DNA from: Clostridia bacterium
GTDB lineage: Bacteria; Bacillota; Clostridia; Oscillospirales; CAG-272
Reading direction: 5' to 3'
NCBI GenBank assembly: GCA_017621655.1
Contig: JAGASS010000029.1
Coordinates: 6,477 to 70,476, forward strand
Length of the DNA stretch: 64,000 nucleotides
Within the stretch, counting starts at the first letter, position 1. The number at the start of each line of letters is the position of its first letter. Below, piece after piece: positions 1 through 64,000 of the stretch. Below the pieces are notes generated by a model that saw only the letters and a list, made by a program, of their open reading frames with translations, was not told the DNA's origin and did not search any database. The translations under genes were made by a program, and so were the position numbers.

Positions 1-75
1 CTTCGTCCAATGATGAAAACTGATCATTACCGCAAAGAGGACATAGCAGTGTGACTTTACGATCTAAATTTTTCA
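1..75 (-). CDS. Hypothetical protein, first 25 codons only (gene runs off the window start)
   Basis: Manual minus-strand translation: ATG at 75 preceded by GAGGTG. Sequence is MKNLDRKVTLLCPLCGNDQFSSLDE with a CxxC pair. Absent from the ORF track because there is no stop in the window. Confidence 0.3.
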
Positions 76-90
76 TTAAAACACCTCATT

Positions 91-225
91 TCAGCCGTTC
101 ACACAGCGGCAGGATTTCTTCCAGTTTGGCAACGATGCGGCGCCAAGTCGCTTCAAACGTGTATGCACCTTAGTTTCTGTAAGAATAAGATGCTTCAAGA
201 GTGCATCCACTGTAATATTACTCAT
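91..225 (-). CDS. Possible 44-aa small protein coupled to the upstream HTH gene
   Basis: Manual translation MSNITVDALLKHLILTETKVHTRLKRLGAASLPNWKKSCRCVNG. Its ATG (225-223) overlaps the TGA (224-222) of the HTH gene as ATGA. No family recognised. Confidence 0.2.
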   Translation of the reverse strand: MSNITVDALLKHLILTETKVHTRLKRLGAASLPNWKKSCRCVNG

Positions 226-434
226 TTTTCTTTCTCCGGGGTAAACTCTAAAATGTCATCAACGCCACATTGTAGAGTTTTGCAAATTTTCTCAATACTA
301 TCGAGAGAGATATAATTGTCACGCTTGATTCGGGTAATGATATTTGCACTAAAGCCTGCCTGTTCCATTAGTTCGGCATTCGTCATGCCCTTGTCGATCA
401 GTAAGTGAAATAATTTCTTATAGGTTACGGCCAT
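222..434 (-). CDS. Small XRE/Cro-type helix-turn-helix regulator (about 70 aa)
   Basis: ORF 222..491. Preferred start is MAVTYKK at 434, with AGGAGG about 7 nt upstream. HTH core is TNAELMEQAGFSANIITRIKRD. Paralogue of 5332..5553 and 46174..46374. Confidence 0.8.
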   Translation of the reverse strand: MAVTYKKLFHLLIDKGMTNAELMEQAGFSANIITRIKRDNYISLDSIEKICKTLQCGVDDILEFTPEKEK

Positions 435-621
435 GGCAATCCACCTCCTAACATTTTTAATTATTATATCACGAAATCGTGAATAATTCAATTCGTTGGA
501 TTGAAATTACACAACGACAAATTCCTACGCAACTTACGTTGAAGTGGTGGAACGCAACTTCGATAAAAGTCGTGTCGAATTTCTATAAACCAAACTCAAT
601 ATAATTCCACTTCGATATAAG

Positions 622-660
622 TAAAAAATCCGCCGAGCAGATAGTTGCTGCTCGACGGAT
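622..660 (-). terminator. Intrinsic terminator after the methyltransferase gene
   Basis: Minus strand ATCCGTCGAGCAGC-loop-CTGCTCGGCGGAT followed by TTTTT. Confidence 0.65.
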
Positions 661-674
661 TATAATTGAGTTCT

Positions 675-2303
675 TTATTCGCTTTGATTCTTTCGAGTCA
701 TTCTTCTACCACACATCTTTTTCCAAATACTATGCAGCAGTTCGATTTCATGCTCTGTTAAGTTTAAACCCTTGCGAAGCAAAATGGAGTCTGTATATTC
801 CAAAACCTTATCGATCTCGCCTTGGCGTTGCCAAGCATCAATCTTTTGAAGATCTAATTGGTCTGCCATTTGCATAGGAATGCGAATTTTTCGCATTTCT
901 CCTGGCTCAAAGGTGAGGACTCCTCCGCCATAACTTCTGCCAAGCGTTTCACTAAGAGCGAACGTATAAGTGTTCAAAAAGGCCGCTGCAACTTGTTTTC
1001 CATCAATGCCCTCTAAGAATCTTACCTTGTGAAGAGTATCAGTAACGAGTGCTTTTTTCTCGTTTAAAATCATCCTTGGATACAAATGCGCCTGACGAAT
1101 TAGAAAAGCATCGGCACACCAAGTCTGTGAAACATGATACCATCTTGGTCTTATACGGCATTTATAATTTTTGTTGAAGCCCTTTCCTTCGCCCCACTGA
1201 ATATATGCCTTCTGTTCATCAGTCAAGGCATCAAATTCCTCGTTTCCGGGAGCAAAGAAAAACACCTTTTTACCTAACTCAATCAGATTGTTGTAATCCT
1301 CATTTGTTAATTGCACACCTTTTAACTGCTCGGAACGGCTAATGATAGGGATAACACTCTGTTGAAGATTGAATTCTTCTACCGTTGCCTGGTTCATGAC
1401 AAAAAAGTCATTCTCGCCACTTACAAGGCCAACATTTACTTCAAACAAATCGGTTGAATTAGTAATCCTCGGATCACTATTAAGCCGTTTCAGCAAGTCC
1501 AGTTCTTCGTTGGATAAATAGTATTTTACCCATTTGTCACGGCTATGATCGAGTTCCTTTAGCTCGGTATTCTCTAAACATGTTTGGCCCTGTGCAATCA
1601 AATCTGCCATGTCATCCAATTCTACAACACGAATACCATGCTTATCACAGCCTCTTTCACCCAGCAGAAGAATAACTTCCTGCTGTATGTCATCAAATAC
1701 CAGTCGTTTAAATGTAACAAGTGTTAGCTTATCAAAAAACGTACTGAGAAACTGTCTTGCTTCAGCAGCGTAGTCAACTTGGAACAGTTCAGCGGGAATA
1801 ACCATCCCAACACGACCAGTTGGCTTTAATGCCTTACAAGAAAGCACTAAAAATGGGAGCCAAATGTTCGTTAGGCGATTGGGTTGAAACCCATGTTTGT
1901 TCATCAAAGCAAATGCGATTTTACGATATTCCTCTGTAAAGTGCTGATAGCGAATGAAAGGTGGATTCCCAACAATCACATCGAATTGAGTTTGATCTTC
2001 GATATTCTCTTGATAGTATGTGAAAAAGTCTTTACATACCACAGTTGTACCATATTGTGCCGACTTTTTAGCCTCAACATCATCCAATTCAATTCCAAGT
2101 ACGTTGTTCCGAATTTGCTCATCCGTAGCTCCCAACTCTTTATAACGAGTGGTTATGGCACTCAAAAAACTACCATCACCGCAGCTTGGCTCTAAAACAG
2201 AATCGGATGTTTTACGGATGGCCCATTCTGCAATAAATTCAGAAATTTTGTCGGGGGTATAGTATCCGCCTCTTAATTTGTTATATCCTTCAATCGGTTT
2301 CAT
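675..2303 (-). CDS. N6-adenine DNA methyltransferase, Eco57I-M-like (gamma class)
   Basis: 542 aa. Motif I is EPSCGDGSF, followed by motif IV GNPPFIRYQ. The start overlaps the stop of the upstream RM gene (ATGA at 2300-2303). Confidence 0.85.
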   Translation of the reverse strand: MKPIEGYNKLRGGYYTPDKISEFIAEWAIRKTSDSVLEPSCGDGSFLSAITTRYKELGATDEQIRNNVLGIELDDVEAKKSAQYGTTVVCKDFFTYYQENIEDQTQFDVIVGNPPFIRYQHFTEEYRKIAFALMNKHGFQPNRLTNIWLPFLVLSCKALKPTGRVGMVIPAELFQVDYAAEARQFLSTFFDKLTLVTFKRLVFDDIQQEVILLLGERGCDKHGIRVVELDDMADLIAQGQTCLENTELKELDHSRDKWVKYYLSNEELDLLKRLNSDPRITNSTDLFEVNVGLVSGENDFFVMNQATVEEFNLQQSVIPIISRSEQLKGVQLTNEDYNNLIELGKKVFFFAPGNEEFDALTDEQKAYIQWGEGKGFNKNYKCRIRPRWYHVSQTWCADAFLIRQAHLYPRMILNEKKALVTDTLHKVRFLEGIDGKQVAAAFLNTYTFALSETLGRSYGGGVLTFEPGEMRKIRIPMQMADQLDLQKIDAWQRQGEIDKVLEYTDSILLRKGLNLTEHEIELLHSIWKKMCGRRMTRKNQSE

Positions 2304-5300
2304 ACCTGTTCCTCGACTTCCTGAGATTCTACCTGATAAAGCTCATCGATTACGCTATTTAGTTCAGCGTTGATTGCTGTGATGGAGTGTTCCAAAACTG
2401 TACGACGAGTGGCGTTAGGCGCAGAAGCTAATTGCTCTTTTAACTGCATGATGTTTTGCACCATCTCAACAATCTGCTGATGCTTGGCAACTTCAGTAGG
2501 ATTTTCAAAATCAATCTTGTAAATAGGCAGGGTAGCAATAAACTGCTTTCCATGAGAATAGTAATCTCCCCTAAAGGTGCTTGCTCTACTTTTTACAAGG
2601 AGTTCCATTAGCCAATGGTTCAAAATTGCCTGGATATAGAAAATGGATTCCTGAGAAGTAGCTTTCTTTTCTATACCATAGAAAGGACCATTTCCTCCAC
2701 CTGTAAAGACAACCATGTCATTATCATAGACATAATTTGAGCTTGTAGAAAGCACAGGCCAAACGAGATGTTCTCCTGTAAGGAAACGTCTTAAAGATTG
2801 ACTGCGTCCGAACGCAAACCAATTTTCAGTCGTGCGTCCAGGCATATTGCGTTCATCCAGCTTATCTTTGAAGCGATTCAAATATGCTAACGCATGAGGG
2901 AAATCCTCTGTCATTTCTGTCAAACTATATAGAACCGGTCTTCCGTTTACCGCCTTGTACGGGAATATGATGTAGCTATTTGCTTCAATTTTCTCGTAAC
3001 TGACAAGTTGTGTGTCATATATACTTTTACGCAGAATTCCTTTCTCTATCTGGAACTCACGCCCCTGTCTATCGTGCGAGTAAATGAAATTCTCGTCTTC
3101 ACGATCAGCGTGAATGATATAGATTTGGTCAGCACTTGTTTGAACACCAACAAAAATGTCGACCAAAGTGGAAAGGGAAACGCAAGATTGCGAAATCTCT
3201 TCCAAATGTGCAACGATATTTTGCGGCAAGAACGACCACGGCTGACTACTAATGTAAGCAGCCGGATAGGTCAAGCATTCTGTATCATGATTGAACAAGA
3301 ACCGATTCCAATCCTGAACAAAGCCAATTTGGAATTCTTCATAGCCTTGCTTAGATAATACCAAAATGCAGGTATAAGTGCTTCTGTTTTCAAAAACTTG
3401 ATGAGTTCCGAAATGCAGAATTTTCTTAACGTTGGAATTGGAAGAAAGCAATTCTCTCAATTTAGCGCCTGACTTGATATTCATAAACTTGTGCGGGACG
3501 ATATAACCCAGCATTCCGCCATCGTTTAACAGTGCAAGTCCTTTTTCAATAAACAGATAATACTTATCGAGTGTATCAGTTTGTGCGGTTACATAGGGAG
3601 AATGGCTGCTCTTATAAAAATCATACTCTTCTCGGGAATAGTGCACCATATTCTGCACACGAATATAGGGCGGATTACCGATAATTGCATCAAACTTTTG
3701 GTTGCCAAACTCAGCATTCCAATCGAACATCTTTAACTTGTTCATCAAGGAAATATTCTGGTAAACAGATCGATCAAAACGTGCATAAGCCATATTCACA
3801 AGGCTGTTACCATTTTTGATGTTCTCGTCCAAATTAGGAAGGATACGTTGATTAGTACGCTGATGAAAAGCTTCTGCCTCCTCTAAGGACGAATTTTCCA
3901 ACGCCTTTAGCAGCAAGCTAAACTTTGATACTTCTACAGCCAGAGGGTCAATATCAACGCCGAAGATGTTATTTTTCAAAATGGAGCGTTTTTTCTCGTA
4001 AGAAAGTATATAATTAGTACTGCCAGCCAGTTGATAAATATCGCCTCTTCGCTCAGCATTTTCTCTATCATGGTTTCGATAATACTCAATATGATAGTTT
4101 ACAATGTATTCAAATGCCGACAGCAAGAAGTTGCCAGACCCGCAGCAAATATCTGCAATGCGATACTGAGCTACTTCTTCGGGAGTTTTATTTTCGTACA
4201 GAGGACGGAGCGTTTCTTCGATAATAATATCGGTGATGTTTTTGGGGGTGTTGACTGCACCCTGGGAGTCAACCACTTCAGGCTTTTCTTGCGTCTCAAT
4301 ATGTCCATCTTCTCGAATTACAAGAGCCTCATCCAAGAACAGTTCATAAATCTGACCAATAATATACGGATCAATTACACCAAACTCATAGGAGTTATTG
4401 GGGTAGTACAGGCTTTGGAATATCTCAATGATAACCGCATCAGACACAGTAAGGCGATCTTCTTCTAAGAGTTCAAATAATCCAGAATCATACTTCTGAT
4501 CTGCCGCAGCGAACATTGTCCTTAGATCTTGGTATGTCGTAATAGCCTTCAGCGACTCATAATTCTCGAAACATCTATCCTCACAAATACGAAGGAAAAT
4601 TGTTCTATTAAGCACTCGTTGAACAAAAATATTGAGTGTTTCTACATCAACATTTGGATTGTTGCGCAGAATATCCTCGCCAAGCATCATTCGCCATGCT
4701 CTAATCTGATCCAAGAAATACTGATCGAACGGTTCACGACGAAGAGCTCCCTGAATGTTACCGAAATGGCGCTCAAACTGTCCGGTCAAGACTGCTTCTT
4801 TGGACAGCATGTTGTAAATTTCCTCAAAACGTTCCACGTACTCGTCGAAGTGGTAGTGAGCAATCATTGCGACACCAATGTCATCGCCTTCTCTCGGACG
4901 AACAGAACAATCATAGATATATAGATCGGTGAAATTGGTCAACACTGAGACTTTTAAGTTTCCGCTCCATCCATATCTGCGCAGCTGGAATGCCGGAGCT
5001 GCATCGATAGTAAGGTTTACCGCAGGTTTCTTTGTCTCAAGAAAATACAGGACTTCCGTACCTACCTTGAAAGAATAATCTGGTTTTTTGCTGCGATGGA
5101 TGCCATCTTCCTCTACAACTACGGTAGCCTCATGGGTAACTTCACGCAGGTGTTGTGGCAATCCACGTTCGTTATCTACATCCCATCCAAGGAGTTTGAA
5201 GAAGCGGTTTACAAAATCAACACGGACTTGAGTCTCGTTATAGGTTGCTCTCTGGAATTGCGGATAGTTATTACTGTAAGTCTGAACAAGTTCGGCAACT

Positions 5301-5335
5301 TGTTCGGTTAGTGTAGCCAGCATCTCTGGTGTCAT
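2300..5335 (-). CDS. Type IIG bifunctional restriction endonuclease / N6-adenine methyltransferase (Eco57I-R-like)
   Basis: 1011 aa. N-terminal PD-(D/E)xK-like segment KPDYSF...LYFLETKKP. Motif I is DICCGSGNF and motif IV is GNPPYIRVQ. The long C-terminal region is the presumed target-recognition domain. Confidence 0.85.
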   Translation of the reverse strand: MTPEMLATLTEQVAELVQTYSNNYPQFQRATYNETQVRVDFVNRFFKLLGWDVDNERGLPQHLREVTHEATVVVEEDGIHRSKKPDYSFKVGTEVLYFLETKKPAVNLTIDAAPAFQLRRYGWSGNLKVSVLTNFTDLYIYDCSVRPREGDDIGVAMIAHYHFDEYVERFEEIYNMLSKEAVLTGQFERHFGNIQGALRREPFDQYFLDQIRAWRMMLGEDILRNNPNVDVETLNIFVQRVLNRTIFLRICEDRCFENYESLKAITTYQDLRTMFAAADQKYDSGLFELLEEDRLTVSDAVIIEIFQSLYYPNNSYEFGVIDPYIIGQIYELFLDEALVIREDGHIETQEKPEVVDSQGAVNTPKNITDIIIEETLRPLYENKTPEEVAQYRIADICCGSGNFLLSAFEYIVNYHIEYYRNHDRENAERRGDIYQLAGSTNYILSYEKKRSILKNNIFGVDIDPLAVEVSKFSLLLKALENSSLEEAEAFHQRTNQRILPNLDENIKNGNSLVNMAYARFDRSVYQNISLMNKLKMFDWNAEFGNQKFDAIIGNPPYIRVQNMVHYSREEYDFYKSSHSPYVTAQTDTLDKYYLFIEKGLALLNDGGMLGYIVPHKFMNIKSGAKLRELLSSNSNVKKILHFGTHQVFENRSTYTCILVLSKQGYEEFQIGFVQDWNRFLFNHDTECLTYPAAYISSQPWSFLPQNIVAHLEEISQSCVSLSTLVDIFVGVQTSADQIYIIHADREDENFIYSHDRQGREFQIEKGILRKSIYDTQLVSYEKIEANSYIIFPYKAVNGRPVLYSLTEMTEDFPHALAYLNRFKDKLDERNMPGRTTENWFAFGRSQSLRRFLTGEHLVWPVLSTSSNYVYDNDMVVFTGGGNGPFYGIEKKATSQESIFYIQAILNHWLMELLVKSRASTFRGDYYSHGKQFIATLPIYKIDFENPTEVAKHQQIVEMVQNIMQLKEQLASAPNATRRTVLEHSITAINAELNSVIDELYQVESQEVEEQV

Positions 5336-5553
5336 TCCTGCAATCCCTCACTTTCTGGTAAGAAGTCCATAATATCGCCAACGTTACAGTTAAGAGTGGC
5401 GCAAATCTTCATAAGGCTTTCCATGGATACAAATTCGTTCTTTCCCATCTTGGCAAGCACATTAAAACTAATCCCGGATGAATCCTTGAGTTCCGTGCGA
5501 TTCATCTTTTTATCAATAAGAAGCTTCCAGAGCTTATCATAACTAACTGACAT
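5332..5553 (-). CDS. Small XRE-type HTH regulator, candidate controller (C) protein of the RM operon
   Basis: ORF 5332..5616. Preferred start is MSVSYDK at 5553, with GGAGAGGTG upstream. The stop overlaps the RM start (ATGA at 5332-5335). Paralogous to 222..434. Confidence 0.75.
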   Translation of the reverse strand: MSVSYDKLWKLLIDKKMNRTELKDSSGISFNVLAKMGKNEFVSMESLMKICATLNCNVGDIMDFLPESEGLQE

Positions 5554-5587
5554 AGCACCTCTCCGTTCATGGTTATAGTTAAAATTT

Positions 5588-5616
5588 ATTATAACACAGT
5601 TTCTTCTGTTTTTCAA
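5588..5616 (-). promoter_or_regulatory. Sigma-A type promoter of the HTH-RM-M operon
   Basis: Minus strand TTGAAA (5616-5611), 17-nt spacer, TATAAT (5593-5588). The inverted repeat GTTATA(5572-5577)/TATAAC(5590-5595) overlaps the -10. Confidence 0.6.
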
Positions 5617-5678
5617 GATATTCTCCCGAAATCATGAGTTTTTCGTTTGATATAATGAGGTGAATTTGCCTTACTGTA

Positions 5679-5711
5679 GAAAATAGCCCCCATCGATTGC
5701 ACCGATGGGGG
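5679..5711 (-). terminator. Intrinsic terminator after gene 5729..5992
   Basis: CCCCCATCG-7 nt-CGATGGGGG, followed on the minus strand by CTATTTTC. Confidence 0.7.
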
Positions 5712-5728
5712 TATGATTCAATATCTGG

Positions 5729-5992
5729 TTATTCTTTCATGACTTCCAACATCATTCTTGCGCCCAACTTAAAGCCATTCTGAAAGATCAAACAGTCTGT
5801 ATTGGTCTGATGTTCTCGCACACAATCGGTGTATTTCTCAAACAGTTCTTTCTGCTCGTCCGTCATAGTGGCTTTGAGCTTTTCTTCATTCCTGCAAATC
5901 AGTTCCAGTAGCTTCTTGTATTCTTTGCAAGAGGATGTGTCATACTCGGTTGGTTCAATGTTGCCGTACCAAAATTCTTCAAGGATTCTCAT
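5729..5992 (-). CDS. Small conserved hypothetical protein of Firmicutes mobile elements
   Basis: 87 aa, MRILEEFWYGNIEPTEY.... GAGGAGGA RBS. The start overlaps the tnpV stop by 4 nt. I recall this N-terminal motif from conjugative/mobilisable element cargo regions; no function is known to me. Confidence 0.6.
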   Translation of the reverse strand: MRILEEFWYGNIEPTEYDTSSCKEYKKLLELICRNEEKLKATMTDEQKELFEKYTDCVREHQTNTDCLIFQNGFKLGARMMLEVMKE

Positions 5993-6354
5993 ACCGCATC
6001 CTCCTCGTAGATCATCTCACACAGAACAATTTCTTCGGCTCGGTTGTGGATACTGTTCATGACTCCAACCCATGCCATCTGATCGTGCTGCTTCATTTGC
6101 TCTGTCACGCCCTCAGATTCCTTCATCTGCTCGATGATAAGTTCAAGGCGGCTCTGTGCCTGCTCATTCAAATCAGCCAGATATGTCCACAGTTCGCCGC
6201 TAAGACACAGATCATTGAAGCGGATAGGGTTGTGTTCCTTGATGTAGTCTCTGTGCATACGCCCCCACCGACCAATAGGTCTATTTTCCTCCGGTAAACG
6301 AATATCGGGAATATAGTAATCACCACAACGGATATAGTTCAGTTCCTGCATCAT
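5989..6354 (-). CDS. tnpV: TnpV-family transposon-encoded protein
   Basis: 121 aa. YIPDIRLPEENRPIGRWGRMHRDYIKEH...WVGVMNSIHNRAEEIVLCEMIY matches the TnpV family of Tn4451-like clostridial elements as I recall it. GGAGGT RBS. Confidence 0.75.
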   Translation of the reverse strand: MMQELNYIRCGDYYIPDIRLPEENRPIGRWGRMHRDYIKEHNPIRFNDLCLSGELWTYLADLNEQAQSRLELIIEQMKESEGVTEQMKQHDQMAWVGVMNSIHNRAEEIVLCEMIYEEDAV

Positions 6355-6394
6355 ATGTACCTCCAGTAAGACTCAAACATTCTGTTAAAGATAG

Positions 6395-6440
6395 AAAAAG
6401 GCGATACCTGGTTGTGAAAACCAAGTATCGCCAATTTTTC
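6395..6440. terminator. Bidirectional hairpin terminator at the edge of the element
   Basis: GGCGATAC(6400-6407)...GTATCGCC(6425-6432), flanked by an A-run upstream and AATTTTT downstream. Confidence 0.55.
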
Positions 6441-6573
6441 TTGTCGCACTCCTGTACGGCAGCTACCCTACGCCAGTAATGTTCTCATACTGTCTTATTG
6501 GAAACTACCTTGACGGGTCTTTTTTTATGTTCGTGATACGATTTTGCCAAAACCAATTGTGAATCGTTTTCGT

Positions 6574-6596
6574 GGGGGCGATGTCCTCGACACCCC
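6574..6596 (+). repeat. Hairpin module C (GGGGCG-AYGTCCTCGA-CRCCCC)
   Basis: Same loop CGTCCTCGAC as 62124..62146. Present in inverted form at 46888..46909 with a different but still complementary stem. Confidence 0.6.
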
Positions 6597-6606
6597 AACA
6601 CCCGAA

Positions 6607-6749
6607 CACCTCATCCGTCAAGTGCCCGAGATCCTTCGCTGCGCCGCCCGCGCTGTCATTCTTGAGGGAGCGAAGCGACCGAAGAATCCCGCGGGCGAGC
6701 TTGCTCGAGGATGACAACGGGCACTTGACACCTTCCCCTCAGGGGAAGG
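6607..6749 (-). repeat. Hairpin module D, long variant
   Basis: CACCTCATCCGTC + long stem GTCAAGTGCCCG...CGGGCACTTGAC + CCTTCCCCTCAGGGGAAGG. Same architecture as 47123..47166 and, in reverse, 63454..63500. Confidence 0.65.
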
Positions 6750-6802
6750 CGAGACGACGTTCCGATATTTCGTCACGTTTTCGTAGGACGGGGGTTTCCC
6801 CT

Positions 6803-6925
6803 CCCGCATAAAAACGATGTTCTTTTTTTACAACGGGTCGTCGAGGCGCCGACCCCTACCGAGAAGCGTCCAAAATTTGCGCGGTAGGGGCTGGCGCCCA
6901 CGACAGCCCGCATAAAAACGATGTT
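6803..6925 (+). repeat. 19-nt perfect direct repeat pair flanking two GC-rich hairpins
   Basis: CCCGCATAAAAACGATGTT occurs at 6803-6821 and 6907-6925. Between them lie GGGTCG...CGACCC and CCCCTACCG...CGGTAGGGG. Confidence 0.7.
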
Positions 6926-6951
6926 ACATGGGTTAGCCGAAAATCTTATAC

Positions 6952-6997
6952 AAGCAGAAAAGAGAGAACAAAACGGTTTGATCCGTATGTTCTCTCT
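6952..6997 (-). terminator. Intrinsic terminator of the P-type ATPase gene
   Basis: Minus strand AGAGAGAAC-loop-GTTCTCTCT followed by TTTCTGC. Confidence 0.7.
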
Positions 6998-7039
6998 TTT
7001 TTAGTTAATGATGCTTTTGCTGTCGCAAAAGCGGAGTTA

Positions 7040-9694
7040 TTATTCGTGACGCTTATGCTTGGTGCAGAGCTTGACAAGCTCGACGATCGGGATTGTCGAG
7101 AATGCAAGACCGATAGCGATAGCGTATTCTTCCCAGCCGATCGGAACGAATCCGAAGAGGTTGCTGAGGAAGGGAATCTCAACGAGTGCGGTTGTGAGAA
7201 CCAGCGATACGAGCATTGAACCCCAAAGGATCATATTGTGAGTCTTGAGCTTGAAGATCGATCCGTGTGAACGGAGGTTGAAGGAATGGAATATCTCTGC
7301 CATCGACATAGCGAGGAACGCGAGAGTTATACCGTGGTCACTGTTACCGATGCCCCAATGATTGAACTGGAAGCGGTAGCCGATGAAGTAAGCTGCAAGC
7401 GTTATCGCCGAGATCATAAGACCCTGATATGCGATGTTGAAGCCCATGCCGCCTGCAAAGATGCCTTCGTTGCTCTTACGCGGCTTGCGGGTCATGATAT
7501 TCGGCTCTGCCTTTTCGGTTCCAAGCGCGAGTGCGGGAACGGAGTCGGTTACGAGGTTGATGAAGAGAAGATGCGGTGCTTTGAGAATGGTGAATCCGCA
7601 GAGCGTTGCGGTAAATACGCTTATGACCTCGGAGAGGTTAGAGGAGAGAAGGAACTGAATACACTTCGTGATGTTATCGTAGATTCGTCTTCCTTCGGCA
7701 ACTGCGGAGACGATGGTTGCGAAGTTATCGTCGGCGAGTATCATGTCGGCGACGTTCTTCGTAACGTCGGTTCCCGTTATACCCATACCGATACCGATGT
7801 CGGCACTCTTTATAGAGGGCGCGTCGTTTACGCCGTCGCCCGTCATTGCGGTTACCATTCCGCGCTTACGCCAAGCGTTGACTATTCTCGTCTTATGCTC
7901 GGGCTGAACGCGTGCGTAGACAGAATACTTCGTTACCGCTTCGTCGAATTCCTCGTCGGTGTACTTATCTATCTCTGCGCCTGTTATTGCTTCCGATGCG
8001 TCGGAGATGATTCCGAGCGTCTTTGCAATAGCAACGGCAGTGTCCTTGTGGTCACCCGTTATCATTATCGGGCGGACGCCTGCAAGCACGCACTGCTTGA
8101 CTGCTTCGGTTACCTCGGGACGAACGGGGTCGATCATTCCTGTTAGACCTATAAATACAAGCTCGTGTTCAAGCGCGTTTGGCGAGCAGTCGCTCGGTAT
8201 TGCAGGGTGCTTTTTGTATGCGCAGGCGAGAACGCGTAGCGCCTGGGAGGCGAACTCGGTATTCTTCGCGAGGATCTCTTTCCTGTACGCATCGGTAAGC
8301 GCGACCTCGCTTCCGTTAACGAGTATCTTCGTGCAACGCGCGAGAAGCTCGTCGGGTGCGCCCTTTGTATACTGAATTATATTACCGTTATCGTTATGAA
8401 CGGTGGACATCATCTTTCTACCCGAGTCGAAGGGTGCTTCGCCTACACGGGGAGATGTCTTTTCGATCTCATTCTTATGAAGACCGAGCTTCGTTGCGTA
8501 GTTAACGAGCGCACATTCGGTCGGCTCGCCGACTGCTTCGCCGCTTTCATCGGGGCTAGCGTCGGAGCAGAGTGCCATGCCGATAGCGAGAAGGTTATTA
8601 TCGCTTCCCCAGCTGTCAACAACGGTCATCTTGTTCTGAGTAAGAGTACCTGTCTTATCGGAGCAGATTATCTGAGTACAGCCGAGCGTCTCAACTGCGG
8701 TAAGGCGACGGATGATCGCGTTCTGCTTGGACATCTTGGTGACGCCCATCGAAAGAACGATGGTAACGACTGCGGCAAGTCCCTCGGGAATTGCTGCGAC
8801 CGCAAGGGATACGGCAGGCATAAATGCGTCCTCGAGAATGACCTTAAAGGCGTTCTTTGCGGTGAGAACGTCTCTGTTCATGAACAGAGTGAAGGCGAAC
8901 ATAAACGCGCAGATACCGAGAACGAGCCAAGTAAGTATCTTGGAAAGCTGAGAGAGCTTCTTCTGAAGAGGAGTTTCGCCCTCCTCTGCTTCGGTGATCG
9001 CGGTTGCGATCTTACCCATTTCGGTGTTCATACCGATTCCGGTAACTACCATAACGCCGCGTCCGTAAACGACGACGCTACCCATGTAGCACATGTTCTT
9101 TCTGTCGCCAAGCGGAACGTCACCGTTATCTGCGGCGGTAAGAACGTGATCGACCTTATCGGAAGGAACGCTTTCTCCCGTCAGCGCCGCTTCCTCGATC
9201 TTCATGCTCGCGCTTTCGAGTATTCGTCCGTCGGCAGGGACTGCGTCTCCTGCTTCGAGGATGACGATATCACCGATAACGAGGTCTTCGCTTCGAACGG
9301 TAACGAGCTTGCCGTCGCGTATGACCTTTGAGGTCGCCGCCGCCATTTCCTTCAGCGCGTCAATGGCTTTTTCCGCCTTGCTCTCCTGAACGACGCCGAG
9401 TACGGTGTTGAGGATGACGACCGCGAGAATGATGAATACGTCAGTCGGGAGCTTGTCGGGATGGAGCGAAAGCTCGGTTACTGCCGATACGATCGCCGCG
9501 CCGATAAGCACGAGTACCATCGGATCGACAAGCTGGGAGATGATCCTCTGGAAAAGAGTTATCTTCTTTCCTTCCGCAAGCTTGTTCTTTCCGTCGCGTG
9601 CCTGACGGCTTTCTGCCTCGGCGGTGCTCAGACCGTCAAGCGAGGAGGAAACGCCACTCAGCACTTCTTCTTTTTCGGTTAGATAATGCTTCAT
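7040..9694 (-). CDS. P-type cation-transporting ATPase, type IIA (Ca2+/Mn2+ family)
   Basis: 884 aa. Motifs CSDKTGTLT, PEGL, TGDHKDTA and TGDGVNDAPS, with 10-TM type architecture. Confidence 0.9.
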   Translation of the reverse strand: MKHYLTEKEEVLSGVSSSLDGLSTAEAESRQARDGKNKLAEGKKITLFQRIISQLVDPMVLVLIGAAIVSAVTELSLHPDKLPTDVFIILAVVILNTVLGVVQESKAEKAIDALKEMAAATSKVIRDGKLVTVRSEDLVIGDIVILEAGDAVPADGRILESASMKIEEAALTGESVPSDKVDHVLTAADNGDVPLGDRKNMCYMGSVVVYGRGVMVVTGIGMNTEMGKIATAITEAEEGETPLQKKLSQLSKILTWLVLGICAFMFAFTLFMNRDVLTAKNAFKVILEDAFMPAVSLAVAAIPEGLAAVVTIVLSMGVTKMSKQNAIIRRLTAVETLGCTQIICSDKTGTLTQNKMTVVDSWGSDNNLLAIGMALCSDASPDESGEAVGEPTECALVNYATKLGLHKNEIEKTSPRVGEAPFDSGRKMMSTVHNDNGNIIQYTKGAPDELLARCTKILVNGSEVALTDAYRKEILAKNTEFASQALRVLACAYKKHPAIPSDCSPNALEHELVFIGLTGMIDPVRPEVTEAVKQCVLAGVRPIMITGDHKDTAVAIAKTLGIISDASEAITGAEIDKYTDEEFDEAVTKYSVYARVQPEHKTRIVNAWRKRGMVTAMTGDGVNDAPSIKSADIGIGMGITGTDVTKNVADMILADDNFATIVSAVAEGRRIYDNITKCIQFLLSSNLSEVISVFTATLCGFTILKAPHLLFINLVTDSVPALALGTEKAEPNIMTRKPRKSNEGIFAGGMGFNIAYQGLMISAITLAAYFIGYRFQFNHWGIGNSDHGITLAFLAMSMAEIFHSFNLRSHGSIFKLKTHNMILWGSMLVSLVLTTALVEIPFLSNLFGFVPIGWEEYAIAIGLAFSTIPIVELVKLCTKHKRHE

Positions 9695-9736
9695 TTTTAT
9701 TTAATTCCTTTCGGATTTTTTTACGTAATTATTTTC

Positions 9737-9868
9737 AAAATAAAAATAACGAGCCAATGCACGGAAAAATGCCGCACACAGTCTCGTTCATTAAGTCAAG
9801 TCAATCGGAAGATGTTTTCCGCGGGATGGTTGGCTTGACACGCTTACGCGCAAACTACTCCCTATGTT
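9737..9868 (-). promoter_or_regulatory. Probable yybP-ykoY (Mn2+) riboswitch with terminator expression platform
   Basis: Minus-strand leader ACAUAGGGAGUAG...GUCAAG...AUUGAC...AACGAGACUGUGU. ACAUA pairs with UGUGU. The 3' aptamer strand is also the 5' arm of the hairpin AACGAG...CUCGUU, which is followed by AUUUUUAUUUU. Confidence 0.6.
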
Positions 9869-9874
9869 ACGGTA

Positions 9875-9903
9875 ATTTTAGCACATATTTTCTTATTTGT
9901 CAA
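9875..9903 (-). promoter_or_regulatory. Sigma-A promoter of the riboswitch-ATPase transcript
   Basis: Minus strand TTGACA (9903-9898), 17-nt spacer, TAAAAT (9880-9875). Confidence 0.7.
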
Positions 9904-9918
9904 GGAATTGCGCCGATA

Positions 9919-10692
9919 TTATTTAAGAATTATTCCGCCCATCATAAGTCCGCGCTTGCCGTGACTTGCGCGGTGAGAGAAAAATACGTCGCTTTCACAG
10001 CAGGTGCAGGAGTGGCAAATATTGATGCTTTCGTCTTTTATGCCCGAGATGGTTAGAAGATGCCGGTTCATCTCAGGCAGGTCTGCGTAGAAATAACCTT
10101 CTTTGTCGCTCGGCGTTATATACTGAAGAAGCTCGATTCCGTATTCGGCTTCCTCTACTGCGTTAACGAAGGGAATATCGACCTCGTAACAGCAGGCGTG
10201 AATACAAGGACCTATCGCGACCTTTATATTTTCAGCCGACGCGCCGAGCATGATCATCTTCTTTACCGCGTTGACGGCAATTCCATTGACAGTTCCGCGC
10301 CAGCCGGCGTGGACCGCACCGATAACGCCCGAATCATCGTAAAGAAGGATCGGAACGCAGTCCGCGACCTTGACGGTGAGAAGCAGGTCCTTTTCATTAG
10401 TGACGAAGCCGTCACATTCGAAATGACGCCCCAAGTCGTTTTTTGTTACGATTTCAACGATGTTCGAATGTATCTGCTTTGCCGAGAACATATTTGAAAT
10501 ATCGCCGCCGAGCGCCGAAGCAAAGCGGCGACGGTTTTCTCTTACGTCCTTTTCTGCTCCCATACCGAGGTCGAGCGTGTCAAGCCCGTCTCCGCGGCTG
10601 ACCCCGCCCTCGCGGGTCGAGAATCCGTGAAAGCAGCTTATGTTATCCGATATTAAAAGCGGCAATGCGCCCGTTTTTCTGAATCCGCCCAT
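9919..10692 (-). CDS. pgeF: Peptidoglycan editing factor PgeF / YfiH (DUF152, laccase-domain protein)
   Basis: 257 aa. Motifs QIHSNIV, DGFVTN, VADCVPILLYD, HAGWRG and CCYEV. Confidence 0.85.
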   Translation of the reverse strand: MGGFRKTGALPLLISDNISCFHGFSTREGGVSRGDGLDTLDLGMGAEKDVRENRRRFASALGGDISNMFSAKQIHSNIVEIVTKNDLGRHFECDGFVTNEKDLLLTVKVADCVPILLYDDSGVIGAVHAGWRGTVNGIAVNAVKKMIMLGASAENIKVAIGPCIHACCYEVDIPFVNAVEEAEYGIELLQYITPSDKEGYFYADLPEMNRHLLTISGIKDESINICHSCTCCESDVFFSHRASHGKRGLMMGGIILK

Positions 10693-10862
10693 TTTTATTT
10701 TCCTTTCGGTTTCATATAACTATTATATTACATTTTTTCCCAATTATCAATAGAAAAGAGATGATAGGGAAAATCTTTGCGCGATATAACTCTTGCGGTG
10801 CACACGGGGCGTTACAGCGGAAGGAGCAAGCCCCTCCCCTACCAACAAAGTTTAAGCATTTT

Positions 10863-11012
10863 CTTAAACCGAAAGGGAATTCCAAAGGGGAAAACGTGTG
10901 AAAATTTGCTATCGCAAATTTTCATCGGTTTGCCCCTTGGCGGTTTTCTTTGCGCAGGTTTGCGAAGCAAAACTGCTTGTTTCATTTGCACGGGCAAAGA
11001 AATGCGGAAAAT
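10863..11012 (+). repeat. Module A repeat, copy 1
   Basis: CTTAAACCGAAAGGG..CCAAAGGGGAAAACG..AAAATTTGC-TATC-GCAAATTTT..GGTTTGCCCCTTGG..GGTTTGCGAAGCAAAAC..GCAAAGAAATGCGG. Matches 46952..47094 and the reverse complement of 61886..62012. Confidence 0.8.
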
Positions 11013-11154
11013 TTCACATCATATTTTTCTCTGCGTAAAATAATTACTGTAAGGGCATCAATTTTTTCTTAGCGCGAATATTATTCCCACGCCTGCCGAA
11101 AAATAGTAATGAGCTCTTACGAAGAAGAACAAAAAAACCGAAAGGAAAAATATT

Positions 11155-11544
11155 ATGACGTGTAAACGCGGAGATATATTTTACGCCGACCTGAGTCCCG
11201 TCGTCGGCTCGGAGCAAGGAGGACTTCGTCCCGTTCTCATAATACAGAATGACGTCGGCAACAGGTACAGCCCGACAGTCATCGCCGCCGCGATAACCTC
11301 GCGCACGGGAAAAAACAAGCTTCCGACGCACATAGGCGTTGAGGCGATGATAAGCTCCGACACATCAAGCGGCGGACTTATGAAAAATTCCGTTATTCTG
11401 CTCGAGCAGGTGAGAACGCTTGACAAGACCCGACTTAAGGAAAAGATGGGTCATCTTGACGACAGCGTTATGAGACGCGTAAACGAAGCTATCGCCGTCA
11501 GCTTCGGGCTTGGCGGAAGCACACCGAATGAAATAATCGGTTGA
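11155..11544 (+). CDS. mazF: MazF/EndoA (NdoA)-type mRNA interferase toxin
   Basis: 129 aa. [30 protein letters not shown]...KLPTHIGV...[16 protein letters not shown] is closely similar to B. subtilis EndoA as I recall it. No antitoxin ORF lies upstream. Confidence 0.85.
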
Positions 11545-11601
11545 TACTTGAAAAAGTCCGCGCATCCGTGTATAATAGAAGTAAGAAACGGAGGTGCGGA
11601 A

Positions 11602-11892
11602 ATGAACGGAATATTAGATAAGATATGTAAGACCGTCATTGACGAGGTCAGCCCGAGCAAGGTGATCCTATACGGCGAAAAGAAAAACGGAGAGCAGCTG
11701 CGAGAGGCAAGCTTGCTTATCGTCGTGAAGGGCGATCCGAAGGAAGCCGAAAGACGGCTTTACCGCATTCTTGACTGCGACGTCGCTTTCAATCTGCTTG
11801 TATACAGAGAGGAAGATTTTATCCTCCTCGAAAAGGACGAAACGAGCTATGCGTACAGCATAATGTCGAAGGGCAGGGTGCTTTATGGGTAG
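11602..11892 (+). CDS. Minimal nucleotidyltransferase (MNT)-like protein with degenerate catalytic motifs
   Basis: ORF 11548..11892. Preferred start is MNGILDK at 11602, with GGAGGTG upstream. LYGEKKNG...EASLLIVV aligns to the MNT GS...DxD region, but Ser and both Asp are absent. Confidence 0.6.
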   Translation: MNGILDKICKTVIDEVSPSKVILYGEKKNGEQLREASLLIVVKGDPKEAERRLYRILDCDVAFNLLVYREEDFILLEKDETSYAYSIMSKGRVLYG

Positions 11893-12310
11893 AAGACGCG
11901 GAAGTCCGCACGACAGTAAAAGATACTTCGACTGGCTCGAGCGAGCAGAATGCGATCTTGATTCCGCGCGCATATTAAAGGATAATGACGGCGATAACTG
12001 CAACGCCGCATTCCACTGTCAGCAGTGCATCGAAAAGGCGCTAAAGGGTTATCTTCTCTATAAAAACGGCAAGCACGTTGACGGACATAACCTGACGTTT
12101 CTGTGCAGAAGCGCCTGTCGGATCGACAGAAAGTTTGACGAGTGGCTCGACGAAAGTACCTCGCTCAACAGATACTATATCGAAACGCGCTATCCTACCG
12201 ACGTTGGCTTCGATATTACAGATTCCGAGCTTGAGAGGGTCTATAAAATGGCACGCGATATGTACGCCTTTATTTTCAAGGTCATATCGGGTGAGGTAGT
12301 TCAAAAATAA
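11885..12310 (+). CDS. HEPN domain protein (partner of the MNT-like gene)
   Basis: 141 aa. AAFHCQQCIEKALKGYLL...GHNLTFL...YYIETRYP is the classic HEPN pattern of MNT-HEPN pairs. Overlaps the MNT-like gene by 8 nt. Confidence 0.75.
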   Translation: MGRRRGSPHDSKRYFDWLERAECDLDSARILKDNDGDNCNAAFHCQQCIEKALKGYLLYKNGKHVDGHNLTFLCRSACRIDRKFDEWLDESTSLNRYYIETRYPTDVGFDITDSELERVYKMARDMYAFIFKVISGEVVQK

Positions 12311-12314
12311 GGAT

Positions 12315-12349
12315 TAAAAAATACCGAAGCTTCTGCTTCGGTATTTTTG
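12315..12349. terminator. Bidirectional intrinsic terminator
   Basis: AAAAA-ATACCGAAGC-TTCT-GCTTCGGTAT-TTTT between convergent genes. Confidence 0.8.
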
Positions 12350-12366
12350 ATTCTCAAATTGACGGA

Positions 12367-12606
12367 TCAAACCTTTCCGAGGAAGGAAAGAACGCAAAGA
12401 ATGATATTTACGAGACCGTAAATTTCCATAAGAAGTCCGATGATTCCGCCAAAGATGCTAATTATCGGGAGGCTTGCAACAAGACCGATCACCCAGCCAA
12501 CGACTGCGCAGAAGATAATGCCGATTACGAGCCAAACGATAAGGGAAACAACGTCACCCTTCTTTGCCTTGAAGCCAAGGGGCCAAAATTTTTTAAGAAG
12601 ATCCAT
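12367..12606 (-). CDS. Small membrane protein (two predicted TM segments)
   Basis: 79 aa, hydrophobic core LIVWLVIGIIFCAVVGWVIGLV...IIGLLMEIYGLVNIIL. GAGAGGT RBS. Confidence 0.6.
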   Translation of the reverse strand: MDLLKKFWPLGFKAKKGDVVSLIVWLVIGIIFCAVVGWVIGLVASLPIISIFGGIIGLLMEIYGLVNIILCVLSFLGKV

Positions 12607-12705
12607 AATTATTACCTCTCAATTTTATGTAGTATCTATATTATAAACGCTCTTTTAACAAAATGCAAGAGTATTGTAAAAAATTTGTCGAAAAAGAAAA
12701 AACGG

Positions 12706-12734
12706 TAGACAAGAAGGTAAACAAGTAGTATAAT
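12706..12734 (+). promoter_or_regulatory. Candidate promoter at the head of the glycan island
   Basis: TAGACA (12706-12711), 17-nt spacer, TATAAT (12729-12734). Confidence 0.5.
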
Positions 12735-12764
12735 TAAGGTGGAAAAGAAAAGGAGATGGTTCCC

Positions 12765-13646
12765 ATGGCAGACAAACAGTACCTCGTGGCACTGACAAAT
12801 CAGAGTCACGGCAGAGTAGACGTTCACGACATAGGTAAGGGAGTTATCGACGAGTCCTCCCTCGTTTGGTCACATCAGTACGATCAACCTTCAATAGCAG
12901 GAGTAAAGCTCCGCCGTTATAAAGGACGCAAGGTCGTTCTTACGTCATACGGACACATGAGCGCGGCAATGATCGATTACGAGACACACGAGCAGCTCTA
13001 CGTGACCGATCATACGGGAGCAAATCCTCATTCTATAGAGCTTATCCCGTTTGACGATGGCAGATACCTTATCGCCGTTGCGTCGACCGTCGGATATGAC
13101 GTAAAATTTTTCGATCCCACAGAGGGCAGAGTTCCGTCGGTCGGTTGCGTTTACGCGCCCGACGGACACGGGGTGCTTTACGATCCCGATGAAAAGGTGC
13201 TCTGGATACTATGCGGTAACTATCTTTCGAAGAATGAGGTAACGTGGGAAAACGGCGAGGTGACTGTCAAGTGCCTTGCAAAATACGTAGCGCCCTCAGG
13301 CGGCGGACACGATCTTGCTCCCTATTACGGAGATAAGAATCGCCTTTGGGTGACCTTCCACCGCACAGTATATCAGTTCGATAAAACTACGGGCGAGTTC
13401 AGAACCGATTACGATGCCTTTCCTCTTATTCACTCCGAGGGAAGAAACGGTCAGATCAAGGGCATAGGCAATTTCGACGACGGCTCTTGTGTTAAGATAT
13501 ACCCCGACGGAAAGTGTCATCAGTGGACGTCAACCTCGATCCGCTTTATGAAGAAAAATAAAGACGGAAGCTTCGACAAGACGGCTATCACGTCGGAAAT
13601 GGGACATTACTACAAGATACGCGTATTCTGCGAGGATTATAACTGA
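12765..13646 (+). CDS. Hypothetical protein, probably beta-propeller-like; function unknown
   Basis: ORF 12756..13646. The second ATG (12765) has better spacing to AAGGAG. No signal peptide. The repetitive beta-strand-like pattern gives only a weak resemblance to DUF6528-type proteins, from memory. Confidence 0.5.
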   Translation: MADKQYLVALTNQSHGRVDVHDIGKGVIDESSLVWSHQYDQPSIAGVKLRRYKGRKVVLTSYGHMSAAMIDYETHEQLYVTDHTGANPHSIELIPFDDGRYLIAVASTVGYDVKFFDPTEGRVPSVGCVYAPDGHGVLYDPDEKVLWILCGNYLSKNEVTWENGEVTVKCLAKYVAPSGGGHDLAPYYGDKNRLWVTFHRTVYQFDKTTGEFRTDYDAFPLIHSEGRNGQIKGIGNFDDGSCVKIYPDGKCHQWTSTSIRFMKKNKDGSFDKTAITSEMGHYYKIRVFCEDYN

Positions 13647-13656
13647 GGACGGAAAT

Positions 13657-14289
13657 ATGAAAAACATTCATCTTTTGGGTAAGAAAATTCTTTTTGATAA
13701 GTCGAAGGTGCTTCTCGACTATAAGCCGAATACCGATTGGCTCGATTATTTCGAGCCGAAAAGCGGTGAATGGAAGTACGAGGACGGTGCGCTCATCGGA
13801 ATCGAAAACGGAAACAAGGGCGGAATTCTTTTCACGCGCGATTACTATAATGGTAACGTAATGCTCTCCTTCACCGTTTCGACGATACTTCCCGCGACCC
13901 GTGACCTTAACGCCGTTTTCTGTGCAAACTGGGACGACGAGGTCGATTATCTCGGACTTTCATACGTCTGCGGTCTTAACGGCTGGTACGAAAACAAGGC
14001 AGGTCTTGAAAGAAATATCGGCTACGGAGTCGGCTCGAATCTCTATTCTACGACGAGCTTGTATAAGTACACCCCCGGCACCGAGGTCAGAATGACCTGC
14101 GGAGTGATAGACGGTCATTCTTTTATGGTCGTTGACGACGTTCTCGTCTCGGAAATGATAGACCCGAATCCTATAAACGGCGGTCACGTTGGCTTTTCTG
14201 CCTACTGCACGATGCTACGCATAAAGGACATCGAGGTAAGAGAAATATGCTGGGAGCCGTTTGAACAGAAGTACGATCCGGAATTTTGA
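13657..14289 (+). CDS. Concanavalin-A-like lectin/glucanase-fold protein (YesU/DUF1961-like), tentative
   Basis: 210 aa. W..EDGALIG near the N-terminus and GGHVGFSAYCTMLRIKDIEV near the C-terminus resemble the YesU-type jelly-roll pattern. Confidence 0.4.
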   Translation: MKNIHLLGKKILFDKSKVLLDYKPNTDWLDYFEPKSGEWKYEDGALIGIENGNKGGILFTRDYYNGNVMLSFTVSTILPATRDLNAVFCANWDDEVDYLGLSYVCGLNGWYENKAGLERNIGYGVGSNLYSTTSLYKYTPGTEVRMTCGVIDGHSFMVVDDVLVSEMIDPNPINGGHVGFSAYCTMLRIKDIEVREICWEPFEQKYDPEF

Positions 14290-14334
14290 AATACAGAACG
14301 TAAAAAATAAAATCTAATACGGAAGGAGAAAGCC

Positions 14335-15741
14335 ATGAAAAAGCTTGTTTTACTTATTATTACTGCGTGCATGATCGTTACCTGCTTCGCCTGCGGTAAC
14401 AAAAAGAAAGACGATCTTCGAGTTAGGATACCCATTTATCCGGATCCGACGCCGTGGGCGAAGCTCCCCGAGTACAACTTCAAGGGCGCGGATTTCCGTA
14501 TCAGTAACAGGGAAGAATACGGCGGACTTGAGGTCGTCGTTGATGACGAGACCTCAGAGGATATCGTCGACGAGGCACTTTTGTTGAGAAATGCAAAGGT
14601 CGAAGACAGATACAACGTTGAGATCGTCCGTCAGGACAATTCTTCCGCTTCGCATATTAATACCGTCCTTTCCGACCTTGCCGCGAAAAAAGGCACGTTT
14701 GACCTTGCAATGACGAGCGCGGGTGAAAGCTCGCCTATTATCACAAGCGGCGCCGTTTACGACTGGGCAAAGCTTCCTTACACCCACCTTGACGAGTCTT
14801 TCTGGCTCGGCAAAATGAACGAGGCGTTCACCGTGCAGGGCGTTATCTATACCGCTGTTTCCAAGATGTGCATTTCTACTGTCGCCAAGACATCCGCCTT
14901 GGCGTATAACCGCACTCTCGGTGAGGCTTGGAAAGGAAAAAATTTCACGAAAGAGCTTATCGATACCGTTTGCGACGGCGACTGGACCTATGATGAGCTG
15001 ATGAGCATTATCAATAAGTACGGATCGCAGGATGACAGCTGCGCGTTCTATATGACCGCGGACGAATCTATTGATACCTGGCACGCCGTATGGGAGATCC
15101 CCTGCGTAGAGAACGACGCGGAAAAGGGTCTGACTGACGTTTATATGAATGAAAAGCTCCGTTCATTTACAAGCAGAATGCATACGATGTACTACGATAC
15201 CGACGGTATTCGCTACGGCACTAAGGAAGAAGCAATAGGCGCGTTTATGGACGATAAGGCGCTTTTCACGACGATCACTATGTCAGATGCCCTTGACGTT
15301 CTGCACGGAAAATCCGGCTACATGATCATTCCTCAGCCGAAATACGATGATAATCAGAAAGAATACAGATCTGCCATGTATGCCGACTACTCCGTAATGT
15401 CGGCACCCAATACAGCCGATCCCACTCTTGTTTCTCTAATCGTTGAAGCGCTCTCTGTGGCTTCCGAGATGCATAACTATCCGACATACAAGCACGACGC
15501 GCTGCAGGCGATGACAACGGCTGACGCTGAATCGACGTTCGACATCGTTCTTGAAAAAGCTTCATGGGATATCGCAACGCTTCTTTCTTCGGAGGTAAAT
15601 ATGATCGGGCTTGTTCGGAACGACGTTCTCGACAACCCCGGTAACAGCAAGCTTGAAGAGTCATATATTGATATGAAGGACACGATTGCGGACATCCTCG
15701 CGGAAGTAATGAGCGCCGTTGACGAAAAATCCGAAAGCTGA
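14335..15741 (+). CDS. SBP-like lipoprotein 1 (ABC-type solute-binding fold, putative glycan binding)
   Basis: 468 aa. Signal MKKLVLLIITACMIVTCFAC|G. DFRISNRE...VVDDETSEDIVDEALLLRNAKVEDRYNVEI is typical of a Clostridia lipoprotein SBP subfamily as I recall it. Paralogue of 16162..17604. Confidence 0.5.
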   Translation: MKKLVLLIITACMIVTCFACGNKKKDDLRVRIPIYPDPTPWAKLPEYNFKGADFRISNREEYGGLEVVVDDETSEDIVDEALLLRNAKVEDRYNVEIVRQDNSSASHINTVLSDLAAKKGTFDLAMTSAGESSPIITSGAVYDWAKLPYTHLDESFWLGKMNEAFTVQGVIYTAVSKMCISTVAKTSALAYNRTLGEAWKGKNFTKELIDTVCDGDWTYDELMSIINKYGSQDDSCAFYMTADESIDTWHAVWEIPCVENDAEKGLTDVYMNEKLRSFTSRMHTMYYDTDGIRYGTKEEAIGAFMDDKALFTTITMSDALDVLHGKSGYMIIPQPKYDDNQKEYRSAMYADYSVMSAPNTADPTLVSLIVEALSVASEMHNYPTYKHDALQAMTTADAESTFDIVLEKASWDIATLLSSEVNMIGLVRNDVLDNPGNSKLEESYIDMKDTIADILAEVMSAVDEKSES

Positions 15742-16161
15742 AAGCTTGATCCTTAACGAAAAACGTCTTAGGGACACGGTCTGCTTTTCTTCGCGATTCA
15801 TCTGTTGTTCACATATCCATCACAATTGTTTACATTTGATGACAAATAAATGATAATTTAAGACAAATTTCTTATAGAAGAAAAATCGGTTGCGTGTTAT
15901 ACTAATTTTGCAAAAAAGCGATAAAAATTCCCCGAAATTTGGCGCTAATATGTTATAATTGCAAAATATTTCCCATCAAAAGTTAAAAAAACATGAATTA
16001 ATCGAAGTTTTTTGTAACAATTGCGAAAAAGCTAAAAGAGGAATTTTAACATATTGCACAAGAAACGGATACCGATTTTGCAATGTCACGGTTTTAACAT
16101 TTGCCGTATCGTATACGCAAATGTCAAAATATAAAAAATATTTCCAAAAAGGAGAAAATTT

Positions 16162-17604
16162 ATGAAGAAGTTTCTTTTGCTTCTCATCGCAGCTTGCATG
16201 CTGATCACATGCTTTGCTTGCGGAGGAAACGGATCGGGTGGCAACAATGACCCCATCAAGCGCCCCCCCGGCAAAAAGTGGGATGCGCTTCCCGAGTACG
16301 ACGGCGGCGGTACGGACTTCCGTATCAGTACCAGAGGACACTACGGTGCAATGGAGGTAGTCGTTGACGACGAGACCTCCGAAAACATCGTTGACCAGGC
16401 GCTCGTACTTAGAAACGCTAAGGTCGAAGACAGATACAGCGTTTTCATCGTACGTCAGGATAACGACGGCGCTCAGTATGCTCACCTCAACCAGGTTCTT
16501 ACCGACTGCACCATGCAGGCAGATAAGTTCGACCTCGCTATGACCTACGTCTACGAGAGTGCGCCCCTTATCACTAACGGATTCGTTCTTAACTGGAACA
16601 ATCTTAAGTACACTCACCTTGATGAGTCGCACTGGATCCAGGGCATGAACAGGAAGTTCTCTGTTCGTGACGCGATCTACACTGCTATCTCCAAGATGTG
16701 TATCTCTACTGTCGGTCAGACCGTTGCTATGTACTACAACCGTGACCTCGGCGACCAGTGGAAGGGCGAAGAGTTCTCTGATGATCTCATCGCAACCATT
16801 CTTGACGGCGGCTGGACTTACGATAAGCTTATGAGCATCGTAAACGAGTACAATTTCGACGACGCTACCGGTGACGGACGTACTGCAGACGACGGCTTCG
16901 GCTACTTTATGTCTTATGACTGGCATATCGATACCTGGCACGCTGCATGGCAGATCCCCATGATCGAGAACGATCCTAAGGAAGGTCTTAAGGACGTTTA
17001 CTGGAGCGAAAAGCTCACTACCTTCGTAGACAGAATGCACACCATGTACTACCAGACTCCCGGTATCTTCTACGGTACTCAGGGCGAAGCAAGAGCTGCA
17101 TTCTCTACCCGTAAGGCACTCTTCGTTGCTGATGACCTTAACGCTTCCATCAACTACTACAACAACTACGTAGAAGACAACTTCACTATCATTCCTCAGC
17201 CGAAGTTCGACGAGAACCAGGATAGATACTACTCCGCAATGTTTGATAACTACTCGGTAATGTCTATTCCGATCACCGCTCACGCTGACATCGTTTCTCT
17301 TCTCGTAGAAGCACTTTCCATCTCTTCCGAGATGCACGTATATCCTGCATACAAGCACGACGCACTTCAGGGTCAGGCAACTTCTGACGTTGACTCGATG
17401 TTCGACACCGTTCTCGAGAGCGTTTCTTGGGACATCGGAACTCTTCTTCACTCTAAGATTCCCTTCATGGACATGGTTCGTGTAGACGTCAGAACCAATC
17501 CTGACGGCACTCAGATCAAGAATTCCTACGACGCTATCAAGGATGACGTTCAGGAAGCTCTTGAAGAGATCATGACTGCGTTCGACGAATTCCAGGAGAA
17601 CTAA
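16162..17604 (+). CDS. SBP-like lipoprotein 2
   Basis: 480 aa. Signal MKKFLLLLIAACMLITCFAC|GG. Collinear with 14335..15741 (DFRISTR, VVDDETSENIVDQALVLRNAKVEDRY, ISKMCISTV, GGWTYDKLMSI). Confidence 0.5.
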   Translation: MKKFLLLLIAACMLITCFACGGNGSGGNNDPIKRPPGKKWDALPEYDGGGTDFRISTRGHYGAMEVVVDDETSENIVDQALVLRNAKVEDRYSVFIVRQDNDGAQYAHLNQVLTDCTMQADKFDLAMTYVYESAPLITNGFVLNWNNLKYTHLDESHWIQGMNRKFSVRDAIYTAISKMCISTVGQTVAMYYNRDLGDQWKGEEFSDDLIATILDGGWTYDKLMSIVNEYNFDDATGDGRTADDGFGYFMSYDWHIDTWHAAWQIPMIENDPKEGLKDVYWSEKLTTFVDRMHTMYYQTPGIFYGTQGEARAAFSTRKALFVADDLNASINYYNNYVEDNFTIIPQPKFDENQDRYYSAMFDNYSVMSIPITAHADIVSLLVEALSISSEMHVYPAYKHDALQGQATSDVDSMFDTVLESVSWDIGTLLHSKIPFMDMVRVDVRTNPDGTQIKNSYDAIKDDVQEALEEIMTAFDEFQEN

Positions 17605-17674
17605 ATACAGATCAGTAATCGCTGACATCGGTTAAGCGGCGACGCTGCCCGTCAAACGGCTTGCTGACAACTAA

Positions 17675-17709
17675 GGGGGCGACTTAAGGGTCGCCCCCTA
17701 TCGCTTTTT
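17675..17709 (+). terminator. Intrinsic terminator after SBP-like gene 2
   Basis: GGGGGCGAC-TTAAGG-GTCGCCCCC, then TATCGCTTTTT. Confidence 0.7.
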
Positions 17710-17833
17710 ACAAATACAAAACCAAATGGAACAGATAAGAATAATTTGTTTCATTAATATTTATTACAGTCAAAATATTCTCTGTGAGCTTTATGCTTAT
17801 ATCGACTTCAACAAATAACAAACGGAGGCACAA

Positions 17834-19507
17834 ATGAAAAGATCGCTTTTGATCTTGCTTGCGTTGTGCACGCTATTTACTTTTACCGCATGCTCATCGA
17901 ACAGCTTCGACGAAACGCCGACTGTTAACGGTGACACGGACGATAAGCCAAGTGACGATTTTGAGTTCACGGCGCCGAACGATAATCCTAAAAGTGACGT
18001 TTCCGTCAGCGCGTGGACTGCACATTCCTATACGAAAATTGCGGCAAACGGTGCCGTTCCAAGCTCGCCCTCGACCTCGTATAAGGTCTATATGGCGAAG
18101 CGTGAAACGGAGGGCTGTCAGGTTGTTTTCCGACCTGAGACCGACTGTTCACTGACGCTTAAATGCATATATAAAGAGGAAAATTCCCTCGATTATAAGA
18201 CCTTTGTTTTCGATACCAATTACGAGATAAACGGCTCGCTTCTTCCCGATCCTGCAAAGCAGTATACAGAGGGAACGAGCTTCAGCTGTAAGGCAGGGAA
18301 CACTCTTCCTTTCCTTATCGAGTTTACCTCGGTAAGCGGTACGAAGGAGGGGCATTATCCTTACGTTTTCGAGCTTCGTGATAAGTCAGACAAGACGGTT
18401 GCTCAGTTCGTGATAATCGTAAGAGTCTGGGATATTACGCTTCCCGAGAAGCTTTCCTATCAAAGCTCTGTAACGGTATCGAAAAAGGATATTGCGAATT
18501 ACTTTTCGGTAAGCGAAGAAGAAATTACCGACGAGGTCTATCTTAACTACTATAACCTGCTTCTTGAACACAATCTGAGCGCAAGAGATCTTCCTTACGA
18601 TATTTTAGATCCGCGTGCCGACGAATATATGTCGGATCCTCGCGTGACGGCGTTCAGAGTACCGCACGACGTTTCCGACGAAACGCTTGAAGCATATTAC
18701 AAAAAGCTGAAAACGAATACAAAATGGCTCAAAAAGGCGTTCTTTATGCCGGCAGGCGAGCTTTCGACCAAAGAAGAGATCGACGAATTTTGCCTTGAGG
18801 CAATTCACCTGCAGAGCATTTGTAAATCAATAAAGATCACGTGTCCTATGGATAAGGACATTCAGATCGATCCTCGCGGATGGGACCAGGTAAACGCGAT
18901 GAAGGGCTACTGTACTCTTTGGTGTCCGAAGCTTTGCCTTTGGGACGACGAGATCTCGTACGGTAAGCACGATTACGAGCACAGCATGTCCTTTGAAGCG
19001 AGAATGAGAAAGATGATGAGCGAGGACTTCGGTGTTTGGACTTACCTTTCTTACACACCGGGCGAGCCGTACACCGCGCTCGTGGTCGATCACTCGGGAC
19101 TTAATCAGAGAGTCGTTTTCTGGCAGCAGTATATGAGAGGTATACACGGATTCGTATACTGGTCGTCGACTGCGTGGAGCGTCTTTAACAAGGTCGATCC
19201 GTGGCAGAGCGTTGATACCGGTCTATACGACGATAAGGGCAATCACGTTTACGGCGACGGAATCCTGTTTTATCCCGGTAAAAGCGTGACTGATGCTCCG
19301 ACGGTGTCCCTGCGTATGAAGATAATGCGCGACGGTATCGACGATATGGAGCTTCTTATGTACGCAGCCAAGACTCTTGGAAACAAATGGGTAAATGAGA
19401 AAGTAAACTCAATATCCTCGTCACTCACCTCGATAGAGGCAACTGACGACATTTTCGCGCAGATCAGAATCGAAATCGGAAGCGCACTCGAAAAAGCACT
19501 TCCGTAA
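17834..19507 (+). CDS. DUF4091/GH123-like protein P1, lipoprotein, divergent; Asp of the DE pair missing
   Basis: 557 aa. Signal ...LFTFTAC|SS. Shares WCPKLCLWDD, GDGILFYPG and MKIMRDGIDDMEL with P2-P8, but has MPAGEL where the others have [IL]DEP. Confidence 0.55.
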   Translation: MKRSLLILLALCTLFTFTACSSNSFDETPTVNGDTDDKPSDDFEFTAPNDNPKSDVSVSAWTAHSYTKIAANGAVPSSPSTSYKVYMAKRETEGCQVVFRPETDCSLTLKCIYKEENSLDYKTFVFDTNYEINGSLLPDPAKQYTEGTSFSCKAGNTLPFLIEFTSVSGTKEGHYPYVFELRDKSDKTVAQFVIIVRVWDITLPEKLSYQSSVTVSKKDIANYFSVSEEEITDEVYLNYYNLLLEHNLSARDLPYDILDPRADEYMSDPRVTAFRVPHDVSDETLEAYYKKLKTNTKWLKKAFFMPAGELSTKEEIDEFCLEAIHLQSICKSIKITCPMDKDIQIDPRGWDQVNAMKGYCTLWCPKLCLWDDEISYGKHDYEHSMSFEARMRKMMSEDFGVWTYLSYTPGEPYTALVVDHSGLNQRVVFWQQYMRGIHGFVYWSSTAWSVFNKVDPWQSVDTGLYDDKGNHVYGDGILFYPGKSVTDAPTVSLRMKIMRDGIDDMELLMYAAKTLGNKWVNEKVNSISSSLTSIEATDDIFAQIRIEIGSALEKALP

Positions 19508-19518
19508 GGAGAACTATT

Positions 19519-21159
19519 ATGAAAAAGATCGTATCCCTTCTTCTTATCGTCTGTACGCTTTTTTCGACAGTTGCGTGCGACGGTGAGAAACCCGAGAAAA
19601 AGCCGAGCGTATCGGCAAATATTACTGCCTATGCGACGCATACCTACAATAAGATAATTGCGAACATCAAGCCGAAGGGTAAACTGTCTACCGATTATAC
19701 CGTGTATATGACGAGAGGCGAGACCGAGGGCTGTCAGATCGTTATTTACAGTGATCAGGCGGCAAAAAAGGTTGAGCTTGTTACCGTTTCGGGCGAAAAC
19801 GAGAGCATTACGACCGAGTTTTTCTCGATGAACAATACTCATAAAATAAGCGGTAAGCAGTATACAGACTCTACCTTCCCATACGGAAAGAAGGATATTT
19901 CGCTTGAAAAGAACAAGTCACTTTCCTTCGTTATCGACTTCAAGACTACTGCAGACACACCTGCAGGCGAATATAAATACGTATTCGCTATAAACGACGC
20001 ATCGGGAAAGAAGAGCGTAACGCTTGCGACCTATAACGTGACGGTACATGTTTGGGATATAGTTCTTCCCGAAGAAAAGACCTTTGCGACCTCGGCAGGT
20101 ATCAATACCTACCATATAGGCCGTTTCTACGGCGGTTGCGGACCTGCTCTCTACAAGCAGTTCTACGATATGCTTCTTGAGCATAACGTATGTGCTCATT
20201 CGCTCCCGTACGATATTCTTGATCCTCGCGCAGACGACTATATGTCCGACCCGCGCGTAACGTCGTTTGTGGTCCCCTCTCATCCCGAGGAAAATACCGA
20301 AGAGGATATTATAGCTTACTACAACAAGCTTAAGGAAAACCCCGAATGGCTCAAAAAGGCGATCTTCTATCCTATTGACGAGCCGTCTACCGCAGAGGAT
20401 CTGGAAAAATATAGAGCGCACTGCGAGCGTCTGAAGCGCCTTGCGCCCGAAATTCCCGTAATTTCCCCTATCTATACGAATATTCAGATGGGAGAGGGCA
20501 AGGACCAGGTCGACTTCATGGACCCCACTACCGATCTTTGGTGTCCGAAGCTCTGTCTCTGGGACGACAGTCAGTCTTACGATCCCTTCCTCGATTACAA
20601 GCCGAGCAAGAGCTTTGCCGAGAGAATGGCGGAGATGCAGAGCGAGGGCGACAAAATGTGGTCGTACGTTTGTAACGATCCTATCGATCCTTACGCACAG
20701 CTCTTCATCAATACCGCAGGCGTTGAGCAACGCCTTATGATGTGGCAGCACTATCAGCGCAATATCGAGGGCTTCCTCTATTGGGGAACGACCTCTTGGG
20801 GCTATAGGCAGAAGGGTCAAGTGACTTATAATAACATCGACCCCTGGGAGACTGTTTTCAACGGTGTTCGTGACGGTAACGGCAGTCCCGTTTACGGAGA
20901 GGGCTTCCTATTCTATCCTGCAGGACTCGATATGAGAATGTTTGAGCCGGTATCCTCCATCCGTATGAAGATACTCCGTGACGGAATCGACGATATCGAA
21001 TTCTTCTACGTTGCAGAGAAAGCTCTCGGCAAGGAATGGGTAATGAACTACGTGGATCAGGCAACTCCGACTCTTACGAGCTACGTGACGAACGAGCAAT
21101 TTGCAAAGATCAGAATCGAAATGGGCAACGCAGTCGAAGCCGCCCTCAAGAATAAATAA
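19519..21159 (+). CDS. DUF4091/GH123-like glycoside hydrolase P2, lipoprotein
   Basis: 546 aa. Signal ...LFSTVAC|DG. Motifs YPIDEPS, WCPKLCLWDD, GEGFLFYPA and RMKILRDGIDDIEF. Confidence 0.6.
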   Translation: MKKIVSLLLIVCTLFSTVACDGEKPEKKPSVSANITAYATHTYNKIIANIKPKGKLSTDYTVYMTRGETEGCQIVIYSDQAAKKVELVTVSGENESITTEFFSMNNTHKISGKQYTDSTFPYGKKDISLEKNKSLSFVIDFKTTADTPAGEYKYVFAINDASGKKSVTLATYNVTVHVWDIVLPEEKTFATSAGINTYHIGRFYGGCGPALYKQFYDMLLEHNVCAHSLPYDILDPRADDYMSDPRVTSFVVPSHPEENTEEDIIAYYNKLKENPEWLKKAIFYPIDEPSTAEDLEKYRAHCERLKRLAPEIPVISPIYTNIQMGEGKDQVDFMDPTTDLWCPKLCLWDDSQSYDPFLDYKPSKSFAERMAEMQSEGDKMWSYVCNDPIDPYAQLFINTAGVEQRLMMWQHYQRNIEGFLYWGTTSWGYRQKGQVTYNNIDPWETVFNGVRDGNGSPVYGEGFLFYPAGLDMRMFEPVSSIRMKILRDGIDDIEFFYVAEKALGKEWVMNYVDQATPTLTSYVTNEQFAKIRIEMGNAVEAALKNK

Positions 21160-21244
21160 TCGTTTAACAAAAAGCCGAAATGTCTCCCCGAAGCACTAAA
21201 AACGGGTTTTCGGATTGGCTTGGATGGTATCATCGGAGGTTATT

Positions 21245-22870
21245 ATGAAAAAGTTATTATTACTGATCATCACGTTTTCCATGATCGTCTCGCTTTTTGC
21301 GTGTAACGAAAGCGAAAAAAAGGACGACGTCGGAAAAAACGAGGTCATCAACGTAAGCGCGTGGACGACGCATCTGACCGATAAGCAGATAGCGAACGTC
21401 AAGCCCAAGAATATAAGCATGAATACGGTCTACGACCTTTATATGATGAAGGGCGAGACTGAGGGCTGTCAGCTTATTATCTACAGTGATAAGGACATCA
21501 AAAAGGGTGTCATGGAATCGGAGCTTGATAAGTACGCAGACAAGAATCTGACCTCCGAGATATTCGTAATGAATAAAACTCATACCATAAAGGGAAAGAA
21601 ATGGACAGACTCCGCCATTCCTTATTACGGTACGAAGATCGCGTTTGATTCGAGACTTGTAACTCCGTTTATCGTTGAATTTACTACTACGAAGGATACT
21701 CCTGCAGGCGATTATACGTATAGCTACGAGTTCAAGAACGCAGCAAACAATGAGGTGCTTGCTTCCTTTACCGTAAACGTACACGTTTGGGACATAGTTC
21801 TTCCCGAGGATAAGACCTTTGCTACCTCTGCGGGAATCAACGGTATGCAGATCGCAAGATTCGACAGGGGCTCTGAGATGTATAAGAAGTACTACGATAT
21901 GCTTCTTGAGCATAACGTCTGCGGACACGTGCTTCCTTACGATATTCTCGATGAGAAGGCAGAAGCGTATATGTCCGACCCGCGCGTAACCTCTTTCGTT
22001 ATCGGCATCTGGGACGCAAAGCTCTGGGACGACGAAAAGCTCCTTCAGTATTATAACAGAGTAAAAGAAAACCCCGTATGGTTTGAAAAGGCGATGTTTT
22101 ACGTAATCGACGAGCCGACTACCGAGGAAGCACTGGCAAATTACAGAGAATACTGCGACCGTTTTGCAAAGCTCTGCCCCGGAATCGGAGTTATAGCGCC
22201 CTTCTATACGAACAATCAGACGGGCGTGGGTAAGGATCAGGTCGACGCAATGGCACCGAGCACTATTCTCTGGTGTCCTAAGCTCTGCCTTTGGGATGAT
22301 AGTCAGTCCTACGATCCTTTCCTCGATTACAAGCCCGAAAAGTCCTTCGCCGAGAGAATGAAGGAGTTTCAGGCAGAGGGCGATACCGTTTGGGCATACG
22401 TTTGTAACGCACCGACTTCGCCTTACGCACAGCTCTTTATAGATACCGACGGTATCGTTCAGCGTCTTATGATGTGGCAGCATTATCAGAGAGACATTGA
22501 GGGATTCCTTTATTGGGGAGTTTCAACTTGGGGATATAATGACAAGAACGTTGATCCATGGAAGAAGCCGTATACCGGTGTCGGTGACGGCAAGGGTAAC
22601 GACGTTTACGGAGAGGGCTTCCTCTTCTATCCCGGTACCCCCGTAGGTATTGCGGGTCCCGTTGCGACGAGCCGTCTTAAGATACTTCGTGACGGAATCG
22701 ACGACATCGAAATGTTCTACCTCGCAGAGAAGTACCTCGACAAGGAATGGCTCGATGCCAAGATAAACGAGGCAACCCCCACCCTTACCTCTTACACCTC
22801 CGAAGAAAACTTCTATAAGATCCGTAAGGAAATAGGCGACGCACTTGAGGCGGCGCTCAAAAATAAATAA
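21245..22870 (+). CDS. DUF4091/GH123-like glycoside hydrolase P3, lipoprotein
   Basis: ORF 21215..22870. Start is MKKLLLLIITFSMIVSLFAC|NE at 21245, after GGAGG. Motifs YVIDEPT, WCPKLCLWDD and GEGFLFYPG. Confidence 0.6.
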   Translation: MKKLLLLIITFSMIVSLFACNESEKKDDVGKNEVINVSAWTTHLTDKQIANVKPKNISMNTVYDLYMMKGETEGCQLIIYSDKDIKKGVMESELDKYADKNLTSEIFVMNKTHTIKGKKWTDSAIPYYGTKIAFDSRLVTPFIVEFTTTKDTPAGDYTYSYEFKNAANNEVLASFTVNVHVWDIVLPEDKTFATSAGINGMQIARFDRGSEMYKKYYDMLLEHNVCGHVLPYDILDEKAEAYMSDPRVTSFVIGIWDAKLWDDEKLLQYYNRVKENPVWFEKAMFYVIDEPTTEEALANYREYCDRFAKLCPGIGVIAPFYTNNQTGVGKDQVDAMAPSTILWCPKLCLWDDSQSYDPFLDYKPEKSFAERMKEFQAEGDTVWAYVCNAPTSPYAQLFIDTDGIVQRLMMWQHYQRDIEGFLYWGVSTWGYNDKNVDPWKKPYTGVGDGKGNDVYGEGFLFYPGTPVGIAGPVATSRLKILRDGIDDIEMFYLAEKYLDKEWLDAKINEATPTLTSYTSEENFYKIRKEIGDALEAALKNK

Positions 22871-22885
22871 TATAAGGTGCAAAAA

Positions 22886-24523
22886 ATGAAAAAATTTTTA
22901 CTTATCATTTTAACGCTTTCAATGCTTCTTTCGCTTGTCGCGTGTAACGAAGGCGGAAATGAGAATAACGAAAAGACCGAAATAAAAAAAGATATAAAAG
23001 TTGAAGCATGGACGACGCATCTTACCGACAAGCAGCTTGCTAACGTCAAGCCGAAGGATATTAACTCCGGTACGGTTTATGACCTCTATATGATGAGAGG
23101 CGAGACCGAGGGCTGTCAGCTTGTTATTTACAGCAATGCAAGGATCAAAAAGGCGTTCTTGGATTTCGATTCCGACAAGTATGAGGACAAGAACATAACT
23201 TCACAGACCTATATACTTGACACAGCGTTGTCCATCAAGAAAAAGGAATGGACCGACCCTGCGATGCCTTATTTCGGCAGAAAGATGGCATTCGCGTCAA
23301 AGAAGGTGATCCCCTTTGTCGTCGAATTTACAACTACAAAGGATACCCCCGCAGGTGATTACACCTATACTTATGAGTTCAAGGACGGCACTTCAAACGA
23401 GGTCTACGCTACCTTTACGGTAAACGTACACGTTTGGGACATCGTTCTTCCCGAAAATAAGACCTTTGCAACCTCTGTCGGTATCAACACTTATCAAATC
23501 GAAAGATTTGACAAGGGTCCGACTACGTATAAGAAGTATTACGACCTGCTTCTTGAGCACAACGTCTGCGCACATACGATGCCTTACGACATTATGAGCG
23601 AGGAGGCAGAGGCGTATATGTCCGACCCGAAGGTCACTTCCTTCGTTATCGGACTTTGGAGCGCGGGCGGCTGGGACGATGCTAAGCTCACGCAGTATTA
23701 TAACAGATTAAAAGAGAACCCCGAGTGGTTCAAAAAGGCACTCTTCTACGTAATCGACGAGCCGACTGATGAAGAGGCACTTGCAAAGTATAAGGCGTAC
23801 TGTGACCGCCTTGGAAAGCTTTGTCCCGGAATCGGCGTTATCGCGCCTTTCTATACGAACAAGCAGTTTGGAACAAATATGGATCAGGTCGACGCAATGG
23901 CGCCGAGCACTATTCTCTGGTGTCCTAAGCTCTGCCTTTGGGACGATAGCCAGTCCTACGATCCCTTCCTCGATTACAAGCCCGAAAAATCCTTCGCTGA
24001 AAGAATGAAGGACTTCCAAAAGGAGGGCGACACCGTATGGTCTTACGTATGTAACGACCCGATCACGCCCTACGCACAGCTCTTTATCGACACAGAGGGT
24101 CTTGTACACCGCCTTATGATGTGGCAGCACTATCAGAGAGACATCGAGGGCTTCCTCTACTGGGGAACGACCTCTTGGGGCTACCGTCAGGAGGGAAGTG
24201 ATATGAACCCGTGGGAAAAGGCGTATAACGGCGTTGGTGACGGCGACGGCAGACCCGTTTACGGTGAGGGTTATCTGCTTTATCCCGGAAACCCCGTCGG
24301 TTACGGTTCGCCTATTGCGTCTATCCGTCTTAAGATGCTCCGCGACGGAATCGACGACATCGAGATGTTCTACCTTGCAGAGAAGTATCTCGACAAGGCA
24401 TGGCTTGAATCCAAGATCAACGAGGCAACACCCTCTCTTACCTCTTATACCTCCGAAGAAAACTTCTACAAAATACGCAAGGAAATAGGCGACGCTCTTG
24501 AAGCGGCGATCAAAAATAAATAA
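22886..24523 (+). CDS. DUF4091/GH123-like glycoside hydrolase P4, lipoprotein
   Basis: ORF 22877..24523. Start is MKKFLLIILTLSMLLSLVAC|NE at 22886. Closest paralogue of P3, with the identical C-terminus EENFYKIRKEIGDALEAA.KNK. Confidence 0.6.
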   Translation: MKKFLLIILTLSMLLSLVACNEGGNENNEKTEIKKDIKVEAWTTHLTDKQLANVKPKDINSGTVYDLYMMRGETEGCQLVIYSNARIKKAFLDFDSDKYEDKNITSQTYILDTALSIKKKEWTDPAMPYFGRKMAFASKKVIPFVVEFTTTKDTPAGDYTYTYEFKDGTSNEVYATFTVNVHVWDIVLPENKTFATSVGINTYQIERFDKGPTTYKKYYDLLLEHNVCAHTMPYDIMSEEAEAYMSDPKVTSFVIGLWSAGGWDDAKLTQYYNRLKENPEWFKKALFYVIDEPTDEEALAKYKAYCDRLGKLCPGIGVIAPFYTNKQFGTNMDQVDAMAPSTILWCPKLCLWDDSQSYDPFLDYKPEKSFAERMKDFQKEGDTVWSYVCNDPITPYAQLFIDTEGLVHRLMMWQHYQRDIEGFLYWGTTSWGYRQEGSDMNPWEKAYNGVGDGDGRPVYGEGYLLYPGNPVGYGSPIASIRLKMLRDGIDDIEMFYLAEKYLDKAWLESKINEATPSLTSYTSEENFYKIRKEIGDALEAAIKNK

Positions 24524-24547
24524 TTTTTATTATCAAGGAGAATTATC

Positions 24548-26005
24548 ATGAAAACCTGGATGACTTACGGTTATAACAAGATCGTAGCTGATATGCCCGC
24601 ACCGTCTGTCCTTAAGAAGGAGTTTGCGCTCTGTCTTACAAAGGGTGGCAACGGCAACTGTCAGATCGTCGTAAACAGTGATACCGACACCGCCGTTACG
24701 CTCAAAACCGTTTCGTGCGACGGCGTGAAGTGTGATGTCTTCACGGCGGATCACACGCTTACGATAAACGCTCATCAGTATACCGACCCGATCATCCCGT
24801 ACAGCGGTGATGCTATTACTGTTAAGGAGGGTCTATCGCTCCCGTTCTTCCTTGATTTCAAGGCGGAAGATGCAGGCGATTATACCGCGACCTTCGAGCT
24901 TGCCGAAAACGGAAATACCGAGATCTTTACTGTATCTATTCACGTATGGAGCTTCTCTCTTCCCGAAAACAAGACCTTCGCTACTGCGTGCGGCATTGGC
25001 TCAGACAGAGCTTCAAGATACGACAAATCCGAGGACGCTCATAAGAAATATTATGATTTTCTTCTTGAACACGGAATGTGCGGATACGAACTGCCTTACG
25101 ATATTCTCGATCCAAGAGCAGACGAATATATGTCCGATCCCCGCGTTACCTCCTTTATCGTTCCCTCGGGCAACGACGAAAAGACGCGTGCTTACGCAGA
25201 AAAGATCAAGAGCAACCCCGTATGGCTGAATAAGGCGCTCTTCTATTCGATAGACGAGCCGCACAATTTCGAGCTTATCGAGAAGTTTAAGGAAAAGGTG
25301 TCGCATCTTAAGAACCTTGCGCCCGAGATCCCCTCTATCGTGCCTGTTTATACCAATCTTCAGGTTGGAGAGGGTAAGGACCAGTTCGACGAAATGGCTC
25401 CCTATCTTGACCTCTGGTGTCCGAAGCTCTGCCTTTGGGACGACTGCCAGTCCTACACTCCTTTTCTTGATTACACTCCCGAAAAGAGCTTCGAGACGAG
25501 AATAAACGAGGTTATGGATAAGGGGCAGAGAGTCTGGTCTTACGTTTGTAACGACCCGATCACTCCTTATTCGCAGATGTATATCGACACCGACGGCCTT
25601 ATGCAGCGTCTGCTTCCCTGGCAGCACTATCAGAGAAAGATAATCGGCTTCCTTTACTGGAGCGTTGTCTGCTGGGTCAATAATGGCGAAAAAACGGCGT
25701 GGGAAGAACCGTATAACGGCATCGGCGACGGACAGGGAAGACCTGTTTACGGCTGCGGATATCTCGTATATCCCGGACAGCCCGTCGGATACGACGGCAT
25801 CGTTGCTACACAGCGTCTTAAGATCCTTCGTGACGGTCTATCCGACGTTGAACTTCTCGGCATGGCTGAAAAGCTCTTTGGACGCGACTGGGTAATGGCA
25901 AAGGTAAACGAGGCGACTCCGACTCTTACTACCTACACGACTTACGAAAGATTCGATGAAATAAGAAAAGAGATCGGCGACGCTATCGAGGCGGCAACGA
26001 AGTAA
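24548..26005 (+). CDS. DUF4091/GH123-like glycoside hydrolase P5, no signal peptide
   Basis: 485 aa. Starts MKTWMTYGYNKIVADMPAP directly at the conserved domain. Motifs YSIDEPH, WCPKLCLWDD and LKILRDGLSDVEL. Confidence 0.6.
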   Translation: MKTWMTYGYNKIVADMPAPSVLKKEFALCLTKGGNGNCQIVVNSDTDTAVTLKTVSCDGVKCDVFTADHTLTINAHQYTDPIIPYSGDAITVKEGLSLPFFLDFKAEDAGDYTATFELAENGNTEIFTVSIHVWSFSLPENKTFATACGIGSDRASRYDKSEDAHKKYYDFLLEHGMCGYELPYDILDPRADEYMSDPRVTSFIVPSGNDEKTRAYAEKIKSNPVWLNKALFYSIDEPHNFELIEKFKEKVSHLKNLAPEIPSIVPVYTNLQVGEGKDQFDEMAPYLDLWCPKLCLWDDCQSYTPFLDYTPEKSFETRINEVMDKGQRVWSYVCNDPITPYSQMYIDTDGLMQRLLPWQHYQRKIIGFLYWSVVCWVNNGEKTAWEEPYNGIGDGQGRPVYGCGYLVYPGQPVGYDGIVATQRLKILRDGLSDVELLGMAEKLFGRDWVMAKVNEATPTLTTYTTYERFDEIRKEIGDAIEAATK

Positions 26006-26032
26006 CTAATCGACAATAAGAGGTGATATGCT

Positions 26033-27535
26033 ATGAAAACATGGATGACTCACGGATTTGATAAGATAATCGTTGATATGCCCGCACCCGAAAAGCTTGA
26101 TAAGGAGCTTGCTCTTTATCTTACAAAGGGCGGCAAGGGCAGCTGCCAGATCGTTGTAAATAACGATGCTGACACTAAGGTTTCCCTTAAAATGAACCTG
26201 GCTTCGGGCGTTGAATGTAAGGCGTTTACCCTTGACCACGTTCACGAGATCGAAGGACATCTTTATACCGACCCCGTCGTTCCTTACGATGGCGAGCTTA
26301 TGGACGTTAAGGCGGGAATCTCGCTTCCTTTCCTTCTTGACGTAAAGGCGGAAAATGCAGGTGATACTGCTGTTACTTTCGACCTTCTCGACGCAGACGG
26401 CAAGGTGATAGATACCTTTACTCTCACCCTTCACGTATGGAGCTTTGCGCTTCCGACCGAGAAGAGCTTTGCAACCTCTGTCGGTATAAACAGATGGCAT
26501 ATCGGACGCTTCGATTCCGCCCCCGACGCACACAAGGCGTACTACGATCTTCTTCTCGAGGACAACATCTGCGGTCATACGATCCCTTACGACCTTCTCG
26601 ACGAGAGAGCCGATGCCTATATGTCCGACCCGAACGTGACCTCGTTCGTTATCGGTCTTTGGGAAGCAGGCGGCTGGGACGATGAGAGAGTCCTTAAGTA
26701 TTATAATAAGATCAAGAGCAATCCCGTTTGGTTCAAAAAGGCAATGTTCTACGTTATCGACGAGCCCTCTACCGAGGAAGCACTCGAAAAATATCACGCT
26801 CTTTGCGCTCGCTTTGCACGTCTTTGCCCGGGCATCGGCGTGATCTCGCCCTTCTATACGAACAATCAGATGGGCGAAAAGAAGGACCAGGTAGACGCTA
26901 TGGAGGACTGCACCACTCTTTGGTGCCCGAAGCTTTGTCTTTGGGACGAGGATCAGTCCTATACTCCTTTCCTTGATTACACCCCCGAAAAGAGCTTTGG
27001 AGAGCGATTCAAGGATTTCCAAAAGCGTGGAGATACCGTTTGGGCTTACGTTTGCAACGCACCGCTCACGCCTTACGCACAGCTCTTTATAGATACCGAC
27101 GGTCTTGTGCAGAGACTTATGATGTGGCAGCACTATCAGAAAGAGGTTTCCGGCTTCCTGTACTGGGGAACTACCTCGTGGGGCTACCACGGAAATGACG
27201 GCGTGAATCCTTGGGAAACCCCGTATAACGGCGTCAGAGGATGTAACCCCGGCGAGGAGGCAAATGCCGAGCCCATTTGCGGTGAGGGCTTCCTTCTTTA
27301 TCCCGGCTCGGTTATCGGACGTGAGGGCGCTATCGGTTCTATCAGAATGAAGATCCTCCGCGATGCTCTTGACGATATCGAGCTTCTCGCTCTTGCTGAG
27401 AAGTATCTCGGCAAGGAATGGGTAATGGCAAAGGTCAATGAGGCAACTCCTACGCTCACCACCTATACTACCCCTGAAAGATTTATTGAGATCAGAAAAG
27501 AGATCGGAGACGCTATCGAGGCGTTAGCAAAGTAA
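26033..27535 (+). CDS. DUF4091/GH123-like glycoside hydrolase P6, no signal peptide
   Basis: 500 aa. Starts MKTWMTHGFDKIIVDMPAPEKLDKE. Motifs YVIDEPS and WCPKLCLWDE. Confidence 0.6.
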   Translation: MKTWMTHGFDKIIVDMPAPEKLDKELALYLTKGGKGSCQIVVNNDADTKVSLKMNLASGVECKAFTLDHVHEIEGHLYTDPVVPYDGELMDVKAGISLPFLLDVKAENAGDTAVTFDLLDADGKVIDTFTLTLHVWSFALPTEKSFATSVGINRWHIGRFDSAPDAHKAYYDLLLEDNICGHTIPYDLLDERADAYMSDPNVTSFVIGLWEAGGWDDERVLKYYNKIKSNPVWFKKAMFYVIDEPSTEEALEKYHALCARFARLCPGIGVISPFYTNNQMGEKKDQVDAMEDCTTLWCPKLCLWDEDQSYTPFLDYTPEKSFGERFKDFQKRGDTVWAYVCNAPLTPYAQLFIDTDGLVQRLMMWQHYQKEVSGFLYWGTTSWGYHGNDGVNPWETPYNGVRGCNPGEEANAEPICGEGFLLYPGSVIGREGAIGSIRMKILRDALDDIELLALAEKYLGKEWVMAKVNEATPTLTTYTTPERFIEIRKEIGDAIEALAK

Positions 27536-27563
27536 TTAGTGCTTACATAAAGAGGTGATTACT

Positions 27564-29063
27564 GTGAAAACATGGATGACTCACGGATTTGATAAGATAA
27601 TCGTTGATATGCCTGCACCCGAGAAGCTCGATAAGGAGTACGCTCTTTATCTTACAAAGGGCGGTAAGGGTACCTGCCAGATCGTTGTAAATAACGAAGC
27701 TGACACCAAGGTTTCTCTTAAGGCGAATCTTGCTTCGGGCGTTGAGTGCAACGTATATTCGCTCGACCATTCCTGCAAGATAAATGACGGACATCTCCAT
27801 TCCGATCCGCTTGTTCCGTATGACGGACAGGTGATGGACGTAAAGGCAGGCATCTCACTTCCGTTCCTTCTTGACGTAAAGGCGGATAATGCAGGTGACG
27901 AAAGCGTTACGTTTGACATCCTCGACGCTGAGGGTAAGGTTATAGATACTTTTACTCTGAATCTTCACGTTTGGAGTTTTGCGCTTCCTCGTGAAAAGGC
28001 GTTTGCTACCTCTGCAGGTATAAACAGAGGCGCAATTGCCGGCTTTGATACCGATCCCGAGGCACACAAGGCGTACTACGATCTTCTTCTCGAAAATAAT
28101 ATCTGCGGTCATTCTCTTCCTTACGATATTCTTGACGAGAGAGCAGACGCATATATGTCCGATCCCAACGTGTCGTCCTTTGTTATCGGACTTTGGGAAG
28201 CTAAAAACTGGACCGACGAAAAGATAACTCAGTACTATAATAAGGTTGCAAGCAATCCCGAATGGCTCAAAAAGGCGATGATCTACGTTATCGACGAGCC
28301 GTCTACCGAGGAAGCTCTTGCAAAATATCATGATATCTGCGCAAGATTTGCGCGTCTGACTCCGGGAATCGGTGTAATTTCCCCCTTCTATACCAATAAG
28401 CAGATGGGCGAAAGAATGGACCAGGTAGACGCTATGGCGGACTGCACGACGCTCTGGTGTCCTAAGCTTAATCTTTGGGACGAGAGCGAATCATATACTC
28501 CTTTCCTTGACTACACTCCCGAAAAGTCCTTCGGTCAGAGATTCAAGGAGTTCCAGGAAAGAGGAGATACCGTTTGGTCCTACGTTTGTAACAACCCGAT
28601 AACTCCTTACGCACAGCTCTTTATCGATACCGACGGTCTTATGCACCGCCTTATGATATGGCAGCACTATCAGCGTGAAGCAGCCGGCTTCCTATACTGG
28701 GGCACCTGCTCTTGGGGACCTTATCATAGCACAGTGGGAGACCCGATCAATCCCTGGGAAAACGTATATAACGGCGTTGGCGACGGATACGGACATCACG
28801 TTGCGGGCGAGGGCTTCCTTACCTATCCCGGCGCGCCCGTCGGACTCAAGGAACCTATGCCTTCATTAAGACTTAAGATCCTTCGCGACGCGCTTGACGA
28901 TATCGAGCTTCTTCTGCTTGCAGAGAAGTATATCGGCAAGGATTGGGTAATGGCCAAGACCTACGAGGCAACGCCTACACTTACAAGCTATACTACCCCC
29001 GAAAGATTTATAGAGATCAGAAAAGAGATCGGTGACGCGCTTGAGGCGGTACTTGCAAAGTAA
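27564..29063 (+). CDS. DUF4091/GH123-like glycoside hydrolase P7, no signal peptide
   Basis: ORF 27555..29063. A GTG at 27564, 6 nt after AGAGGTG, gives MKTWMTHGFDKIIVDMPAPEKLDKE, the same N-terminus as P6. Motif YVIDEPS. Confidence 0.6.
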   Translation: MKTWMTHGFDKIIVDMPAPEKLDKEYALYLTKGGKGTCQIVVNNEADTKVSLKANLASGVECNVYSLDHSCKINDGHLHSDPLVPYDGQVMDVKAGISLPFLLDVKADNAGDESVTFDILDAEGKVIDTFTLNLHVWSFALPREKAFATSAGINRGAIAGFDTDPEAHKAYYDLLLENNICGHSLPYDILDERADAYMSDPNVSSFVIGLWEAKNWTDEKITQYYNKVASNPEWLKKAMIYVIDEPSTEEALAKYHDICARFARLTPGIGVISPFYTNKQMGERMDQVDAMADCTTLWCPKLNLWDESESYTPFLDYTPEKSFGQRFKEFQERGDTVWSYVCNNPITPYAQLFIDTDGLMHRLMIWQHYQREAAGFLYWGTCSWGPYHSTVGDPINPWENVYNGVGDGYGHHVAGEGFLTYPGAPVGLKEPMPSLRLKILRDALDDIELLLLAEKYIGKDWVMAKTYEATPTLTSYTTPERFIEIRKEIGDALEAVLAK

Positions 29064-29070
29064 ATATATT

Positions 29071-29104
29071 AAAACGGCAATTTCTTTGAAATTGCCGTTT
29101 TTTG
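29071..29104 (+). terminator. Intrinsic terminator after P7
   Basis: AACGGCAATTTC-loop-GAAATTGCCGTT followed by TTTTT. Confidence 0.8.
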
Positions 29105-29213
29105 ATTGCTATATCTAAACGTGCAAATTATTTGTCCGAAAATATATTTACTTTTTGAAGGAGATATAGTAAAATACATACATGATTACCGGCAATTCAA
29201 CAAGGAGAAAAAT

Positions 29214-30710
29214 ATGAAAACATGGATAACTCACGGCTTTGATAAGATCGTAGCCGATATGCCTGCGCCCGAGGTGCTTAAGAAGGAGTTTTCTCTTTCA
29301 CTTACAAACGGCGGAGAGGGCGGCTGTCAGATCGCTGTAAGAAGCGAAACGGACGGCAAGATAAAGCTTAAAACGAAGTTTTGCGAGGGCGTTTCGGTAA
29401 AGCTTTATTCCGAGCATCTTACGCATGACATCAAGGGTCATAAGCATACCGACTGTATCGTTCCTTACGAGGGCGAGCTTCTTGACGTTAAGGGCGGGAT
29501 CTCTCTTCCGTTCTACATTGATTTCAAGGCGGAAAATATAGGAGACCATACTGCCGTTTTCGAACTTCTGGACGGTGACGGAAAGGTAATTGATACCTTT
29601 ACTGTGGCAATACACGTCTGGAGCTTCTCGCTTCCCGAAAATAAGACCTTTGCAACTGCCGTCTGGACTGCCGAGCGCTATATAACGAAGTTTGATACCG
29701 AAATGAAGGGCGACATTTGCGATAACTATAAGGAATACTACGACCTGCTCCTTGAGCACGGTCTGTCCTCCTACAATCTTCCTTACGACGTTCTCGATCC
29801 CCGTGCGGACGAGTATATGTCAGATCCGAGAGTTACTTCTTTCGCGATCGGCATCTGGGCGCTTGACAACCTGACCGATGAGGAGCTTAAGGAGTATTAC
29901 GATAAGCTTAAGAGCAACCCCGTCTGGCTCGACAAAGCGATGGTATATCCGCTTGACGAGCCGAGAGAGCCGCATCACCTCGTTAAGTACAGAGAGGCGT
30001 GCGAGCGCTTCATTCGCATCTGTCCCGAGATGAGCCGCGTTTCTCCCTTCTATACCAATCTTCAGGTCGGAGAGGGCAGAGACCAGGTAGACGAGATGGC
30101 GCCGACGACTAACCATTGGTGTCCGAAGCTCTGTCTTTGGGACGACAGTCAGTCATACGACGCGTTCCTTGACTATAAGCCCGAAAAGTCCTTTTGGGCC
30201 CGTATGGATGAGCTTAAGGCAAAGGGCGATAAGATGTGGTGCTACGTTTGTAACGACCCGATAACTCCCTACGCTCAGCTCTTTATAGATACTCCCGGAA
30301 ATATGCAGAAGGCGATGTTCTGGCAGATGTATCAGAGAGATATAGACGGCTTCCTCTATTGGGGAACTAACTATTGGGGCTACTGGGCAGGCGACGTCGA
30401 TCCTTGGGAAAACGTTTGCAACGGAGTCGGCGACGGACAGGGAAATCCCGTTTACGGCGAGGGCTTCCTCCTCTATCCCGGAACGAAGATCGGCAAGCCG
30501 GGTCCTCTTGCAACTACACGTCTTAAGACCATCCGCGACGCGGTAAACGATATTGAGCTGTTCAATCTCGCGGGAAAGTATCTCGGCAGAGAATGGGTAA
30601 AGGAGCGCATAAATAAGGCGACTCCCTCCCTTACCGAATACGCGTCCGACGACGTTATGGCTGAAGTCAGAGCAGAGATCGGAAACGCTCTTGAAAAGGC
30701 AATGAAATGA
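29214..30710 (+). CDS. DUF4091/GH123-like glycoside hydrolase P8, no signal peptide, separate transcription unit
   Basis: ORF 29106..30710. Start is MKTWITHGFDKIVADMPAP at 29214, after AAGGAG. Motifs YPLDEPR, WCPKLCLWDD and GEGFLLYPG. Confidence 0.6.
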   Translation: MKTWITHGFDKIVADMPAPEVLKKEFSLSLTNGGEGGCQIAVRSETDGKIKLKTKFCEGVSVKLYSEHLTHDIKGHKHTDCIVPYEGELLDVKGGISLPFYIDFKAENIGDHTAVFELLDGDGKVIDTFTVAIHVWSFSLPENKTFATAVWTAERYITKFDTEMKGDICDNYKEYYDLLLEHGLSSYNLPYDVLDPRADEYMSDPRVTSFAIGIWALDNLTDEELKEYYDKLKSNPVWLDKAMVYPLDEPREPHHLVKYREACERFIRICPEMSRVSPFYTNLQVGEGRDQVDEMAPTTNHWCPKLCLWDDSQSYDAFLDYKPEKSFWARMDELKAKGDKMWCYVCNDPITPYAQLFIDTPGNMQKAMFWQMYQRDIDGFLYWGTNYWGYWAGDVDPWENVCNGVGDGQGNPVYGEGFLLYPGTKIGKPGPLATTRLKTIRDAVNDIELFNLAGKYLGREWVKERINKATPSLTEYASDDVMAEVRAEIGNALEKAMK

Positions 30711-30713
30711 TAT

Positions 30714-30746
30714 AAGCCCACCCGAAAATCGGGTGGGCTTATTTTT
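30714..30746 (+). terminator. Intrinsic terminator after P8
   Basis: AAGCCCACCCG-AAAA-TCGGGTGGGCTT followed by ATTTTT. Confidence 0.85.
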
Positions 30747-30801
30747 ACTTAACGAAAAGGGAGAACACTTATTTACAAAGTCTTTCTTTCGGCAGGACTT
30801 T

Positions 30802-31158
30802 TTAGGTCTTTTCTTTTTGAAAAAGATAGTATAATCCCGAAAGGACGAGAAGCCCTCCGTACATTTTAGAAAGAAGCGCGTTTTTGATAAGCGACGCGGC
30901 AAGCGATCCGAGGACTGCCATCGGGATACCGCCGACGGAAATTATTGCAAACGTTTTTAAGTCGATAAGCTTGTTTTTTCGGTTGACCGCAAAAGCTCCG
31001 ACGGCTGACGAAAGGAAGAAGAGCAGATTCACGCCCTGCGCAGTTATCTGCTTCATGCCGCTGACGGCAGTAAGATAAAGGACGAATATTCCGCCACCGC
31101 CGCCGAGACCGCAAAGGATAGCGATAGCAAACGCGGCGGCAATATCGAGAATTATCAC
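30802..31158 (-). CDS. Half-size TauE/SafE (TSUP) family membrane protein
   Basis: ORF 30802..31200. The likely GTG start at 31158 (GGAAAGGG upstream) overlaps the SpoVAF-like stop as GTGA. CGLGGGGGIFVLYL...GIPMAVLGSLAA fits one 4-TM TSUP repeat. Confidence 0.55.
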   Translation of the reverse strand: MIILDIAAAFAIAILCGLGGGGGIFVLYLTAVSGMKQITAQGVNLLFFLSSAVGAFAVNRKNKLIDLKTFAIISVGGIPMAVLGSLAASLIKNALLSKMYGGLLVLSGLYYLFQKEKT

Positions 31159-32579
31159 TTCGATCCCTTTCCGCAGCAGTCGTGCTTCGATGCGCCGCAT
31201 TTCTTTTGCGGTTTTTCGTAGGTCAGTCGCTTGCGTACGAAGGTGCGTAGAAGCGCGTCACCGTTAAAGGGAATAAGGGGATAAAGATAAGAACGGCTGC
31301 CCGAAACGGTCTTGTTGAGCGCGATGGTTATAGCGGTCAGTATCAGCCCGACGACAAGCCCCCAGCCGCCGAAAAGCTCGACGGCGAGAAGTAGAAGCAT
31401 TCGTATAAACTTGAACGCGTATCCAAGCTCGTAGCTTTGCTGAGTAAAAGAGGCGATAGCGACTATCGCCATATAAAGGATCGTCTGCGGTGAGAACCAA
31501 CCTGCCTCGACGGCGTAATCACCGAGTATAAGTCCGCCGACGACCGAGAGGGAGTTGTTCAGCATATTCGGGGTGTTGAGCGACGCGAGCTTCAGTCCGT
31601 CTATCATAAATTCCGCGAGCAGAAGCTGCATTAGAAGCGGTACTGCCGCCTTATCGTCTATATCGAGAAAGTGCAGCCATTCTGGAAGCGACGTTACGTT
31701 CTTAACGCAGTAATACCATACGGGAGTGAGGACGAGCGAGAGAAGAAATATCGCCATTCGCGTAAGACGCAGATAGGTGCCGATGAGGGGCGGCAGATAA
31801 AAATCGTCTGTCTCCTGCATATAGTCGAAAATCGAGGTTGGGAGTATCATTGCCTGCGGTGTGTTGTCGCAAACGATTATTACGCTTCCTTCCTCAAGCA
31901 TTGCGGCGGCGGCATCGGGTCGCTCGGTGTAGCGCACCTTCGGAAACGGGTTGTACCAGCCACGGTGTATGAGCGCCTCCGCCAAGCTTTCTTGCGTCAT
32001 ATTTATTGCCTTGACGTTGAGATTTTTCAGCTTTTCCGCCATCGCGGAGACGAATTTTGCGTCGGCACAGCCGTCAACGTAGCAGAGCGCAACGTCGGTC
32101 TTTGCAGTTTTTCCAACCGAAAAACGTTCCATTATCAGATTCGGATCACGAAGCCGACGACGTATCATCGCGGTGTTAAAAACCAGCGACTCGGTAAATC
32201 CGTCGCGCGGACCGCGTAAAACGCGATCGTTTTCCGGCTCGTTTATTCCGCGTAGGGGGAATTTTTTGATGTCGGCAACTATTCCGCCCTTCACCCCGTC
32301 GCAGAGTATAACTCCTCTGCCCGAAAGAACAGCGTCGGTCAGTATCTCGGGGTCCTGGCTGACCGTCACGTCGTGGCAGGGAAGTGTGAAGATTGCATTT
32401 TCGCCGCCTCGACTTAGATGCTCGATAAGCTCCTCGGCAAGCTCGTTGTCGATAAGACCTGCAGTTGTAAAGAACGCCGCTTCCTTGCCGTTTGATACGA
32501 TCATCCTGCACTGTATGTCAAAGCTTTTGCTGAGATTCAGCTTGTCTTTAAGGGTAGCTAAAAGTTCAATGTATTCCAT
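31155..32579 (-). CDS. GerA-family A-subunit protein without B/C partners (SpoVAF-like)
   Basis: 474 aa. ENDRVLRGPRDGFTESLVFNTAMIRRRLRDPNL plus C-terminal TM segments. No gerAB/gerAC-type genes are adjacent. Confidence 0.75.
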   Translation of the reverse strand: MEYIELLATLKDKLNLSKSFDIQCRMIVSNGKEAAFFTTAGLIDNELAEELIEHLSRGGENAIFTLPCHDVTVSQDPEILTDAVLSGRGVILCDGVKGGIVADIKKFPLRGINEPENDRVLRGPRDGFTESLVFNTAMIRRRLRDPNLIMERFSVGKTAKTDVALCYVDGCADAKFVSAMAEKLKNLNVKAINMTQESLAEALIHRGWYNPFPKVRYTERPDAAAAMLEEGSVIIVCDNTPQAMILPTSIFDYMQETDDFYLPPLIGTYLRLTRMAIFLLSLVLTPVWYYCVKNVTSLPEWLHFLDIDDKAAVPLLMQLLLAEFMIDGLKLASLNTPNMLNNSLSVVGGLILGDYAVEAGWFSPQTILYMAIVAIASFTQQSYELGYAFKFIRMLLLLAVELFGGWGLVVGLILTAITIALNKTVSGSRSYLYPLIPFNGDALLRTFVRKRLTYEKPQKKCGASKHDCCGKGSK

Positions 32580-32635
32580 ATTGCACCTCGTTTATAGCAT
32601 TTTTTCCAATCGTAAGAAAAATATTCGTCTATAAC

Positions 32636-32664
32636 TTGACAAAGCTTTAGCACGGTGATATAAT
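32636..32664 (+). promoter_or_regulatory. Sigma-A promoter of the T-box/trpB transcript
   Basis: TTGACA (32636-32641), 17-nt spacer, TATAAT (32659-32664). Confidence 0.75.
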
Positions 32665-32669
32665 GAATA

Positions 32670-32936
32670 ACATAAACCTGAGATGAAGAGTAGTATCCGT
32701 AATATTTGTCTCAAAAGCGAGCCGCAGACGGTGTAAGTGCGGTAGAGGCGACTACGGTGAATGGACTTCGGAGGGCGGCTAATGACCGACGGAAACGTAA
32801 CCGTTAAATGCGTGCATGCTTTTTCGGTATGTTGAGTGGGCGCTAAGCGCCAAGTCACGGTGGCACCGCGGATATATGCTTTTGCTTATATTCGTCCTTG
32901 ACGGAATTATGTTTTCTGTCGGGGCGATTTTTGTTT
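32670..32936 (+). promoter_or_regulatory. T-box riboswitch leader, Trp (UGG) specifier
   Basis: GAUGAAGAGUAG S-turn region, AGCGAG bulge, and distal GGUGUAA loop. Specifier context is ACUAC-GGUGAA-UGG-A-CUUC (UGG at 32762-32764). T-box sequence GGTGGCACCGCG lies at 32859-32870. A terminator hairpin plus GATTTTTGTTTT ends near 32936. Confidence 0.8.
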
Positions 32937-33031
32937 TCCGACGGAGAGGGAGAAAGTATGTTTATTTTAGCAAGACGATGGCGGTATTTTTCTTAAAGCT
33001 TTACTATATTAACTTTTAAGGAGAATTTATT

Positions 33032-34249
33032 ATGAAATACGAAAACGTTGATTTTAATACTTATTTTAAGACTTACCCCGATAAGAACGGATACTTTGGA
33101 AAATACGGCGGCTCCTTTATCCAGCCCGAGCTTCAGGCGGCGATGGACGAGATAACCGAGGCGTATATGACTATTGCTCAGTCTAGACGCTTTATAGCAG
33201 AGCTGCGCCGTATCCGTCAGGAATTTCAGGGCAGACCTACGCCCGTATCGCATCTTGAACGCCTTTCGGGTAAGCTCGGAAACGTTCAGCTTTACGTCAA
33301 GCGCGAGGATCTGAACCATACGGGTGCGCATAAGCTCAATCACTGTATGGGTGAGGCGCTTCTTGCAAAGTATATGGGCAAGAAGAAGGTAATTGCCGAG
33401 ACGGGAGCAGGTCAGCACGGTGTTGCGCTCGCAACTGCGGCGGCTTATTTCGGACTTGAATGTGATATTTACATGGGCTCTGTTGACATAAAAAAGCAGG
33501 CGCCAAACGTTGCACGTATGAAGATACTCGGCGCAAACGTCGTCGAGGTTACTCACGGACTTAAAACCCTGAAGGAAGCAGTTGATGCCGCTTTTGAGGC
33601 GTATGCAAAGGAGTATAAGGATGCTATCTACTGTATCGGCTCGGTCCTCGGACCGCATCCGTTCCCGATGATGGTGCGCGATTTCCAAAGCGTTGTCGGC
33701 GAAGAGGCGAGAGAGCAGTTCGTTAATATGACGGGACACCTTCCCGACGCTATCGTCGCTTGCGTCGGCGGTGGCTCTAACGCGGCAGGATTCTTCTCGG
33801 GATTCTTAAACGATCCCGTTGATATTTACGGAATCGAGCCGCTTGGACGCGGCGAAAAGCTCGGAGATCACGCGGCTTCCCTTAAATACGGTACCGAGGG
33901 TATTATGCACGGCTTCAACAGTATTATGCTTAAGGACGAAAACGGCGATCCCGCGCCCGTTTATTCGGTCGCAAGCGGTCTTGACTATCCGTCGTCGGGC
34001 CCTGAGCATGCGTTCCTCCGTGACATCGGACGCGTCAAGTACGACGTTATAAACGATGAGGAGACCATCGACGCATTCTTTGAGCTTTCGCGTATGGAGG
34101 GAATCATTCCCGCTATCGAGAGCGCACACGCAGTCGCTTACGGTATAAAGCTCGCAAAGGAAATGAAGCGCGGATCTGTGCTTATCAACCTTTCGGGTCG
34201 CGGCGATAAGGATATGGACTATATCATCGAAAACTACGGTATAAGATAA
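33032..34249 (+). CDS. trpB: Tryptophan synthase beta subunit (stand-alone)
   Basis: 405 aa. [49 protein letters not shown] and GGGSNAAG. No trpA or other trp genes are adjacent. Confidence 0.85.
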
Positions 34250-34265
34250 TTAAGGAGAGACAACT

Positions 34266-34667
34266 ATGTACTGTACAAAATGCGGAGCTAATTTTTCCGA
34301 TGACGTAAAGTTTTGCCCCAATTGCGGCGCACCCGTTCAAAATTCGAACGCCAATTATCAGGCACAGCCGCAGTATCAGAACGTTTACTATCAGTCGAAT
34401 GCCGTACCCGGTAAAGGACTTGGAATAGCATCGCTTGTATTGGGCATTTGCTCGATTTTGCTTGTCAGCAGTTATGTTGTAGGATTGGTACTTGGAATAG
34501 TCGGACTGTGTCTCGGCGTATCCTCTATAAAAAAAGCAAAAGCGGTCGGAAGGTCAAATGGCATGGCAGTAGCAGGTATAGTTTGCTCGTCTGTCGGACT
34601 TGCAATATGCGCTTTTATTGTGCTGTGGGCATTGGTTTTATTGGTTATTCTGGGCGGATTAATCTAA
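34266..34667 (+). CDS. Zinc-ribbon plus DUF4190-like membrane protein
   Basis: 133 aa. N-terminal CTKCG...CPNCG, a Q/N/Y-rich linker, and C-terminal TM segments. Confidence 0.65.
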   Translation: MYCTKCGANFSDDVKFCPNCGAPVQNSNANYQAQPQYQNVYYQSNAVPGKGLGIASLVLGICSILLVSSYVVGLVLGIVGLCLGVSSIKKAKAVGRSNGMAVAGIVCSSVGLAICAFIVLWALVLLVILGGLI

Positions 34668-34673
34668 AATCAA

Positions 34674-34707
34674 AACGCGATACTCGTTTGAGTATCGCGT
34701 TTTTTTG
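34674..34707 (+). terminator. Intrinsic terminator
   Basis: AACGCGATACTC-GTTT-GAGTATCGCGTT followed by TTTTT. Confidence 0.85.
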
Positions 34708-34713
34708 TGTCCG

Positions 34714-34975
34714 AAAACCACGCGTGAGAAGCGTGGTTCAAAAAAGGTTTACCGATGAGCAGAAATGACGCAAGTGAATGGCTCCCTCCGGGAGGGAGCT
34801 GTCACCGAAGGTGACTGAAGGAGCCATCGGGTGAGAAACGTCCGATAGAAGATATTTACAGAACCGCCCTAATGAGAAGGGCAACGCTCTATAATTCCAT
34901 TCATCGCGTGCTCCTTCCGTCTTTTTGCTTCGCAAAAATCCACCTCCCTCCCGGAGGGAGGCAAAGAAACGTTCC
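34714..34975 (+). repeat. Module B structured repeat, copy 1 (short form with 5' hairpin)
   Basis: Opening hairpin ACCACGC-GTGAGAA-GCGTGGT. The core is ATGGCTCC...GGAGCCAT enclosing two hairpins, then ATCGGGTGAGAAACGTCCGAT, GCCCTAATGAGAAGGGC, TTTGCTTCGCAAA and CCTCCCTCCCGGAGGGAGG. Confidence 0.85.
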
Positions 34976-34989
34976 CGCGGGGATATTTA

Positions 34990-35463
34990 TTATAACCCAC
35001 TAAGGAAAAGGGTTGCGAGTATGAGTAGGGCATCGACGGGAATTTCCCCTTCTCGGTCCTTGTCGGTGAATATCAGAAACGCGAGACCGAGGAGGAGTAG
35101 ATCGTCGCTACCGAGCTTGCTGAGGTCGATCAGCGGCTTGTCGGTACGCGATGACGTCGGAACGCTATTCGGTATCGGCTCATTTTCGTATCTCTCGCCC
35201 TCTCCGTTCTGACCGAGAATGCCGAACGGCGCTTCGGTCTTGTCGACTATATCATCGCTTCTCTCACGGTAGCTTTCCTCGGTGTACTGCGGATATCGAG
35301 GGGTAATGTCGCGCCCGAATGCAGTTCCTCTTCCGCTTGAGCGAGTGAGCGCGGCTCTTATCGGCGCTTCCTCCGACGGCGGCTTCAAGGTCAAAGCAGT
35401 ACCGCTGTAATCGGGCGGAAGCGGAGCGTCGTTGTTTCTGCCTGCATAGCTTCTTGTGTACAT
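34990..35463 (-). CDS. Hypothetical protein
   Basis: 157 aa. GAGGA RBS. Pro/Ser/Glu-rich N-terminal half with a hydrophobic C-terminus (LLLLGLAFLIF...LLILATLFLSGL). Confidence 0.6.
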   Translation of the reverse strand: MYTRSYAGRNNDAPLPPDYSGTALTLKPPSEEAPIRAALTRSSGRGTAFGRDITPRYPQYTEESYRERSDDIVDKTEAPFGILGQNGEGERYENEPIPNSVPTSSRTDKPLIDLSKLGSDDLLLLGLAFLIFTDKDREGEIPVDALLILATLFLSGL

Positions 35464-35477
35464 TTTATTCCTCGCTT

Positions 35478-35786
35478 TCAGAGGTTTCCGAGCATTTTGC
35501 TCAGATCGGTCAGCTTCATCATTTTGAGCATCTTTATCATGCTGTCGGCACTTTTTCGCCGTTCGGGCGACAGGTACGGCCTTATTGCCGAAATGAGCGC
35601 GATGCGCTCCTCATTGCCTTTCGTGAGGATGCTCGGCACGGCGCTGACCTCTTTTTCGGGCGTCTCTACTTGCGGTGACGGCTTTTCGCTTCCGCCCGTC
35701 AGACCCTCGGCGACGCTCATCAGCTTCGACATCGTTTCGGGGTCCGACATAACGCTTTTCAGCATTTCGGAAATGTTTTCGTCCAT
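35478..35786 (-). CDS. Hypothetical protein
   Basis: 102 aa, AAGGAG RBS, no family recognised. Confidence 0.6.
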   Translation of the reverse strand: MDENISEMLKSVMSDPETMSKLMSVAEGLTGGSEKPSPQVETPEKEVSAVPSILTKGNEERIALISAIRPYLSPERRKSADSMIKMLKMMKLTDLSKMLGNL

Positions 35787-35799
35787 ATTGGCTCCTTTC

Positions 35800-36042
35800 T
35801 CAAAGCCCGAGCGTCTTTTTCAGCTCTTCGGCTTTTTCGGGCGGCACCTTTGAGACAAACGTCTCCATTTCGCTTTTCGACATTTTGTTGATCTTCCGCT
35901 TGATAAATCCTGCGTTATTCACCGCCATGCGTTTTTGTGACTGCGACGCGCCGAGCGCATCTGCGATCTGACCGATCGCTTTTTTCAGCTCTGCATCGTT
36001 CATCGCGGTGATCTTGTTTATCATATCTTGACTGATTTCCAT
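35800..36042 (-). CDS. Hypothetical protein
   Basis: 80 aa, AAGGAAGGTG RBS, predicted helical, no family recognised. Confidence 0.6.
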   Translation of the reverse strand: MEISQDMINKITAMNDAELKKAIGQIADALGASQSQKRMAVNNAGFIKRKINKMSKSEMETFVSKVPPEKAEELKKTLGL

Positions 36043-36126
36043 ATCGCACCTTCCTTAATTTACAAAAAACTGTGGTAATCACTTTCATTCTATGCTATAA
36101 TCAGGTTAGCGTTACTTGGAGGGATT

Positions 36127-36615
36127 ATGAAGATACTTGTTTTTTCTGACAGTCATGGTAAATATGAGAGAATGGCGGACGTTTTTTCGCGTGATAAGTA
36201 CGACGTCGTCCTTTTTCTCGGTGACGGTCTTTCTGATTTCAAGCGTTTGCAAGAAAGCAATATGACAAGCGCGAGAATGATCGCGGTCAAGGGAAACTGC
36301 GACTTTTTCGACGGCACGCCCGAGGAACGGATCATTGATCTTGACGGCTTCCGCGTGCTGATGCTTCACGGACATACGAAAAGCGTAAAGCACGGTACGT
36401 CCGTTCTTGAATATTACGCGAGAGAAAAGGAGGTCGACCTCGTTCTCTACGGTCACACGCACAGCCGCGATATTAGACGCATCGACGGCGAAAAGCCGTT
36501 TTATATATTCAATCCGGGAAGCATAGGCGCATCGTCATACCTGAATCCGTCCTTTGGATATATCGAGACGGTAAAGGGGCAGATCGTGCTTAACGTTACC
36601 GACTACAGGAGCTAA
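36127..36615 (+). CDS. YfcE/MJ0936-family metallophosphoesterase
   Basis: 162 aa. Motifs SDSHG, GDG, GNCD, HGH and GHTH in the canonical order. Confidence 0.85.
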   Translation: MKILVFSDSHGKYERMADVFSRDKYDVVLFLGDGLSDFKRLQESNMTSARMIAVKGNCDFFDGTPEERIIDLDGFRVLMLHGHTKSVKHGTSVLEYYAREKEVDLVLYGHTHSRDIRRIDGEKPFYIFNPGSIGASSYLNPSFGYIETVKGQIVLNVTDYRS

Positions 36616-36616
36616 T

Positions 36617-37117
36617 ATGAAATACGTAAGCTTAAGTAAAAATAAATACGCGGCGCTGTTTGCTACTCTTTTCAGCGCCTTGACGGTTGTCTTTATTTTT
36701 CTTTCAACTCTCGGTCTGCTTTTCAGAGGTATATTTGAGGCATTTGCGCTTGCAGGTGCCGTGACTGTCATACAGATAGTTCAAAGATACCTTATGACTT
36801 ATTACGAGTATATTCTTGACCCTGCGGACGAGCTTCTTACCTATAACCGCCTTACGGTGATTCAGGTGGTCGGTAAAAGGCGTACGTCGGTCTATACCGT
36901 TCCGCTTGCGAATCTGAGTGCCGTTATTCCTTATAAGAAGATGAAAACCGTCGAAAAGGAATACGGAAAGGTCGGTAAGAAAATGTCGTTTTGCCCCGAT
37001 ATGTTTCCAAAGGAAAGCTGTCTTCTTATCTTCGAGGACGGAAACGAGCTGACACTTTTGCGCCTTCAGTGCGGGGGAGATTTTATGTCGGCAATCGAGG
37101 AACGCAGGGGCGTTTGA
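36617..37117 (+). CDS. Hypothetical membrane protein
   Basis: 166 aa. Two N-terminal TM segments. The start lies 2 nt after the upstream stop. Confidence 0.55.
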   Translation: MKYVSLSKNKYAALFATLFSALTVVFIFLSTLGLLFRGIFEAFALAGAVTVIQIVQRYLMTYYEYILDPADELLTYNRLTVIQVVGKRRTSVYTVPLANLSAVIPYKKMKTVEKEYGKVGKKMSFCPDMFPKESCLLIFEDGNELTLLRLQCGGDFMSAIEERRGV

Positions 37118-37208
37118 CAAAAATGTCGGTTTTTGTAAGAAAACTATTGTAAAATCACATTATATTATGATATAATATAAGATACGAAAATTTTGCTCGG
37201 AGGATATT

Positions 37209-37697
37209 ATGGAGAGAGTTTCCAAAATAAACTATTACCTCGACATCGCAGAGACCGTCGCAAAGCGAAGCACCTGCCTTCGCAAGCACTACGGAGCTAT
37301 TATAGTAAAAAACGACTGCATCGTTTCAACGGGCTATAACGGCTCGCCGAGAGGAAGAAAGAACTGTTCCGATATACAGTTCTGTATGCGAGACAAGCTC
37401 AATATCCCGAGGGGCGAAAGATACGAAATGTGCCGTTCGATACACGCTGAGGCGAATGCAATCATTTCCGCATCGCGTGAGGAGATGATCGGCTCAACGC
37501 TCTATATGGCTTGTATCGACGCAAAAACGGGCGAGCTTGCATCGGGTACGTCGAGCTGTGCAATGTGTAAGCGTCAGGTCATAAATGCGGGAATCGAAAA
37601 GGTCGTTATCCGCGATACCGAGGATACATACCGCATTATAGAGGTTTCCGATTGGGTAACGGACGACGACAGCTTGACGGGACAGTTCGGATATTAA
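37209..37697 (+). CDS. dCMP/cytidine deaminase family protein (ComEB-like)
   Basis: 162 aa. Zinc motifs HAEANAI and CAMCKRQVINAGI. Confidence 0.85.
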   Translation: MERVSKINYYLDIAETVAKRSTCLRKHYGAIIVKNDCIVSTGYNGSPRGRKNCSDIQFCMRDKLNIPRGERYEMCRSIHAEANAIISASREEMIGSTLYMACIDAKTGELASGTSSCAMCKRQVINAGIEKVVIRDTEDTYRIIEVSDWVTDDDSLTGQFGY

Positions 37698-37706
37698 GAG
37701 GATAAA

Positions 37707-38432
37707 ATGGCAAAAGAGAGAAATACGCTAAAAAAGATGGCGGAAAAGAAAATAAGGGCAGACAGAAGAAGACGGGAGAAAAACACCGTCATTTTCGTCG
37801 TTTGCGGACTTATGCTTTTCTTTGCCGTTATAGCGATATTTCCTGCCATAAGAAACGAGCGCACCTTCATATATGAAGACGGCGCGTATATAGACCCGAG
37901 TAACGGTAAGACGTACTGTCCTGCCGATATGTCGGCGTATCTAATTAAGACTGAATTTTTTGAGGATGACCTTTACGGTACGATGAGGGGCGATAAGGTG
38001 TATACCATCCCCGGCGTAAAGGGAAGAAATTGGCTCGTTCGACAGCTTGATGATGATCTATACGAGCTTTATTACGAGGAAAACGTGCTTCTTCCGAGCA
38101 TTTCGGAGTTTGAGGCGAGCGAAATGTATCTTTTCGTTGACGAGCCGCTTATTCTTTACCGCGAGGAGATAAAGGATAAGACCGAGCTTGACAGTATCGT
38201 TTCCCTGCTTGTAAACGGCGAAAAAACCGAAAGCATCGGTGAGTTTAATGAGACCTATTCGATCCGCTTCGCATCGGAAAAATACGGTCATATGTATTTC
38301 TGCTTCGAGTACGTTATAACCGATAACGGAAGCTATTTCTACGATCATCTGTCGTTTTCGTATATCAAGGCAAACGGAATGCTCGATGGTTACGTTGAAT
38401 CCTTAAAGGAGCAGCGAGATAATGAAGCTTGA
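37707..38432 (+). CDS. Hypothetical membrane-anchored protein
   Basis: 241 aa. Basic N-terminus followed by a single TM (VIFVVCGLMLFFAVIAIFPAI). Confidence 0.55.
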   Translation: MAKERNTLKKMAEKKIRADRRRREKNTVIFVVCGLMLFFAVIAIFPAIRNERTFIYEDGAYIDPSNGKTYCPADMSAYLIKTEFFEDDLYGTMRGDKVYTIPGVKGRNWLVRQLDDDLYELYYEENVLLPSISEFEASEMYLFVDEPLILYREEIKDKTELDSIVSLLVNGEKTESIGEFNETYSIRFASEKYGHMYFCFEYVITDNGSYFYDHLSFSYIKANGMLDGYVESLKEQRDNEA

Positions 38433-38862
38433 TCTGAGAACGCTTGGCAAAAGCGACGCGCCAATGCTCGCGGTCCTCGAAAAGGAATGCTTTTCCTGCC
38501 CTTGGAGTGAGGAGAGCTTTTATGAATGCCTAGGTAACGAAAGGTTTTACTTCGTCGGGCTTTTTGAAAGCGATGAGCTTATCGGGTACGGCGGACTGAC
38601 GACCGTCCTTGACGAGGGCGACGTTTCGAATATCGCGGTCCGTTCGGATAAGCGCGGACAGGGACTTGGCAAAATGCTTCTTAACGCACTGTGTGAGGAG
38701 GCGCAAAAACGCGGAGTCGTATATTTTCATCTTGAAGTAAGAGAAAGCAACGCCCCTGCGCGTCACCTTTACGAAAGCTTCGGCTTCACGGTAGACGGAA
38801 TAAGAAAAAATTACTATACAAAGCCGCAGGAAAATGCGGTGCTGATGACTAAAAAGCTATGA
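38422..38862 (+). CDS. rimI: Ribosomal-protein-alanine N-acetyltransferase (GNAT)
   Basis: 146 aa. GNAT core RGQGLGKMLL. Located immediately upstream of, and overlapping, tsaD. Confidence 0.75.
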   Translation: MKLDLRTLGKSDAPMLAVLEKECFSCPWSEESFYECLGNERFYFVGLFESDELIGYGGLTTVLDEGDVSNIAVRSDKRGQGLGKMLLNALCEEAQKRGVVYFHLEVRESNAPARHLYESFGFTVDGIRKNYYTKPQENAVLMTKKL

Positions 38863-39863
38863 AGATTTTATCAATTGAAAGCTCCTGCGACGAGACCTCG
38901 GCGGCAGTCGTCGAGATGGGAGAGGAAAGGAAGATACTTTCCAATATCGTCGCTTCACAAATAGAAACGCACGCCTTATACGGCGGTGTAGTTCCCGAGA
39001 TCGCAAGCCGCGCACATAGCGAGGTGATTTCAAAGATTACCTACGAGGCGCTTGAAACGGCAGGTGTTACTTTGGACGATATCGACGCTATCGGCGTGAC
39101 GAATCGCCCCGGGCTTATCGGTGCGCTTCTCGTCGGCGTGAATTTCGCAAAATCCCTTGCGCTGTCAAGAAACATACCGCTTGTCCCCGTGCATCACATA
39201 AGAGGACATATAGCGGCGAATTACCTCGTTCACTCCGACCTTAAGCCGCCATTCCTTGCGCTTGTAGTTTCGGGCGGACACACCTCGCTTATCGAGGTCA
39301 CCGATTATACGCATTTTGAGACCGTCGGCAGAACGAAGGACGACGCGATGGGCGAATCCTTTGACAAGGTCGCGCGCGTTATGGGAATACCTTATCCCGG
39401 CGGCGCGGAAATGGACCGACTCGCCTCGCTCGGCGATAAAAGGGCGTTCAAGCTGCCGTCTGCGGCACTGAACGACGGAAGCTTGGATTTCTCGTTCAGC
39501 GGTCTTAAAACTCATATCATAAACATACTTCACAATATGGAGCAAAAGGGAATCCCTTATCCGAAGGAGGATATTGCGGCTTCCTTTACCGAAACGGTGC
39601 TGGGAAGCGTTGAAAAGAAGCTGAAAATGGCGATCGAACGCTATCCGCATACCTCGCTCGTTCTTGCGGGCGGAGTATCGGCAAACTCGCATCTGCGCTC
39701 GTTTATGGAAGAATTTGCGAAAAAGAACGGAATGAAGTTTTACGTTCCGCCGCGTTCGCTCTGCGGAGACAACGCCGCAATGATCGGCGCGCAGGCGTAT
39801 TATGAATTTATAAACGGAAATACCGCCGACAGTTCGCTGAATGCATACGCGACGGGCGAATAA
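38859..39863 (+). CDS. tsaD: tRNA N6-adenosine threonylcarbamoyltransferase
   Basis: 334 aa. SCDETSAAVV, GVVPEIASRAH, VHHIRGH and SGGHT. Confidence 0.9.
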   Translation: MKILSIESSCDETSAAVVEMGEERKILSNIVASQIETHALYGGVVPEIASRAHSEVISKITYEALETAGVTLDDIDAIGVTNRPGLIGALLVGVNFAKSLALSRNIPLVPVHHIRGHIAANYLVHSDLKPPFLALVVSGGHTSLIEVTDYTHFETVGRTKDDAMGESFDKVARVMGIPYPGGAEMDRLASLGDKRAFKLPSAALNDGSLDFSFSGLKTHIINILHNMEQKGIPYPKEDIAASFTETVLGSVEKKLKMAIERYPHTSLVLAGGVSANSHLRSFMEEFAKKNGMKFYVPPRSLCGDNAAMIGAQAYYEFINGNTADSSLNAYATGE

Positions 39864-39880
39864 TTTTAGGAGAAAACACA

Positions 39881-41050
39881 ATGGCAAACTACGAAAATCA
39901 GATCAAAAGCGCAGTAGAAAAATACGAAGCATTGCTTCGCTCACAGCTCGAAAGAGTTGAAAAGATAAATGCGGCAGGTGACGCTGTAGATTATTCCAAA
40001 ATGGATAAGATCGTCATCGGTATCTGTGGCGGAGACGGTATCGGACCGATAATCACCGATGCATCGAAAAAGGTTCTCGAATATCTGCTCGCAGACGACG
40101 TCAAGAGCGGAAAAATTGAGTTCAAGGTTATCGACGGACTTACCATCGAAAACCGCGTAAAGCATATGCAGGCGATCCCCGACGAGGTCATGGAGGAGCT
40201 TTATAAGTGTGACGTTATCCTCAAGGGACCGACAACGACTCCCCGTGCAGGCGATCCTTGGCCGAACATCGAGAGCGCAAACGTTGCTATGAGAAAGAAA
40301 CTCGACCTTTTCGCAAACGTCCGTCCCGTCAAGGTTCCCGATAAGGGCATCGATTGGACCTTCTTCCGCGAGAACACCGAGGGAAGCTATGCGGTAGGAT
40401 CGCAGGGCGTGAACGTGACCGACGATCTCGCGCTTGATTTCTGCGTTACTACGACTGAGGGCTGTAACCGTATCGCGCGCCTCGCTTACGAGTATGCAAG
40501 AAAGAACGGCAAAAACCGTGTTTCGATAGTTACGAAGGCAAATATCATCAAGACGACCGACGGTAAGTTCCTCCGTCTCTGCGAAGAGGTCGGCAAGGAA
40601 TATCCCGAGATCGAGACCGATAACTGGTTTATCGACATTATGACGGCGAAGCTCGTTGACGAGAAGCGCCGCACTGCGTTTCAGGTATTCATTCTTCCTA
40701 ACCTCTATGGCGACATCATCACCGACGAGGCGGCAGAATTCCAGGGTGGTGTAGGTACTGCCGGCTCTGCGAATATCGGTAAGAAATACGCAATGTTCGA
40801 GGCGATCCACGGCTCTGCTCCCAGAATGATAACCGAGGGCAGAGGAAAGTACGCGGATCCCTGCTCGATGCTCCGCGCAACCGTTATGCTCCTTTCGCAT
40901 ATCGGCTATCAGGAGGAGAGCGACCGTCTTGCGCGCGCTCTTGACATCTGTATGTTCGAAGAAAAGAAGCTCGTCGTAACGGGACGTGATACGGGTGCTA
41001 CCTGTGAAGAATTCACCGCGTACGTAAACGAAACGCTGAAGAAGATCTAA
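39881..41050 (+). CDS. Isocitrate/isopropylmalate dehydrogenase family protein
   Basis: 389 aa. GDGIGPII, NLYGDIITDEAAEFQGGVG and HGSAP. Substrate not assignable by eye. Confidence 0.75.
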   Translation: MANYENQIKSAVEKYEALLRSQLERVEKINAAGDAVDYSKMDKIVIGICGGDGIGPIITDASKKVLEYLLADDVKSGKIEFKVIDGLTIENRVKHMQAIPDEVMEELYKCDVILKGPTTTPRAGDPWPNIESANVAMRKKLDLFANVRPVKVPDKGIDWTFFRENTEGSYAVGSQGVNVTDDLALDFCVTTTEGCNRIARLAYEYARKNGKNRVSIVTKANIIKTTDGKFLRLCEEVGKEYPEIETDNWFIDIMTAKLVDEKRRTAFQVFILPNLYGDIITDEAAEFQGGVGTAGSANIGKKYAMFEAIHGSAPRMITEGRGKYADPCSMLRATVMLLSHIGYQEESDRLARALDICMFEEKKLVVTGRDTGATCEEFTAYVNETLKKI

Positions 41051-41229
41051 AATTGGCTCCCCCTCGCAGATGCCAAAGGCATCTGCTTGGAGCATCCGCG
41101 AAGCGGTGAGGGATTGTTTTAGAGCGTTTTTAACTTTTACAATCCCTCCGCCTCGCAAGCTCGGCACCTCCCTTTGCACAAGGGAGGTGGTGGAAGCAAG
41201 CTCGGAACCTAACGCGTTTCCGTTGTACC
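41051..41229 (+). repeat. Hairpin-rich mosaic spacer
   Basis: GCAGATGCC-AAA-GGCATCTGC, GAGGGATTGT...ACAATCCCTC and CACCTCCCTT-TGCAC-AAGGGAGGTG. The string CAAGCTCGG[C/A]ACCT occurs twice. Confidence 0.6.
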
Positions 41230-41436
41230 AATAAGATGTATCTTTATATGGCTCCCTCCGGGAGGGAGCTGTCGAGCCGTAGGCGAGACTGAAGGAGCCA
41301 TCGGGCGAGAAATGCTCGATAATAGATGTTTATGGAACCGCCCTAATGAGACGGGCAATTCTCTATAATATCTTTCATCGCGGGCTCCCTTCGTCCGTGG
41401 CTCTGCCGCTTGCACCATCCCTCCCGGAGGGAGGCA
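41230..41436 (+). repeat. Module B structured repeat, copy 2 (most divergent, core only)
   Basis: ATGGCTCCCTCCGGGAGGGAGCTGTCGAGCCGTAGGCGAGACTGAAGGAGCCATCGGGCGAGAAATGCTCGAT...GCCCTAATGAGACGGGC...CCCTCCCGGAGGGAGG. Ends 9 nt before the rex RBS. Confidence 0.8.
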
Positions 41437-41459
41437 GATTCCCGAAAGGAGATATAAAA

Positions 41460-42038
41460 ATGAAAACTGCATATATCTCCGCGGGCGCGAAGCGTCTGCC
41501 GCGTTATTTCAGAACGCTTCGCGAATGCCTGATGAACGGCGAGATAAAAATAAGCTCGTCAGTTCTTGCGAAGAAGCTCGATATAACCCCCTCGCAGGTC
41601 CGTGCCGATCTCAACAGATACTCGGGCGCAGGGCTTCAGGGCTACGGATATAACGTAAAAACGCTGTATACCGAAATAAGCCGCGACCTCGGCGTTGGTG
41701 ACGGAATGAGTGCCGTTATTATAGGCGCCGAGCCGTCAAACGCGCCTCATCTTGCAACGTGGCTTGAGGGCAGGGGAATATCGGATATGAGGTTTATCCT
41801 CTTTGATGAAGGTATCTATTCAAAGGTCGAAAAGCTTGACTGCGACATCGCGCTTATCCTCTATTGCGACGATAAGGAAAAAATGCAGTCTGCACTTCGC
41901 CAATCGGGCGTAAAGGGCGTCTGGAATATGACGCAGAGCGATTTTGACCTCGATATTCCGACGGTAAATCTGCCCGTCGGAGACATACTCTCGGCACTTA
42001 TGTACGAGATAAAGCAAAACGAGAAAGGAGAGAAATGA
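41460..42038 (+). CDS. rex: Rex-like redox-sensing repressor homologue with a degenerate dinucleotide-binding loop
   Basis: ORF 41346..42038. Start is MKTAYIS at 41460, after AAAGGAG. N-terminal RLPRYFR...GYGYNV is the Rex wHTH. IIGAEPSN occupies the place of the GxGxxG loop. Confidence 0.7.
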   Translation: MKTAYISAGAKRLPRYFRTLRECLMNGEIKISSSVLAKKLDITPSQVRADLNRYSGAGLQGYGYNVKTLYTEISRDLGVGDGMSAVIIGAEPSNAPHLATWLEGRGISDMRFILFDEGIYSKVEKLDCDIALILYCDDKEKMQSALRQSGVKGVWNMTQSDFDLDIPTVNLPVGDILSALMYEIKQNEKGEK

Positions 42039-43009
42039 TGAAATACAACGTTCTTTATAAGGACGGCGCAGTATGTCTGCCTGCAAGTGCGTTTCTTAAT
42101 TGCGATACACTTCTTGAAGTGCGTTTTCTTATGCTTCTCTCCTACGACAGAGCGCTCTGCGATGCAGACGATACAATGCTCTGTGAGCAGCTCGGATGCA
42201 CCGTAGAGGAGCTTGGAGATATTGTAAGATCTTTGCGCAAAAAAGGTCTTATTGAAGGAGCGAAGAAACTTACCCCATCTGCTGCAAATAAGAATCTAAG
42301 TAGCAAAGAGATCTCGGATGCAGTTGAAAAAGATAATAAGCTCAAGCAACTTATGGAGGAATGTGAGAAAATCTGTGAAATAATCTCCTTTACGCCGATA
42401 GATAGATCAAGGATAATTTCGCTTCATACGGTTTTAAATTATGACTGTGAAACAATATTTCTTATGTTTTTCTATTATAAACAAAAATTTGAGGCAGTTG
42501 GAAAACAGTTAAGTGTCAGCTATGTTGAAAAGTGTGCATATTCTTTGTATAACCAAGGAATACGTACTCTTGAAGCACTTCAAAAATACATAGAGAATGA
42601 GGAAAAAAGAAACCGCAACAAATACAAACTTTCCAGTTTGTTTGGTTTTGGTGATCGCGCGTTCACAAAGAAAGAAGAAAAGTTCTTCGATAAGTGGCTT
42701 ATCGAATGGGAAATGCCGTTTGAGCTTATCAAGGCGGCGTTTGAAATAGCAGTTAATAATACAGGCAAAGCAGGTCTTGAATATATGTCGAAGATCCTTT
42801 CCGATTGGCACGATAGCGGTATAAGCACCGTAGAGCAGGCGGAAAAGGCAAACGCGGACTTCAAGGCGGCAAATAAGAATAAGCAGAAATTCGTCGAAAA
42901 ACCCGCAAATAACGGTGCAAGCTTCGACACCGAGGAGTTTTTCGAAAAGGCGCGCAGACGCTCGGAAGCGATGATGAACGCGATAGTTCTCGGAGAGGGG
43001 GATAAGTGA
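42035..43009 (+). CDS. DnaD-domain replication initiation/primosome protein
   Basis: 324 aa. The C-terminal EIAVNNTGKAGLEYMSKILSDWHDSGISTVEQAEK fits the DnaD/DnaB_2 domain. ATGA overlap with rex. Confidence 0.7.
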   Translation: MMKYNVLYKDGAVCLPASAFLNCDTLLEVRFLMLLSYDRALCDADDTMLCEQLGCTVEELGDIVRSLRKKGLIEGAKKLTPSAANKNLSSKEISDAVEKDNKLKQLMEECEKICEIISFTPIDRSRIISLHTVLNYDCETIFLMFFYYKQKFEAVGKQLSVSYVEKCAYSLYNQGIRTLEALQKYIENEEKRNRNKYKLSSLFGFGDRAFTKKEEKFFDKWLIEWEMPFELIKAAFEIAVNNTGKAGLEYMSKILSDWHDSGISTVEQAEKANADFKAANKNKQKFVEKPANNGASFDTEEFFEKARRRSEAMMNAIVLGEGDK

Positions 43010-43986
43010 TGGGCTTTAACAGAGATAATTACAAAAAAATAAAGCACGAATACGAAGGCAAAGCCCTCCGCGCACAGGAGGCGGCGCTTATCCGTAAGAG
43101 AGAACTCGGGATGAGATTCCCCGATATTAAGGAAATAGACAGCGCGCTTTCGCAGACGGGACTTCGTATATTTGAAGCAAGCGCAAGATACAAGGGCGAA
43201 AAGCTTGAAAGCGAGATCGCGGCTATAAAGGCAGAAAACGCAGAGCTTCTTAAGGCACGCGAGGCGCTTCTTATTAAGTACGGCATACCTGCCGACTATT
43301 CCGACGTAAAATATGAATGCAACGAATGCTCGGACAGCGGTTTCGTCGGAATCAATATGTGCAAATGTATGAAGTCGAAGCTCGTTATGGCGGGCTACGA
43401 AAGCTCGGGCATCGGATCGCTTATAAAGAGTAAGACCTTTGATAACTACGTTCCGACCTATCAAAAGGAAAAGAACGCAGTCGAGAATGCCGAAATGATA
43501 GTCACATTCTGCCGTCACTACGCGGAAAGCTTCGGCGATAGATCGCAGAATCTGATCTTCATCGGCGGCACGGGTCTCGGTAAGACACATCTTTCCGCCG
43601 CAATTACGGGAACGGTCGTACGCCGTGGCTACGACGTCGTATGCGAAACGGCGCAGAATCTATTTTCCGACTTTGAATACGAGCGCTTCGGGCGCGGTTA
43701 TAACAGAGACGAAAACGAGGAAAGCCGTACCGACAGATACTTTGAATGCGATCTGCTCATAATCGACGACCTCGGCACAGAAATGGGTAATACCTTTACA
43801 GTTTCGTGCCTATATAATATCATAAACACACGTCTTAACAAGGGAAAAGCGGTTATAATAAATACGAACCTTACGCGAGACGATCTACGTAAGCGTTACG
43901 ATGAGCGCATAACATCGCGTCTGTTCGGCGAATTTTTGCCGATAATGTTCCTCGGACGCGATATGCGAGAGCTGAAGCTCGACTGA
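43006..43986 (+). CDS. dnaI: DnaI/DnaC-type helicase loader (AAA+)
   Basis: 326 aa. Zinc cluster CNECSDSGF...CKCMKS, Walker A GGTGLGKTH, Walker B LLIIDDLG. GTGA overlap (GTG start) with the upstream gene. Confidence 0.75.
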   Translation: MMGFNRDNYKKIKHEYEGKALRAQEAALIRKRELGMRFPDIKEIDSALSQTGLRIFEASARYKGEKLESEIAAIKAENAELLKAREALLIKYGIPADYSDVKYECNECSDSGFVGINMCKCMKSKLVMAGYESSGIGSLIKSKTFDNYVPTYQKEKNAVENAEMIVTFCRHYAESFGDRSQNLIFIGGTGLGKTHLSAAITGTVVRRGYDVVCETAQNLFSDFEYERFGRGYNRDENEESRTDRYFECDLLIIDDLGTEMGNTFTVSCLYNIINTRLNKGKAVIINTNLTRDDLRKRYDERITSRLFGEFLPIMFLGRDMRELKLD

Positions 43987-43999
43987 AAGGATATTTGAT

Positions 44000-44761
44000 A
44001 TGAAAATAGCAGTTGTGACGGGCGCGTCGTCGGGACTCGGCGAGGAATTCGTCAGAGTTATCACGGAAAAGTACGACGAAATAGAGGAAATATGGGTAAT
44101 CGCGCGCCGCACGGATCGGCTTGAAGCGCTGAAAACGCGTTTCCTGAATAAAAAGATATTCCCAATATCCCTCGACCTAACGAAGCACGAAAACTATGAA
44201 ACGCTCTCGGAAATGCTCGAAAGCGAAAAACCTGAGATAAAGATACTCGTGAACAACGCGGGCTTCGGCACGCTCGGCAACTTCGAGGAAATGGATCTGA
44301 ATACTCAGACGAGAATGGTCGACCTTAATAACCGTGCGCTTACGGCAGTAACGTCGGTCTCGCTTCCTTATATGAAAAAGGGAAGCTTCATAGTCAACGT
44401 ATCTTCGATCGCCTCGTTTGCACCGACGGCAAGAATGGCAGTCTACTGCTCAACGAAGTCGTACGTTCTCGCCTTCTCAAAAGCACTTCGCTTTGAGCTG
44501 AAAAAGAAGGGCATAAACGTCCTTGCGCTTTGCCCGGGACCTATGGATACCGAGTTTCTTCCTGCCGCAGGAATCGAAAAGGGAAGCTCTCATACATTCG
44601 ATACGCTTCCTCGCGTGAATCCCGCGGTAGCCGCAGAAAAGGCACTGCGTTACGCCTCGAAGGGTAGGGGAATATATACGCCTCGCGCCTTCTACAAGCT
44701 TTATAGATTCCTATCTAAGGTGCTTCCGCACGGGCTTGTAATGCACTTGTCGAAAACTTGA
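44000..44761 (+). CDS. Short-chain dehydrogenase/reductase (SDR)
   Basis: 253 aa. TGASSGLG, NNAG and YCSTKS. Confidence 0.85.
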   Translation: MKIAVVTGASSGLGEEFVRVITEKYDEIEEIWVIARRTDRLEALKTRFLNKKIFPISLDLTKHENYETLSEMLESEKPEIKILVNNAGFGTLGNFEEMDLNTQTRMVDLNNRALTAVTSVSLPYMKKGSFIVNVSSIASFAPTARMAVYCSTKSYVLAFSKALRFELKKKGINVLALCPGPMDTEFLPAAGIEKGSSHTFDTLPRVNPAVAAEKALRYASKGRGIYTPRAFYKLYRFLSKVLPHGLVMHLSKT

Positions 44762-44845
44762 TGCTGTTAAGTATTGACAAATCGGCGGAAATTGTATAAA
44801 ATAATAACGGATATAAAAGTCTTTTCAAACGAAAGGAGCAATATT

Positions 44846-45133
44846 ATGGCAGACGAACTTTTTAACGAAGAAGTGTTCACACTTACCGACGAGGACGGCA
44901 ACGAAAAGCAGTTTGAGCTTCTCGGAAGCCAGGAGATCGACGGTGAAACATATCTCGCGCTCGTTCCGATCGAGGATAACGAGAACGAGGAATACGTTAT
45001 TCTCAAGGTAGCGGTCGATGAGGAAAGCGGCGAGGAGATACTCGTTACGATCGACGATGACGACGAGTTTGACCGCGTTGCGGATTTCTTTAACGACGAG
45101 CTTTTCGGCGAGATCGACTACGACGAGGAATAA
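44846..45133 (+). CDS. DUF1292 family protein
   Basis: ORF 44774..45133. Start is MADELF at 44846, after AAAGGAG. Acidic, with LTDEDGNEKQFELLG...YLALVP. Confidence 0.75.
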   Translation: MADELFNEEVFTLTDEDGNEKQFELLGSQEIDGETYLALVPIEDNENEEYVILKVAVDEESGEEILVTIDDDDEFDRVADFFNDELFGEIDYDEE

Positions 45134-45354
45134 TAAATTTCCTGCTTAGTGCGTGATAGATCGGCTATTAAAACCTACAAGAGATAAATGGAGCTTTATC
45201 TTCGTTATCTGGGTATGCAGACCTCCCCGCCCGCCTGCTTATGTCACGCGGTCAACGGGATGCTGGGAGCACAAATGATGCGAGAGGGCACCAACCTGCA
45301 CAGGCGGGTTTCTCAATGGCTGTCTACACGGCTCGGCGGGGTACACAAAAAATT

Positions 45355-45382
45355 AACGCAGAGGATTTCCTCTGCGTTTTCT
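45355..45382. terminator. Bidirectional intrinsic terminator
   Basis: AACGCAGAGGA-TTT-CCTCTGCGTT, with TTTTCTG downstream on plus and AATTTTTT downstream on minus. Confidence 0.8.
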
Positions 45383-45386
45383 GTTA

Positions 45387-46055
45387 TTAAATAACGTAAA
45401 AATACACACAAATAAATTGCAGCACGCTTCCGAGCAGGGCGAAAAGGTGGAAGATAAAGTGGAAGTAGCGGTGCTTTTTGCCGATGCCGTAGATGACCGC
45501 GCCGACGGTGTAGGCAACGCCGCCGAGAAGCAGATAGATGAACGCCTCGATCGGTAACGCCTTAAGAACAGTGTCTCCGGCAAGGAATATCGACCAGCCC
45601 ATTCCTATGTAGCAAGCCATCGCGAATTTGCTGTAATTCTTCAGGTCTATCGACGTAAGAACTGCGGCTATGATTCCGAAGCCCCAGACGACTCCGAATA
45701 TTATCCAAGCCCACATGGACGAAACGGGGCGGATCGCCGAGAGAAGTATCGGCGTGTATGTGCCTGCAATAAGGAGGTTTATCGTCGAGTGGTCGATTAT
45801 GCGCATGACCTGCTTGGCGATTCCCGGTCTTACTGCGTGATATATGCTTGACGCAGTGTAGAGCAGGATCATCGACGCGCCGTATATCGCCGCACCGACG
45901 ACCGACCACGCGTCAACGCTTGACGCTTTTATAACGCACAGTATAAGAACGACAATTCCGAAAACAGCACCTATCGCGTGTGATAGTGAGTGTAGGAATT
46001 CCTCCGGCTTCGAGTAAGTCGGAAGCAGACGGTCGCGTAATTTAGTTCTCTTCAT
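45387..46055 (-). CDS. Hemolysin III / PAQR family membrane protein (TrhA-like)
   Basis: ORF 45387..46184. Preferred start is MKRTKLRD at 46055 (GAGG upstream). Seven hydrophobic segments, with HAIGAV...IDHSTI...HLF motifs. Confidence 0.8.
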   Translation of the reverse strand: MKRTKLRDRLLPTYSKPEEFLHSLSHAIGAVFGIVVLILCVIKASSVDAWSVVGAAIYGASMILLYTASSIYHAVRPGIAKQVMRIIDHSTINLLIAGTYTPILLSAIRPVSSMWAWIIFGVVWGFGIIAAVLTSIDLKNYSKFAMACYIGMGWSIFLAGDTVLKALPIEAFIYLLLGGVAYTVGAVIYGIGKKHRYFHFIFHLFALLGSVLQFICVYFYVI

Positions 46056-46173
46056 GTCTTGCCTCGCAGTAATGGAATGAATTGATTTTATCATAACTTT
46101 GTGTATTTTTTGATAATACACTGTGTATTTTTCAAAAATTAAAACGCGGAATATGTCGAAACGTTCCCGCGTT

Positions 46174-46374
46174 CTATTCTTCAATATACATTAAAATATC
46201 TTCTACACGGCAGGTAAGGATCTTGCAAAGATCGTTAAGCGTTACTGTCGTGATCGGCTTGTTGTGTTTCAGTCGGTCAAGGAGACTTCTGCTGATCCCG
46301 TATTCGTTTATGAGCTTGTAGGTCGTTATTCCTTTTTTCTTCATCGTTTCATATAGCGGCTCGTATGAGATCAT
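46174..46374 (-). CDS. Small XRE-type HTH regulator
   Basis: 66 aa. TTYKLINEYGISRSLLDRLKHN...LNDLCKILTCRVEDIL. Same mini-HTH family as 222..434 and 5332..5553. Confidence 0.8.
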   Translation of the reverse strand: MISYEPLYETMKKKGITTYKLINEYGISRSLLDRLKHNKPITTVTLNDLCKILTCRVEDILMYIEE

Positions 46375-46476
46375 AAATTCACCTCCTGATATTTTAATTA
46401 TATTTTATGCTCCATCTCTTGACAATTGTCGAGATATAGAGTATAATTACTTCAAATAATGTGTTAGGAGAAGAGT

Positions 46477-46812
46477 ATGAAAAATGGTAGTATAGGCAAA
46501 ACAATAATGAAAGCATCAAAATATGTTTATATAGCCGGAATGGCGTTTGCGTCGTTGTCGGCTATTGTGGAAGTTTTTACTTTTCTTGAAGCGGCAGCGA
46601 ACTATCCCCGTTTCCCCTTTTTTGCGTTTGCGTTAATTGTTGCCAAATATTTGTTGATCGTATTCGGCGTATGGTTTTTCTCTTTGATCGTGGCGGGATA
46701 CGGGCGAATTGTTGAAGATAATTCCAAAAAAGCAAAAGCGGCGGAAGAACTAAATTCAATTCTATTAATGAAGCAAGAAGATACCGTTTATTCGCAGGAT
46801 AATGATGAATAA
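46477..46812 (+). CDS. Hypothetical membrane protein
   Basis: 111 aa. Two TM segments. AGGAGAAG RBS. Confidence 0.55.
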   Translation: MKNGSIGKTIMKASKYVYIAGMAFASLSAIVEVFTFLEAAANYPRFPFFAFALIVAKYLLIVFGVWFFSLIVAGYGRIVEDNSKKAKAAEELNSILLMKQEDTVYSQDNDE

Positions 46813-46816
46813 TGAA

Positions 46817-46840
46817 AAGAACCCAAATGGGCTCTTTTTT
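46817..46840 (+). terminator. Intrinsic terminator
   Basis: AAGAACCC-AAAT-GGGCTCTT followed by TTTT (one mismatch in the stem). Confidence 0.6.
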
Positions 46841-46887
46841 ACCCTCTCCGTCTGCTTCGCAGACACCTCTCCCGAAGGGCGAGGCAC

Positions 46888-46909
46888 GGACCGTCGAGGA
46901 CGCCGGTCC
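46888..46909 (-). repeat. Hairpin module C, inverted copy
   Basis: GGACCG-TCGAGGACG-CCGGTCC. The loop is the reverse complement of the CGTCCTCGA loop at 6574..6596 and 62124..62146. The stem differs but is still paired. Confidence 0.55.
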
Positions 46910-46951
46910 CTACAATGACGCGGGAGGAACGATGTGACGTGGCGAATTTCC

Positions 46952-47094
46952 CTTAAACCGAAAAGGGTTTCCAAAGGGGAAAACGTGAGCAGAATTTTGC
47001 GAAGGCAAAATTCAAACCCGTTGTCCCCTTGGCGTGGTTCTTTTGGTAGGTTTGCGAAGCAAAACTACTCTTTTCATTGCACGAGCAAGAAAAG
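46952..47094 (+). repeat. Module A repeat, copy 2
   Basis: Collinear with 10863..11012. The inner hairpin is GAATTTTGC-GAAG-GCAAAATTC instead of AAAATTTGC-TATC-GCAAATTTT. Confidence 0.8.
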
Positions 47095-47122
47095 TTAGTA
47101 AAAAGATACATAACTTATGTAA

Positions 47123-47166
47123 CACCTCATCCGAGGTTTACCTCTTACCTTCCCCCTGGGGGGAAG
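47123..47166 (-). repeat. Hairpin module D, short variant
   Basis: CACCTCATCCG...ACCTTCCCC-CTGG-GGGGAAGG. Confidence 0.6.
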
Positions 47167-47209
47167 GCAAGGTGGCGCTTAATATAATTCTAATAAACTC
47201 TAAATCACC

Positions 47210-47238
47210 TTGACAAATCAAAAGAAAAGAGTTACAAT
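47210..47238 (+). promoter_or_regulatory. Sigma-A promoter of the transketolase genes
   Basis: TTGACA (47210-47215), 17-nt spacer, TACAAT (47233-47238). Confidence 0.7.
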
Positions 47239-47277
47239 ATCACTGTATGTAAAAATTACTCTAATGGAGGCAATTCA

Positions 47278-48114
47278 ATGGATCAGAACAAAATCAAAGA
47301 GCTGAAGCTCAAAAGTGCAGAGATAAAGCTCGGCGCACTTGAGGGAGTGTTCAGCGCATCGTCAGGACATCCGGGCGGATCGCTCTCGATCTCCGATATT
47401 CTCGCTTACCTCTACTTCGAGGCAATGAACGTAGACGTAAATAATCCCAAGTGGGAAGACCGCGACCGTCTCGTTCTTTCAAAGGGTCATACCGCGCCCG
47501 GTCTCTATGCGGCACTTGCTCTCAAGGGCTTCATCCCGAGAGAAGACCTTAAGACCCTTCGTCAGGCAGACAGCTACCTTCAGGGTCACCCCGATATGAA
47601 GCACACCCCCGGTGTCGATATGACCTCCGGCTCGCTCGGACTCGGAATTTCCGCCGCTTGCGGAATGGCACTTTCTGCAAAGATCAGAAATAAGAATTAC
47701 TATACCTATGCTATCCTCGGCGACGGCGAGTGCGAAGAGGGACAGGTTTGGGAAGCGGCTATGTTCGCAGCTCATAAGAAGCTCGATAACCTCTGCATCT
47801 TCGTTGACTTCAACGGTCTCCAGATCGACGGACCCGTTACAGAAGTCGTTGACCCCACTCCTATCGACAAGAAGTTCGAGGCGTTCAACTGGAACGTTAT
47901 AGTTATCGACGGTCACGATCTTGAGCAGATCGACGCAGCAGTCAAGGCAGCTCACGCTAGTATGGGCAAGCCCACCGCAATCATTTGCAACTGCGTCAAG
48001 GGTAAGGGCGTTTCCTTTATGGAAAACAACGTCAAGTGGCACGGCTCCGCGCCCAACGCAGAGCAGTACGAGCAGGCAGTGAACGAGATCAATGCCTACA
48101 TCGCAACTATTTGA
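47278..48114 (+). CDS. Transketolase, N-terminal (TPP-binding) subunit
   Basis: 278 aa. GHPGGSLS, SKGH and GDGECEEGQVWEA. Confidence 0.9.
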   Translation: MDQNKIKELKLKSAEIKLGALEGVFSASSGHPGGSLSISDILAYLYFEAMNVDVNNPKWEDRDRLVLSKGHTAPGLYAALALKGFIPREDLKTLRQADSYLQGHPDMKHTPGVDMTSGSLGLGISAACGMALSAKIRNKNYYTYAILGDGECEEGQVWEAAMFAAHKKLDNLCIFVDFNGLQIDGPVTEVVDPTPIDKKFEAFNWNVIVIDGHDLEQIDAAVKAAHASMGKPTAIICNCVKGKGVSFMENNVKWHGSAPNAEQYEQAVNEINAYIATI

Positions 48115-48127
48115 GGAGGAAACGAAA

Positions 48128-49066
48128 ATGGCAGATAAGATAGCAACAAGAGAATCCTACGGCAACGCGCTCGTAGAATTCGGAGCAAAATACGATAACC
48201 TCGTTGTCCTCGACGCAGACCTTGCTGAGGCAACGAAAACCATCAAGTTCAAAAAGGCGTTCCCCGAAAGATTTTTCGACTGCGGTATCGCTGAGGGCAA
48301 CATGGTCGCAGTTGCGGCAGGACTTGCTACAACGGGTATGATTCCGTTCGTCAGCACCTTCGCAATGTTTGCGGCAGGCAGAGCTTTCGAGCAGATCAGA
48401 AACGCTGTCGGTTATCCTCATCTTAACGTAAAGATCGGTGCAACTCACGCAGGTATCACCGTAGGTGAAGACGGCGCGACCCACCAGTGCCTCGAGGACA
48501 TCGGTACTATGCGTACCATTCCCGGCATGACCATCATCAACCCCTGCGACGACGTTGAGGCGCGTGCGGCAGTTCAGGCGGCTATCGAGTTCGACGGTCC
48601 CTGCTACCTCCGTTTCGGACGTTACGCAGTTCCGGTGATCAATGGCGAGGACTATAAGTTCGAGATCGGCAAGGGCGTAACGCTCGCTGACGGTAAGGAC
48701 GTTACCATTATTGCAACCGGTATTACCGTTGCTATGGCTCTTGAAGCAAAGGAGCTTCTTAAGGCAGACGGAATTGATGCAAGAGTTATCAATATCCATA
48801 CTATCAAGCCCCTTGATACCGAGCTTGTAGTCAAGGCAGCTAAGGAAACCGGCGCTATTGTTACCGCAGAGGAGCATAATATCATCGGCGGTCTCGGCTC
48901 GGCAGTTTGCGAGGCAGTCTGTGAAGCAGCACCCGTACCGGTAGTACGCGTAGGTGTAAACGACACCTTCGGCCGTTCCGGTAAGGTTCCGCCCCTTCTT
49001 GAAATGTACGGTCTCACCGCGCAGAACATCGCGGAGAACGCAAAGAAGGCAGTTGCTCTGAAATAA
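48128..49066 (+). CDS. Transketolase, C-terminal (pyrimidine-binding) subunit
   Basis: ORF 48092..49066. Start is MADKIATRESYG at 48128, after GAGGAGGA. FFDCGIAEGNMV and TVGEDGATHQ. Confidence 0.9.
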   Translation: MADKIATRESYGNALVEFGAKYDNLVVLDADLAEATKTIKFKKAFPERFFDCGIAEGNMVAVAAGLATTGMIPFVSTFAMFAAGRAFEQIRNAVGYPHLNVKIGATHAGITVGEDGATHQCLEDIGTMRTIPGMTIINPCDDVEARAAVQAAIEFDGPCYLRFGRYAVPVINGEDYKFEIGKGVTLADGKDVTIIATGITVAMALEAKELLKADGIDARVINIHTIKPLDTELVVKAAKETGAIVTAEEHNIIGGLGSAVCEAVCEAAPVPVVRVGVNDTFGRSGKVPPLLEMYGLTAQNIAENAKKAVALK

Positions 49067-49074
49067 TAAAGTTA

Positions 49075-49103
49075 AAAAGGAACTCTTCGGAGTTCCTTTT
49101 TCT
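49075..49103 (+). terminator. Intrinsic terminator of the tkt operon
   Basis: AAGGAACTC-TTCG-GAGTTCCTT followed by TTTCTT. Confidence 0.85.
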
Positions 49104-49110
49104 TAGACAC

Positions 49111-49563
49111 CAAAACCACGCGATAGTCGCGTGGTTAAAAAAAGGTTAACCGATGAACAGAAATGATGTAAAGAAAAAATGTAGTTTAAGGGTAGTATGT
49201 GCCAATGGCTCCAACTCCGGAGTAGTTTGCTGCGCAACCTACGGGAGCTGTCAGCGTAGCTGACTGAAGGAGCCATCGGGCGAGAAACGCTCGATAAAAG
49301 ATATTTACGGAACCGCCCTAATGAAAAGGACAACGCTCTATAATCCCTTTCATCGCGTGCTCCTTCCGTCTTTTTGCTTCGCAAAAATCCACCTCCCTCC
49401 CGGAGGGAGGCAATGAAACGTCCCTGAACCCATTTATGGGTAGCAAGTATCCAATGCATGGCTGGCAGGCCAATTTAAGGCGCACTTGTGCGCAGCCAGT
49501 AGTATTAGGGCTACGCCCGAAAATGAAATACCCCCCGCTATGCGGGGGGATGTTTATTTTTTT
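49111..49563 (+). repeat. Module B structured repeat, copy 3 (long form ending in a terminator)
   Basis: Opening hairpin ACCACGCG-ATAGT-CGCGTGGT. The core has an expanded first hairpin and GTCAGC-GTA-GCTGAC. A 3' extension of about 130 nt ends in CCCCCCGCTATGCGGGGGG plus ATGTTTATTTTTTT. Confidence 0.85.
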
Positions 49564-49628
49564 GTTGATTTTTCGCGTACGATATGATAATATGAAGAAA
49601 AGATGTTTTCTTTCGGAGGATAACCATT

Positions 49629-51959
49629 ATGTATATCGGGAACTGCAAAAACGTAAAGTTTTCATACACGAAATTCGGCGGTAAGATCCCGCTTGAGCCG
49701 GAGATAACAGACGATGGCGCGATACTGTTCAAATGGCAGAGAATATGTAAAACTGGCTTTGAGATTCAGTTCGTGCTTGATAAAGAATATTACGTCGGAT
49801 CGGTGACGGTCCCGTTTCATGAGGACTCTAAGGTCTGCTCGGTCAAGCTGATATCGAAGGGAAAGACCGTCGGGGTGTTCAATGCCGGTAACGGAAATAT
49901 GAAGGGCGGCAGAATAACAGTAGACGCAGGCGTTTTCACCGATAAGCTGACCGTCAGGATCGAAAGCGGAATATATGACGTTTGGTTTAATAAGCCCGAG
50001 GTGTCGGTATTTGAAAACGACACGCCGATCCTTTGGCCTATCCCTAAAAAAGCAAGCTTTGAAGACGGAACGGTCAGAATTTCAAGCATATCGGGAGAGG
50101 GAAGCGATGCGCTTTTTGCGGCAGGTTTCCTTGATGAGCTTCTTAACGAGCGCTTCGGTGACGTAAAAAGCGAGGACGGGGTTCCCGTTACTGTAATAAG
50201 CGATGAAGATCATGACGGCGAAAGATATACGGTTTCGGTTAAGAAGAACGGCATTACTTTGAGAGCATCAAAGAGGATATCACTTCTTTATGCAGTTTAT
50301 GCGTTGATCTCTCTTGGAGAAAAAGGCGAATTCCGTATCGCTGAGATCGACAACTGCCCCTCGCTTGAATTCCGCGGCTTCCATATGGGACTTCCGAAGG
50401 TTTCAAATATAGGATTCACTAAGCGGCTTTTCCGTGATATGCTTCTGCCGCTTGGATATAATACTCTGTTCGTACAGATATTCGGCTCAATGGAATATGA
50501 GCGTCATCCCGAGATAACGGAGGCGTGGAGAAAACAGCTTCAGATCGACCCTAAATTCCCGCACCATGCGCTCGGATGCGAGGGCGAAACGATCTCTAAA
50601 AAAGAGGTTTCGGAGCTTATTGACTACATAAGAGAGCTTGGCTTTGAAATAATCCCCGAGGTTCAGTCGCTCGGTCACGTTCAGTGGTTGACGCTTCCGC
50701 ACCCCGAGATCGCCGAGGCGGTAAAGCATAACGTGACGGTTGAAGATACGCGTAACGAGGACCTCCGCCCGTCTGAGGAGTATTTCCATTGCTACTGTCC
50801 GTCAAACGAGGATAGCTACAAGCTGATCTTTGACGTAATGGACGAGATAATCGAGGTCACAAAGCCGCAAAGATTCGTTCATATCGGACACGACGAGGTC
50901 TATAATATAGGTCTTTGCGATAAATGCAAGAACACACCGCCGGATATACTCTTTGCAAGGGACGTTCAGCGTATATATGAGCACCTGAAGGAGCTTGGCT
51001 ACCGCACGATGATGTGGTCCGATATGCTTCAGCCGGGCACCGATTATCTCACGCCGCCCGCAAGAAAGCTTCTTCCGCGCGATATAATAATGCTTGATTT
51101 TATATGGTACTTCAATTTTGCCGAGGATATTGAGGATAATCTTTACGAAGAGGGCTACAAGGTAATGGCGGGTAACCTTTATTCGTCACATTATCCGCGT
51201 TACAATAAGCGTGCAAGAGCTGAGAATTTCATAGGCGGCGAGGTCTCGACTTGGTGCGCGGTAAACGAAGAAACTCTTGCTGTAAACGGTAAGCTTTGGG
51301 ATATTATGTATACCTCGGAAATGCTCTGGAATCCCGAAAATTACGATGATTCTCACCGCAAGGCGTTCAGCTATGTCATATCGAAATATATTCAGCCGAA
51401 AATGCGCGATCTGGTAAGAGACAAATTCTCTGCTCACGGATATTCCGAAACCCAATTTGAATTGCCGACGGGAAGCAATGAGGGAATATCGCACGAGCTT
51501 ATGAAAGCTTATCCGTACGCTGTGATTGCCGACGGCGTAACGGTAAACGTCGGCGGAAGCTTTGAAAGATTCAAAATTGAGCATACAGCGCTCGAAAAGG
51601 AAATGCGTATGCGACATGCCGATCTTGCCCTTTCGGGAGAATATACTGTAAGATATTCTGACGGAAGCGAGTGGAAGATAAAGGTAGAGTATGCAGGTAA
51701 CATTATGAAGTGCGACACCTGTTACGCCCGTCCTTTCCCCGAAGCTCTTTACAGACATATCGGCTATGTGGGAACGTGGTTAAGCGATCCCGCTTACGAG
51801 GGTAAGACGGAAAACGGAGATGATCTGCTTGTCATGAGCTGTATCGTAGAGAATCCTTATCCCGAGAAGACCGTTGAAAGCATCAGCTACAATGCCGCCA
51901 AAGATGACGTGACGAACGTTCTCCTTTGCGGAATAAAGGGAATGAATAAGATTAATTAA
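49629..51959 (+). CDS. GH20-like beta-N-acetylhexosaminidase family protein, cytoplasmic
   Basis: 776 aa, GGAGGA RBS, no signal peptide. FRGFHMGL, IPEVQSLGH and the HIGHDEV Asp-Glu pair resemble GH20 core motifs. Confidence 0.6.
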   Translation: MYIGNCKNVKFSYTKFGGKIPLEPEITDDGAILFKWQRICKTGFEIQFVLDKEYYVGSVTVPFHEDSKVCSVKLISKGKTVGVFNAGNGNMKGGRITVDAGVFTDKLTVRIESGIYDVWFNKPEVSVFENDTPILWPIPKKASFEDGTVRISSISGEGSDALFAAGFLDELLNERFGDVKSEDGVPVTVISDEDHDGERYTVSVKKNGITLRASKRISLLYAVYALISLGEKGEFRIAEIDNCPSLEFRGFHMGLPKVSNIGFTKRLFRDMLLPLGYNTLFVQIFGSMEYERHPEITEAWRKQLQIDPKFPHHALGCEGETISKKEVSELIDYIRELGFEIIPEVQSLGHVQWLTLPHPEIAEAVKHNVTVEDTRNEDLRPSEEYFHCYCPSNEDSYKLIFDVMDEIIEVTKPQRFVHIGHDEVYNIGLCDKCKNTPPDILFARDVQRIYEHLKELGYRTMMWSDMLQPGTDYLTPPARKLLPRDIIMLDFIWYFNFAEDIEDNLYEEGYKVMAGNLYSSHYPRYNKRARAENFIGGEVSTWCAVNEETLAVNGKLWDIMYTSEMLWNPENYDDSHRKAFSYVISKYIQPKMRDLVRDKFSAHGYSETQFELPTGSNEGISHELMKAYPYAVIADGVTVNVGGSFERFKIEHTALEKEMRMRHADLALSGEYTVRYSDGSEWKIKVEYAGNIMKCDTCYARPFPEALYRHIGYVGTWLSDPAYEGKTENGDDLLVMSCIVENPYPEKTVESISYNAAKDDVTNVLLCGIKGMNKIN

Positions 51960-51963
51960 CGTT

Positions 51964-51995
51964 AGATCGCTCTCCTTAGGGGGAGCGATCTTTAT
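51964..51995 (+). terminator. Hairpin terminator-like element after the GH20-like gene
   Basis: AGATCGCTCTCC-TTAG-GGGGAGCGATCT followed by a weak T tract (TTTATG). Confidence 0.5.
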
Positions 51996-52002
51996 GTAAA
52001 TG

Positions 52003-52450
52003 AAATCCCCGCCATAGTGGCGGGGTTCAATATAGGTTTACCGATGAACAGAAATGATGTAAAGAAAAAATGCAGTTTAAGGGCAGTTCACGCCAATGGC
52101 TCCAACTCCGGAGTAGTTTGCTGCGCAACCTACGGGAGCTGTCACCGAAGGTGACTGAAGGAGCCATCGGGCGAGAAACGTCCGATAGAAGATATTTACA
52201 GAACTGCCCTAATGAGAAGGGCAACGGTCTATAATTCCATTCATCGCGTGCTCCTTCCGTCTTTTTGCTTCGCAAAAATCCACCTCCCTCCCGGAGGGAG
52301 GCAATGAAACATCCCTGAACCCATTTATGGGTAGCAAGTATCCAATGCATGGCTGGCAGGCCAATCTAAAGCGCACTTGTGCGCAGCCAGTAGTATTAGG
52401 GCTACGCCCGAAAATGAAATATCCCCCCGCTATGCGGGGGGATGTTTATT
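52003..52450 (+). repeat. Module B structured repeat, copy 4 (long form)
   Basis: Opening hairpin CCCCGCC-ATAGT-GGCGGGG. Collinear with copy 3, with about 21 differences in the first 315 or so aligned nt by hand count. Ends in CCCCCCGCTATGCGGGGGG. Confidence 0.85.
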
Positions 52451-52510
52451 GCTATTCGCCGCCAAAACAGTTGATTTACAAAATATTCACAGAATATCTT
52501 AAATTCGTTC

Positions 52511-52539
52511 TTGACAGACGGGAAGAATAGTGGTATATT
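52511..52539 (+). promoter_or_regulatory. Sigma-A promoter of the hrcA-grpE-dnaK-dnaJ operon
   Basis: TTGACA (52511-52516), 17-nt spacer, TGgTATATT (-10 at 52534-52539). Confidence 0.8.
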
Positions 52540-52549
52540 ATAACTGTGA

Positions 52550-52576
52550 TTAGCACTCGACCGCTTTGAGTGCTAA
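52550..52576 (+). promoter_or_regulatory. CIRCE operator (HrcA binding site)
   Basis: Perfect TTAGCACTC-N9-GAGTGCTAA. Confidence 0.95.
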
Positions 52577-52611
52577 AATGCCAAAGAATACGTAAAGGAT
52601 GTGAAGAAAGG

Positions 52612-53694
52612 GTGCAAGGCGGCGGATCTGAGCTTAACGAACGAAAAAAGCTGATTTTGAAGGCAATAATCGAAGCTCACGTCAAAGAAGGCGAGCCGGT
52701 CGGCTCGAAATATCTTACTCAAAATAAGCAGATCGCCCTTTCGTCTGCTACCATACGTAACGAAATGGCAGAGCTTGAGTCGCTCGGCTATCTTGAGCAG
52801 CCGTATACTTCGGCGGGCAGAGTTCCGTCGGAAAGCGGCTACCGATTCTACGTGAATTCTCTGATGCAGAAGTACCGTATGTCGCAAAACGAGCTTGCGA
52901 GAATGAATGCTCTCGCTAAGAGCCGTCTTGCTGAGATAGACCGTCTGCTCGAAAGCGCAACGCGGCTCGCGGCAGGACTTACGAATTATACCTCGATAGC
53001 GATCAAACCGAAGCAGAGCACAGCGGTCATCACGAAGTTCAAAACAGTGCTTCTCGACAAGCAGCTCTTTATGCTCGTCATGATCGACGGAATGGGCAAT
53101 ATAAAGACCCGTCAGATAACCTCCGACGAGGAGATAAACGAGGAAACGCTAGCGCGGCTCGAAAACGAGCTGAACGCAAGGATCGCAAATAAGCGCGTCG
53201 ACGAGATAACAGTCTCGCTCGTAATGGAGATCGAAAGAAGCTTCGGCGAGGGCGAGGGAATAATCTCCTCGGTCATCAAGACCGTCTGTGAAACGCTCGG
53301 AGAGCCGGAGGGCGGAGACCTAAAGATGGCAGGCGTGAATCACCTGCTCGAATATCCCGAATTCAGCGACGCAAGAGAGTTCAAGGAGCTTCTCGGCGTG
53401 CTCGAGGAAAAGCGCGATATTCTGAAGCTCGTTTCGGATAGCGACCTCGACGAGGACGGACCGCAGGTGCTTATCGGCTCCGAAAATATCCTTGAAGAAA
53501 TGAAAAACTCGACGATGGTATTCCAAAAGATCAAGTCAAACGGAAAGGTCGTCGGTGCGATCGGAATCATAGGTCCGCGAAGAATGGATTATTCAAAGGT
53601 CATTTCGACCGTCGAATATATAGCGCAAAACATTTCCCTTATGCTGAACAGCTCGCTATCACTTCCCGAGGCGTTCGGCGAGGATGAGAATTAG
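52612..53694 (+). CDS. hrcA: Heat-inducible transcription repressor HrcA
   Basis: The ORF 52570..53694 start lies inside CIRCE, so the in-frame GTG at 52612 is more plausible (start uncertain). LNERKKLILKAIIEAHVKEGEPVGSKYL and RNEMAELESLGYLEQPYTSAGRVPS. Confidence 0.85.
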   Translation: MQGGGSELNERKKLILKAIIEAHVKEGEPVGSKYLTQNKQIALSSATIRNEMAELESLGYLEQPYTSAGRVPSESGYRFYVNSLMQKYRMSQNELARMNALAKSRLAEIDRLLESATRLAAGLTNYTSIAIKPKQSTAVITKFKTVLLDKQLFMLVMIDGMGNIKTRQITSDEEINEETLARLENELNARIANKRVDEITVSLVMEIERSFGEGEGIISSVIKTVCETLGEPEGGDLKMAGVNHLLEYPEFSDAREFKELLGVLEEKRDILKLVSDSDLDEDGPQVLIGSENILEEMKNSTMVFQKIKSNGKVVGAIGIIGPRRMDYSKVISTVEYIAQNISLMLNSSLSLPEAFGEDEN

Positions 53695-53711
53695 CGAAAG
53701 GATAGATAACC

Positions 53712-54257
53712 GTGGAAGAAAATCAGAACGAAATAGAAAAAGAAACGGCTGAAACGGCTGAAAAAACCGAGGAAAAGCCGAAAGACAAAAAGGAAAGCAA
53801 AAAAGAGGTCAAAAAGCTGACGGAGGAAAACGAAAAGCTGAATGAATCCCTAAGTGAGCTTACAGACCGATACACGAGAATGCTTGCAGAGTACGATAAC
53901 TTCCGCAAGCGCGCGCAGAAGGAAAGAGAAGGCGTGTATTTTGACGCAGTCTCCGACGTGATAAACGCGATCCTGCCGATAAAGGACAGTCTTGAGATGG
54001 CGATGAAATTCGCAGACGAAAGTCAGCTGTCGCAGGGCGTTACGATGACGCTTACAAAGTTCGGCGAGATCCTCACAAAGCTTGGCGTTGAGGAGTTCGG
54101 AAACATAGGCGAAGAGTTCGATCCGAATCTCCATAACGGCGTTCTCCACTGCGAGGACGACACCTTAGGAGAGCAAATTATTGCCGAAGTTCTCCAAAAA
54201 GGATATAAAAAAGGCGATAAAATCATAAGATACGCTATGGTAAAGGTAGCGAACTAA
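53712..54257 (+). CDS. grpE: Nucleotide exchange factor GrpE
   Basis: 181 aa, GTG start. [16 protein letters not shown] and the C-terminal beta domain [16 protein letters not shown]. Confidence 0.9.
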
Positions 54258-54283
54258 TAAGTATATTTCAGGAGGAAATTATT

Positions 54284-56131
54284 ATGGAAAAGATCATAGG
54301 CATTGACCTTGGTACAACAAATTCTTGCGTAGCAGTTTACGAGGGCGGCGAGCCCATCGTCATCCCGAATCCCGAAGGAGCAAGAACTACTCCTTCCGTT
54401 GTCGCAGTAACGAAGACAGGTGAGCGAGTAGTCGGACAGGTTGCAAAGCGCCAGTCCATCACTAACCCCGATAAGACCGTAGCTTCCATCAAGCGTCACA
54501 TGGGTACCGATTATAAGGTATCTATCGACGGCAAGCAGTATACTCCTCAGGAGATCTCCGCAATGATTCTTCAGAAGCTTAAGGCGGATGCTGAGGCATA
54601 CCTCGGAATGAAGGTAAACAAGGCGGTAATCACCGTTCCCGCATACTTCTCCGACGCGCAGAGACAGGCAACCAAGGACGCAGGTAAGATCGCAGGACTT
54701 GAGGTCATGAGAATCATCAACGAGCCGACGGCTGCAGCTCTTGCTTACGGTATGGATAAGGAAGAGGATCAGAAGATCATGGTATTCGACCTCGGCGGCG
54801 GTACGTTCGACGTTTCGATCCTCGAAATTTCCGACGGCGTATTCGAGGTTCTTGCGACAAACGGCGACACCCGTCTCGGCGGTGACGACTTCGACCAGAG
54901 AGTTATCGACTGGATGGCAGATAAGTTCCGCGCAGAAAACGGCGTAGACCTCCGTAACGATAAGACAGTTCTTCAGCGTCTTAAGGATGCGGCTGAAAAA
55001 GCGAAGATCGAGCTTTCCGGTATGGCAAGCTCCAATATCAACCTCCCCTTCATCACCGCAACCGCAGAAGGACCTCTCCACTTCGATGCAACTCTGACGA
55101 GAGCCGAGTTCGACCGCATCACGGCTGACCTCGTTGAAAGATGTATGGTTCCGACCAAGAAGGCGCTTTCCGACGCAGGCATCAGCGTTTCGCAGATCGA
55201 TAAGGTGCTTCTCGTAGGCGGATCGACCCGTATTCCCGCAGTTCAGGAAGCAGTTAAGAAGTTTATCGGCAAGGAACCCTTCAAGGGCATCAACCCCGAC
55301 GAGTGCGTAGCAGTCGGCGCGGCTATTCAGGCAGGCGTTCTCGGCGGCGACGTTAAGGACCTTCTCCTTCTCGACGTTACTCCCCTTTCTCTCGGTATCG
55401 AGACTCTCGGCGGAGTTTGCACCAAGATAATTGACAGAAACACTACCATTCCCGTAAAGAAGAGCCAGGTATTCTCGACGGCTGCCGACGGTCAGACCTC
55501 AGTTGAGATCCACATTCTTCAGGGTGAAAGAGAAATGGCTGCAGGCAACACTACCCTCGGTCGCTTCCACCTCGACGGTATCCCCTCTGCACCCAGAGGC
55601 GTTCCGCAGATCGAGGTCACCTTCGATATAGATGCTAACGGTATCGTAAACGTTTCGGCTCAGGATAAGGGAACCGGTAAGGAACAGCATATCACCATCA
55701 CCTCTTCCTCCAACATGAGCAAGGAAGATATCGACCGCGCAGTCCGCGAGGCAGAGCAGTTTGCCGATGAGGACAGAAAGCTCAAGGAAGCAGTCGAGAT
55801 AAAGAATAAGGCGGATTCGCTTGTATTCCAGAGCGAAAAGACGTTGAGCGAGATCGGCGACAAGCTCCCCGAAGCTGACAAGGAAGAGGTCAAGACCGCG
55901 CTTGAGAAGCTCAAGGAGACCGTAAAGGGAACCGATACCGATGCTATCAAGGCAGACACCGAAGCACTTGAGCAGGCGTTCTACCGCCTCTCCGAGAAGC
56001 TCTACAAGGCACAGGGCGGAGATCCTAATGCGCAGGGCTTCGATCCTAACGCCGCACAGGGCGGCGCTCAGCAGGGCGACAACGGTCAGGGCTACTACAA
56101 CGCAGACTACGAAGACAAGACCGGAAACTAA
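54284..56131 (+). CDS. dnaK: Molecular chaperone DnaK (Hsp70)
   Basis: 615 aa. [18 protein letters not shown] and [11 protein letters not shown]. Confidence 0.97.
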
Positions 56132-56145
56132 TTAAGATAACGGCT

Positions 56146-56180
56146 TATAGCCGAGAGGAAGATTTTTCCTCTCGGCTATA
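56146..56180 (+). other. 15-bp perfect stem-loop between dnaK and dnaJ (no T tract)
   Basis: TATAGCCGAGAGGAA-GATTT-TTCCTCTCGGCTATA. Probably an intercistronic processing/stability or partial-termination element. Confidence 0.6.
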
Positions 56181-56195
56181 ACGCGAGGAAGAGAA

Positions 56196-57326
56196 ATGGC
56201 AGATAAAAGAGACTATTACGAGGTGCTCGGCTTAAGCAAGAGTGCGTCGGACGACGAAATAAAAAAGGCGTACCGCAAGCTTGCGAAGAAGTATCACCCC
56301 GATATGAATCCCGGCGATAAGGCGGCAGAGGAAAGCTTCAAGGAAGTAAATGAAGCGTATGCGGTCCTTTCCGATCCCGATAAGAAGAGCAAGTACGACC
56401 AGTTCGGTCATTCTGCGTTCGATCCGTCAATGGGTGGAAGCGGCTTTGGCGGAGCGGGCTTCGGCGGCTTCGATTTCGGAGATATATTCAGCTCGATGTT
56501 CGGCGGCGGCTTTGGCGGTGGCGGCGGATCAAGCAGACGTAACGGTCCGATTCGCGGAGACGATCTTCAGTACCGTCTTACTTTGACCTTTGACGAAGCG
56601 TATTTCGGCTGTAAAAAGGATATTTCTTACGGACGCGTTGAAAAATGCTCCGACTGCGGCGGAAGCGGTGCAAGCAAGGGTACAAGCCCCGAGATCTGCC
56701 CTAACTGCGGAGGCAGAGGTCAGGTCAATACGACACAGAGAACCCCCTTCGGCGTTTTCCAGAGCACGACGACCTGCGATACCTGTCGCGGAACGGGTAA
56801 GATAGTAAAGAATCCCTGTAAAAACTGTAACGGCAAGGGCTACGTGAAGATACAGAAGAAGCTCACCGTAACCATCCCTGCGGGAATAGATAACGGCGAG
56901 ACCTTGCGTGTAACGGGACAGGGTAACGATGGACGTAACGGCGGAAGCGCAGGCGACCTTTACGTAACGGTCAACGTCCGTCCTCATCAGATATTCGAGC
57001 GTGAGGGTACGACCCTTTTCTGCGAGATACCGATAACCTTCGTTGAGGCGGCGCTCGGCTCTGAGATAGACGTTCCGACGATGACGGGAAGCGTCAAATT
57101 TAACATACCCGAGGGAACTCAGACGGGAACGCGCTTTACCGTTAAGGGCGAGGGCGTAGTATCTCCCCGTAACGGCAGAAAGGGCGACCTCGTATTCGAG
57201 ACTACCGTTGAGATTCCGAGGAATCTGAACGAAAAGCAAAAGGAAGCGCTTCGCGCATTCGCAGAGGAATGCGGACAGAAAAATTATCAGAAGAAGCAGT
57301 CCTTCTTCAAGAAATCCAAAAAATGA
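56196..57326 (+). CDS. dnaJ: Co-chaperone DnaJ
   Basis: 376 aa. J domain with HPD, a G/F-rich region, and four CxxCxGxG zinc motifs. Confidence 0.95.
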
Positions 57327-57378
57327 GCAGAGCCGAGAGGAGCAAGATCCCCTCGGCAAACTGCGTTAAGGAAATATT

Positions 57379-58299
57379 ATGAATAATTGGACACAAATAA
57401 GAGTTGCGTGCGGAATCAAGGACCTTGATAACGTCTGCGCGGTAATGAGCATGATAGATAACGGACTCATGATCGAGGACGCAAACGAGGTCGATACCCT
57501 TGACCACTGCTACGGTGAGCTTATCGACGAGTCGCTGATAAATGCCGACAGAACAGTAGGCGCGGTCAGTGTCTATATCCCCGACGAGAGAAACCCTGCG
57601 GAGTGCGTTTCCTTTATCAAGGAGCATCTGACGGGAATCGAATATGACCTCACTCTTTCGGGAATGAAGGAGGAGGACTGGGCCGATTCCTGGAAGAAGT
57701 ACTATAAGCCCGTCAGGATCGGAAAGAAGCTTATCGTCGTTCCGAGCTGGGAGGAATACGAAGCCGATGAAAACGACATCGTTCTGCGTATGGATCCCGG
57801 AATGGCTTTCGGTACGGGAACTCACGAGACGACGCGCCTTTGCTCTCTGCTTATGGAGGAATACATAAAAGAGGGTGACCGTGTGCTTGACATCGGTACG
57901 GGAAGCGGAATACTTGCTATCGCCGCATCAAAGCTCGGCGCAGGAAAGGTATATGCTTACGACATCGACCCCGTTGCAATCAAGGTAGCTGAAGAAAACT
58001 GCCTCTTTAACGGCTGTGAAAACATCGTATGCGGAATTGCAGACCTTCTCCGTGGCGTGGATACCGAGGAAAAATATGATTTCGTGTCGGCAAATATCGT
58101 AGCAGACATTCTCGTGCGCCTCGCGCCCGACGTGGCAAGCTATATGAAGGACGGCGGACTTATTGCCGTATCGGGAATAATAGACTCTCAGGAAGAAAGA
58201 GTAAAGGATGCCTTGATAAAGGGCGGACTTACCTATATAAAGACCGTAGAGGAAAACGACTGGAACGCAATGATGTTCGTAAAGGACGGTAAAAACTGA
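57379..58299 (+). CDS. prmA: Ribosomal protein L11 methyltransferase
   Basis: 306 aa. MAFGTGTHETT and LDIGTGSGILAI. Canonical position after dnaJ. Confidence 0.9.
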   Translation: MNNWTQIRVACGIKDLDNVCAVMSMIDNGLMIEDANEVDTLDHCYGELIDESLINADRTVGAVSVYIPDERNPAECVSFIKEHLTGIEYDLTLSGMKEEDWADSWKKYYKPVRIGKKLIVVPSWEEYEADENDIVLRMDPGMAFGTGTHETTRLCSLLMEEYIKEGDRVLDIGTGSGILAIAASKLGAGKVYAYDIDPVAIKVAEENCLFNGCENIVCGIADLLRGVDTEEKYDFVSANIVADILVRLAPDVASYMKDGGLIAVSGIIDSQEERVKDALIKGGLTYIKTVEENDWNAMMFVKDGKN

Positions 58300-58300
58300 T

Positions 58301-59242
58301 ATGAATACACAGCATTTTAAGTACGCTCTCGAGGTCGAAAAGACCGGCTCGATAACTCAGGCGGCGGAAAATCTCTTTATGGGACAGCCGAATCTGTCAA
58401 AATCCATAAAGGAGCTTGAGGACACGCTCGGTATCGAGATATTCAAGCGCACCTCTCGCGGCGTCGTTCCTACCGATAAGGGACAGGAATTTCTTCGCTA
58501 CGCGAAAAATATCCTCTCGCAGATAGACGAAATGCAGTCCATCTGCCGCGATAAGGACCCCGATATGCAGAGCTTCAACGTCTGCGTACCGCGCGGAAGC
58601 TACGCGTCGGTCGCGGCGAGAGAGTTCGTAGCTTCTCTTGACGATGGCAAGCCGATAGACGTAAATCTCGGTGAAACGACGTCGATAGACGGCGTTAACA
58701 TGGTTTCGGACGGCATCTTTACCCTCGGCGTTATCCGCTATCAGACGCAGTATGAGCCGTATTTTGCCGATTTTTGCCGCGATAAAGGACTTAAATGCGA
58801 AACCGTCTGGGAATTTGAAAGTCTTGCGCTCATGTCGGAAAAGCATCCACTTGCGGACAGAAGCAAGCTCTCGCTTTCCGATTTTGCACCGTACGTCGAA
58901 ATAACGCACGGCGACTGTAACGTGCCGTATATAAACGTCGCGCAGGCAGAGAACCTTTCCCTCAATCTTTCGAGCAAAAAGGTCGTAAACCTTTACAAGG
59001 GAACAAGCCCCTTCCTTATGCTCTCGACGATGACTTCGTCGTTCATGTGGGTGTCTCCGATGCCCGAAAGTATACTTAAGCGTTACGGTCTCGTTCAGAA
59101 GGAATGCAACGCACCGGCACACAAGTATAAGGACGTTATGATAACGAGAGAGGGAACGAAGCTTTCCGATCTTGACAGACGATTTATCGACAAGCTATAT
59201 GAGCTGAAGAACATGGTAGCTTTCGGTAGATTATATAATTAA
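58301..59242 (+). CDS. LysR-family transcriptional regulator
   Basis: 313 aa. The N-terminal HTH is FKYALEVEKTGSITQAAENLFMGQPNLSKSIKELEDTLGIEIFKR. Confidence 0.85.
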   Translation: MNTQHFKYALEVEKTGSITQAAENLFMGQPNLSKSIKELEDTLGIEIFKRTSRGVVPTDKGQEFLRYAKNILSQIDEMQSICRDKDPDMQSFNVCVPRGSYASVAAREFVASLDDGKPIDVNLGETTSIDGVNMVSDGIFTLGVIRYQTQYEPYFADFCRDKGLKCETVWEFESLALMSEKHPLADRSKLSLSDFAPYVEITHGDCNVPYINVAQAENLSLNLSSKKVVNLYKGTSPFLMLSTMTSSFMWVSPMPESILKRYGLVQKECNAPAHKYKDVMITREGTKLSDLDRRFIDKLYELKNMVAFGRLYN

Positions 59243-59260
59243 TAGAATATATTTTTGTGA

Positions 59261-59300
59261 AAAAAGCAGATACCTAACATTTTTGGTATCTGCTTTTTTG
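59261..59300. terminator. Bidirectional intrinsic terminator
   Basis: AAAAAAGCAGATACC-loop-GGTATCTGCTTTTTT. Confidence 0.85.
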
Positions 59301-59483
59301 CATAACAGCATTCCTTAAACGAATGGTAAAAAACGGGCAAATTATCGCAATTTTACACTATGAATCGAAAAATGCCCCGCCTCAGCTCTGTTTTTATCAC
59401 GAAATCAGTGAAAACAGGTAAAATGAAGCCGAAATTGCAAGAAATTAATTCGATAAAAAAATATCGGTATTCCCGATTTGCTC

Positions 59484-59512
59484 TTGAATTCATATGAATA
59501 ATTTGATATACT
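59484..59512 (+). promoter_or_regulatory. Candidate promoter of the dehydrogenase-fumC unit with an embedded perfect palindrome
   Basis: TTGAAT (59484-59489), 17-nt spacer, TATACT (59507-59512). ATTCATATGAAT (59488-59499) overlaps the -35 and spacer. Confidence 0.5.
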
Positions 59513-59551
59513 TATGATGTAATATTGTTTTTTTGAAGGGAATTAATTTCA

Positions 59552-60496
59552 ATGGGAAGAAAAGTTACGATAATCGGTGCCGGATCGGTCGGTGCGACAA
59601 TAGCATATACCCTGGCGGTAAGCGGTAACGCGTCGGAGGTGGTGCTTATAGACATCAACGAGCAAAAGGCATTTGGCGAAGCGATGGATATAAGACAGGG
59701 CGCGCCCTTTACGCCGCCTATCAATATCTACTCGGGCGATTATCCCGACGCGAAGAATTCTGACATCGTCATAATAACGTCAGGAATTGCGCGCCGTCCG
59801 GGACAGTCGCGTCTCGACCTCGCGCAGACGAACGTTGACATAATAAAGAGCATAATTCCCAGAATAACCTCGGTAGCGCCGAATGCGGTGTATATCCTGG
59901 TAAGTAACCCTGTTGATATACTGACGTACGTTTTCTGCCGTTGCTCGGGACTTCCCGAAAAGCAGATAATCGGTACGGGAGCGCTGCTTGATACCGCACG
60001 TCTTCGCTCACGTATTGCAGAGACATTCTCTATCAGCATGCAGAACGTACACGCAAGCGTTTTCGGCGAGCATGGTGATTCGTCCTTCGTTCCGTGGTCG
60101 CTTGCGACAATTTCGGGAACTCCTATCGATATGTACGCACAGTCTAAGGGACTTGAGGTTGACGGCTCTGGCTTTAACCACGACGAGATCGAGGAGTACG
60201 TAAGAAAGTCCGGCTCGACGATAATCACGGCAAAGGGCGCGACCTATTACGCTATCGCTCTTACCGTTAACCAGATCTGCTCCTGCGTCTTCCGCGGAAT
60301 AGACACTGCGATTTCGGTATCTACGATGATGAACGGCGAATACGGAATAAACGACGTTTGCCTTTCTATCCTTTCGATAGTCGGACGCGGCGGCGTGAAC
60401 GGAAAGCTTATTTCTCCGCTTACAGAGGAGGAAGTTGCAAAGCTTCATTACAGCGCAGGCAAGTTAAGAGAAGTAATAGATCAGCTTAGAATATAA
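59552..60496 (+). CDS. L-lactate/malate dehydrogenase family protein (LDH-type scaffold with Arg at the substrate-specificity position)
   Basis: 314 aa. [26 protein letters not shown] and GEHGDS. Arg (59792-59794) sits where canonical LDH has Gln102. Confidence 0.8.
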
Positions 60497-60507
60497 GAGG
60501 TGAAAAA

Positions 60508-61884
60508 ATGGAATACCGTATAGAACACGATTCGATGGGCGAGGTCAAGGTACCTGCCGATAAATACTGGGGCGCGCAAACGCAGAGAAGCTCCGAGAAC
60601 TTCCGTATCGGAGTAGGTAACGAGGTCATGCCCCGTGAGATAACTCACGCATTCGGAATACTTAAAAAGGCGGCGGCTATCGCTAATGCCTCTCTCAAGC
60701 CCGAGAAAATGACGGAAGAAAAGCTCGACGCAATAAAAAAGGCGTGTGACGAGGTCATCTCGGGATCGCTGAACGAGCATTTCCCCCTTGTCGTATGGCA
60801 GACTGGAAGCGGAACGCAGTCGAATATGAACGCGAACGAGGTAATTGCTAACCGCGGAAACGAGATCGCGGGCAAGAAGCTTCTTCACCCGAACGACGAT
60901 ATAAATATGTCGCAGTCGTCGAACGACACCTTCCCGACCGCGATGCACATCTCGGCAGTTCTTGAGATCGAAAATAAGCTTCTCCCCTCGATCGATACCC
61001 TTATCAATACCTTCGAGCGTCTCGAAAAGGAAAACGAGGACGCAGTCAAGTGCGGAAGAACACATCTTCAGGACGCAACTCCCATCAAGTTCTCACAGGA
61101 GATAAGTGGCTGGAGAAGCAGTCTTATCCGCGATAGAGAAATGATAGTTATGGCGCTCAAGCCCCTTTACGAGCTTGCTCTCGGCGGTACGGCAGTCGGA
61201 ACGGGACTTAACGCTCCCAAGGGCTTCTCGGAAGCAGTTGCAAAGGCGGTAGCCGAGCTTACGGGTAAACCCTTCGTCACCGCCCCCAATAAATTCCACG
61301 CACTTACGTCAAAAGACGAGCTGGTATTTGCACACGGCGCACTCAAGGCGCTCGCTTGCGATATGATGAAGATAGCGAACGACGTTCGTTGGCTCGCATC
61401 GGGTCCGCGTGACGGTCTCGGCGAGATATTCATTCCCGAAAACGAGCCGGGATCATCTATAATGCCCGGTAAAGTCAATCCCACTCAGTGCGAGGCGGTC
61501 ACAATGGTGGCTGTTCAGGTAATGGGTAACGACGTTGCAGTCGGCATGGCGGCATCGCAGGGTAATTTTGAATTGAACGTCTTTATGCCGGTCTGCATCT
61601 ACAACTTCCTTCAGTCAGTAAGACTTCTTGCCGACAGTATCCTTTCCTTCAATAACAACTGTGCGGTCGGCATCAAGGCGAACAGAGAGAAGATGGCACA
61701 CAATCTGCATAATTCTCTTATGCTCGTAACCGCGCTCAACCCCTATATCGGTTACGAAAACGCCGCAAAGACTGCAAAAAAGGCGTATAAGGATAACATT
61801 TCGCTTAAGGAAGCGTGTGTTGAGCTTGGATTCCTCACTCCCGAACGCTTCGACGAGGTCTTCCACCCCGAGAATATGGTGTGA
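60508..61884 (+). CDS. fumC: Class II fumarate hydratase
   Basis: 458 aa. Signature [16 protein letters not shown], with [10 protein letters not shown] and SSNDTFPTA. Confidence 0.95.
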
Positions 61885-61885
61885 G

Positions 61886-62012
61886 TTTTCCGCATTTCTT
61901 TGTTCGGACAAAGAAACGCTCGCAAAGAAAACCGCCAAGGGGCAAACCGATGAAAATTTGCTTTCGCAAATTTTCACACGTTTTCCCCTTTGGATACCCC
62001 TTTCGGTTTAGG
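61886..62012 (-). repeat. Module A repeat, copy 3 (inverted; starts 2 nt after the fumC stop)
   Basis: The reverse complement reads CCTAAACCGAAAGGGG..CCAAAGGGGAAAACGTGTGAAAATTTGC-GAAA-GCAAATTTTCATCGGTTTGCCCCTTGGCGG... It lacks the GGTTTGCGAAGCAAAAC sub-hairpin. Confidence 0.8.
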
Positions 62013-62046
62013 AAGCTTCGCCACGTTAATTGTAGGGACCGGCAAC

Positions 62047-62090
62047 CTCGGAACCCCCAAAACTCGCATTCGCTCGTTTCGGGGAACCCC
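62047..62090 (+). repeat. Module E 44-nt repeat, copy 1
   Basis: CTCGGAACCCCCAAAACTCGCATTCGCTCGTTTCGGGGAACCCC. One mismatch versus 63640..63683. Confidence 0.8.
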
Positions 62091-62123
62091 CGCCCGACGG
62101 TCCGTTGTCCCCACGATATTGTA

Positions 62124-62146
62124 GGGGGCGACGTCCTCGACGCCCC
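62124..62146 (+). repeat. Hairpin module C
   Basis: GGGGGCG-ACGTCCTCGA-CGCCCC. Confidence 0.6.
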
Positions 62147-62244
62147 GTTATACGGTGAGGATTTTTAATACGAAAAAGATAAACTGCCTATTATATAGGC
62201 GGCGCAAAAAATGATTCCCAAACAAACACAAAAAGGAAAAAACT

Positions 62245-63027
62245 ATGACATACAGTTATTATCCCGGCTGTACTCTTAAAACCAAAGCAAAGGAGCTTGA
62301 CAGAAGTGCGCGTCTGTGTGCTGAGGCACTTGGCGCGAACTTGCGCGAGCTTGATAATTGGCAGTGCTGCGGCGGCGCATATACCGCGTCGAGCGACGAA
62401 ATTGCAACCAAGCTTTCCTCCGTCCGCGCTCTTCTTGAAGCAGAGAGCAGAGAAGAGGACATAATCACTCTTTGCTCCGCTTGCCATAACGTGCTTAAAA
62501 GAGTAAGAAACGACCTAACAAACGACGCGAATTTTGCGTTCAAGGTCAATAATTACGTAAAGCCCGAAAAGCCGTTTGAGGGCAAAACGAAGGTTATACA
62601 TTTTCTTGAATTTCTCCGCGACGAGATTGGCTTTGACAACCTGCGCGAAAAGGTCGTAAATCCCTTTACTGGCAAGAAGATCGCGGCTTATTACGGTTGC
62701 TTGCTCCTCCGTCCTTCGGGCGTTATGGATATGGACGATCCCGAAAATCCGAAGATCCTTGAGGACTTCATACGCGCTATCGGCGGCGAGCCGGTAATGT
62801 ATCCGTACAGAAACGAATGCTGCGGCGGATACGTTGCCCTTGAAGATAAGTCGGCAACGGTAAAGAAGAGCGAAAAGATCGTCGCGTCGGCAGACGGCTT
62901 CGGCGCGGATATTATTATCACCGCGTGTCCGCTTTGCTTATATAACCTCGAAAGCGCAAAGGGAGAGAGCGAAGTAAAATACTTTACCGAGCTACTCGCT
63001 GTCGCTCTTGGCATCAAGGAGGCGTGA
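62245..63027 (+). CDS. hdrB: Heterodisulfide reductase subunit B-like protein (two CCG domains)
   Basis: 260 aa. YYPGCTL, NWQCCGG, NECCGGY and ITACPLC. Confidence 0.75.
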   Translation: MTYSYYPGCTLKTKAKELDRSARLCAEALGANLRELDNWQCCGGAYTASSDEIATKLSSVRALLEAESREEDIITLCSACHNVLKRVRNDLTNDANFAFKVNNYVKPEKPFEGKTKVIHFLEFLRDEIGFDNLREKVVNPFTGKKIAAYYGCLLLRPSGVMDMDDPENPKILEDFIRAIGGEPVMYPYRNECCGGYVALEDKSATVKKSEKIVASADGFGADIIITACPLCLYNLESAKGESEVKYFTELLAVALGIKEA

Positions 63028-63407
63028 ATATGGATCTCAAAGAACAAGTTCTTATAATGAGTGGCGTCGACGTCCGTAAGTGTATGGCTTGCGGAAAATG
63101 CTCGGGCGCGTGTCCGTCGTATAACGAGATGGATTATCATCCTCATCAGTTCGTCTCGATGGTCAAAAAGGGAAACATCGAGCCGCTTATGAAGTCGGAA
63201 TCGGTATATAAATGCCTGACCTGCTACGCGTGCATCGAAAGATGTCCTCGCGGCGTCGAGCCGGCAAAGCTTATCGAGGCAATTCGCCTTCTCGCGGTCC
63301 GTCCGCAGGGAAGTAATCACATCAAGGCAGACGATATTCCGTCGCTTCTTGATCCCGAGCTTCCCCAGCAGGCGATCGTAACGGCATTCCGTAAGTATAG
63401 TAAATAA
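63024..63407 (+). CDS. hdrC: Heterodisulfide reductase subunit C-like 4Fe-4S dicluster protein
   Basis: 127 aa. CMACGKCSGACP and CLTCYACIERCP. GTGA overlap (GTG start) with hdrB. Confidence 0.75.
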   Translation: MNMDLKEQVLIMSGVDVRKCMACGKCSGACPSYNEMDYHPHQFVSMVKKGNIEPLMKSESVYKCLTCYACIERCPRGVEPAKLIEAIRLLAVRPQGSNHIKADDIPSLLDPELPQQAIVTAFRKYSK

Positions 63408-63453
63408 TAAACTACTATCTTTTATCTACGAAGGTAGATTGGACGCAAATATG

Positions 63454-63500
63454 CCTTCTCCAGCGGGAGAAGGTGTCGGCGAAAGCCGACGGATGAGGTG
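63454..63500 (+). repeat. Hairpin module D, short variant
   Basis: CCTTCTCC-AGCG-GGAGAAGG-TGTC-GGC-GAAA-GCC-GAC-GGATGAGGTG. The following CCTCATCC pairs with GGATGAGG. Confidence 0.65.
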
Positions 63501-63569
63501 TCTATGTTGGGAATTTACTCCTCATCCACCGCTCAGTAGTTTTCGCTACGCGAAACCTACCGCGGTCCC

Positions 63570-63589
63570 CCTTCTCCCTCAGGAGAAGG
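63570..63589 (+). repeat. Hairpin module D, stem-loop only
   Basis: CCTTCTCC-CTCA-GGAGAAGG. Confidence 0.55.
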
Positions 63590-63639
63590 TACGACAGCGC
63601 CCCGATAATCAGGTGTGTTGTTGGTAGGGGAGGGGTTTG

Positions 63640-63683
63640 CTCGGAACCCCCAAAACTCGCGTTCGCTCGTTTCGGGGAACCCC
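63640..63683 (+). repeat. Module E 44-nt repeat, copy 2
   Basis: CTCGGAACCCCCAAAACTCGCGTTCGCTCGTTTCGGGGAACCCC. Confidence 0.8.
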
Positions 63684-63756
63684 ACGCGCTCCTCCCGCAA
63701 AAGCATTTGAAAATTAGCACTAACCCCATAACAATCAGTCCGAAAGGAATAAGAAA

Positions 63757-64000
63757 ATGCAGAGAATTGGAGTTTTCGTCTGTCACTGCGGCACGAACAT
63801 CGCCGCAACAGTCGACGTTAAAGCCGTAGCCGAGGCGCTGAGGCATGAGCCGGGCGTCGTTGTCTCGGAGGAGTATCAGTATATGTGCTCCGAGGCAGGA
63901 CAGGAGCTTATCAAAAATGCGATAAAGGAAAACGCGCTCACGGGCGTCGTTGTCTGCTCTTGCTCGCCCCGTATGCACGAAGCGACGTTCAGAAAAACGG
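63757..64000 (+). CDS. hdrA: HdrA-like FAD/FeS protein, N-terminal fragment (runs off the window end)
   Basis: Manual translation from the ATG at 63757 (GAAAGGAA upstream): MQRIGVFVCHCGTNIAATVDVKAVAEALRHEPGVVVSEEYQYMCSEAGQELIKNAIKENALTGVVVCSCSPRMHEATFRK. Typical HdrA N-terminus. Not in the ORF track (no stop). Confidence 0.7.
   Translation, partial: MQRIGVFVCHCGTNIAATVDVKAVAEALRHEPGVVVSEEYQYMCSEAGQELIKNAIKENALTGVVVCSCSPRMHEATFRKT

Follow-up and report, generated by a model that had tools for sequence, protein, structure and literature searches.

Repetitive extragenic palindromes (REPs) of the GTAG type, among them the E. coli REPs y, z1 and z2, carry a 5' GTAG directly before a short GC-rich palindrome, with published stems of 5–13 bp and loops of 2–20 nt (Di Nocera et al. 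2013, PMC3733652; Corneloup et al. 2021, PMC8266576). In Proteobacteria they occur as inverted doublets, cluster with other motifs in BIMEs, lie just 3' of ORFs and within operons, and vary by alternative complementary stem residues and G-T pairs. In REPIN-RAYT systems and REPtrons, they go with a single-copy HUH/Y1 transposase located among housekeeping genes (Nunvar 2010, PMC2817692; Bertels and Rainey 2011, PMC3116915). The 2013 REP survey dealt with Proteobacteria, Cyanobacteria, Chloroflexi and the PVC group, with Firmicutes unmentioned (PMC3733652). Group 1 RAYTs have been noted in Clostridia, abundant REPs being tied only to Groups 2 and 3 (Bertels et al. 2017, PMC5581495), and this one-line remark was all that our literature search returned on REP, REPIN or RAYT repeats in Firmicutes or Clostridia. 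Two further groups of elements are relevant here: IS200/IS605 elements and PATEs, which lack terminal inverted repeats and have hairpins that a Y1 HUH transposase recognises in single-stranded form, and the BOX (Streptococcus pneumoniae), bcr1, RUP, Correia/NEMIS and ERIC MITE repeats, which are modular, intergenic, hairpin-forming and co-transcribed and appear in variable combinations. Some repeats of the latter group occur in Firmicutes, and the order of BOX is fixed as A-B-C.

We analysed a 64,000-nucleotide stretch of Clostridia DNA (the window) and consider it likely that its intergenic gaps hold a BIME-like mosaic of non-coding, mobile hairpin repeats of the REP/RAYT type, recently expanded in an uncultured ruminant-gut Clostridia lineage. 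Gene calls and orientations came from a codon-usage model whose training set consisted of genes with Pfam support. Self-BLASTN and BLASTN of the gaps against related loci located repeated DNA in exactly nine of the 26 intergenic gaps of at least 40 bp, the same nine, and no others, that the original prediction had listed. Repeats cover 31–93% of each of these gaps, whose GC content is 0.45–0.53 versus 0.24–0.44 in the repeat-free gaps, and two gaps formed much more stable folds than their shuffled counterparts (z-scores -6.1 and -7.2). The modules appear in both orientations, with convergent, divergent and co-directional intergenic classes all represented. Every module and family was found again in related metagenome-assembled genomes (MAGs), so the modules also occur outside the window.

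The original prediction had described the gaps as combinations of shared short hairpin modules. Such modules are indeed present, but four of the gaps, instead of being assembled from them, hold copies of a long family, Fam1. The prediction had included neither this family nor the second long one, Fam2, nor the nesting of unit E in REP loops or the empty-site evidence for recent insertion. Its statement that the sequences belong to no named repeat family stands: no module matched any Rfam 15 covariance model at the gathering threshold or at E ≤ 1, and no described family was matched, although the kind of element is already known. The Rfam matches in the window, one T-box and one 6S RNA, both lie outside the modules. 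Equally, we saw no sequence relationship to BOX, bcr1, RUP, Correia/NEMIS or ERIC.

The smallest unit of the mosaics, module C, is a GTAG-tagged REP. It consists of GTAG, a 6-bp co-varying stem, the fixed loop GCGTCCTCGA and the stem complement, with the loop and stems found as predicted. At 25–26 nt, with a 6-bp stem and a loop of 9–10 nt, it is a short palindrome within the 20–50 nt expected of REPs, and a 6-bp stem with a 10-nt loop lies inside the published ranges. The GC-rich stem has the form GGNNNG, in which three pairs vary freely while the loop stays constant. When the window was searched by loop alone, leaving the tag unconstrained, six of seven copies carried GTAG. Within the window, comparing the numbers of tagged and control hairpins gave no information, since chance 6-mers prevail; the tag question was settled by metagenome data. 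There a scan with the fixed loop plus tag as the retrieval pattern yielded at least 120 loci, so that both features are partly selected for in this set, in which 134 of 137 hairpins showed CTAC after the stem (counted as tag carriers), among them almost all of the 14 hairpins whose loops the pattern had not selected. Stems were perfect (6/6) at the unconstrained positions in 122 of 136 copies, and more than 20 stem-pair combinations were seen.

The window contains nine tagged hairpins per 64 kb, all intergenic, compared with 0–1 per 20 kb in the syntenic DNA of relatives. Near its start, a REP variant with a degenerate GTGG tag (GTGG-GGGCGA-TGTCCTCGA-CACCCC; 6572–6596, plus strand) is followed by a GTAG-tagged hairpin variant, GTAGGACGGGGGTTTCCCCTCCCGC (6783–6807, plus), and by a REP/iREP doublet at 6835–6909, comprising 6835–6859 on the minus strand and 6884–6909 on the plus strand with a 24-nt spacer. 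This doublet recurs as a unit in L024 (88% identity), L017 and L010, as expected of a BIME or REPIN, and inverted REP pairs were also found in L053, L059 and L086. Single REPs lie at 10817–10842 (minus; GTAG-tagged, stem type GGGAGG, without unit E) and, as copies of module C, at 46888–46913 (minus; GTAGGGACCGGCGTCCTCGACGGTCC) and 62121–62146 (plus; GTAGGGGGCGACGTCCTCGACGCCCC). Two further GTAG REPs enclose unit E in their loops: 62032–62103 (plus; stem GGACCG) and 63624–63696 (plus; stem GGGAGG). The predicted likeness to BIME or BOX elements thus holds, since module C combines GTAG-type REP anatomy with the formation of REP/iREP doublets and is found grouped with further motifs; like the units of BIMEs, its copies sit just 3' of ORFs and within operons and show alternative complementary stem residues and G-T pairs. 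The system nevertheless differs from the classical one in its host, a Clostridia lineage, in combining an invariant loop with a variable stem, and in the motifs that accompany the REPs, which are much larger and more structured than BIME linker motifs. Compared with IS200/IS605, the units are 26 nt long rather than the subterminal ends of a longer element, and no parent bearing tnpA or tnpB was found here; the absence of terminal inverted repeats is shared.

Five to seven relatives were compared with the window, and the comparison shows that the mosaics were inserted recently. Equivalent sites in relatives measure just 17–33 bp, including in the sister species L029 at about 92% identity, and the inserted DNA lies after the stop codon and before the ribosome-binding site of the next gene. 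The fumC-hdrB gap is 360 bp in the window, 250 bp in L025 and 17–25 bp in L026, L027 and L029; the fer4-hdrA gap is 349 bp in the window, 110 bp in L029 and 18–19 bp in L025, L026 and L027. Between icd and rex, the window and L021 both have 409 bp, L152 has 182 bp with different hairpins, and L153 and L154 have 30–33 bp. Overall, syntenic DNA of the relatives carries far fewer modules than the window. These comparisons make it very improbable that the gaps are native, non-mobile regulatory DNA (terminators, attenuators or operators) that looks alike through shared function. The hairpins are certainly very stable, and the Fam1 composites begin just past terminators and finish in a terminator-like hairpin. 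However, the sites of 17–33 bp in close relatives with identical gene order mean that the operons work without the elements, the modules occur in both orientations and in every intergenic class, and most module hairpins lack a T-run.

Accompanying the REPs are two smaller units, D and E. D, a palindrome of about 140 nt, ends on both sides in hairpins that are inverted copies of GCCTTCCCC-N4-GGGGAAGG; it is widespread and common in other gut bacteria. Its full form occupies 63453–63590, where hp1 and hp2 precede a central hairpin (GGATGAGG...CCTCATCC) followed by hp2' and hp1'. Half elements contain the inner hairpin of variable length that had been predicted: the one at 6607–6751 (minus) comprises, in minus-strand reading, the hairpin CCTTCCCC-TGAG-GGGAAGG at 6731–6749, an inner hairpin of about 110 nt and then GGATGAGGTG, and the one at 47123–47169 (minus) has a short inner hairpin. 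The segment at 41055–41190 (plus) comprises a D-like two-hairpin domain, a hairpin at 41108–41148 and a hairpin module at 41145–41190 that is also present in unrelated gut metagenome contigs. Unit E was correctly described as a 44-nt unit with one mismatch between 62047–62090 and 63640–63683. All four copies of E lie within a REP loop, three of them with 4–6 nt of loop sequence duplicated on both sides, and in the sister species L029 the hairpin orthologous to 63624–63696 is without E.

Terminal inverted repeats and target duplications are the hallmarks of MITEs. If the modules were classical MITEs, that is, deletion derivatives of a DDE-type IS mobilised in trans through terminal inverted repeats and producing target-site duplications, the inverted ends of the D palindrome and the loop duplications flanking E would be accounted for. 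Yet most modules do not show these hallmarks, module C is built as a tagged hairpin rather than with terminal inverted repeats, filled and empty sites gave no clean target-site duplication for D, Fam1 or Fam2, and no parent IS or DDE transposase recurs beside any module in the loci fetched (about 1.1 Mb). We therefore give this explanation little weight. No enzyme could be linked to D, E, Fam1 or Fam2 in the fetched loci.

Fam1 and Fam2 are structured repeats limited to this lineage. Fam2, a family of about 165 bp common to three gaps, is found at 10855–11030 (plus), where it forms a long, imperfectly paired hairpin whose inner hairpin varies, at 46937–47105 (plus) and, directly after the fumarase stop codon, at 61885–62026 (minus). 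Fam1 measures 170–450 bp, with a core of about 170–190 nt and optional 5' and 3' modules, and is present in four gaps. All four copies lie on the plus strand: a short composite at 34665–34985 (core 34778–34965) with internal deletions in its 5' and 3' modules relative to the full copies; a core at 41248–41436, which ends 24 nt before the ATG of a rex-like gene at 41460; and full composites at 49107–49563 and 52003–52450, which are 93% identical and form direct repeats on either side of a GH20 gene. In the former composite, the 5' module (49107–49242), core (49243–49412) and 3' module (49413–49558) can be told apart, with a terminator-like hairpin at the end of the 3' module. A separate two-hairpin module at 46842–46886 (plus) has the layout of the 3' tail of the Fam1 core. 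The sub-hairpin that the original prediction had assigned to two modules is real: TTTGCGAAGCAAA appears in two of three Fam2 copies (plus), and its reverse complement in three of four Fam1 copies. The repeats also generate spurious ORFs, as had been noted; for example, the ORF at 41346–42038 begins inside the repeat, 114 nt ahead of the position (41460) at which the gene is likely to start. Searches for a Fam1 19-mer in viral contigs and for the Fam1 composite in a plasmid collection gave no match.

An alternative for the longer units, chiefly the Fam1 core (about 190 nt), is that they are genes or leaders of a structured functional RNA, such as an sRNA, a riboswitch-like leader or a ribozyme, and resemble repeats only because that RNA is multi-copy. 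In a 7-helix model of the core, 91.7% of cells are paired versus 38–52% with the partners slid; two hairpins show compensatory changes, and only the plus strand gives valid G-U pairs. All four window copies are co-oriented with their flanking genes, and the copy upstream of rex is 97–99% identical between the window and L021, compared with about 86–97% for the flanking genes. Against this, Rfam remained empty even at E ≤ 1, the element has no promoter-like site on its plus strand, and the compensatory changes are confined to local hairpins, where covariation may also arise at the DNA level, with the long-range helix unsupported. Across 23 copies, orientation to neighbouring genes is mixed. The neighbours, which serve housekeeping or sugar utilisation, are unrelated to one another; copies from a single genome are 80–98% alike, and metagenome contigs break inside them. 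At the icd-rex site, L153 and L154 have no element and L152 has different hairpins. A functional RNA is thus improbable as the explanation of these units, albeit less so than a MITE origin.

Three narrower readings of Fam1 were rejected or set aside. A hammerhead-like reading of CTGATGAG/GAAAC has the wrong motif order and no Rfam match; a riboswitch or regulon leader does not agree with unrelated neighbour genes, mixed orientation and the emptiness of some sites; and an integron attC reading of the Fam1-GH20-Fam1 arrangement was set aside in view of its flanking genes, which are syntenic housekeeping genes.

The preferred REP/RAYT reading is further supported by the transposases found with module C. 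The original prediction had suggested looking for a RAYT or IS200-type transposase, and gut metagenome contigs indeed show RAYT-like Y1 genes in physical association with the module C hairpin: Y1 transposase-like ORFs adjoin or enclose the REP in L087, L112, L122 and L131. In L112, where all REPs are tagged, four GTAG REPs lie upstream and three downstream of the gene, and such clusters on both sides correspond to the layout of a REPtron. More commonly, the REP is placed inside the gene rather than flanking it, as in L087, L122, L131, L155, L156 and L157. Among the 120 best homologues, 109 contain an inverted REP/iREP pair in frame within their own ORF, in contrast to the REPs beside the gene in described REPIN-RAYT systems and REPtrons. 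The REP at 46888–46913 in the window is identical at 26 of 26 positions to the REP within the RAYT-like gene of L157.

As in those systems, the gene is single-copy among housekeeping genes; it encodes a putative HUH/Y1 transposase (HUH motif MPNHIHLL; Tyr within QRSYYDHIIR). The protein's top NCBIfam match is the REP-associated tyrosine transposase NF047646 (E 4e-20 to 3e-12), although its scores of 47–72 bits fall under the curated cut-off of 80, and the IS200 model fits much more weakly. The nearest solved structure is E. coli TnpAREP (4ER8, E 7e-10), with ISDra2 TnpA at E 0.27. The family is large and mostly unnamed, with sources in Ruminococcaceae, Oscillospiraceae and Clostridia MAGs; some members have been named RayT by JGI. 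ORF clustering over the 120 metagenome loci revealed no other recurrent transposase. Carriage of the gene does not imply REP spread, as L155, L156 and L157 hold it in stretches of 12–20 kb without any other REP. RAYT genes are usually single-copy, and tblastn of the window and loci L006–L031 (about 0.3 Mb of the lineage) found no RAYT-like gene.

We propose that another part of the genome encodes a RAYT-type HUH/Y1 transposase, which would bind, cut and rejoin the GTAG hairpin on single-stranded DNA, the mode of recognition known from IS200/IS605 and PATEs. REPs, singly or as inverted doublets, would thereby spread to places where they are tolerated, most often the few bases between stop codon and ribosome-binding site. 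Other non-autonomous elements accumulate at these sites or nest within each other, with unit E inserting into REP loops; the REP unit here comprises both module C and the hairpins that carry E. More tentatively, and with considerable doubt, we suggest that a large RAYT-like clade of gut Clostridia keeps a REP/iREP pair in its own ORF, that E parasitises the REP parasite and that Fam1 may be a structured RNA. On this reading, the internal pair is read in frame both ways, as VGTGVLDCP and GQSRTPVPT, and the two arms evolve in concert, so that four amino acids track the stem allele. If this reading is true, the recognition hairpins of the enzyme are built into its own gene, possibly for self-regulation or because the HUH-encoding segment between the arms forms a REPIN-like unit, and a second tier of elements has evolved around the REP/RAYT system, with unit E targeting REP loops.

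For annotation and assembly, these repeats have practical consequences. They yield spurious ORFs and over-extended gene starts, metagenome assemblies are broken where contigs end inside them, and, since even species about 92% identical differ in them, they could be used as markers to tell strains apart. Work on REPs and RAYTs has so far dealt almost wholly with Proteobacteria and a few other Gram-negative groups, whereas here GTAG-type REPs occur in uncultured gut Clostridia, with three unusual traits: a fixed loop on a freely varying stem, a REP pair embedded in the transposase gene itself and other elements nested in REP loops. The first of these amounts to a mutational map, made by nature, of the features that the transposase reads. 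For the host, repeats inserted within operons would be co-transcribed and, by analogy with REP/BIME elements of E. coli, would probably form stable RNA stem-loops that change mRNA decay or read-through, so that insertions into housekeeping operons may alter mRNA stability.

The window has a GC content of ~48% and mostly plus-strand housekeeping genes, whose ribosome-binding sites and terminators are of Firmicutes type. Genes called with our own codon-usage model, trained on Pfam-supported genes, leave 26 intergenic gaps of 40 bp or more. The nine gaps that the original prediction had named as mosaics of hairpin modules turned out to be exactly those with DNA that is found again at other places in the window or at non-syntenic loci in its relatives. 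Repeats cover 31-93% of these gaps, whose GC content is 0.45-0.53 versus 0.24-0.44 in the remaining gaps, and two of them form much more stable folds than shuffled controls (z-scores of -6.1 and -7.2). Of the predicted units, modules C, D and E are there as described, and so is the shared sub-hairpin. Two longer families had been missed: Fam1, present in four gaps and composed of a conserved core (~170-190 nt) with an optional 5' module (~130 nt) and 3' module (~150 nt), and Fam2, a 165-bp family common to three further gaps.

The nearest public relatives of the window are uncultured Clostridia MAGs from the ruminant gut: the sister species RGIG4652 (L029; ~92% nucleotide identity), RGIG4142 (L021; ~86%), GCA_052839345 (L152; ~84% across most of the region, up to 92%) and more distant MAGs at 75-84% (L025, L026, L027, L153 and L154). 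Protein homologues farther off carry the labels Ruminococcaceae, Oscillospiraceae or Acutalibacteraceae. The relatives keep the gene order of the window but not the contents of its gaps. The fumC-hdrB gap measures 360 bp in the window, 250 bp in L025, where a Fam2 copy also directly follows the stop codon, and 17-25 bp in L026, L027 and L029; the fer4-hdrA gap has 349 bp in the window, against 110 bp in L029 and 18-19 bp in each of L025, L026 and L027. Between icd and rex, the window and L021 have 409 bp, L152 has 182 bp with different hairpins, and L153 and L154 have 30-33 bp, so that different lineages carry different modules at one site. The tktC-hrcA gap, filled by a 3.4-kb Fam1-GH20-Fam1 block in the window, is ~105 bp without GH20 in L029. 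At all four sites the extra DNA follows a stop codon and precedes the ribosome-binding site that belongs to the gene downstream. The relatives have far fewer modules in their syntenic DNA, and the more distant ones none or almost none. The mosaics are thus recent insertions at operon spacers, which is the key result of this analysis.

In the tktC-hrcA block (49107-52450), absent as a whole from both L029 and L152, a GH20 glycoside hydrolase gene (49629-51959) lies between two Fam1 composites in direct orientation, which share 93% identity. The only public metagenome contigs that carry this gene are 2.5-2.9 kb long and end within the repeats. A three-gene block in the fetched locus L019 is likewise bounded by two direct Fam1 copies, and Fam1 copies may be hot spots at which accessory genes recombine or insert.

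The window has several other features. A low-GC island at 1-6400 (40% versus ~49%), which encodes an Eco57I-type methyltransferase (675-2303, -) and an Eco57I/MmeI-like type IIG restriction-modification enzyme (2300-5335, -), was probably acquired horizontally; its edge coincides with the start of the first repeat-filled gap. Directly downstream of the repeat-filled divergent gap 10693-11154 lies a MazF/PemK-type toxin gene (11155-11544, +). Eight paralogous genes form a tandem array at 17834-30710 (~485-557 aa; 59-70% nucleotide identity); both members inspected in translation have signal-peptide/lipobox-like N-termini, and both members scanned (17834 and 24548) match the GH123 catalytic domain weakly. 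Two more paralogous lipoprotein genes are found at 14335-15741 and 16162-17604. A T-box leader (32671-32902, +; 81 bits, E 5e-16, slightly below the Rfam gathering score of 93) precedes a PLP-dependent enzyme gene (33032-34249), and a probable 6S RNA gene spans the full model length at 45136-45346 (+; 40 bits versus a gathering score of 46, E 1e-4).

Read on its proper strand, module C consists of GTAG, GGNNNG, the loop GCGTCCTCGA and CNNNCC. Tag and loop are conserved; the three middle stem pairs vary among copies, with complementarity always kept. Scanning metagenome contigs with the stem positions left free and the loop and tag fixed by the pattern, we recovered at least 120 loci, from metagenomes of the human gut and other sources. 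Perfect 6/6 stems were present in 122 of the 136 module C matches listed, with more than 20 stem-pair combinations, and the GTAG tag in 134 of 137 hairpins of the listed loci, including hairpins whose loops the pattern had not selected. An inverted doublet at 6835-6909 of the window recurs as a unit in three relatives. Published GTAG REPs have stems of 5-13 bp, loops of 2-20 nt and alternative complementary stem residues, and frequently form inverted dimers and clusters just 3' of ORFs (PMC3733652; PMC8266576). The anatomy of module C falls within this definition (PMC3733652; PMC8266576); module C is a GTAG-type REP.

Clustering all ORFs of the 120 listed metagenome loci yielded one recurrent mobile-element candidate, a Y1 transposase-like protein of 170-190 aa encoded on L087 (two copies), L112, L122 and L131, with the HUH motif MPNHIHLL and the tyrosine motif QRSYYDHIIR. 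Its top NCBIfam match is 'REP-associated tyrosine transposase' (E 4e-20 to 3e-12), ahead of IS200 and below the curated cut-off, and among solved structures E. coli TnpAREP is the closest in sequence (4ER8; E 7e-10 versus 0.27 for ISDra2 TnpA). The same hairpin is physically associated with these genes: on L112 the gene lies, in REPtron fashion, between four upstream and three downstream GTAG REPs, the latter with the tag outward. A profile search returned thousands of RAYT-like homologues, some named 'REP element-mobilizing transposase RayT' by JGI; those named by NCBI are each a 'hypothetical protein' of Ruminococcaceae, Oscillospiraceae or Clostridia MAGs. No RAYT-like gene was found in the window or in ~0.3 Mb of its relatives' DNA, and RAYT-driven REP mobility in the window's genome is therefore something we infer rather than observe.

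In 109 of the 120 best of these homologues (P0241-P0360), ranked by a profile in which two of four sequences had internal REP motifs, the REP occurs twice within the transposase ORF itself, inverted and in frame, its arms translating to VGTGVLDCP and GQSRTPVPT. At the DNA level, L155 (10124-10314), L156 (10115-10308) and L157 (1547-1743) contain perfect inverted 26-mers ~140 nt apart that bracket the segment coding for the HUH motif. The variable stem positions encode four residues that change together, in exactly the way predicted for two arms that share a stem allele: T,C,Q,V is seen in 97 proteins, T,G,P,V in 6 and D,V,T,S in 2. Stem GGACCG is that of the T,G,P,V allele, whose 26-mer in L157 is identical at 26 of 26 positions to the window REP at 46888-46913. 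Transposase genes with an internal REP lie among housekeeping genes (ftsH, smpB, murC) without a REP nearby, a setting that fits a domesticated single-copy gene.

The REP also hosts another repeat. All four copies found of the 44-nt unit E (two in the window, one each in L010 and L020) lie within a GTAG REP loop, in three of them with 4-6 nt of the loop (CCTCG or similar) duplicated on either side, and the orthologous hairpin in L029 is without E; E thus acts as a small insertion with a specificity for REP loops. Full D, with one full and two half copies in the window, is a palindromic element of ~140 nt with the order hp1 (CCTTCYCC-N4-GGRGAAGG), hp2 (GNA or GNRA loop), central hairpin GGATGAGG...CCTCATCC, hp2' and hp1'.

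The modules are multi-copy and extend beyond the window. Across five or six related MAGs of Clostridia, a 19-mer of the Fam1 core matched 18 loci, with at least 11 copies in RGIG4142 and matches often at contig ends; one more match, in an archaeal MAG, is taken to be chance. Loci fetched for Fam1 alone also hold Fam2, E, C and D. Fam1, Fam2 and E were seen only in relatives of the window; D is common in unrelated gut metagenome contigs too, at times adjoining module C.

Fam1 occurs in either orientation to its neighbors, and the adjoining genes are unrelated. Its core folds into local hairpins, two of them with real compensatory changes, and 91.7% of cells are paired versus 38-52% in slid controls; G-U pairs are valid on the plus strand only, and a terminator-like hairpin closes the 3' module. 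The proposed long-range helix showed no compensatory change, and the plus strand of Fam1 no promoter-like site. Between the window and L021, the copy that precedes rex shares 97-99% identity, a little more than the well-conserved flanking genes do, which could reflect constraint or recent exchange; we therefore keep a role of Fam1 as RNA as a minority alternative to our main reading of inserted repeats. A strong promoter-like site (52511-52539) and a perfect CIRCE operator (TTAGCACTC-N9-GAGTGCTAA; 52550-52576, +) precede hrcA-grpE-dnaK-dnaJ; since the Fam1 copy at 52003-52450 ends before this promoter, it does not belong to the hrcA leader. The sole recombinase observed adjoining Fam1 is a phage-type tyrosine integrase in one Eubacteriales MAG (L023, 436-1620), whose end lies ~50 nt before a full Fam1 composite (1675-2100) and which may be there by coincidence.

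By analogy with E. coli TnpAREP and REPINs, the Y1 enzyme would recognize the GTAG hairpin on single-stranded DNA, cut and rejoin it; copies would persist only at harmless insertion sites and, where transcribed, would be stable stem-loops that could protect upstream mRNA or attenuate read-through (PMC8266576; PMC3116915; PMC5581495). REP/BIME/RAYT is a system type already known. Within the literature searched, the host group appears new: the REP surveys consulted do not mention Firmicutes, and the sole remark on this group in Bertels 2017 (PMC5581495) is that Clostridia have Group 1 RAYTs. Three further traits likewise appear new there: the combination of a fixed loop with a free stem; the location of the REP pair within the transposase ORF, of which we found no description for RAYT-like genes; and a second tier made up of nested repeats and of structured repeats specific to the lineage. 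The repeats also create or extend ORFs, bearing out the spurious reading frames suspected in the original prediction: the mechanical ORF of the rex-like gene begins 114 nt too early, within Fam1 (41346-41459), and a 158-aa ORF on the reverse strand crosses a D/REP mosaic (63502-63978, -). Automatic annotation of such genomes will misplace gene starts and list conserved 'hypothetical' peptides.

Follow-up and report, generated by a model that had tools for sequence, protein, structure and literature searches.

Twelve genes on the same (+) strand occupy positions 12756-30710 of the window (the whole 64-kb stretch of Clostridia DNA analyzed here). They encode a DUF6528 protein, a ConA-like protein and two lipoproteins with a solute-binding-protein (SBP) fold, followed by eight GH123-like paralogs, P1-P8. 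We favor, with a probability of roughly 0.55, the reading that this island is a conserved chromosomal glycan-utilization locus of an uncultured spore-forming Clostridia bacterium of the herbivore gut, in which glycans would be cleaved outside the cell and the products captured by SBPs, imported, and degraded to completion in the cytoplasm. As part of that whole explanation, and at the same odds, the array would be an old expansion of an uncharacterized bacterial GH123 subfamily.

Layout of the island

The locus is chromosomal, lies between housekeeping genes and adjoins a GerA germination gene. It begins with a promoter-like site (TAGACA-17-TATAAT, 12706..12734, + strand) that gave 11 of 12 matches in a consensus scan, a match of this kind being by itself no evidence of function. 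The first two genes, U1 (12756..13646, 296 aa) and U2 (13657..14289, 210 aa), encode proteins without signal peptides; after them come the lipoprotein genes S1 (14335..15741) and S2 (16162..17604) and a terminator-like hairpin (17674..17699, + strand; an 11-bp stem, 8 of its pairs GC, ahead of a T-rich tail). The paralogs P1 (17834..19507), P2 (19519..21159), P3 (21245..22870), P4 (22886..24523), P5 (24548..26005), P6 (26033..27535) and P7 (27564..29063) are then separated by gaps of 11, 85, 15, 24, 27 and 28 nt, where the start of P7 is taken to be a GTG with a Shine-Dalgarno sequence and not the longer ORF start. Beyond P7 lie a palindromic terminator-like hairpin (29071..29101, assigned to neither strand; a 14-bp stem with T runs on both flanks), a promoter-like site (TTTACT-17-TAAAAT, 29147..29175, + strand) whose 9 of 12 matches are weak evidence, P8 (29214..30710), and the hairpin that closes the island (30712..30742, + strand; a 14-bp stem, 8 of its pairs GC, ahead of a T run). 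Strong terminator-like hairpins were found after S2, P7 and P8. This layout upholds the original prediction that P1-P7 form one transcription unit and that P8 has a promoter-like sequence of its own and terminators on both sides; P8 may be transcribed separately from P1-P7 in this genome. Regulator, permease and ATPase genes had been reported absent from the island, and inspection confirmed this both within it and in the adjoining flanks.

The paralogs had also been said to divide equally into surface lipoproteins (P1-P4) and cytoplasmic forms (P5-P8), and the 4 + 4 split between lipoprotein and signal-peptide-less forms holds. Each of P1-P4 carries at its N-terminus a run of K/R residues, then a hydrophobic segment and a lipobox Cys; the linkers behind the Cys are 41 (acidic, in P1), 18, 20 and 22 aa long. 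A pattern search, on which the signal-peptide calls are based, located the lipoboxes of P1-P4, S1 and S2 at residues 18-22 (FTAC, TVAC, LFAC, LVAC, and CFAC twice, the S1 box reading TCFAC); the -3 residues in P1 and P2 are atypical. P5-P8, by comparison, begin MKTW[MI]T[HY]G, which aligns with the (S/T/E)A(W/Y)(T/A)(T/A)H of P1-P4, that is, at the position where the mature domain of the lipoproteins starts. Each of the four is preceded by a Shine-Dalgarno sequence, and no in-frame signal peptide was found upstream of any of them, so that all are predicted to be cytoplasmic. The sizes are 557 aa for P1 and 485, 500 and 498 aa for P5, P6 and P8, respectively.

Divergence and recurrence of the array

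The eight P proteins share 36-78% identity in pairwise comparisons, in which P1 is the outlier; the closest pairs are P3 and P4 (73%) and P6 and P7 (78%). In a phylogenetic tree the orthogroups P1, P2, P3/4, P5, P6/7 and P8 each have support of 98-100 (100 for P5 and for P8), and all the signal-peptide-less forms fall in one clade (bootstrap 100), so that a single loss of the signal accounts for them.

An eight-copy array of this kind had been called highly unusual, but that description does not survive comparison with related genomes. The same ordered array, with lipoproteins first and signal-peptide-less forms last, is present with orthologous positions in at least seven related species-level MAGs; it is not a one-off, since it recurs in related Clostridia MAGs from herbivore guts, where three to six lipoproteins precede three signal-peptide-less forms (6+3 in L003, 5+3 in L004/L012 and in L009, and 3+3 in L008). 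Compared with the syntenic locus L012, P7 is an additional copy. The order across species is an S-type gene, the P1 type, the lipoprotein enzymes and finally the signal-peptide-less enzymes. The family is moreover expanded genome-wide in this clade, with at least 10 to 22 copies in each of six MAGs. The genes that neighbor the family vary across loci and give no consistent hint of substrate. Some copies adjoin hexuronate (UxaC) or fucose-isomerase/GH172-like genes, not amino-sugar genes.

Do the paralogs act in series, or does each serve a glycan or linkage of its own, with the cytoplasmic enzymes fed independently of the surface lipoproteins and the gene order recording nothing more than duplication history? 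Parallel use of this sort is possible, if rather doubtful. It would fit the old, well-separated orthogroups (36-57% identity between types), the occurrence in the same genomes of arrays made up of lipoproteins only (seven in L021, three in L018) and of isolated signal-peptide-less copies (L010, L016, L036), and the separate promoter-like site and terminators of P8 in this genome. However, at least five species keep the order of lipoproteins and then cytoplasmic forms, the genes being separated by short gaps in which no terminator lies; this argues for co-expression, and the mixed arrays are always headed by an SBP-type lipoprotein. The stepwise extracellular-then-intracellular model, which would require an unlinked transporter, is plausible.

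Membership of the GH123 family

GH123 enzymes are β-N-acetylhexosaminidases or β-N-acetylgalactosaminidases that employ substrate-assisted catalysis via an Asp-Glu pair. The original assignment of the paralogs to DUF4091/GH123 was borne out by a Pfam search, in which all eight matched PF13320 (GH123_cat, the former DUF4091) with scores of 39-61 bits (cut-off 23.1), P1 having the 39-bit match. The aligned region is confined largely to profile positions 144-323, in the C-terminal half of the catalytic domain, which marks the family as divergent; it may not share the specificity of the characterized GH123 enzymes. Sequence matches in the PDB were to GH123-type enzymes only, the best being NgaAt (E 4e-21 for P2 and 2.4e-24 for the family profile) and NgaCa (1.3e-22 for the profile). 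The AF2 model of P6, the one P copy modeled (pLDDT 94, pTM 0.93), has an N-terminal β-sandwich and a (β/α)8 barrel. The best 22 Foldseek matches of this model in the PDB are all GH123-type (TM 0.63-0.79), and the next matches have TM values of 0.33 or less; identity to characterized enzymes in the structural alignments is 11-18%. The three motifs said to be common to all eight proteins occur as literally written in seven, six and three of them, and slightly relaxed versions occur in all eight; the exceptions are WCPKLNLWDE in P7, GCG in P5, YPA in P2, and R-L-K in five proteins.

The catalytic pair is present in P2-P8 as (I/L)DEP, which aligns with the DEP of NgaAt. Sumida et al. (2024, PMC11087588) listed nine residues conserved across the GH123 groups, and all nine are found in P2-P8, as they are in 127 of the 155 family members examined. 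The seven that lie outside the DE pair are present in all eight paralogs; by profile alignment, as distinct from superposition, NgaLy D95, W115, Y392, G427, W431, Y466 and R478 correspond to P6 D80, W136, Y339, G374, W378, Y423 and R438.

P1 departs from this pattern. Its DE motif reads AGEL instead of IDEP, the catalytic Asp being replaced by Gly, and all ten of its orthologs likewise lack the Asp (the position is G, S, T, L, F, V or Y) and retain the Glu. In GH123-type enzymes, mutants in which this Asp is changed to Glu or Asn have little or no activity. P1 and its orthologs are nevertheless under purifying selection (dN/dS 0.11 for P1). Of the eight paralogs, the catalytic Asp-Glu pair is thus retained by seven, P2-P8. 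P1 belongs to GH123 by homology but is probably inactive as an enzyme, and is probably a non-catalytic, glycan-binding pseudo-enzyme.

It might be argued that the whole subfamily has lost β-HexNAc cleavage, having turned to another substrate or ceased to be a hydrolase at all, so that the GH123 label misleads as to function. We consider this unlikely. The low identity to characterized enzymes, the partial coverage of the Pfam profile, the inactivity of a characterized Group 1 member, NgaMg, on all substrates tried, and the UxaC or fucose-isomerase/GH172-like neighbors of some copies are in its favor; on the other side, P2-P8 without exception, and about 82% of family members, retain the DE pair together with the Tyr and Trp residues that contact the substrate, and every characterized member with activity, across all five GH123 groups, acts on β-GalNAc or β-HexNAc. 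As to the predicted HexNAc-hydrolase function, the GH123 fold stands, but the family is not nearest to the classical exo-acting enzymes; its nearest relatives are the "distant" groups, the oligosaccharide-releasing, cleft-type Groups 1 and 2, so that "trimming of GalNAc" may describe the activity too restrictively. Cleft-type action may apply to the P family, going by the ranking of similarities and by one missing insertion.

Partner genes, proposed role and related systems

U1 matches the DUF6528 profile (PF20138) at 34.6 bits (cut-off 23.5) over just 33 residues, and has a close homolog at the equivalent position in L013. U2 has a weak full-length match, below the cut-off, to PF06439 (E 0.0035; ConA-like, DUF1080 or 3-keto-disaccharide-hydrolase-like), and lies directly upstream of an S-type lipoprotein gene also in L004, L008, L013, L015 and L028. 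S1 and S2 are paralogs (54% identity). Sequence searches of Pfam, NCBIfam and the PDB returned no match for S1. The AF2 model of S2 (pLDDT 83) has the two-lobed periplasmic-binding-protein fold of sugar SBPs, and Foldseek gave about 1000 PDB matches at E <= 0.001, led by MalE, UgpB, CbpB and the GNB/LNB-binding protein (E about 1e-11); PF01547 is present in one homolog. The proposal that S1 and S2 are SBP-like lipoproteins is thus sustained by the fold of the S2 model and the homology of S1 to S2. S-type genes also lie immediately upstream of GH123-like genes in eight other loci. No transporter permease or ATPase was found among the ORFs scanned in the window or flanking the eight S-type loci. 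Whereas a Gram-positive polysaccharide utilization locus has a regulator, a transporter and hydrolases together, the island has binding proteins and hydrolases only. The import step is assumed, because no permease, ATPase or regulator is encoded in or near the island or the syntenic loci.

In the glycan-utilization reading, the surface lipoproteins P2-P4 would cleave extracellular polymers or glycoconjugates that contain HexNAc; given the likeness of the family to Groups 1 and 2, whose sites are of the cleft type, the products released would probably be oligosaccharides. P1, without its Asp, could serve as a surface glycan-binding protein; S1 and S2 would capture the released oligosaccharides and pass them on to an ABC permease whose gene lies at another site, and P5-P8 would complete degradation in the cytoplasm. 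The long-diverged paralogs that have been retained would each deal with a different linkage or glycan.

A role in remodeling or turnover of the cell's own envelope glycans (wall polysaccharide, teichoic acid or spore-related glycans), rather than nutrient foraging, appears very improbable. The chromosomal site between housekeeping genes, the adjoining GerA gene and the lack of a transporter or regulator would agree with such a role, as would the capsule or O-antigen gene neighborhoods that Sumida et al. (2024, PMC11087588) described for certain enzymes of Groups 1 and 3. Against this, the high copy number per genome and the variable array content between close species resemble nutrient-acquisition expansions, the sugar-SBP partner implies uptake, and the adjacent genes include none for glycosyltransferases or wall synthesis. 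Finally, mis-assembly of tandem paralogs is possible in metagenomes, but an assembly artefact or an array of decaying pseudogenes is effectively refuted, since the 18.5-kb island is reproduced at 99.99% identity in contigs from two other samples' metagenome assemblies, the copies (60-87% identical in DNA) are too diverged for easy collapse or chimeras, every ORF is intact, dN/dS lies at 0.07-0.14 for each P copy, and related species have orthologous arrays.

How does the island compare with known systems? The Bifidobacterium GNB/LNB system combines an SBP-dependent ABC importer with intracellular glycosidases. The structural search with S2 returned the GNB/LNB-binding protein of that system (PDB 2Z8D), which belongs to the same fold class, and loci of this type share with the island the combination of a lipoprotein SBP with glycoside hydrolases and the logic of extracellular release followed by intracellular degradation. 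Unlike them, the island has no permease, ATPase or regulator in cis, and its enzymes are one family present eight times, with one member lacking a catalytic residue. The classical exo-β-N-acetylgalactosaminidases NgaP, CpNga123 and BvGH123 have the same Pfam domain, fold and DE pair but are farther from P6 (TM 0.63-0.67, 11-14% identity); in these enzymes, which are usually encoded by single genes, added hairpins or loops close the site into a pocket for exo-action.

The best match both in sequence and in structure (Foldseek E 3.5e-34, TM 0.78 for the P6 model) is NgaAt (AT1G45150, PDB 8K2H/8K2I), an Arabidopsis Group 2 β-N-acetylhexosaminidase that releases oligosaccharides and monosaccharides (Sumida et al. 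2024, PMC11087588). NgaAt and the P proteins have in common the DE motif, the other conserved residues, and the β-sandwich and (β/α)8 barrel, yet identity to P6 is only about 18%. NgaAt also has an extra N-terminal domain of ~80 aa, whereas P5-P8 start at the β-sandwich; a 13-residue insertion after barrel strand 2, which by residue count includes W329, is gapped in the P-family profile; and the gene for NgaAt stands alone instead of in an array. Group 2 enzymes are marked by the additional domain, by plant origin and by a longer strand 2 with an extra sheet that bears W329. Group 2 membership was rejected on the absence of that domain and insertion and because Group 2 entries in the sampled part of the list are all Viridiplantae (Sumida et al. 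2024, PMC11087588).

NgaCa from Cohnella abietis (PDB 8K2F/8K2G), the Group 1 "prototype", is an oligosaccharide-releasing β-N-acetylgalactosaminidase whose active site, of the cleft type, has been suggested to process long glycans with repeating units. Group 1 enzymes of this type have a minimal core without added loops and an open cleft, with W197, W218 and W249 at subsites -2 and -3. Tandem arrays or lipoprotein/cytoplasmic pairs are not known for NgaCa. It is nearly as close to the P family as NgaAt (TM 0.74-0.75, identity about 17%), its 516 aa are similar to the minimal size of the signal-peptide-less forms (485-500 aa), and its host, like that of the array, belongs to the Bacillota.

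Layout of the array and its surroundings

Twelve plus-strand genes fill 12756-30710, and no convincing gene was found on the opposite strand of this island. The first four encode a DUF6528 protein (U1, 12756-13646), a ConA-like protein (U2, 13657-14289) and two lipoproteins with a sugar-binding-protein (SBP) fold (S1, 14335-15741; S2, 16162-17604). These are followed by the eight GH123-like paralogs P1 (17834-19507), P2 (19519-21159), P3 (21245-22870), P4 (22886-24523), P5 (24548-26005), P6 (26033-27535), P7 (27564-29063, with a GTG start after AGAGGTGA) and P8 (29214-30710). Pairwise protein identity among the paralogs is 36-78%; P1 is the outlier (36-42%) and the closest pairs are P6/P7 (78%) and P3/P4 (73%).

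The original prediction divided the array into four surface lipoproteins and four cytoplasmic forms that start at the mature domain, and the sequence patterns of the N-termini bear this out. P1-P4 open with MKK or MKR, continue with hydrophobic residues and reach a Cys with lipobox-like surroundings, after which come linkers of 41 (P1), 18 (P2), 20 (P3) and 22 (P4) residues. P5-P8 start with MKTW(M/I)T(H/Y)G, in exact alignment with the beginning of the P1-P4 mature domain, and each is preceded by its own Shine-Dalgarno sequence. Do P5-P8 have hidden upstream signal peptides? This was rejected because longer ORFs exist only for P7 and P8, the added residues are non-hydrophobic and precede good Shine-Dalgarno sites, and the orthologs also start with MK(T/A)W.

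The gaps from P1 to P7 are short, as had been noticed, and span 11-85 nt. Strong hairpin plus T-run sites lie 3' of S2, P7 and P8 and promoter-like hexamers lie 5' of U1 and P8; the likely transcription units are therefore U1-U2-S1, S2, P1-P7 (11.2 kb) and P8. This agrees with the proposal of a single P1-P7 unit of about 11 kb and of a P8 gene with its own promoter-like sequence and a terminator on either side. Two long AT-rich intergenic regions, at 15742-16161 (420 nt, 5' of S2) and 17605-17833 (229 nt, 5' of P1), are where promoters and any control of the array would be expected. An Rfam scan of the whole window gave no riboswitch or other RNA family, so these gaps hold no known regulatory RNA. 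Among the ORFs scanned over the 64-kb window there was no permease, ATPase or regulator, as anticipated for the island, and none was seen in the flanks of related loci.

That the array is an assembly artifact has next to no probability: its copies are only 60-87% identical in DNA, and two other samples in a series of ruminant gastro-intestinal metagenomes yielded contigs that have these genes and agree with the window to 99.99% identity over 18.5 kb. None of the eight ORFs is disrupted, and their dN/dS values indicate purifying selection.

Several neighboring features are of note. Just 5' of the island, at 11155-12310 (+), a PemK/MazF-type toxin (129 aa) is encoded ahead of a 114-aa ORF that lacks a Pfam match and of a HEPN-domain protein (141 aa); these genes were not seen at the same spot in the syntenic loci L028 and L037 and so look like a variable insertion. 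On the other side, a 132-aa ORF at 30802-31200 (-) matches positions 2-112 of the 237-position TauE/SafE exporter profile (the first half only). Related loci have an ORF of similar length (118 aa), which leaves two readings, a short form that has been conserved or a remnant. Further away, at 675-5335 (-), lie two Eco57I-type restriction-modification genes, one for a methyltransferase of 542 aa and one for a fused enzyme of 1011 aa. Both are within a stretch (region 1-6000) of about 40% G+C, against 46-52% in the rest of the window, and this is probably a horizontally acquired defense island.

A bacterial GH123 lineage

GH123 remained small up to 2024, and only a few of its exo-GalNAc-ases had been characterized. 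The DUF4091/GH123 assignment made from the sequence was confirmed: P1-P8 all exceed the Pfam cut-off for PF13320 (GH123_cat, formerly DUF4091). The three motifs on which it drew are real, occurring in relaxed form in 8/8 paralogs, but were slightly over-specified, literal matches being found in 7/8, 6/8 and 3/8. In PDB sequence searches the matches were confined to NaNga and the GH123-type enzymes described by Sumida et al. 2024 (PMC11087588). NgaAt of plant Group 2 came out best, with E 4e-21 for P2 and E 2.4e-24 for the profile, and NgaCa of Group 1 was nearly as close (E 1.3e-22). P6 was modeled with confidence by AlphaFold from 42 sequences (pLDDT 94, pTM 0.93). The best 22 Foldseek matches in the PDB were all GH123-type structures, with TM scores of 0.78 for NgaAt, 0.74-0.75 for NgaCa and 0.63-0.67 for BvGH123 and CpNga123, and the matches after these had TM scores of ≤0.33.

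Nine residues are conserved over all GH123 groups: two form the catalytic DE pair, a Tyr and a Trp contact the substrate and the other five are structural (PMC11087588). In P6 a profile alignment places them at D80, W136, D243, E244, Y339, G374, W378, Y423 and R438. P2-P8 have the full set of nine, as do 127 of the 155 family members that were collected. Since CAZy now treats Groups 1-4 of Sumida et al. as GH123 subfamilies (PMC11087588), the family call stands. Membership of Group 2 was rejected: the extra N-terminal domain is absent from the P family, as is a 13-residue NgaAt insertion (which by our alignment count carries W329), and plants account for every Group 2 entry in the portion of the published list that was sampled. 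The most fitting description of the P family is a bacterial lineage, as yet unclassified, close to Groups 1 and 2, which are the two groups whose enzymes have open clefts and release oligosaccharides. Among 1.84 billion cluster representatives, 6426 match at E ≤ 0.001, of which 647 reach E ≤ 1e-30.

Ordered arrays, the Asp-less member and partner proteins

A comparative scan that took one genome per species gave 68 loci. These belong without exception to uncultured gut Clostridia (Eubacteriales, Oscillospiraceae, Acutalibacteraceae, 'Ruminococcus') and, where the host is stated, come nearly all from ruminants. In mixed arrays the lipoproteins always come first. Three signal-peptide-less genes follow six lipoprotein genes in L003, five in L004/L012 and in L009, four in L013 + L014 and three in L008. 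The L004/L012 arrays are syntenic with the window, with P-type ATPase and Cu-oxidase_4 genes on one flank and TauE, GerA and PALP genes on the other. An arrangement first judged highly unusual is thus unusual in general but is a conserved, ordered trait within this clade. Copies of the family per genome, summed over loci from the same MAG and hence lower bounds, reach at least 22 (SGB_1020), with at least 15, 14, 12, 11 and 10 in others; these include lipoprotein-only arrays (L021, seven copies) and isolated cytoplasmic copies.

In a bootstrapped neighbor-joining tree all signal-peptide-less forms make one clade (bootstrap 100), and therefore the signal peptide was lost once. This clade divides into three orthogroups, P5, P6/7 and P8 (100 each), and the lipoproteins into types P1 (100), P2 (98) and P3/4 (100). 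These orthogroups indicate that the duplications predate the divergence of the species, gene order having been kept. P7 and the adjoining terminator/promoter-like spacer amount to one extra copy relative to L012, in which (10001-11520, compared with 26033-29213 of the window) the P8 ortholog follows after 24 nt and P7 and the spacer are absent. P7 pairs with an L009 member (L009.7, bootstrap 100), so duplication, loss or conversion may each account for P6/P7. A separate orthogroup of single-copy, signal-peptide-less proteins with the N-terminus ..KISSWITHSY has members in L016, L017, L019, L025, L034 and L036 (a match near position 10000 in each locus). In L036 and L017 this copy adjoins a glucuronate isomerase (UxaC) gene and genes for large Metallophos proteins.

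P1 has AGEL where P2-P8 have (I/L)DEP. The Asp is also absent from ten P1 orthologs of other genomes, which have G, S, T, L, F, V or Y instead but keep the Glu and the other seven conserved residues. In every array examined (the window, L003, L004/L012, L007, L008, L009, L013, L015, L028 and L037) the Asp-less protein is the first GH123-like lipoprotein after the SBP gene. In GH123-type enzymes this Asp positions the 2-acetamido group, and Asp-to-Glu or Asp-to-Asn mutants have little or no activity. P1 and its ortholog give a dN/dS of 0.11, similar to the other copies. The most economical reading is that P1 is a catalytically impaired protein retained for binding; conservation without the catalytic Asp suggests that the P1 type is a candidate enzyme-derived glycan-binding protein.

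S1 and S2 are 54% identical and have no match in Pfam, NCBIfam or PDB sequences; PDB searches with U1 and U2 likewise gave nothing usable, and no island protein matched NCBIfam. The nature of S2 became clear only through structure prediction and fold search: with E of about 1e-11, its model (pLDDT 83) resembles the sugar-binding components of ABC importers, among them MalE, UgpB, CbpB, a fucosyllactose-binding protein and a GNB/LNB-binding protein. One S-type homolog carries PF01547. The S subfamily is narrow, as a search of 5.8 billion proteins turned up only 29 homologs. S-type genes lie directly 5' of GH123-like genes in eight other loci, and U2 lies 5' of S in five. U2 has a weak full-length match, below cut-off, to the ConA-like DUF1080/3-keto-disaccharide hydrolase family, and U1 matches DUF6528 over a short stretch. 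Three loci have a long form (a lipoprotein of 782-817 aa) between the SBP and P1-type genes (L004 2530-4878, L008 2701-5109, L028 9071-11524). Its roughly 250 extra residues before the GH123-like domain have no Pfam match, and the window has no such gene.

Neighbors of family copies in related loci were considered as clues to substrate, but the contexts are heterogeneous and allow no conclusion. They include a GH172-like DUF2961 protein with FGGY kinase and fucose isomerase, UxaC, Metallophos proteins and a GH42-like protein; no amino-sugar catabolic genes were seen among them. In L009 (13243-17749) and L020 (12427-16963) a GH123-like gene or array is followed by genes for DUF2961 (GH172-like), FGGY kinase, an L-fucose-isomerase-family protein and a regulator that is DeoR-like by its N-terminal sequence, which could be a clue to co-used sugars or a coincidence. 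Apart from the array, the window encodes one amino-sugar enzyme, a 776-aa GH20 family protein (49629-51959, +) of a second, unrelated HexNAc-ase family. It lies 19 kb 3' of the island beside the hrcA-grpE-dnaK-dnaJ operon and has no signal-peptide-like N-terminus. The mixed contexts leave some room for a function changed away from HexNAc, and the catalytic and substrate-contacting residues kept by P2-P8 speak against it; we consider such a change unlikely.

Proposed role and relation to known systems

The family, fold, active-site residues, signal classes, SBP fold, conserved order and purifying selection are observed, and the pathway that we build on them is as follows. P2-P4 would cleave a HexNAc-containing polymer or glycoconjugate at the surface, probably releasing oligosaccharides because of their affinity to the cleft-type groups; P1 would bind the glycan; S1 and S2 would bind the products and pass them to an ABC permease whose genes lie elsewhere; and P5-P8 would complete breakdown in the cytoplasm, the long-retained paralogs differing in linkage or glycan specificity. 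We give this outside-to-inside scheme with paralog specialization a probability of somewhat over one half. Its main rival, a serious but clearly weaker contender, keeps the same enzymology without coupling surface to cytoplasm; isolated cytoplasmic copies and lipoprotein-only arrays would suit it, and the fixed lipoprotein-first order and adjoining S-type genes would suit coupling. Remodeling of self-glycans would accord with the lack of transporter and regulator genes and less well with the importer-type fold of S2, and is more doubtful than a change of substrate.

A broader reading of the coupled scheme is tentative. Herbivore-gut Clostridia of this clade might have built a Gram-positive surface apparatus for HexNAc-glycans from one enzyme family, in which the orphan SBP and a dead GH123-derived lipoprotein (the P1 type) would be a glycan-capture pair placed before a fixed series of specialized surface and cytoplasmic enzymes; the family would then be a new bacterial GH123 subfamily, equally near plant Group 2 and Group 1, with new specificities. 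If so, expansion to 10-22 or more copies per genome marks a previously unrecognized foraging niche. The locus could also point to a HexNAc-containing glycan source important in the ruminant hindgut, and its eight natural variants are material for mapping GH123 specificity.

Our searches of the literature on DUF4091, and on GH123 with rumen or tandem arrays, found no description of such arrays. The enzyme family is known already, and so is the overall plan in which surface enzymes are combined with a binding protein and with enzymes of the cytoplasm. What is new is a bacterial branch of GH123 that lies near the least understood, 'distant' groups; its expansion in herbivore-gut Clostridia into conserved arrays kept in fixed order from surface lipoproteins to a cytoplasmic sub-clade of single origin; SBP partners that are consistently orphan; and a conserved Asp-less member.

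Follow-up and report, generated by a model that had tools for sequence, protein, structure and literature searches.

The repeat family of the window (the whole 64,000-nt stretch of DNA analysed), four copies (c1–c4) that all lie on the plus strand, is probably nested, non-autonomous mobile DNA built in two layers, a core of ~188–207 bp and an IS200 shell. The shell, which surrounds the core in c1, c3 and c4, would derive by deletion from an IS200, a member of the IS200/IS605 family with a Y1 HUH transposase. The four copies are best explained as ordinary elements of kinds already known, namely IS200 derivatives of PATE type and palindromic repeats resembling REPINs or MITEs, in a poorly studied lineage of gut Clostridia, rather than as a new RNA gene.

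The presence of four same-strand copies, proposed in an earlier sequence-only reading, was borne out: the invariant 22-mer GAAGGAGCCATCGGGNGAGAAA was found four times in the window (≤3 mismatches), compared with 0.00 expected in shuffles. Boundaries, however, had to be corrected. Copy c1 (34707–34991, not 34714–34975) is a decayed IS200-derived element that starts directly 3′ of a terminator T-run (34700–34706); it comprises a left end (hairpin 34716–34738), the core (34779–34963) and, of the right end, no more than the final ~13 nt (GGGGATATTTATT, 34979–34991). Deletion has removed the interior of that end together with the 5′ half of its hairpin. Copy c2 (41249–41436) is a core without IS200 ends, in the 409-nt spacer between rex and the isocitrate/isopropylmalate dehydrogenase-family gene upstream of it, here called icd. 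The two long copies are complete IS200-derived non-autonomous elements. In c3 (49105–49558), a left end (49105–49205, hairpin 49114–49136) is followed by the core (49206–49412), a remnant of the 3′ end of tnpA (49424–49450) and a right end (to 49558, hairpin 49531–49549) that finishes in TTTATT (49553–49558); the corresponding parts of c4 (51996–52450) are 51996–52096 (hairpin 52007–52025), 52097–52303, 52315–52341 and a right end to 52450 (hairpin 52423–52441). As direct repeats, c3 and c4 bracket a GH20-family gene (49629–51959, plus strand). The placements described earlier held: intrinsic terminators lie directly 5′ of c1, c3 and c4, c2 stops 9 nt short of the rex ribosome-binding site, and the GH20 start codon, put at 66 nt from a copy end, lies ~66–70 nt past the end of c3. 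The hairpins listed in that reading are likewise present.

Judging by sequence homology, the 5′ extensions of c1, c3 and c4 are an IS200 left end and the 3′ extensions its right end. Of the left end, ~60 nt can still be recognised in the shell, inside a 5′ module of ~95 nt whose hairpin lies at about nt 10–32; tnpA is represented by its final eight codons and the right end by ~105 nt. The 3′ module shares 71% identity over 139 nt with the right end of a Subdoligranulum variabile IS200, where the ORF upstream of the match is a PF01797 Y1 transposase, and an identical 22-mer spanning the transposase C-terminus (acccatttatgggtagcaagta) is common to the elements and an autonomous IS200 (L023); the tnpA remnant, LNPFMGSK, agrees with the family C-terminus ...DPF(T/M)GSK (stop). 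Alignments of both ends showed homology together with covarying hairpins (for example CCACGCG/CGCGTGG, CCCCGCC/GGCGGGG, CCACCGG/CCGGTGG and CCTCTGG/CCAGAGG), and right ends terminate in TATT in all cases and TTATT in most. Autonomous relatives with homologous ends, in Subdoligranulum variabile and on two metagenome contigs, lie directly after a terminator T-run; wherever flanking sequence could be examined, elements and autonomous copies alike start directly after such a run. Published IS200 left ends contain a bidirectional terminator hairpin at nt 12–34 (PMC4513863), PATE-like elements consist of a left end, an ORF tail and a right end (PMC7290912), and transposition in the IS200/IS605 family is top-strand specific, with the lagging-strand template as target (PMC5027513).

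Recognition of the extensions as IS200 ends explains the post-terminator position, the covariation of the opening hairpin and the terminal ‘terminator’, formerly assigned to a plus-strand RNA and explained instead as the IS200 right end, and it probably explains the single orientation as well. Between ~28 kb and 64 kb the plus strand has a positive GC skew, as expected if it is the leading strand there. The suggestion of a REP/PATE-like, ssDNA-mobilised element with strand-specific orientation was essentially right for c1, c3 and c4. An autonomous IS with these ends, sought in the same reading, exists at the level of the family, but the exact parent was not found: no autonomous IS200 with near-identical ends was recovered, the closest being ~70–85% identical and from other taxa. 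No transposase gene was detectable in the window, and no close strain offered a clean empty site that would define the exact junctions.

The core is a unit separate from the IS200 ends. Two inverted arms of ~57–65 nt surround a ~60-nt centre, each arm being one module. The module comprises a GC-rich hairpin of 8 bp whose triloop varies, a GTC...GAC hairpin that has G-N-A as its triloop, and the tail (C)TGAAGGAGC. The left arm of c1 (34776–34832, plus strand) reads GCTCCCTC-CGG-GAGGGAGC, then GTCACC-GAA-GGTGAC, then a CTGAAGGAGCC tail; this and the equivalent plus-strand arms at 41246–41306, 49203–49281 and 52094–52172 scored 60–81 bits with covariance model R1. Right arms carry the module inverted: on the minus strand R1 matched over its full length (E 2e-9 to 6e-4) at 34902–34966 in c1 and at 41376–41439, 49351–49415 and 52242–52306 in the others, and alignment of arm with arm agrees. 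The minimum-free-energy fold pairs arm with arm as DNA and as RNA, on both strands. As an inverted module pair around a centre, the core is thus a REPIN- or MITE-like palindromic element. Neither this pairing of one module nor the separability of the core from the IS200 ends had been noticed in the earlier reading.

The module also occurs singly and in other inverted pairs. A solitary, diverged two-hairpin module lies on the minus strand at 46841–46889 (R1 22.5 bits, E 1e-5), directly after a terminator, and a diverged module-like unit (41051–41119, plus strand; GGCTCC-hairpin-GGAGC, TCCGC-GAA-GCGG, TGAGGGA), read from the sequence and matched weakly by R1 (E 5), stands at the start of the icd–rex spacer, upstream of c2. 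Further inverted pairs were seen at loci L003, L015, L016 and L018. Modules are intergenic, often close after stop codons or terminators.

Pairing-preserving substitutions, as claimed previously, are real in hairpin 2 (GTCNNN-GNA-NNNGAC), hairpin 5 (TTTTGC-TTC-GCAAAA) and the opening hairpin, and standard pairs make up 95.8% of pair cells; interpretation of the substitutions as a plus-strand RNA fold is unsupported. The proposed 8-bp closing stem ATGGCTCC/GGAGCCAT never varies, so that covariation is uninformative here, and alternative pairings compete with it: in the minimum-free-energy fold the left end of the core is joined to its right end instead. Relatives that differ in the loop alone (CGG, CGA, TGA, TCC, AGG) support a local 8-bp hairpin, GCTCCCTC-NNN-GAGGGAGC. 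G-U pairs had been taken as evidence for the plus strand, and hairpin 3 does show an excess (20 G.T versus 3 A.C, plus strand), but this is confounded, since the search pattern that recovered most added sequences fixed the G-rich 5′ half of hairpin 3, and the variation in its 3′ half consists of C/T transitions. In L017, which a different pattern recovered, hairpin 3 is degenerate.

It is very unlikely that the core is a plus-strand structured ncRNA (an sRNA or a cis-acting leader, for example of rex or glgC) that was captured once between IS200 ends and whose hairpins were kept for RNA function. The compensatory changes and the G.T excess speak for such an RNA, as do the 98–100% conservation of c2 in L010 and L029 (flanking coding sequence 83–97%), the position of core-only copies directly upstream of rex and glgC, and the shared orientation of copy and upstream gene in most cases. 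Yet the fold is symmetric, with greater stability for the minus than for the plus strand (−93.0 versus −85.2 kcal/mol), the inverted right arm reads its G-N-A loop correctly on the minus strand only, and the extension modules of the supposed transcript are IS200 ends. Judged by gathering scores, no Rfam family matched in the window, and searching by E-value gave no relevant match (STnc490, at E 0.77, is a chance match), in agreement with the earlier failure to place the repeat in a known ncRNA family; nor was any credible promoter conserved, the core TATAAT box not being retained in L003, L007, L008, L011 and L017. A cis-regulatory RNA upstream of rex is similarly unsupported: the core is present in the icd–rex spacer of three related genomes (L010 and L029 among them) and absent from three more (L027, L028 and L030), whose rex orthologues have an unrelated hairpin repeat in its place. 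Between L007 and L017 the core centre has diverged faster (~70% identity) than the flanking genes (84–95%), and the core-only copy L011 is antisense to both neighbouring genes.

A REP-like host element, no longer moving, spreading mainly by recombination and retained because its 3′-end hairpins terminate transcription or stabilise mRNA, or because it binds protein, is compatible with nested mobile DNA; as an account of core and module it is possible, if on the unlikely side. The location of modules after stop codons or terminators would suit it, as would the strong conservation of the c2 region, the mosaic exchange of segments between copies (hairpin 5 of L029 resembles L003 and L008 and is unlike c2) and the occupation of the same spacer by different hairpin-repeat families according to lineage. 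Most long copies, however, are already preceded by a perfectly good terminator, and a discrete 190-bp unit with sharp boundaries recurs in unrelated contexts across several genomes, which demands some copying mechanism. In a further reading a DDE transposase recognising terminal inverted repeats would move the core, a classical MITE that once inserted into an IS200 copy and destroyed tnpA. Its nesting in another element, its MITE-like size (~190 bp) and its termini, at which 23 nt match at 21/23 positions in inverted orientation (TGGCTCCCTCCGGGAGGGAGCTG versus TGCCTCCCTCCGGGAGGGAGGTG) and the arms align over ~65 nt, would all fit; but no target-site duplication was present at seven core boundaries examined, none of the loci yielded an autonomous IS bearing these inverted repeats, and the apparent terminal repeat is partly trivial because the arms are self-complementary hairpins. 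Moreover, a G-N-A triloop with a C-G closing pair is characteristic of DNA mini-hairpins of very high stability (PMC13037366, PMC3201870), which points to ssDNA recognition, and we consider a classical MITE improbable.

Under the preferred explanation, nested mobile DNA, the PATE-like elements would be mobilised in trans by a putative IS200 TnpA through single-strand ‘peel and paste’, with insertion 3′ of a T-rich pentanucleotide (TT-N-TT) that terminator T-runs would supply. Hairpin covariation would then reflect ssDNA pairing for TnpA binding and palindrome maintenance, not an RNA fold. Copies may also serve as substrates for homologous recombination, reshuffling neighbouring genes. Several observations speak for mobility and turnover: besides the variable presence of the core in the icd–rex spacer, a c3/c4 chimera (recombinant) lies at a gene-order break in L031, the whole block 49105–52450 (c3, GH20 gene and c4) is missing from L032 (another species, with a diverged spacer), and the sister genome RGIG4142 has copies in other contexts. 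Counted against nested mobile DNA were the distance of the closest autonomous ends, the lack of any RAYT gene or target-site duplication among the loci seen, the tolerance of G.T by hairpin 3 on the plus strand only, and the high conservation of the c2 spacer (95–100%, versus 83–97% for flanking genes), which could mean that some function is under selection, perhaps one exerted as RNA.

Among known systems, bacterial MITEs (Correia, RUP, ERIC and similar) resemble the core in size, inverted ends, lack of coding capacity, and intergenic location that can include the 5′ leaders of genes; they differ in that the core has no target-site duplication and no parent IS among the loci examined. With REPINs and the REP/BIME sequences moved by RAYTs (PMC3116915, PMC3337134, PMC3333891) it shares an inverted pair of hairpin modules around a spacer, the capacity to fold into one long hairpin, the occurrence of singlets, and intergenic insertion without visible target duplication. 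In contrast to REPINs, no RAYT was found for it, its copy number is apparently low (six strict-pattern matches in one MAG), and its module, a ~57-nt double hairpin rather than a single ~20–35-nt REP, shows no recognisable conserved GT(A/G)G head. The shell recalls the IS200 of Salmonella and E. coli (PMC4513863), which encodes a small Y1 transposase and has a terminator-like left-end hairpin at about nt 12–34 and a right end of ~140 nt, although the elements here are without tnpA and the likeness described is one of end architecture. Closest are PATE-like, non-autonomous IS200/IS605 derivatives such as an IS605 element of Halanaerobium hydrogeniformans that consists of ends only (PMC7290912): in both, a left end bearing a subterminal hairpin is combined with the final transposase codons and an intact right end, a transposase is missing, and the two ends are not terminal inverted repeats of each other; insertion beside a short specific sequence, in a strand-specific orientation, would also be common to both. 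Here, by contrast, a tnpA-only IS200 from a clade of gut Clostridia would be the parent, the target would be a T-rich pentanucleotide in terminator tails, and the element, at 450 bp, is more than ends only, an unrelated palindromic cassette of ~190–210 bp occupying the place of tnpA.

Direct reading, a repeat finder (families D9 and D15) and a four-way alignment all bore out the proposed four-copy, plus-strand repeat family, with copies at 34707–34991 (c1), 41249–41436 (c2), 49105–49558 (c3) and 51996–52450 (c4), and the window has four occurrences of an invariant 22-mer, GAAGGAGCCATCGGGNGAGAAA, where shuffles give an expectation of 0.00. Alignment of all copies divided the family into three parts: a 5′ module (a hairpin plus 50–95 nt), a core (~190 nt), and a 3′ module (~130 nt, with a hairpin and a T tract at its end). 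In c1, c3 and c4 the core lies between the two modules, while c2 and its orthologue L010, L003, L007 and its orthologue L017, L008 and L011 (L numbers denote loci from other genomes or metagenome contigs) consist of the core only. The genes adjoining all four copies are ordinary chromosomal ones: upstream of c1, genes for a PLP-dependent enzyme and a zinc-ribbon/DUF4190 protein; beside c2, icd (isocitrate/isopropylmalate dehydrogenase family) and rex; beside c3, the transketolase C-terminal subunit gene and a GH20 gene; and beside c4, GH20 and hrcA. The sequence-only reading had matched the family to no known non-coding RNA, and this held: Rfam 15 gave no gathering-score match across the 64 kb, and in E-value mode, applied to c3 and c4, matches were at chance level only. 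One of these, to MicF, was dismissed, since it reflects no more than the terminator-like shape that the left-end hairpin has on the minus strand.

A genome scan recovered copies from three ruminant-gut Clostridia MAGs (RGIG4142, RGIG8528 and an uncultured ‘Ruminococcus’); a fourth genome (L005) had the common 22-mer alone and was discounted as a chance match. RGIG4142 represents a sister species of the window organism, an 8 kb collinear stretch aligning at 85.6% identity. A strict 21-base pattern matched six times in RGIG4142 and three times in another MAG, numbers to be read in the knowledge that MAGs lose repeats; REPIN systems run to tens or hundreds of copies per genome. Scanning of metagenomes with a different pattern added one more full core only, together with eight sites at which domain 1 (the initial ~57 nt) alone is shared and unrelated sequence follows. 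Contigs of 100% identity occur in several metagenomes, ERZ28654748, ERZ28018929 and ERZ28655052 among them. A separate 150-nt intergenic stretch at 6778–6929 shares 87% identity with 4264–4416 of L008, in RGIG4142, where it lies near a core copy; weak matches to the module model occur close by in the window, at 6619–6754.

The modules flanking the core in the long copies proved to be the ends of an IS200 element. In a blastn comparison with plasmid records, the 3′ module of c3 matched two Subdoligranulum variabile records (71% over 139 nt), the match covering the 3′ end of a 152-aa ORF and the sequence downstream. The product of this ORF is an IS200/IS605-family Y1 transposase (PF01797), which has thousands of relatives; the family C-terminus reads ...KEYxDPF(T/M)GSK*, and the long copies keep LNPFMGSK at the matching position. 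An identical 22-mer, acccatttatgggtagcaagta, is common to c3 and the autonomous IS200 of L023. Left ends are homologous over about 60 nt in alignment with L021, L023 and L026, and their hairpin covaries (CCACGCG/CGCGTGG, CCCCGCC/GGCGGGG, CCACCGG/CCGGTGG, CCTCTGG/CCAGAGG); it sits at approximately nt 10–32, subterminally, like that of the published IS200 (PMC4513863). Right ends are homologous over about 130 nt, their hairpins covary too, and they terminate mostly in TTATT (CTATT in L023), although in c1 the right end has been reduced to its last ~13 nt. A T-run directly precedes the left end in every copy with a known flank, derivative or autonomous: TTTTT, TTTAT(T) or TTCTT(T) was found before eight left junctions and two autonomous copies, all of them filled sites. 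A tblastn search with TnpA found no intact transposase in the window. Because of the homology of both ends, the T-run junctions and the LNPFMGSK remnant, c3, c4 and the decayed c1 are identified as PATE-like IS200 deletion derivatives, of a kind described previously (PMC7290912), with the core at the former tnpA position.

This identity accounts for several features that had been put forward as those of an RNA. The opening hairpin does carry two genuine compensatory swaps, but it is the IS200 left end and covaries with autonomous IS200s; the 3′ extension does end in a hairpin and T tract, but the supposed terminator is the IS200 right-end hairpin and is missing from core-only copies; and three copies do lie directly after terminators, since their left ends begin at terminator T-runs. 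IS200/IS605 elements transpose the top strand only and use the lagging-strand template as target (PMC5027513); given the positive GC skew of the plus strand over 28–64 kb, the common orientation of the copies would be a prediction of this mechanism. The alternative offered by the sequence-only reading, a PATE-like element moved as single-stranded DNA, was essentially right for c1, c3 and c4.

Several observations concern the autonomous elements themselves. In L022 an S. variabile IS200 copy (781–936 and 2519–3053) is interrupted by a ~1.6-kb insertion just 3′ of the tnpA start codon. In L023, tRNA-3′-end-like sequences (GGTTCGAATCCCACCTCCTCCGCCA and its reverse complement, at 1270–1330 and 2065–2110) lie on either side of the IS200, which is likewise directly 3′ of a terminator T-run and is adjoined by an Eco57I-type gene; the window has two neighbouring Eco57I/MmeI-like restriction-modification methylase genes at 675–5335 on the minus strand.

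The core itself is an inverted repeat. A covariance model of domain 1 matched all four left ends on the plus strand; on the minus strand, every core gave a full-length match at its right end. When left arms were aligned with reverse-complemented right arms, hairpin 1 corresponded to hairpin 6 and hairpin 2 to hairpin 5, as did the GAAGGAGC tails of the two arms; read in the orientation of its own arm, hairpin 5 therefore has a GAA loop in place of TTC. C-G-closed G-N-A triloops are a motif of exceptionally stable DNA mini-hairpins (PMC13037366, PMC3201870). The ends of the core form a terminal inverted repeat of 21/23 nt, the arms align over ~65 nt and are also self-palindromic, and in the minimum-free-energy fold arm pairs with arm, for DNA and RNA alike. 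Further inverted pairs of the module were found in L003, L015, L016 and L018, and diverged singlets in the window at 46841–46889 (minus strand) and 41051–41119 (plus strand). The core is a palindromic repeat separate from the IS200 ends.

With the extensions assigned to IS200 and the core folding at least as well on the minus strand (−93.0 kcal/mol, z −7.5) as on the plus strand (−85.2, z −6.8), the proposal of a plus-strand structured RNA is left unsupported. Covariation in hairpins 2 and 5 is real, but the two hairpins are each other's counterparts in the mirrored arms; an excess of G.T, which had been taken to mark the transcribed strand, is visible in hairpin 3, but is confounded by the search pattern and by transition bias; and the proposed closing stem is invariant across copies and in competition with arm–arm pairings. 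A local 8-bp hairpin, GCTCCCTC-NNN-GAGGGAGC, is supported by loop-only variation in relatives. As to an independent sRNA gene, a promoter scan found no plus-strand promoter inside the copies. The candidate within the core, TCTATAAT, lacks a −35 box and conservation outside this genus; a second candidate, the weak TTAACC-17-TAAAGA of the 5′ module, has been lost from both c1 and L009. Minus-strand ORFs of 65–118 aa overlap the copies, but a small protein was rejected, indels between copies not being multiples of three, the sequences being of low complexity and the frames not being conserved between copies.

The published IS200 left end comprises a bidirectional terminator hairpin (nt 12–34), a weak promoter and a Shine–Dalgarno-sequestering stem (PMC4513863). 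The autonomous relatives recovered here show the sequestering stem, and the core is absent from them. An origin of the core as the ancestral 5′ UTR of tnpA, to which an ATG after the Shine–Dalgarno-containing last hairpin might point, was rejected as the main one because three autonomous relatives have an ordinary ~100-nt 5′ UTR without the core, and because core-only copies with sharp boundaries exist. Phage origin was rejected, a phage search giving no match and viral-contig scans being empty, as was plasmid origin, the plasmid matches being S. variabile IS200 copies only.

A role of the core as a conserved rex leader was also rejected, since it is missing from the region upstream of three rex orthologues. 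Comparison of icd-rex gene order in six genomes showed the same 409-nt, core-containing spacer in the window, L010 and L029, and in L027, L028 and L030 (Rex identity 89%, 82% and 74%, respectively) a spacer of ~190 nt filled with hairpin repeats of an unrelated family; orthology among the six is limited to the final ~25 nt, which include the ribosome-binding site. The alternative spacers (L027 2307–2500, L028 2319–2500, L030 2293–2500; example GTCACCCTGAGTGGAGCGAAGCGAAATCGAATGGGTCTGGCGACGCTTCGCTCAGGATGAC) indicate that different repeat families colonise the same intergenic site in different lineages. The core-bearing spacer is 95–100% identical, compared with 83–97% for flanking coding sequence, a difference that may reflect constraint, recent recombination or conversion between copies. 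In L029 the hairpin 5 segment has been swapped for a variant found in L003 and L008, and at the glgC locus (L007 versus L017) domain 1 is ~97% identical and the rest of the core ~70%, below the coding flanks. A second, unrelated intergenic repeat family of ~90 nt (TTAAACCGAAAGGGG..CCAAAGGGGAAAACG..TTTGCGAAGGCAAA..CCCCTTGG) has copies in the window at 10866–10951 (plus), 46955–47047 (plus) and 61911–62018 (minus), and at 6380–6488 of L033, from a related genome.

Long copies occupy different sites in related genomes, as would be expected of elements that move. In the relative L032, transketolase is followed directly by hrcA, c3 and c4 being absent, so that by comparison the window block 49105–52450 (c3, GH20 and c4) is an insertion. 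From c4 onwards, L031, from another relative, matches the window at 99.2% identity, and its element joins a c3-type first ~100 nt to a c4-type remainder, with different genes upstream (AraC, GH127); from this chimera we infer that copies recombined at the gene-order break. The long-form copies of RGIG4142 (L001, L002 and L004) also lie in contexts different from those of the window. A CIRCE-like inverted repeat, TTAGCACTC-N9-GAGTGCTAA, lies at 52550–52576, between a strong promoter (TTGACA-17-TATATT, 52511–52539) and hrcA, and is kept in L032 and L033.

The GH20 gene sits between the direct repeats c3 and c4, an arrangement that may reflect composite transposition or cassette exchange via recombination. 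Its protein was found on 2.5–2.9-kb contigs only, all ending within the flanking repeats; one of these, L034, is exactly one 2891-nt period and was treated as an assembly repeat collapse rather than taken to show a circular form. Under composite transposition, the left end used would be that of c3 and the right end that of c4; whether by this route or as a recombination cassette, glycoside-hydrolase genes would be moved to the site upstream of hrcA, GH20 here and a GH127 set in the 99%-identical strain. Were this so, carbohydrate-utilisation genes of gut Clostridia would travel on gutted IS200 elements. Another possibility is that the palindromic core is cargo, an RNA or DNA element exapted for a function. 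We consider it rather improbable that c3 and c4 together form such a composite single-strand transposon or recombination cassette moving glycoside-hydrolase genes, or that the core is exapted cargo. Elsewhere in the window, eight tandem paralogous genes (17834–30710, plus strand; ~1.5–1.67 kb each, 60–90% DNA identity) form an array, and the one paralogue tested matches the GH123 catalytic domain (PF13320).

The reading of c1, c3 and c4 as IS200 derivatives carrying a palindromic core documents, in uncultured ruminant-gut Clostridia, an IS200 derivative that carries cargo, as well as an undescribed repeat module made up of two hairpins with G-N-A triloops; related modules also occur in human-gut metagenomes. 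Moreover, an element that transposes as single-stranded DNA can mimic the signals of an RNA (hairpin covariation, single orientation, post-terminator position and a terminal ‘terminator’), and the family can serve as a false-positive control for RNA discovery. Repeats of this type break metagenome assemblies, are located at gene-order breakpoints beside glycoside-hydrolase genes and replace each other within the same intergenic spacers, all of which matters for annotation and for the interpretation of strain-level variation in gene content.

Compared with known systems, the core possesses the terminal inverted repeats of classical DDE-type MITEs but not the target-site duplication, no consistent direct repeat flanking c1, c2, c3, L003, L008, L011 or L017. 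As regards a RAYT gene, a tblastn search with an IS200 TnpA query gave no match among loci up to L022; the structure of a REPIN is evident in the module model, the arm alignment, the other inverted pairs and the folds. The architecture of the core is thus REPIN- or MITE-like, and c1, c3 and c4, together with the core, fit known kinds of element: a PATE-like IS200 derivative and a palindromic repeat.
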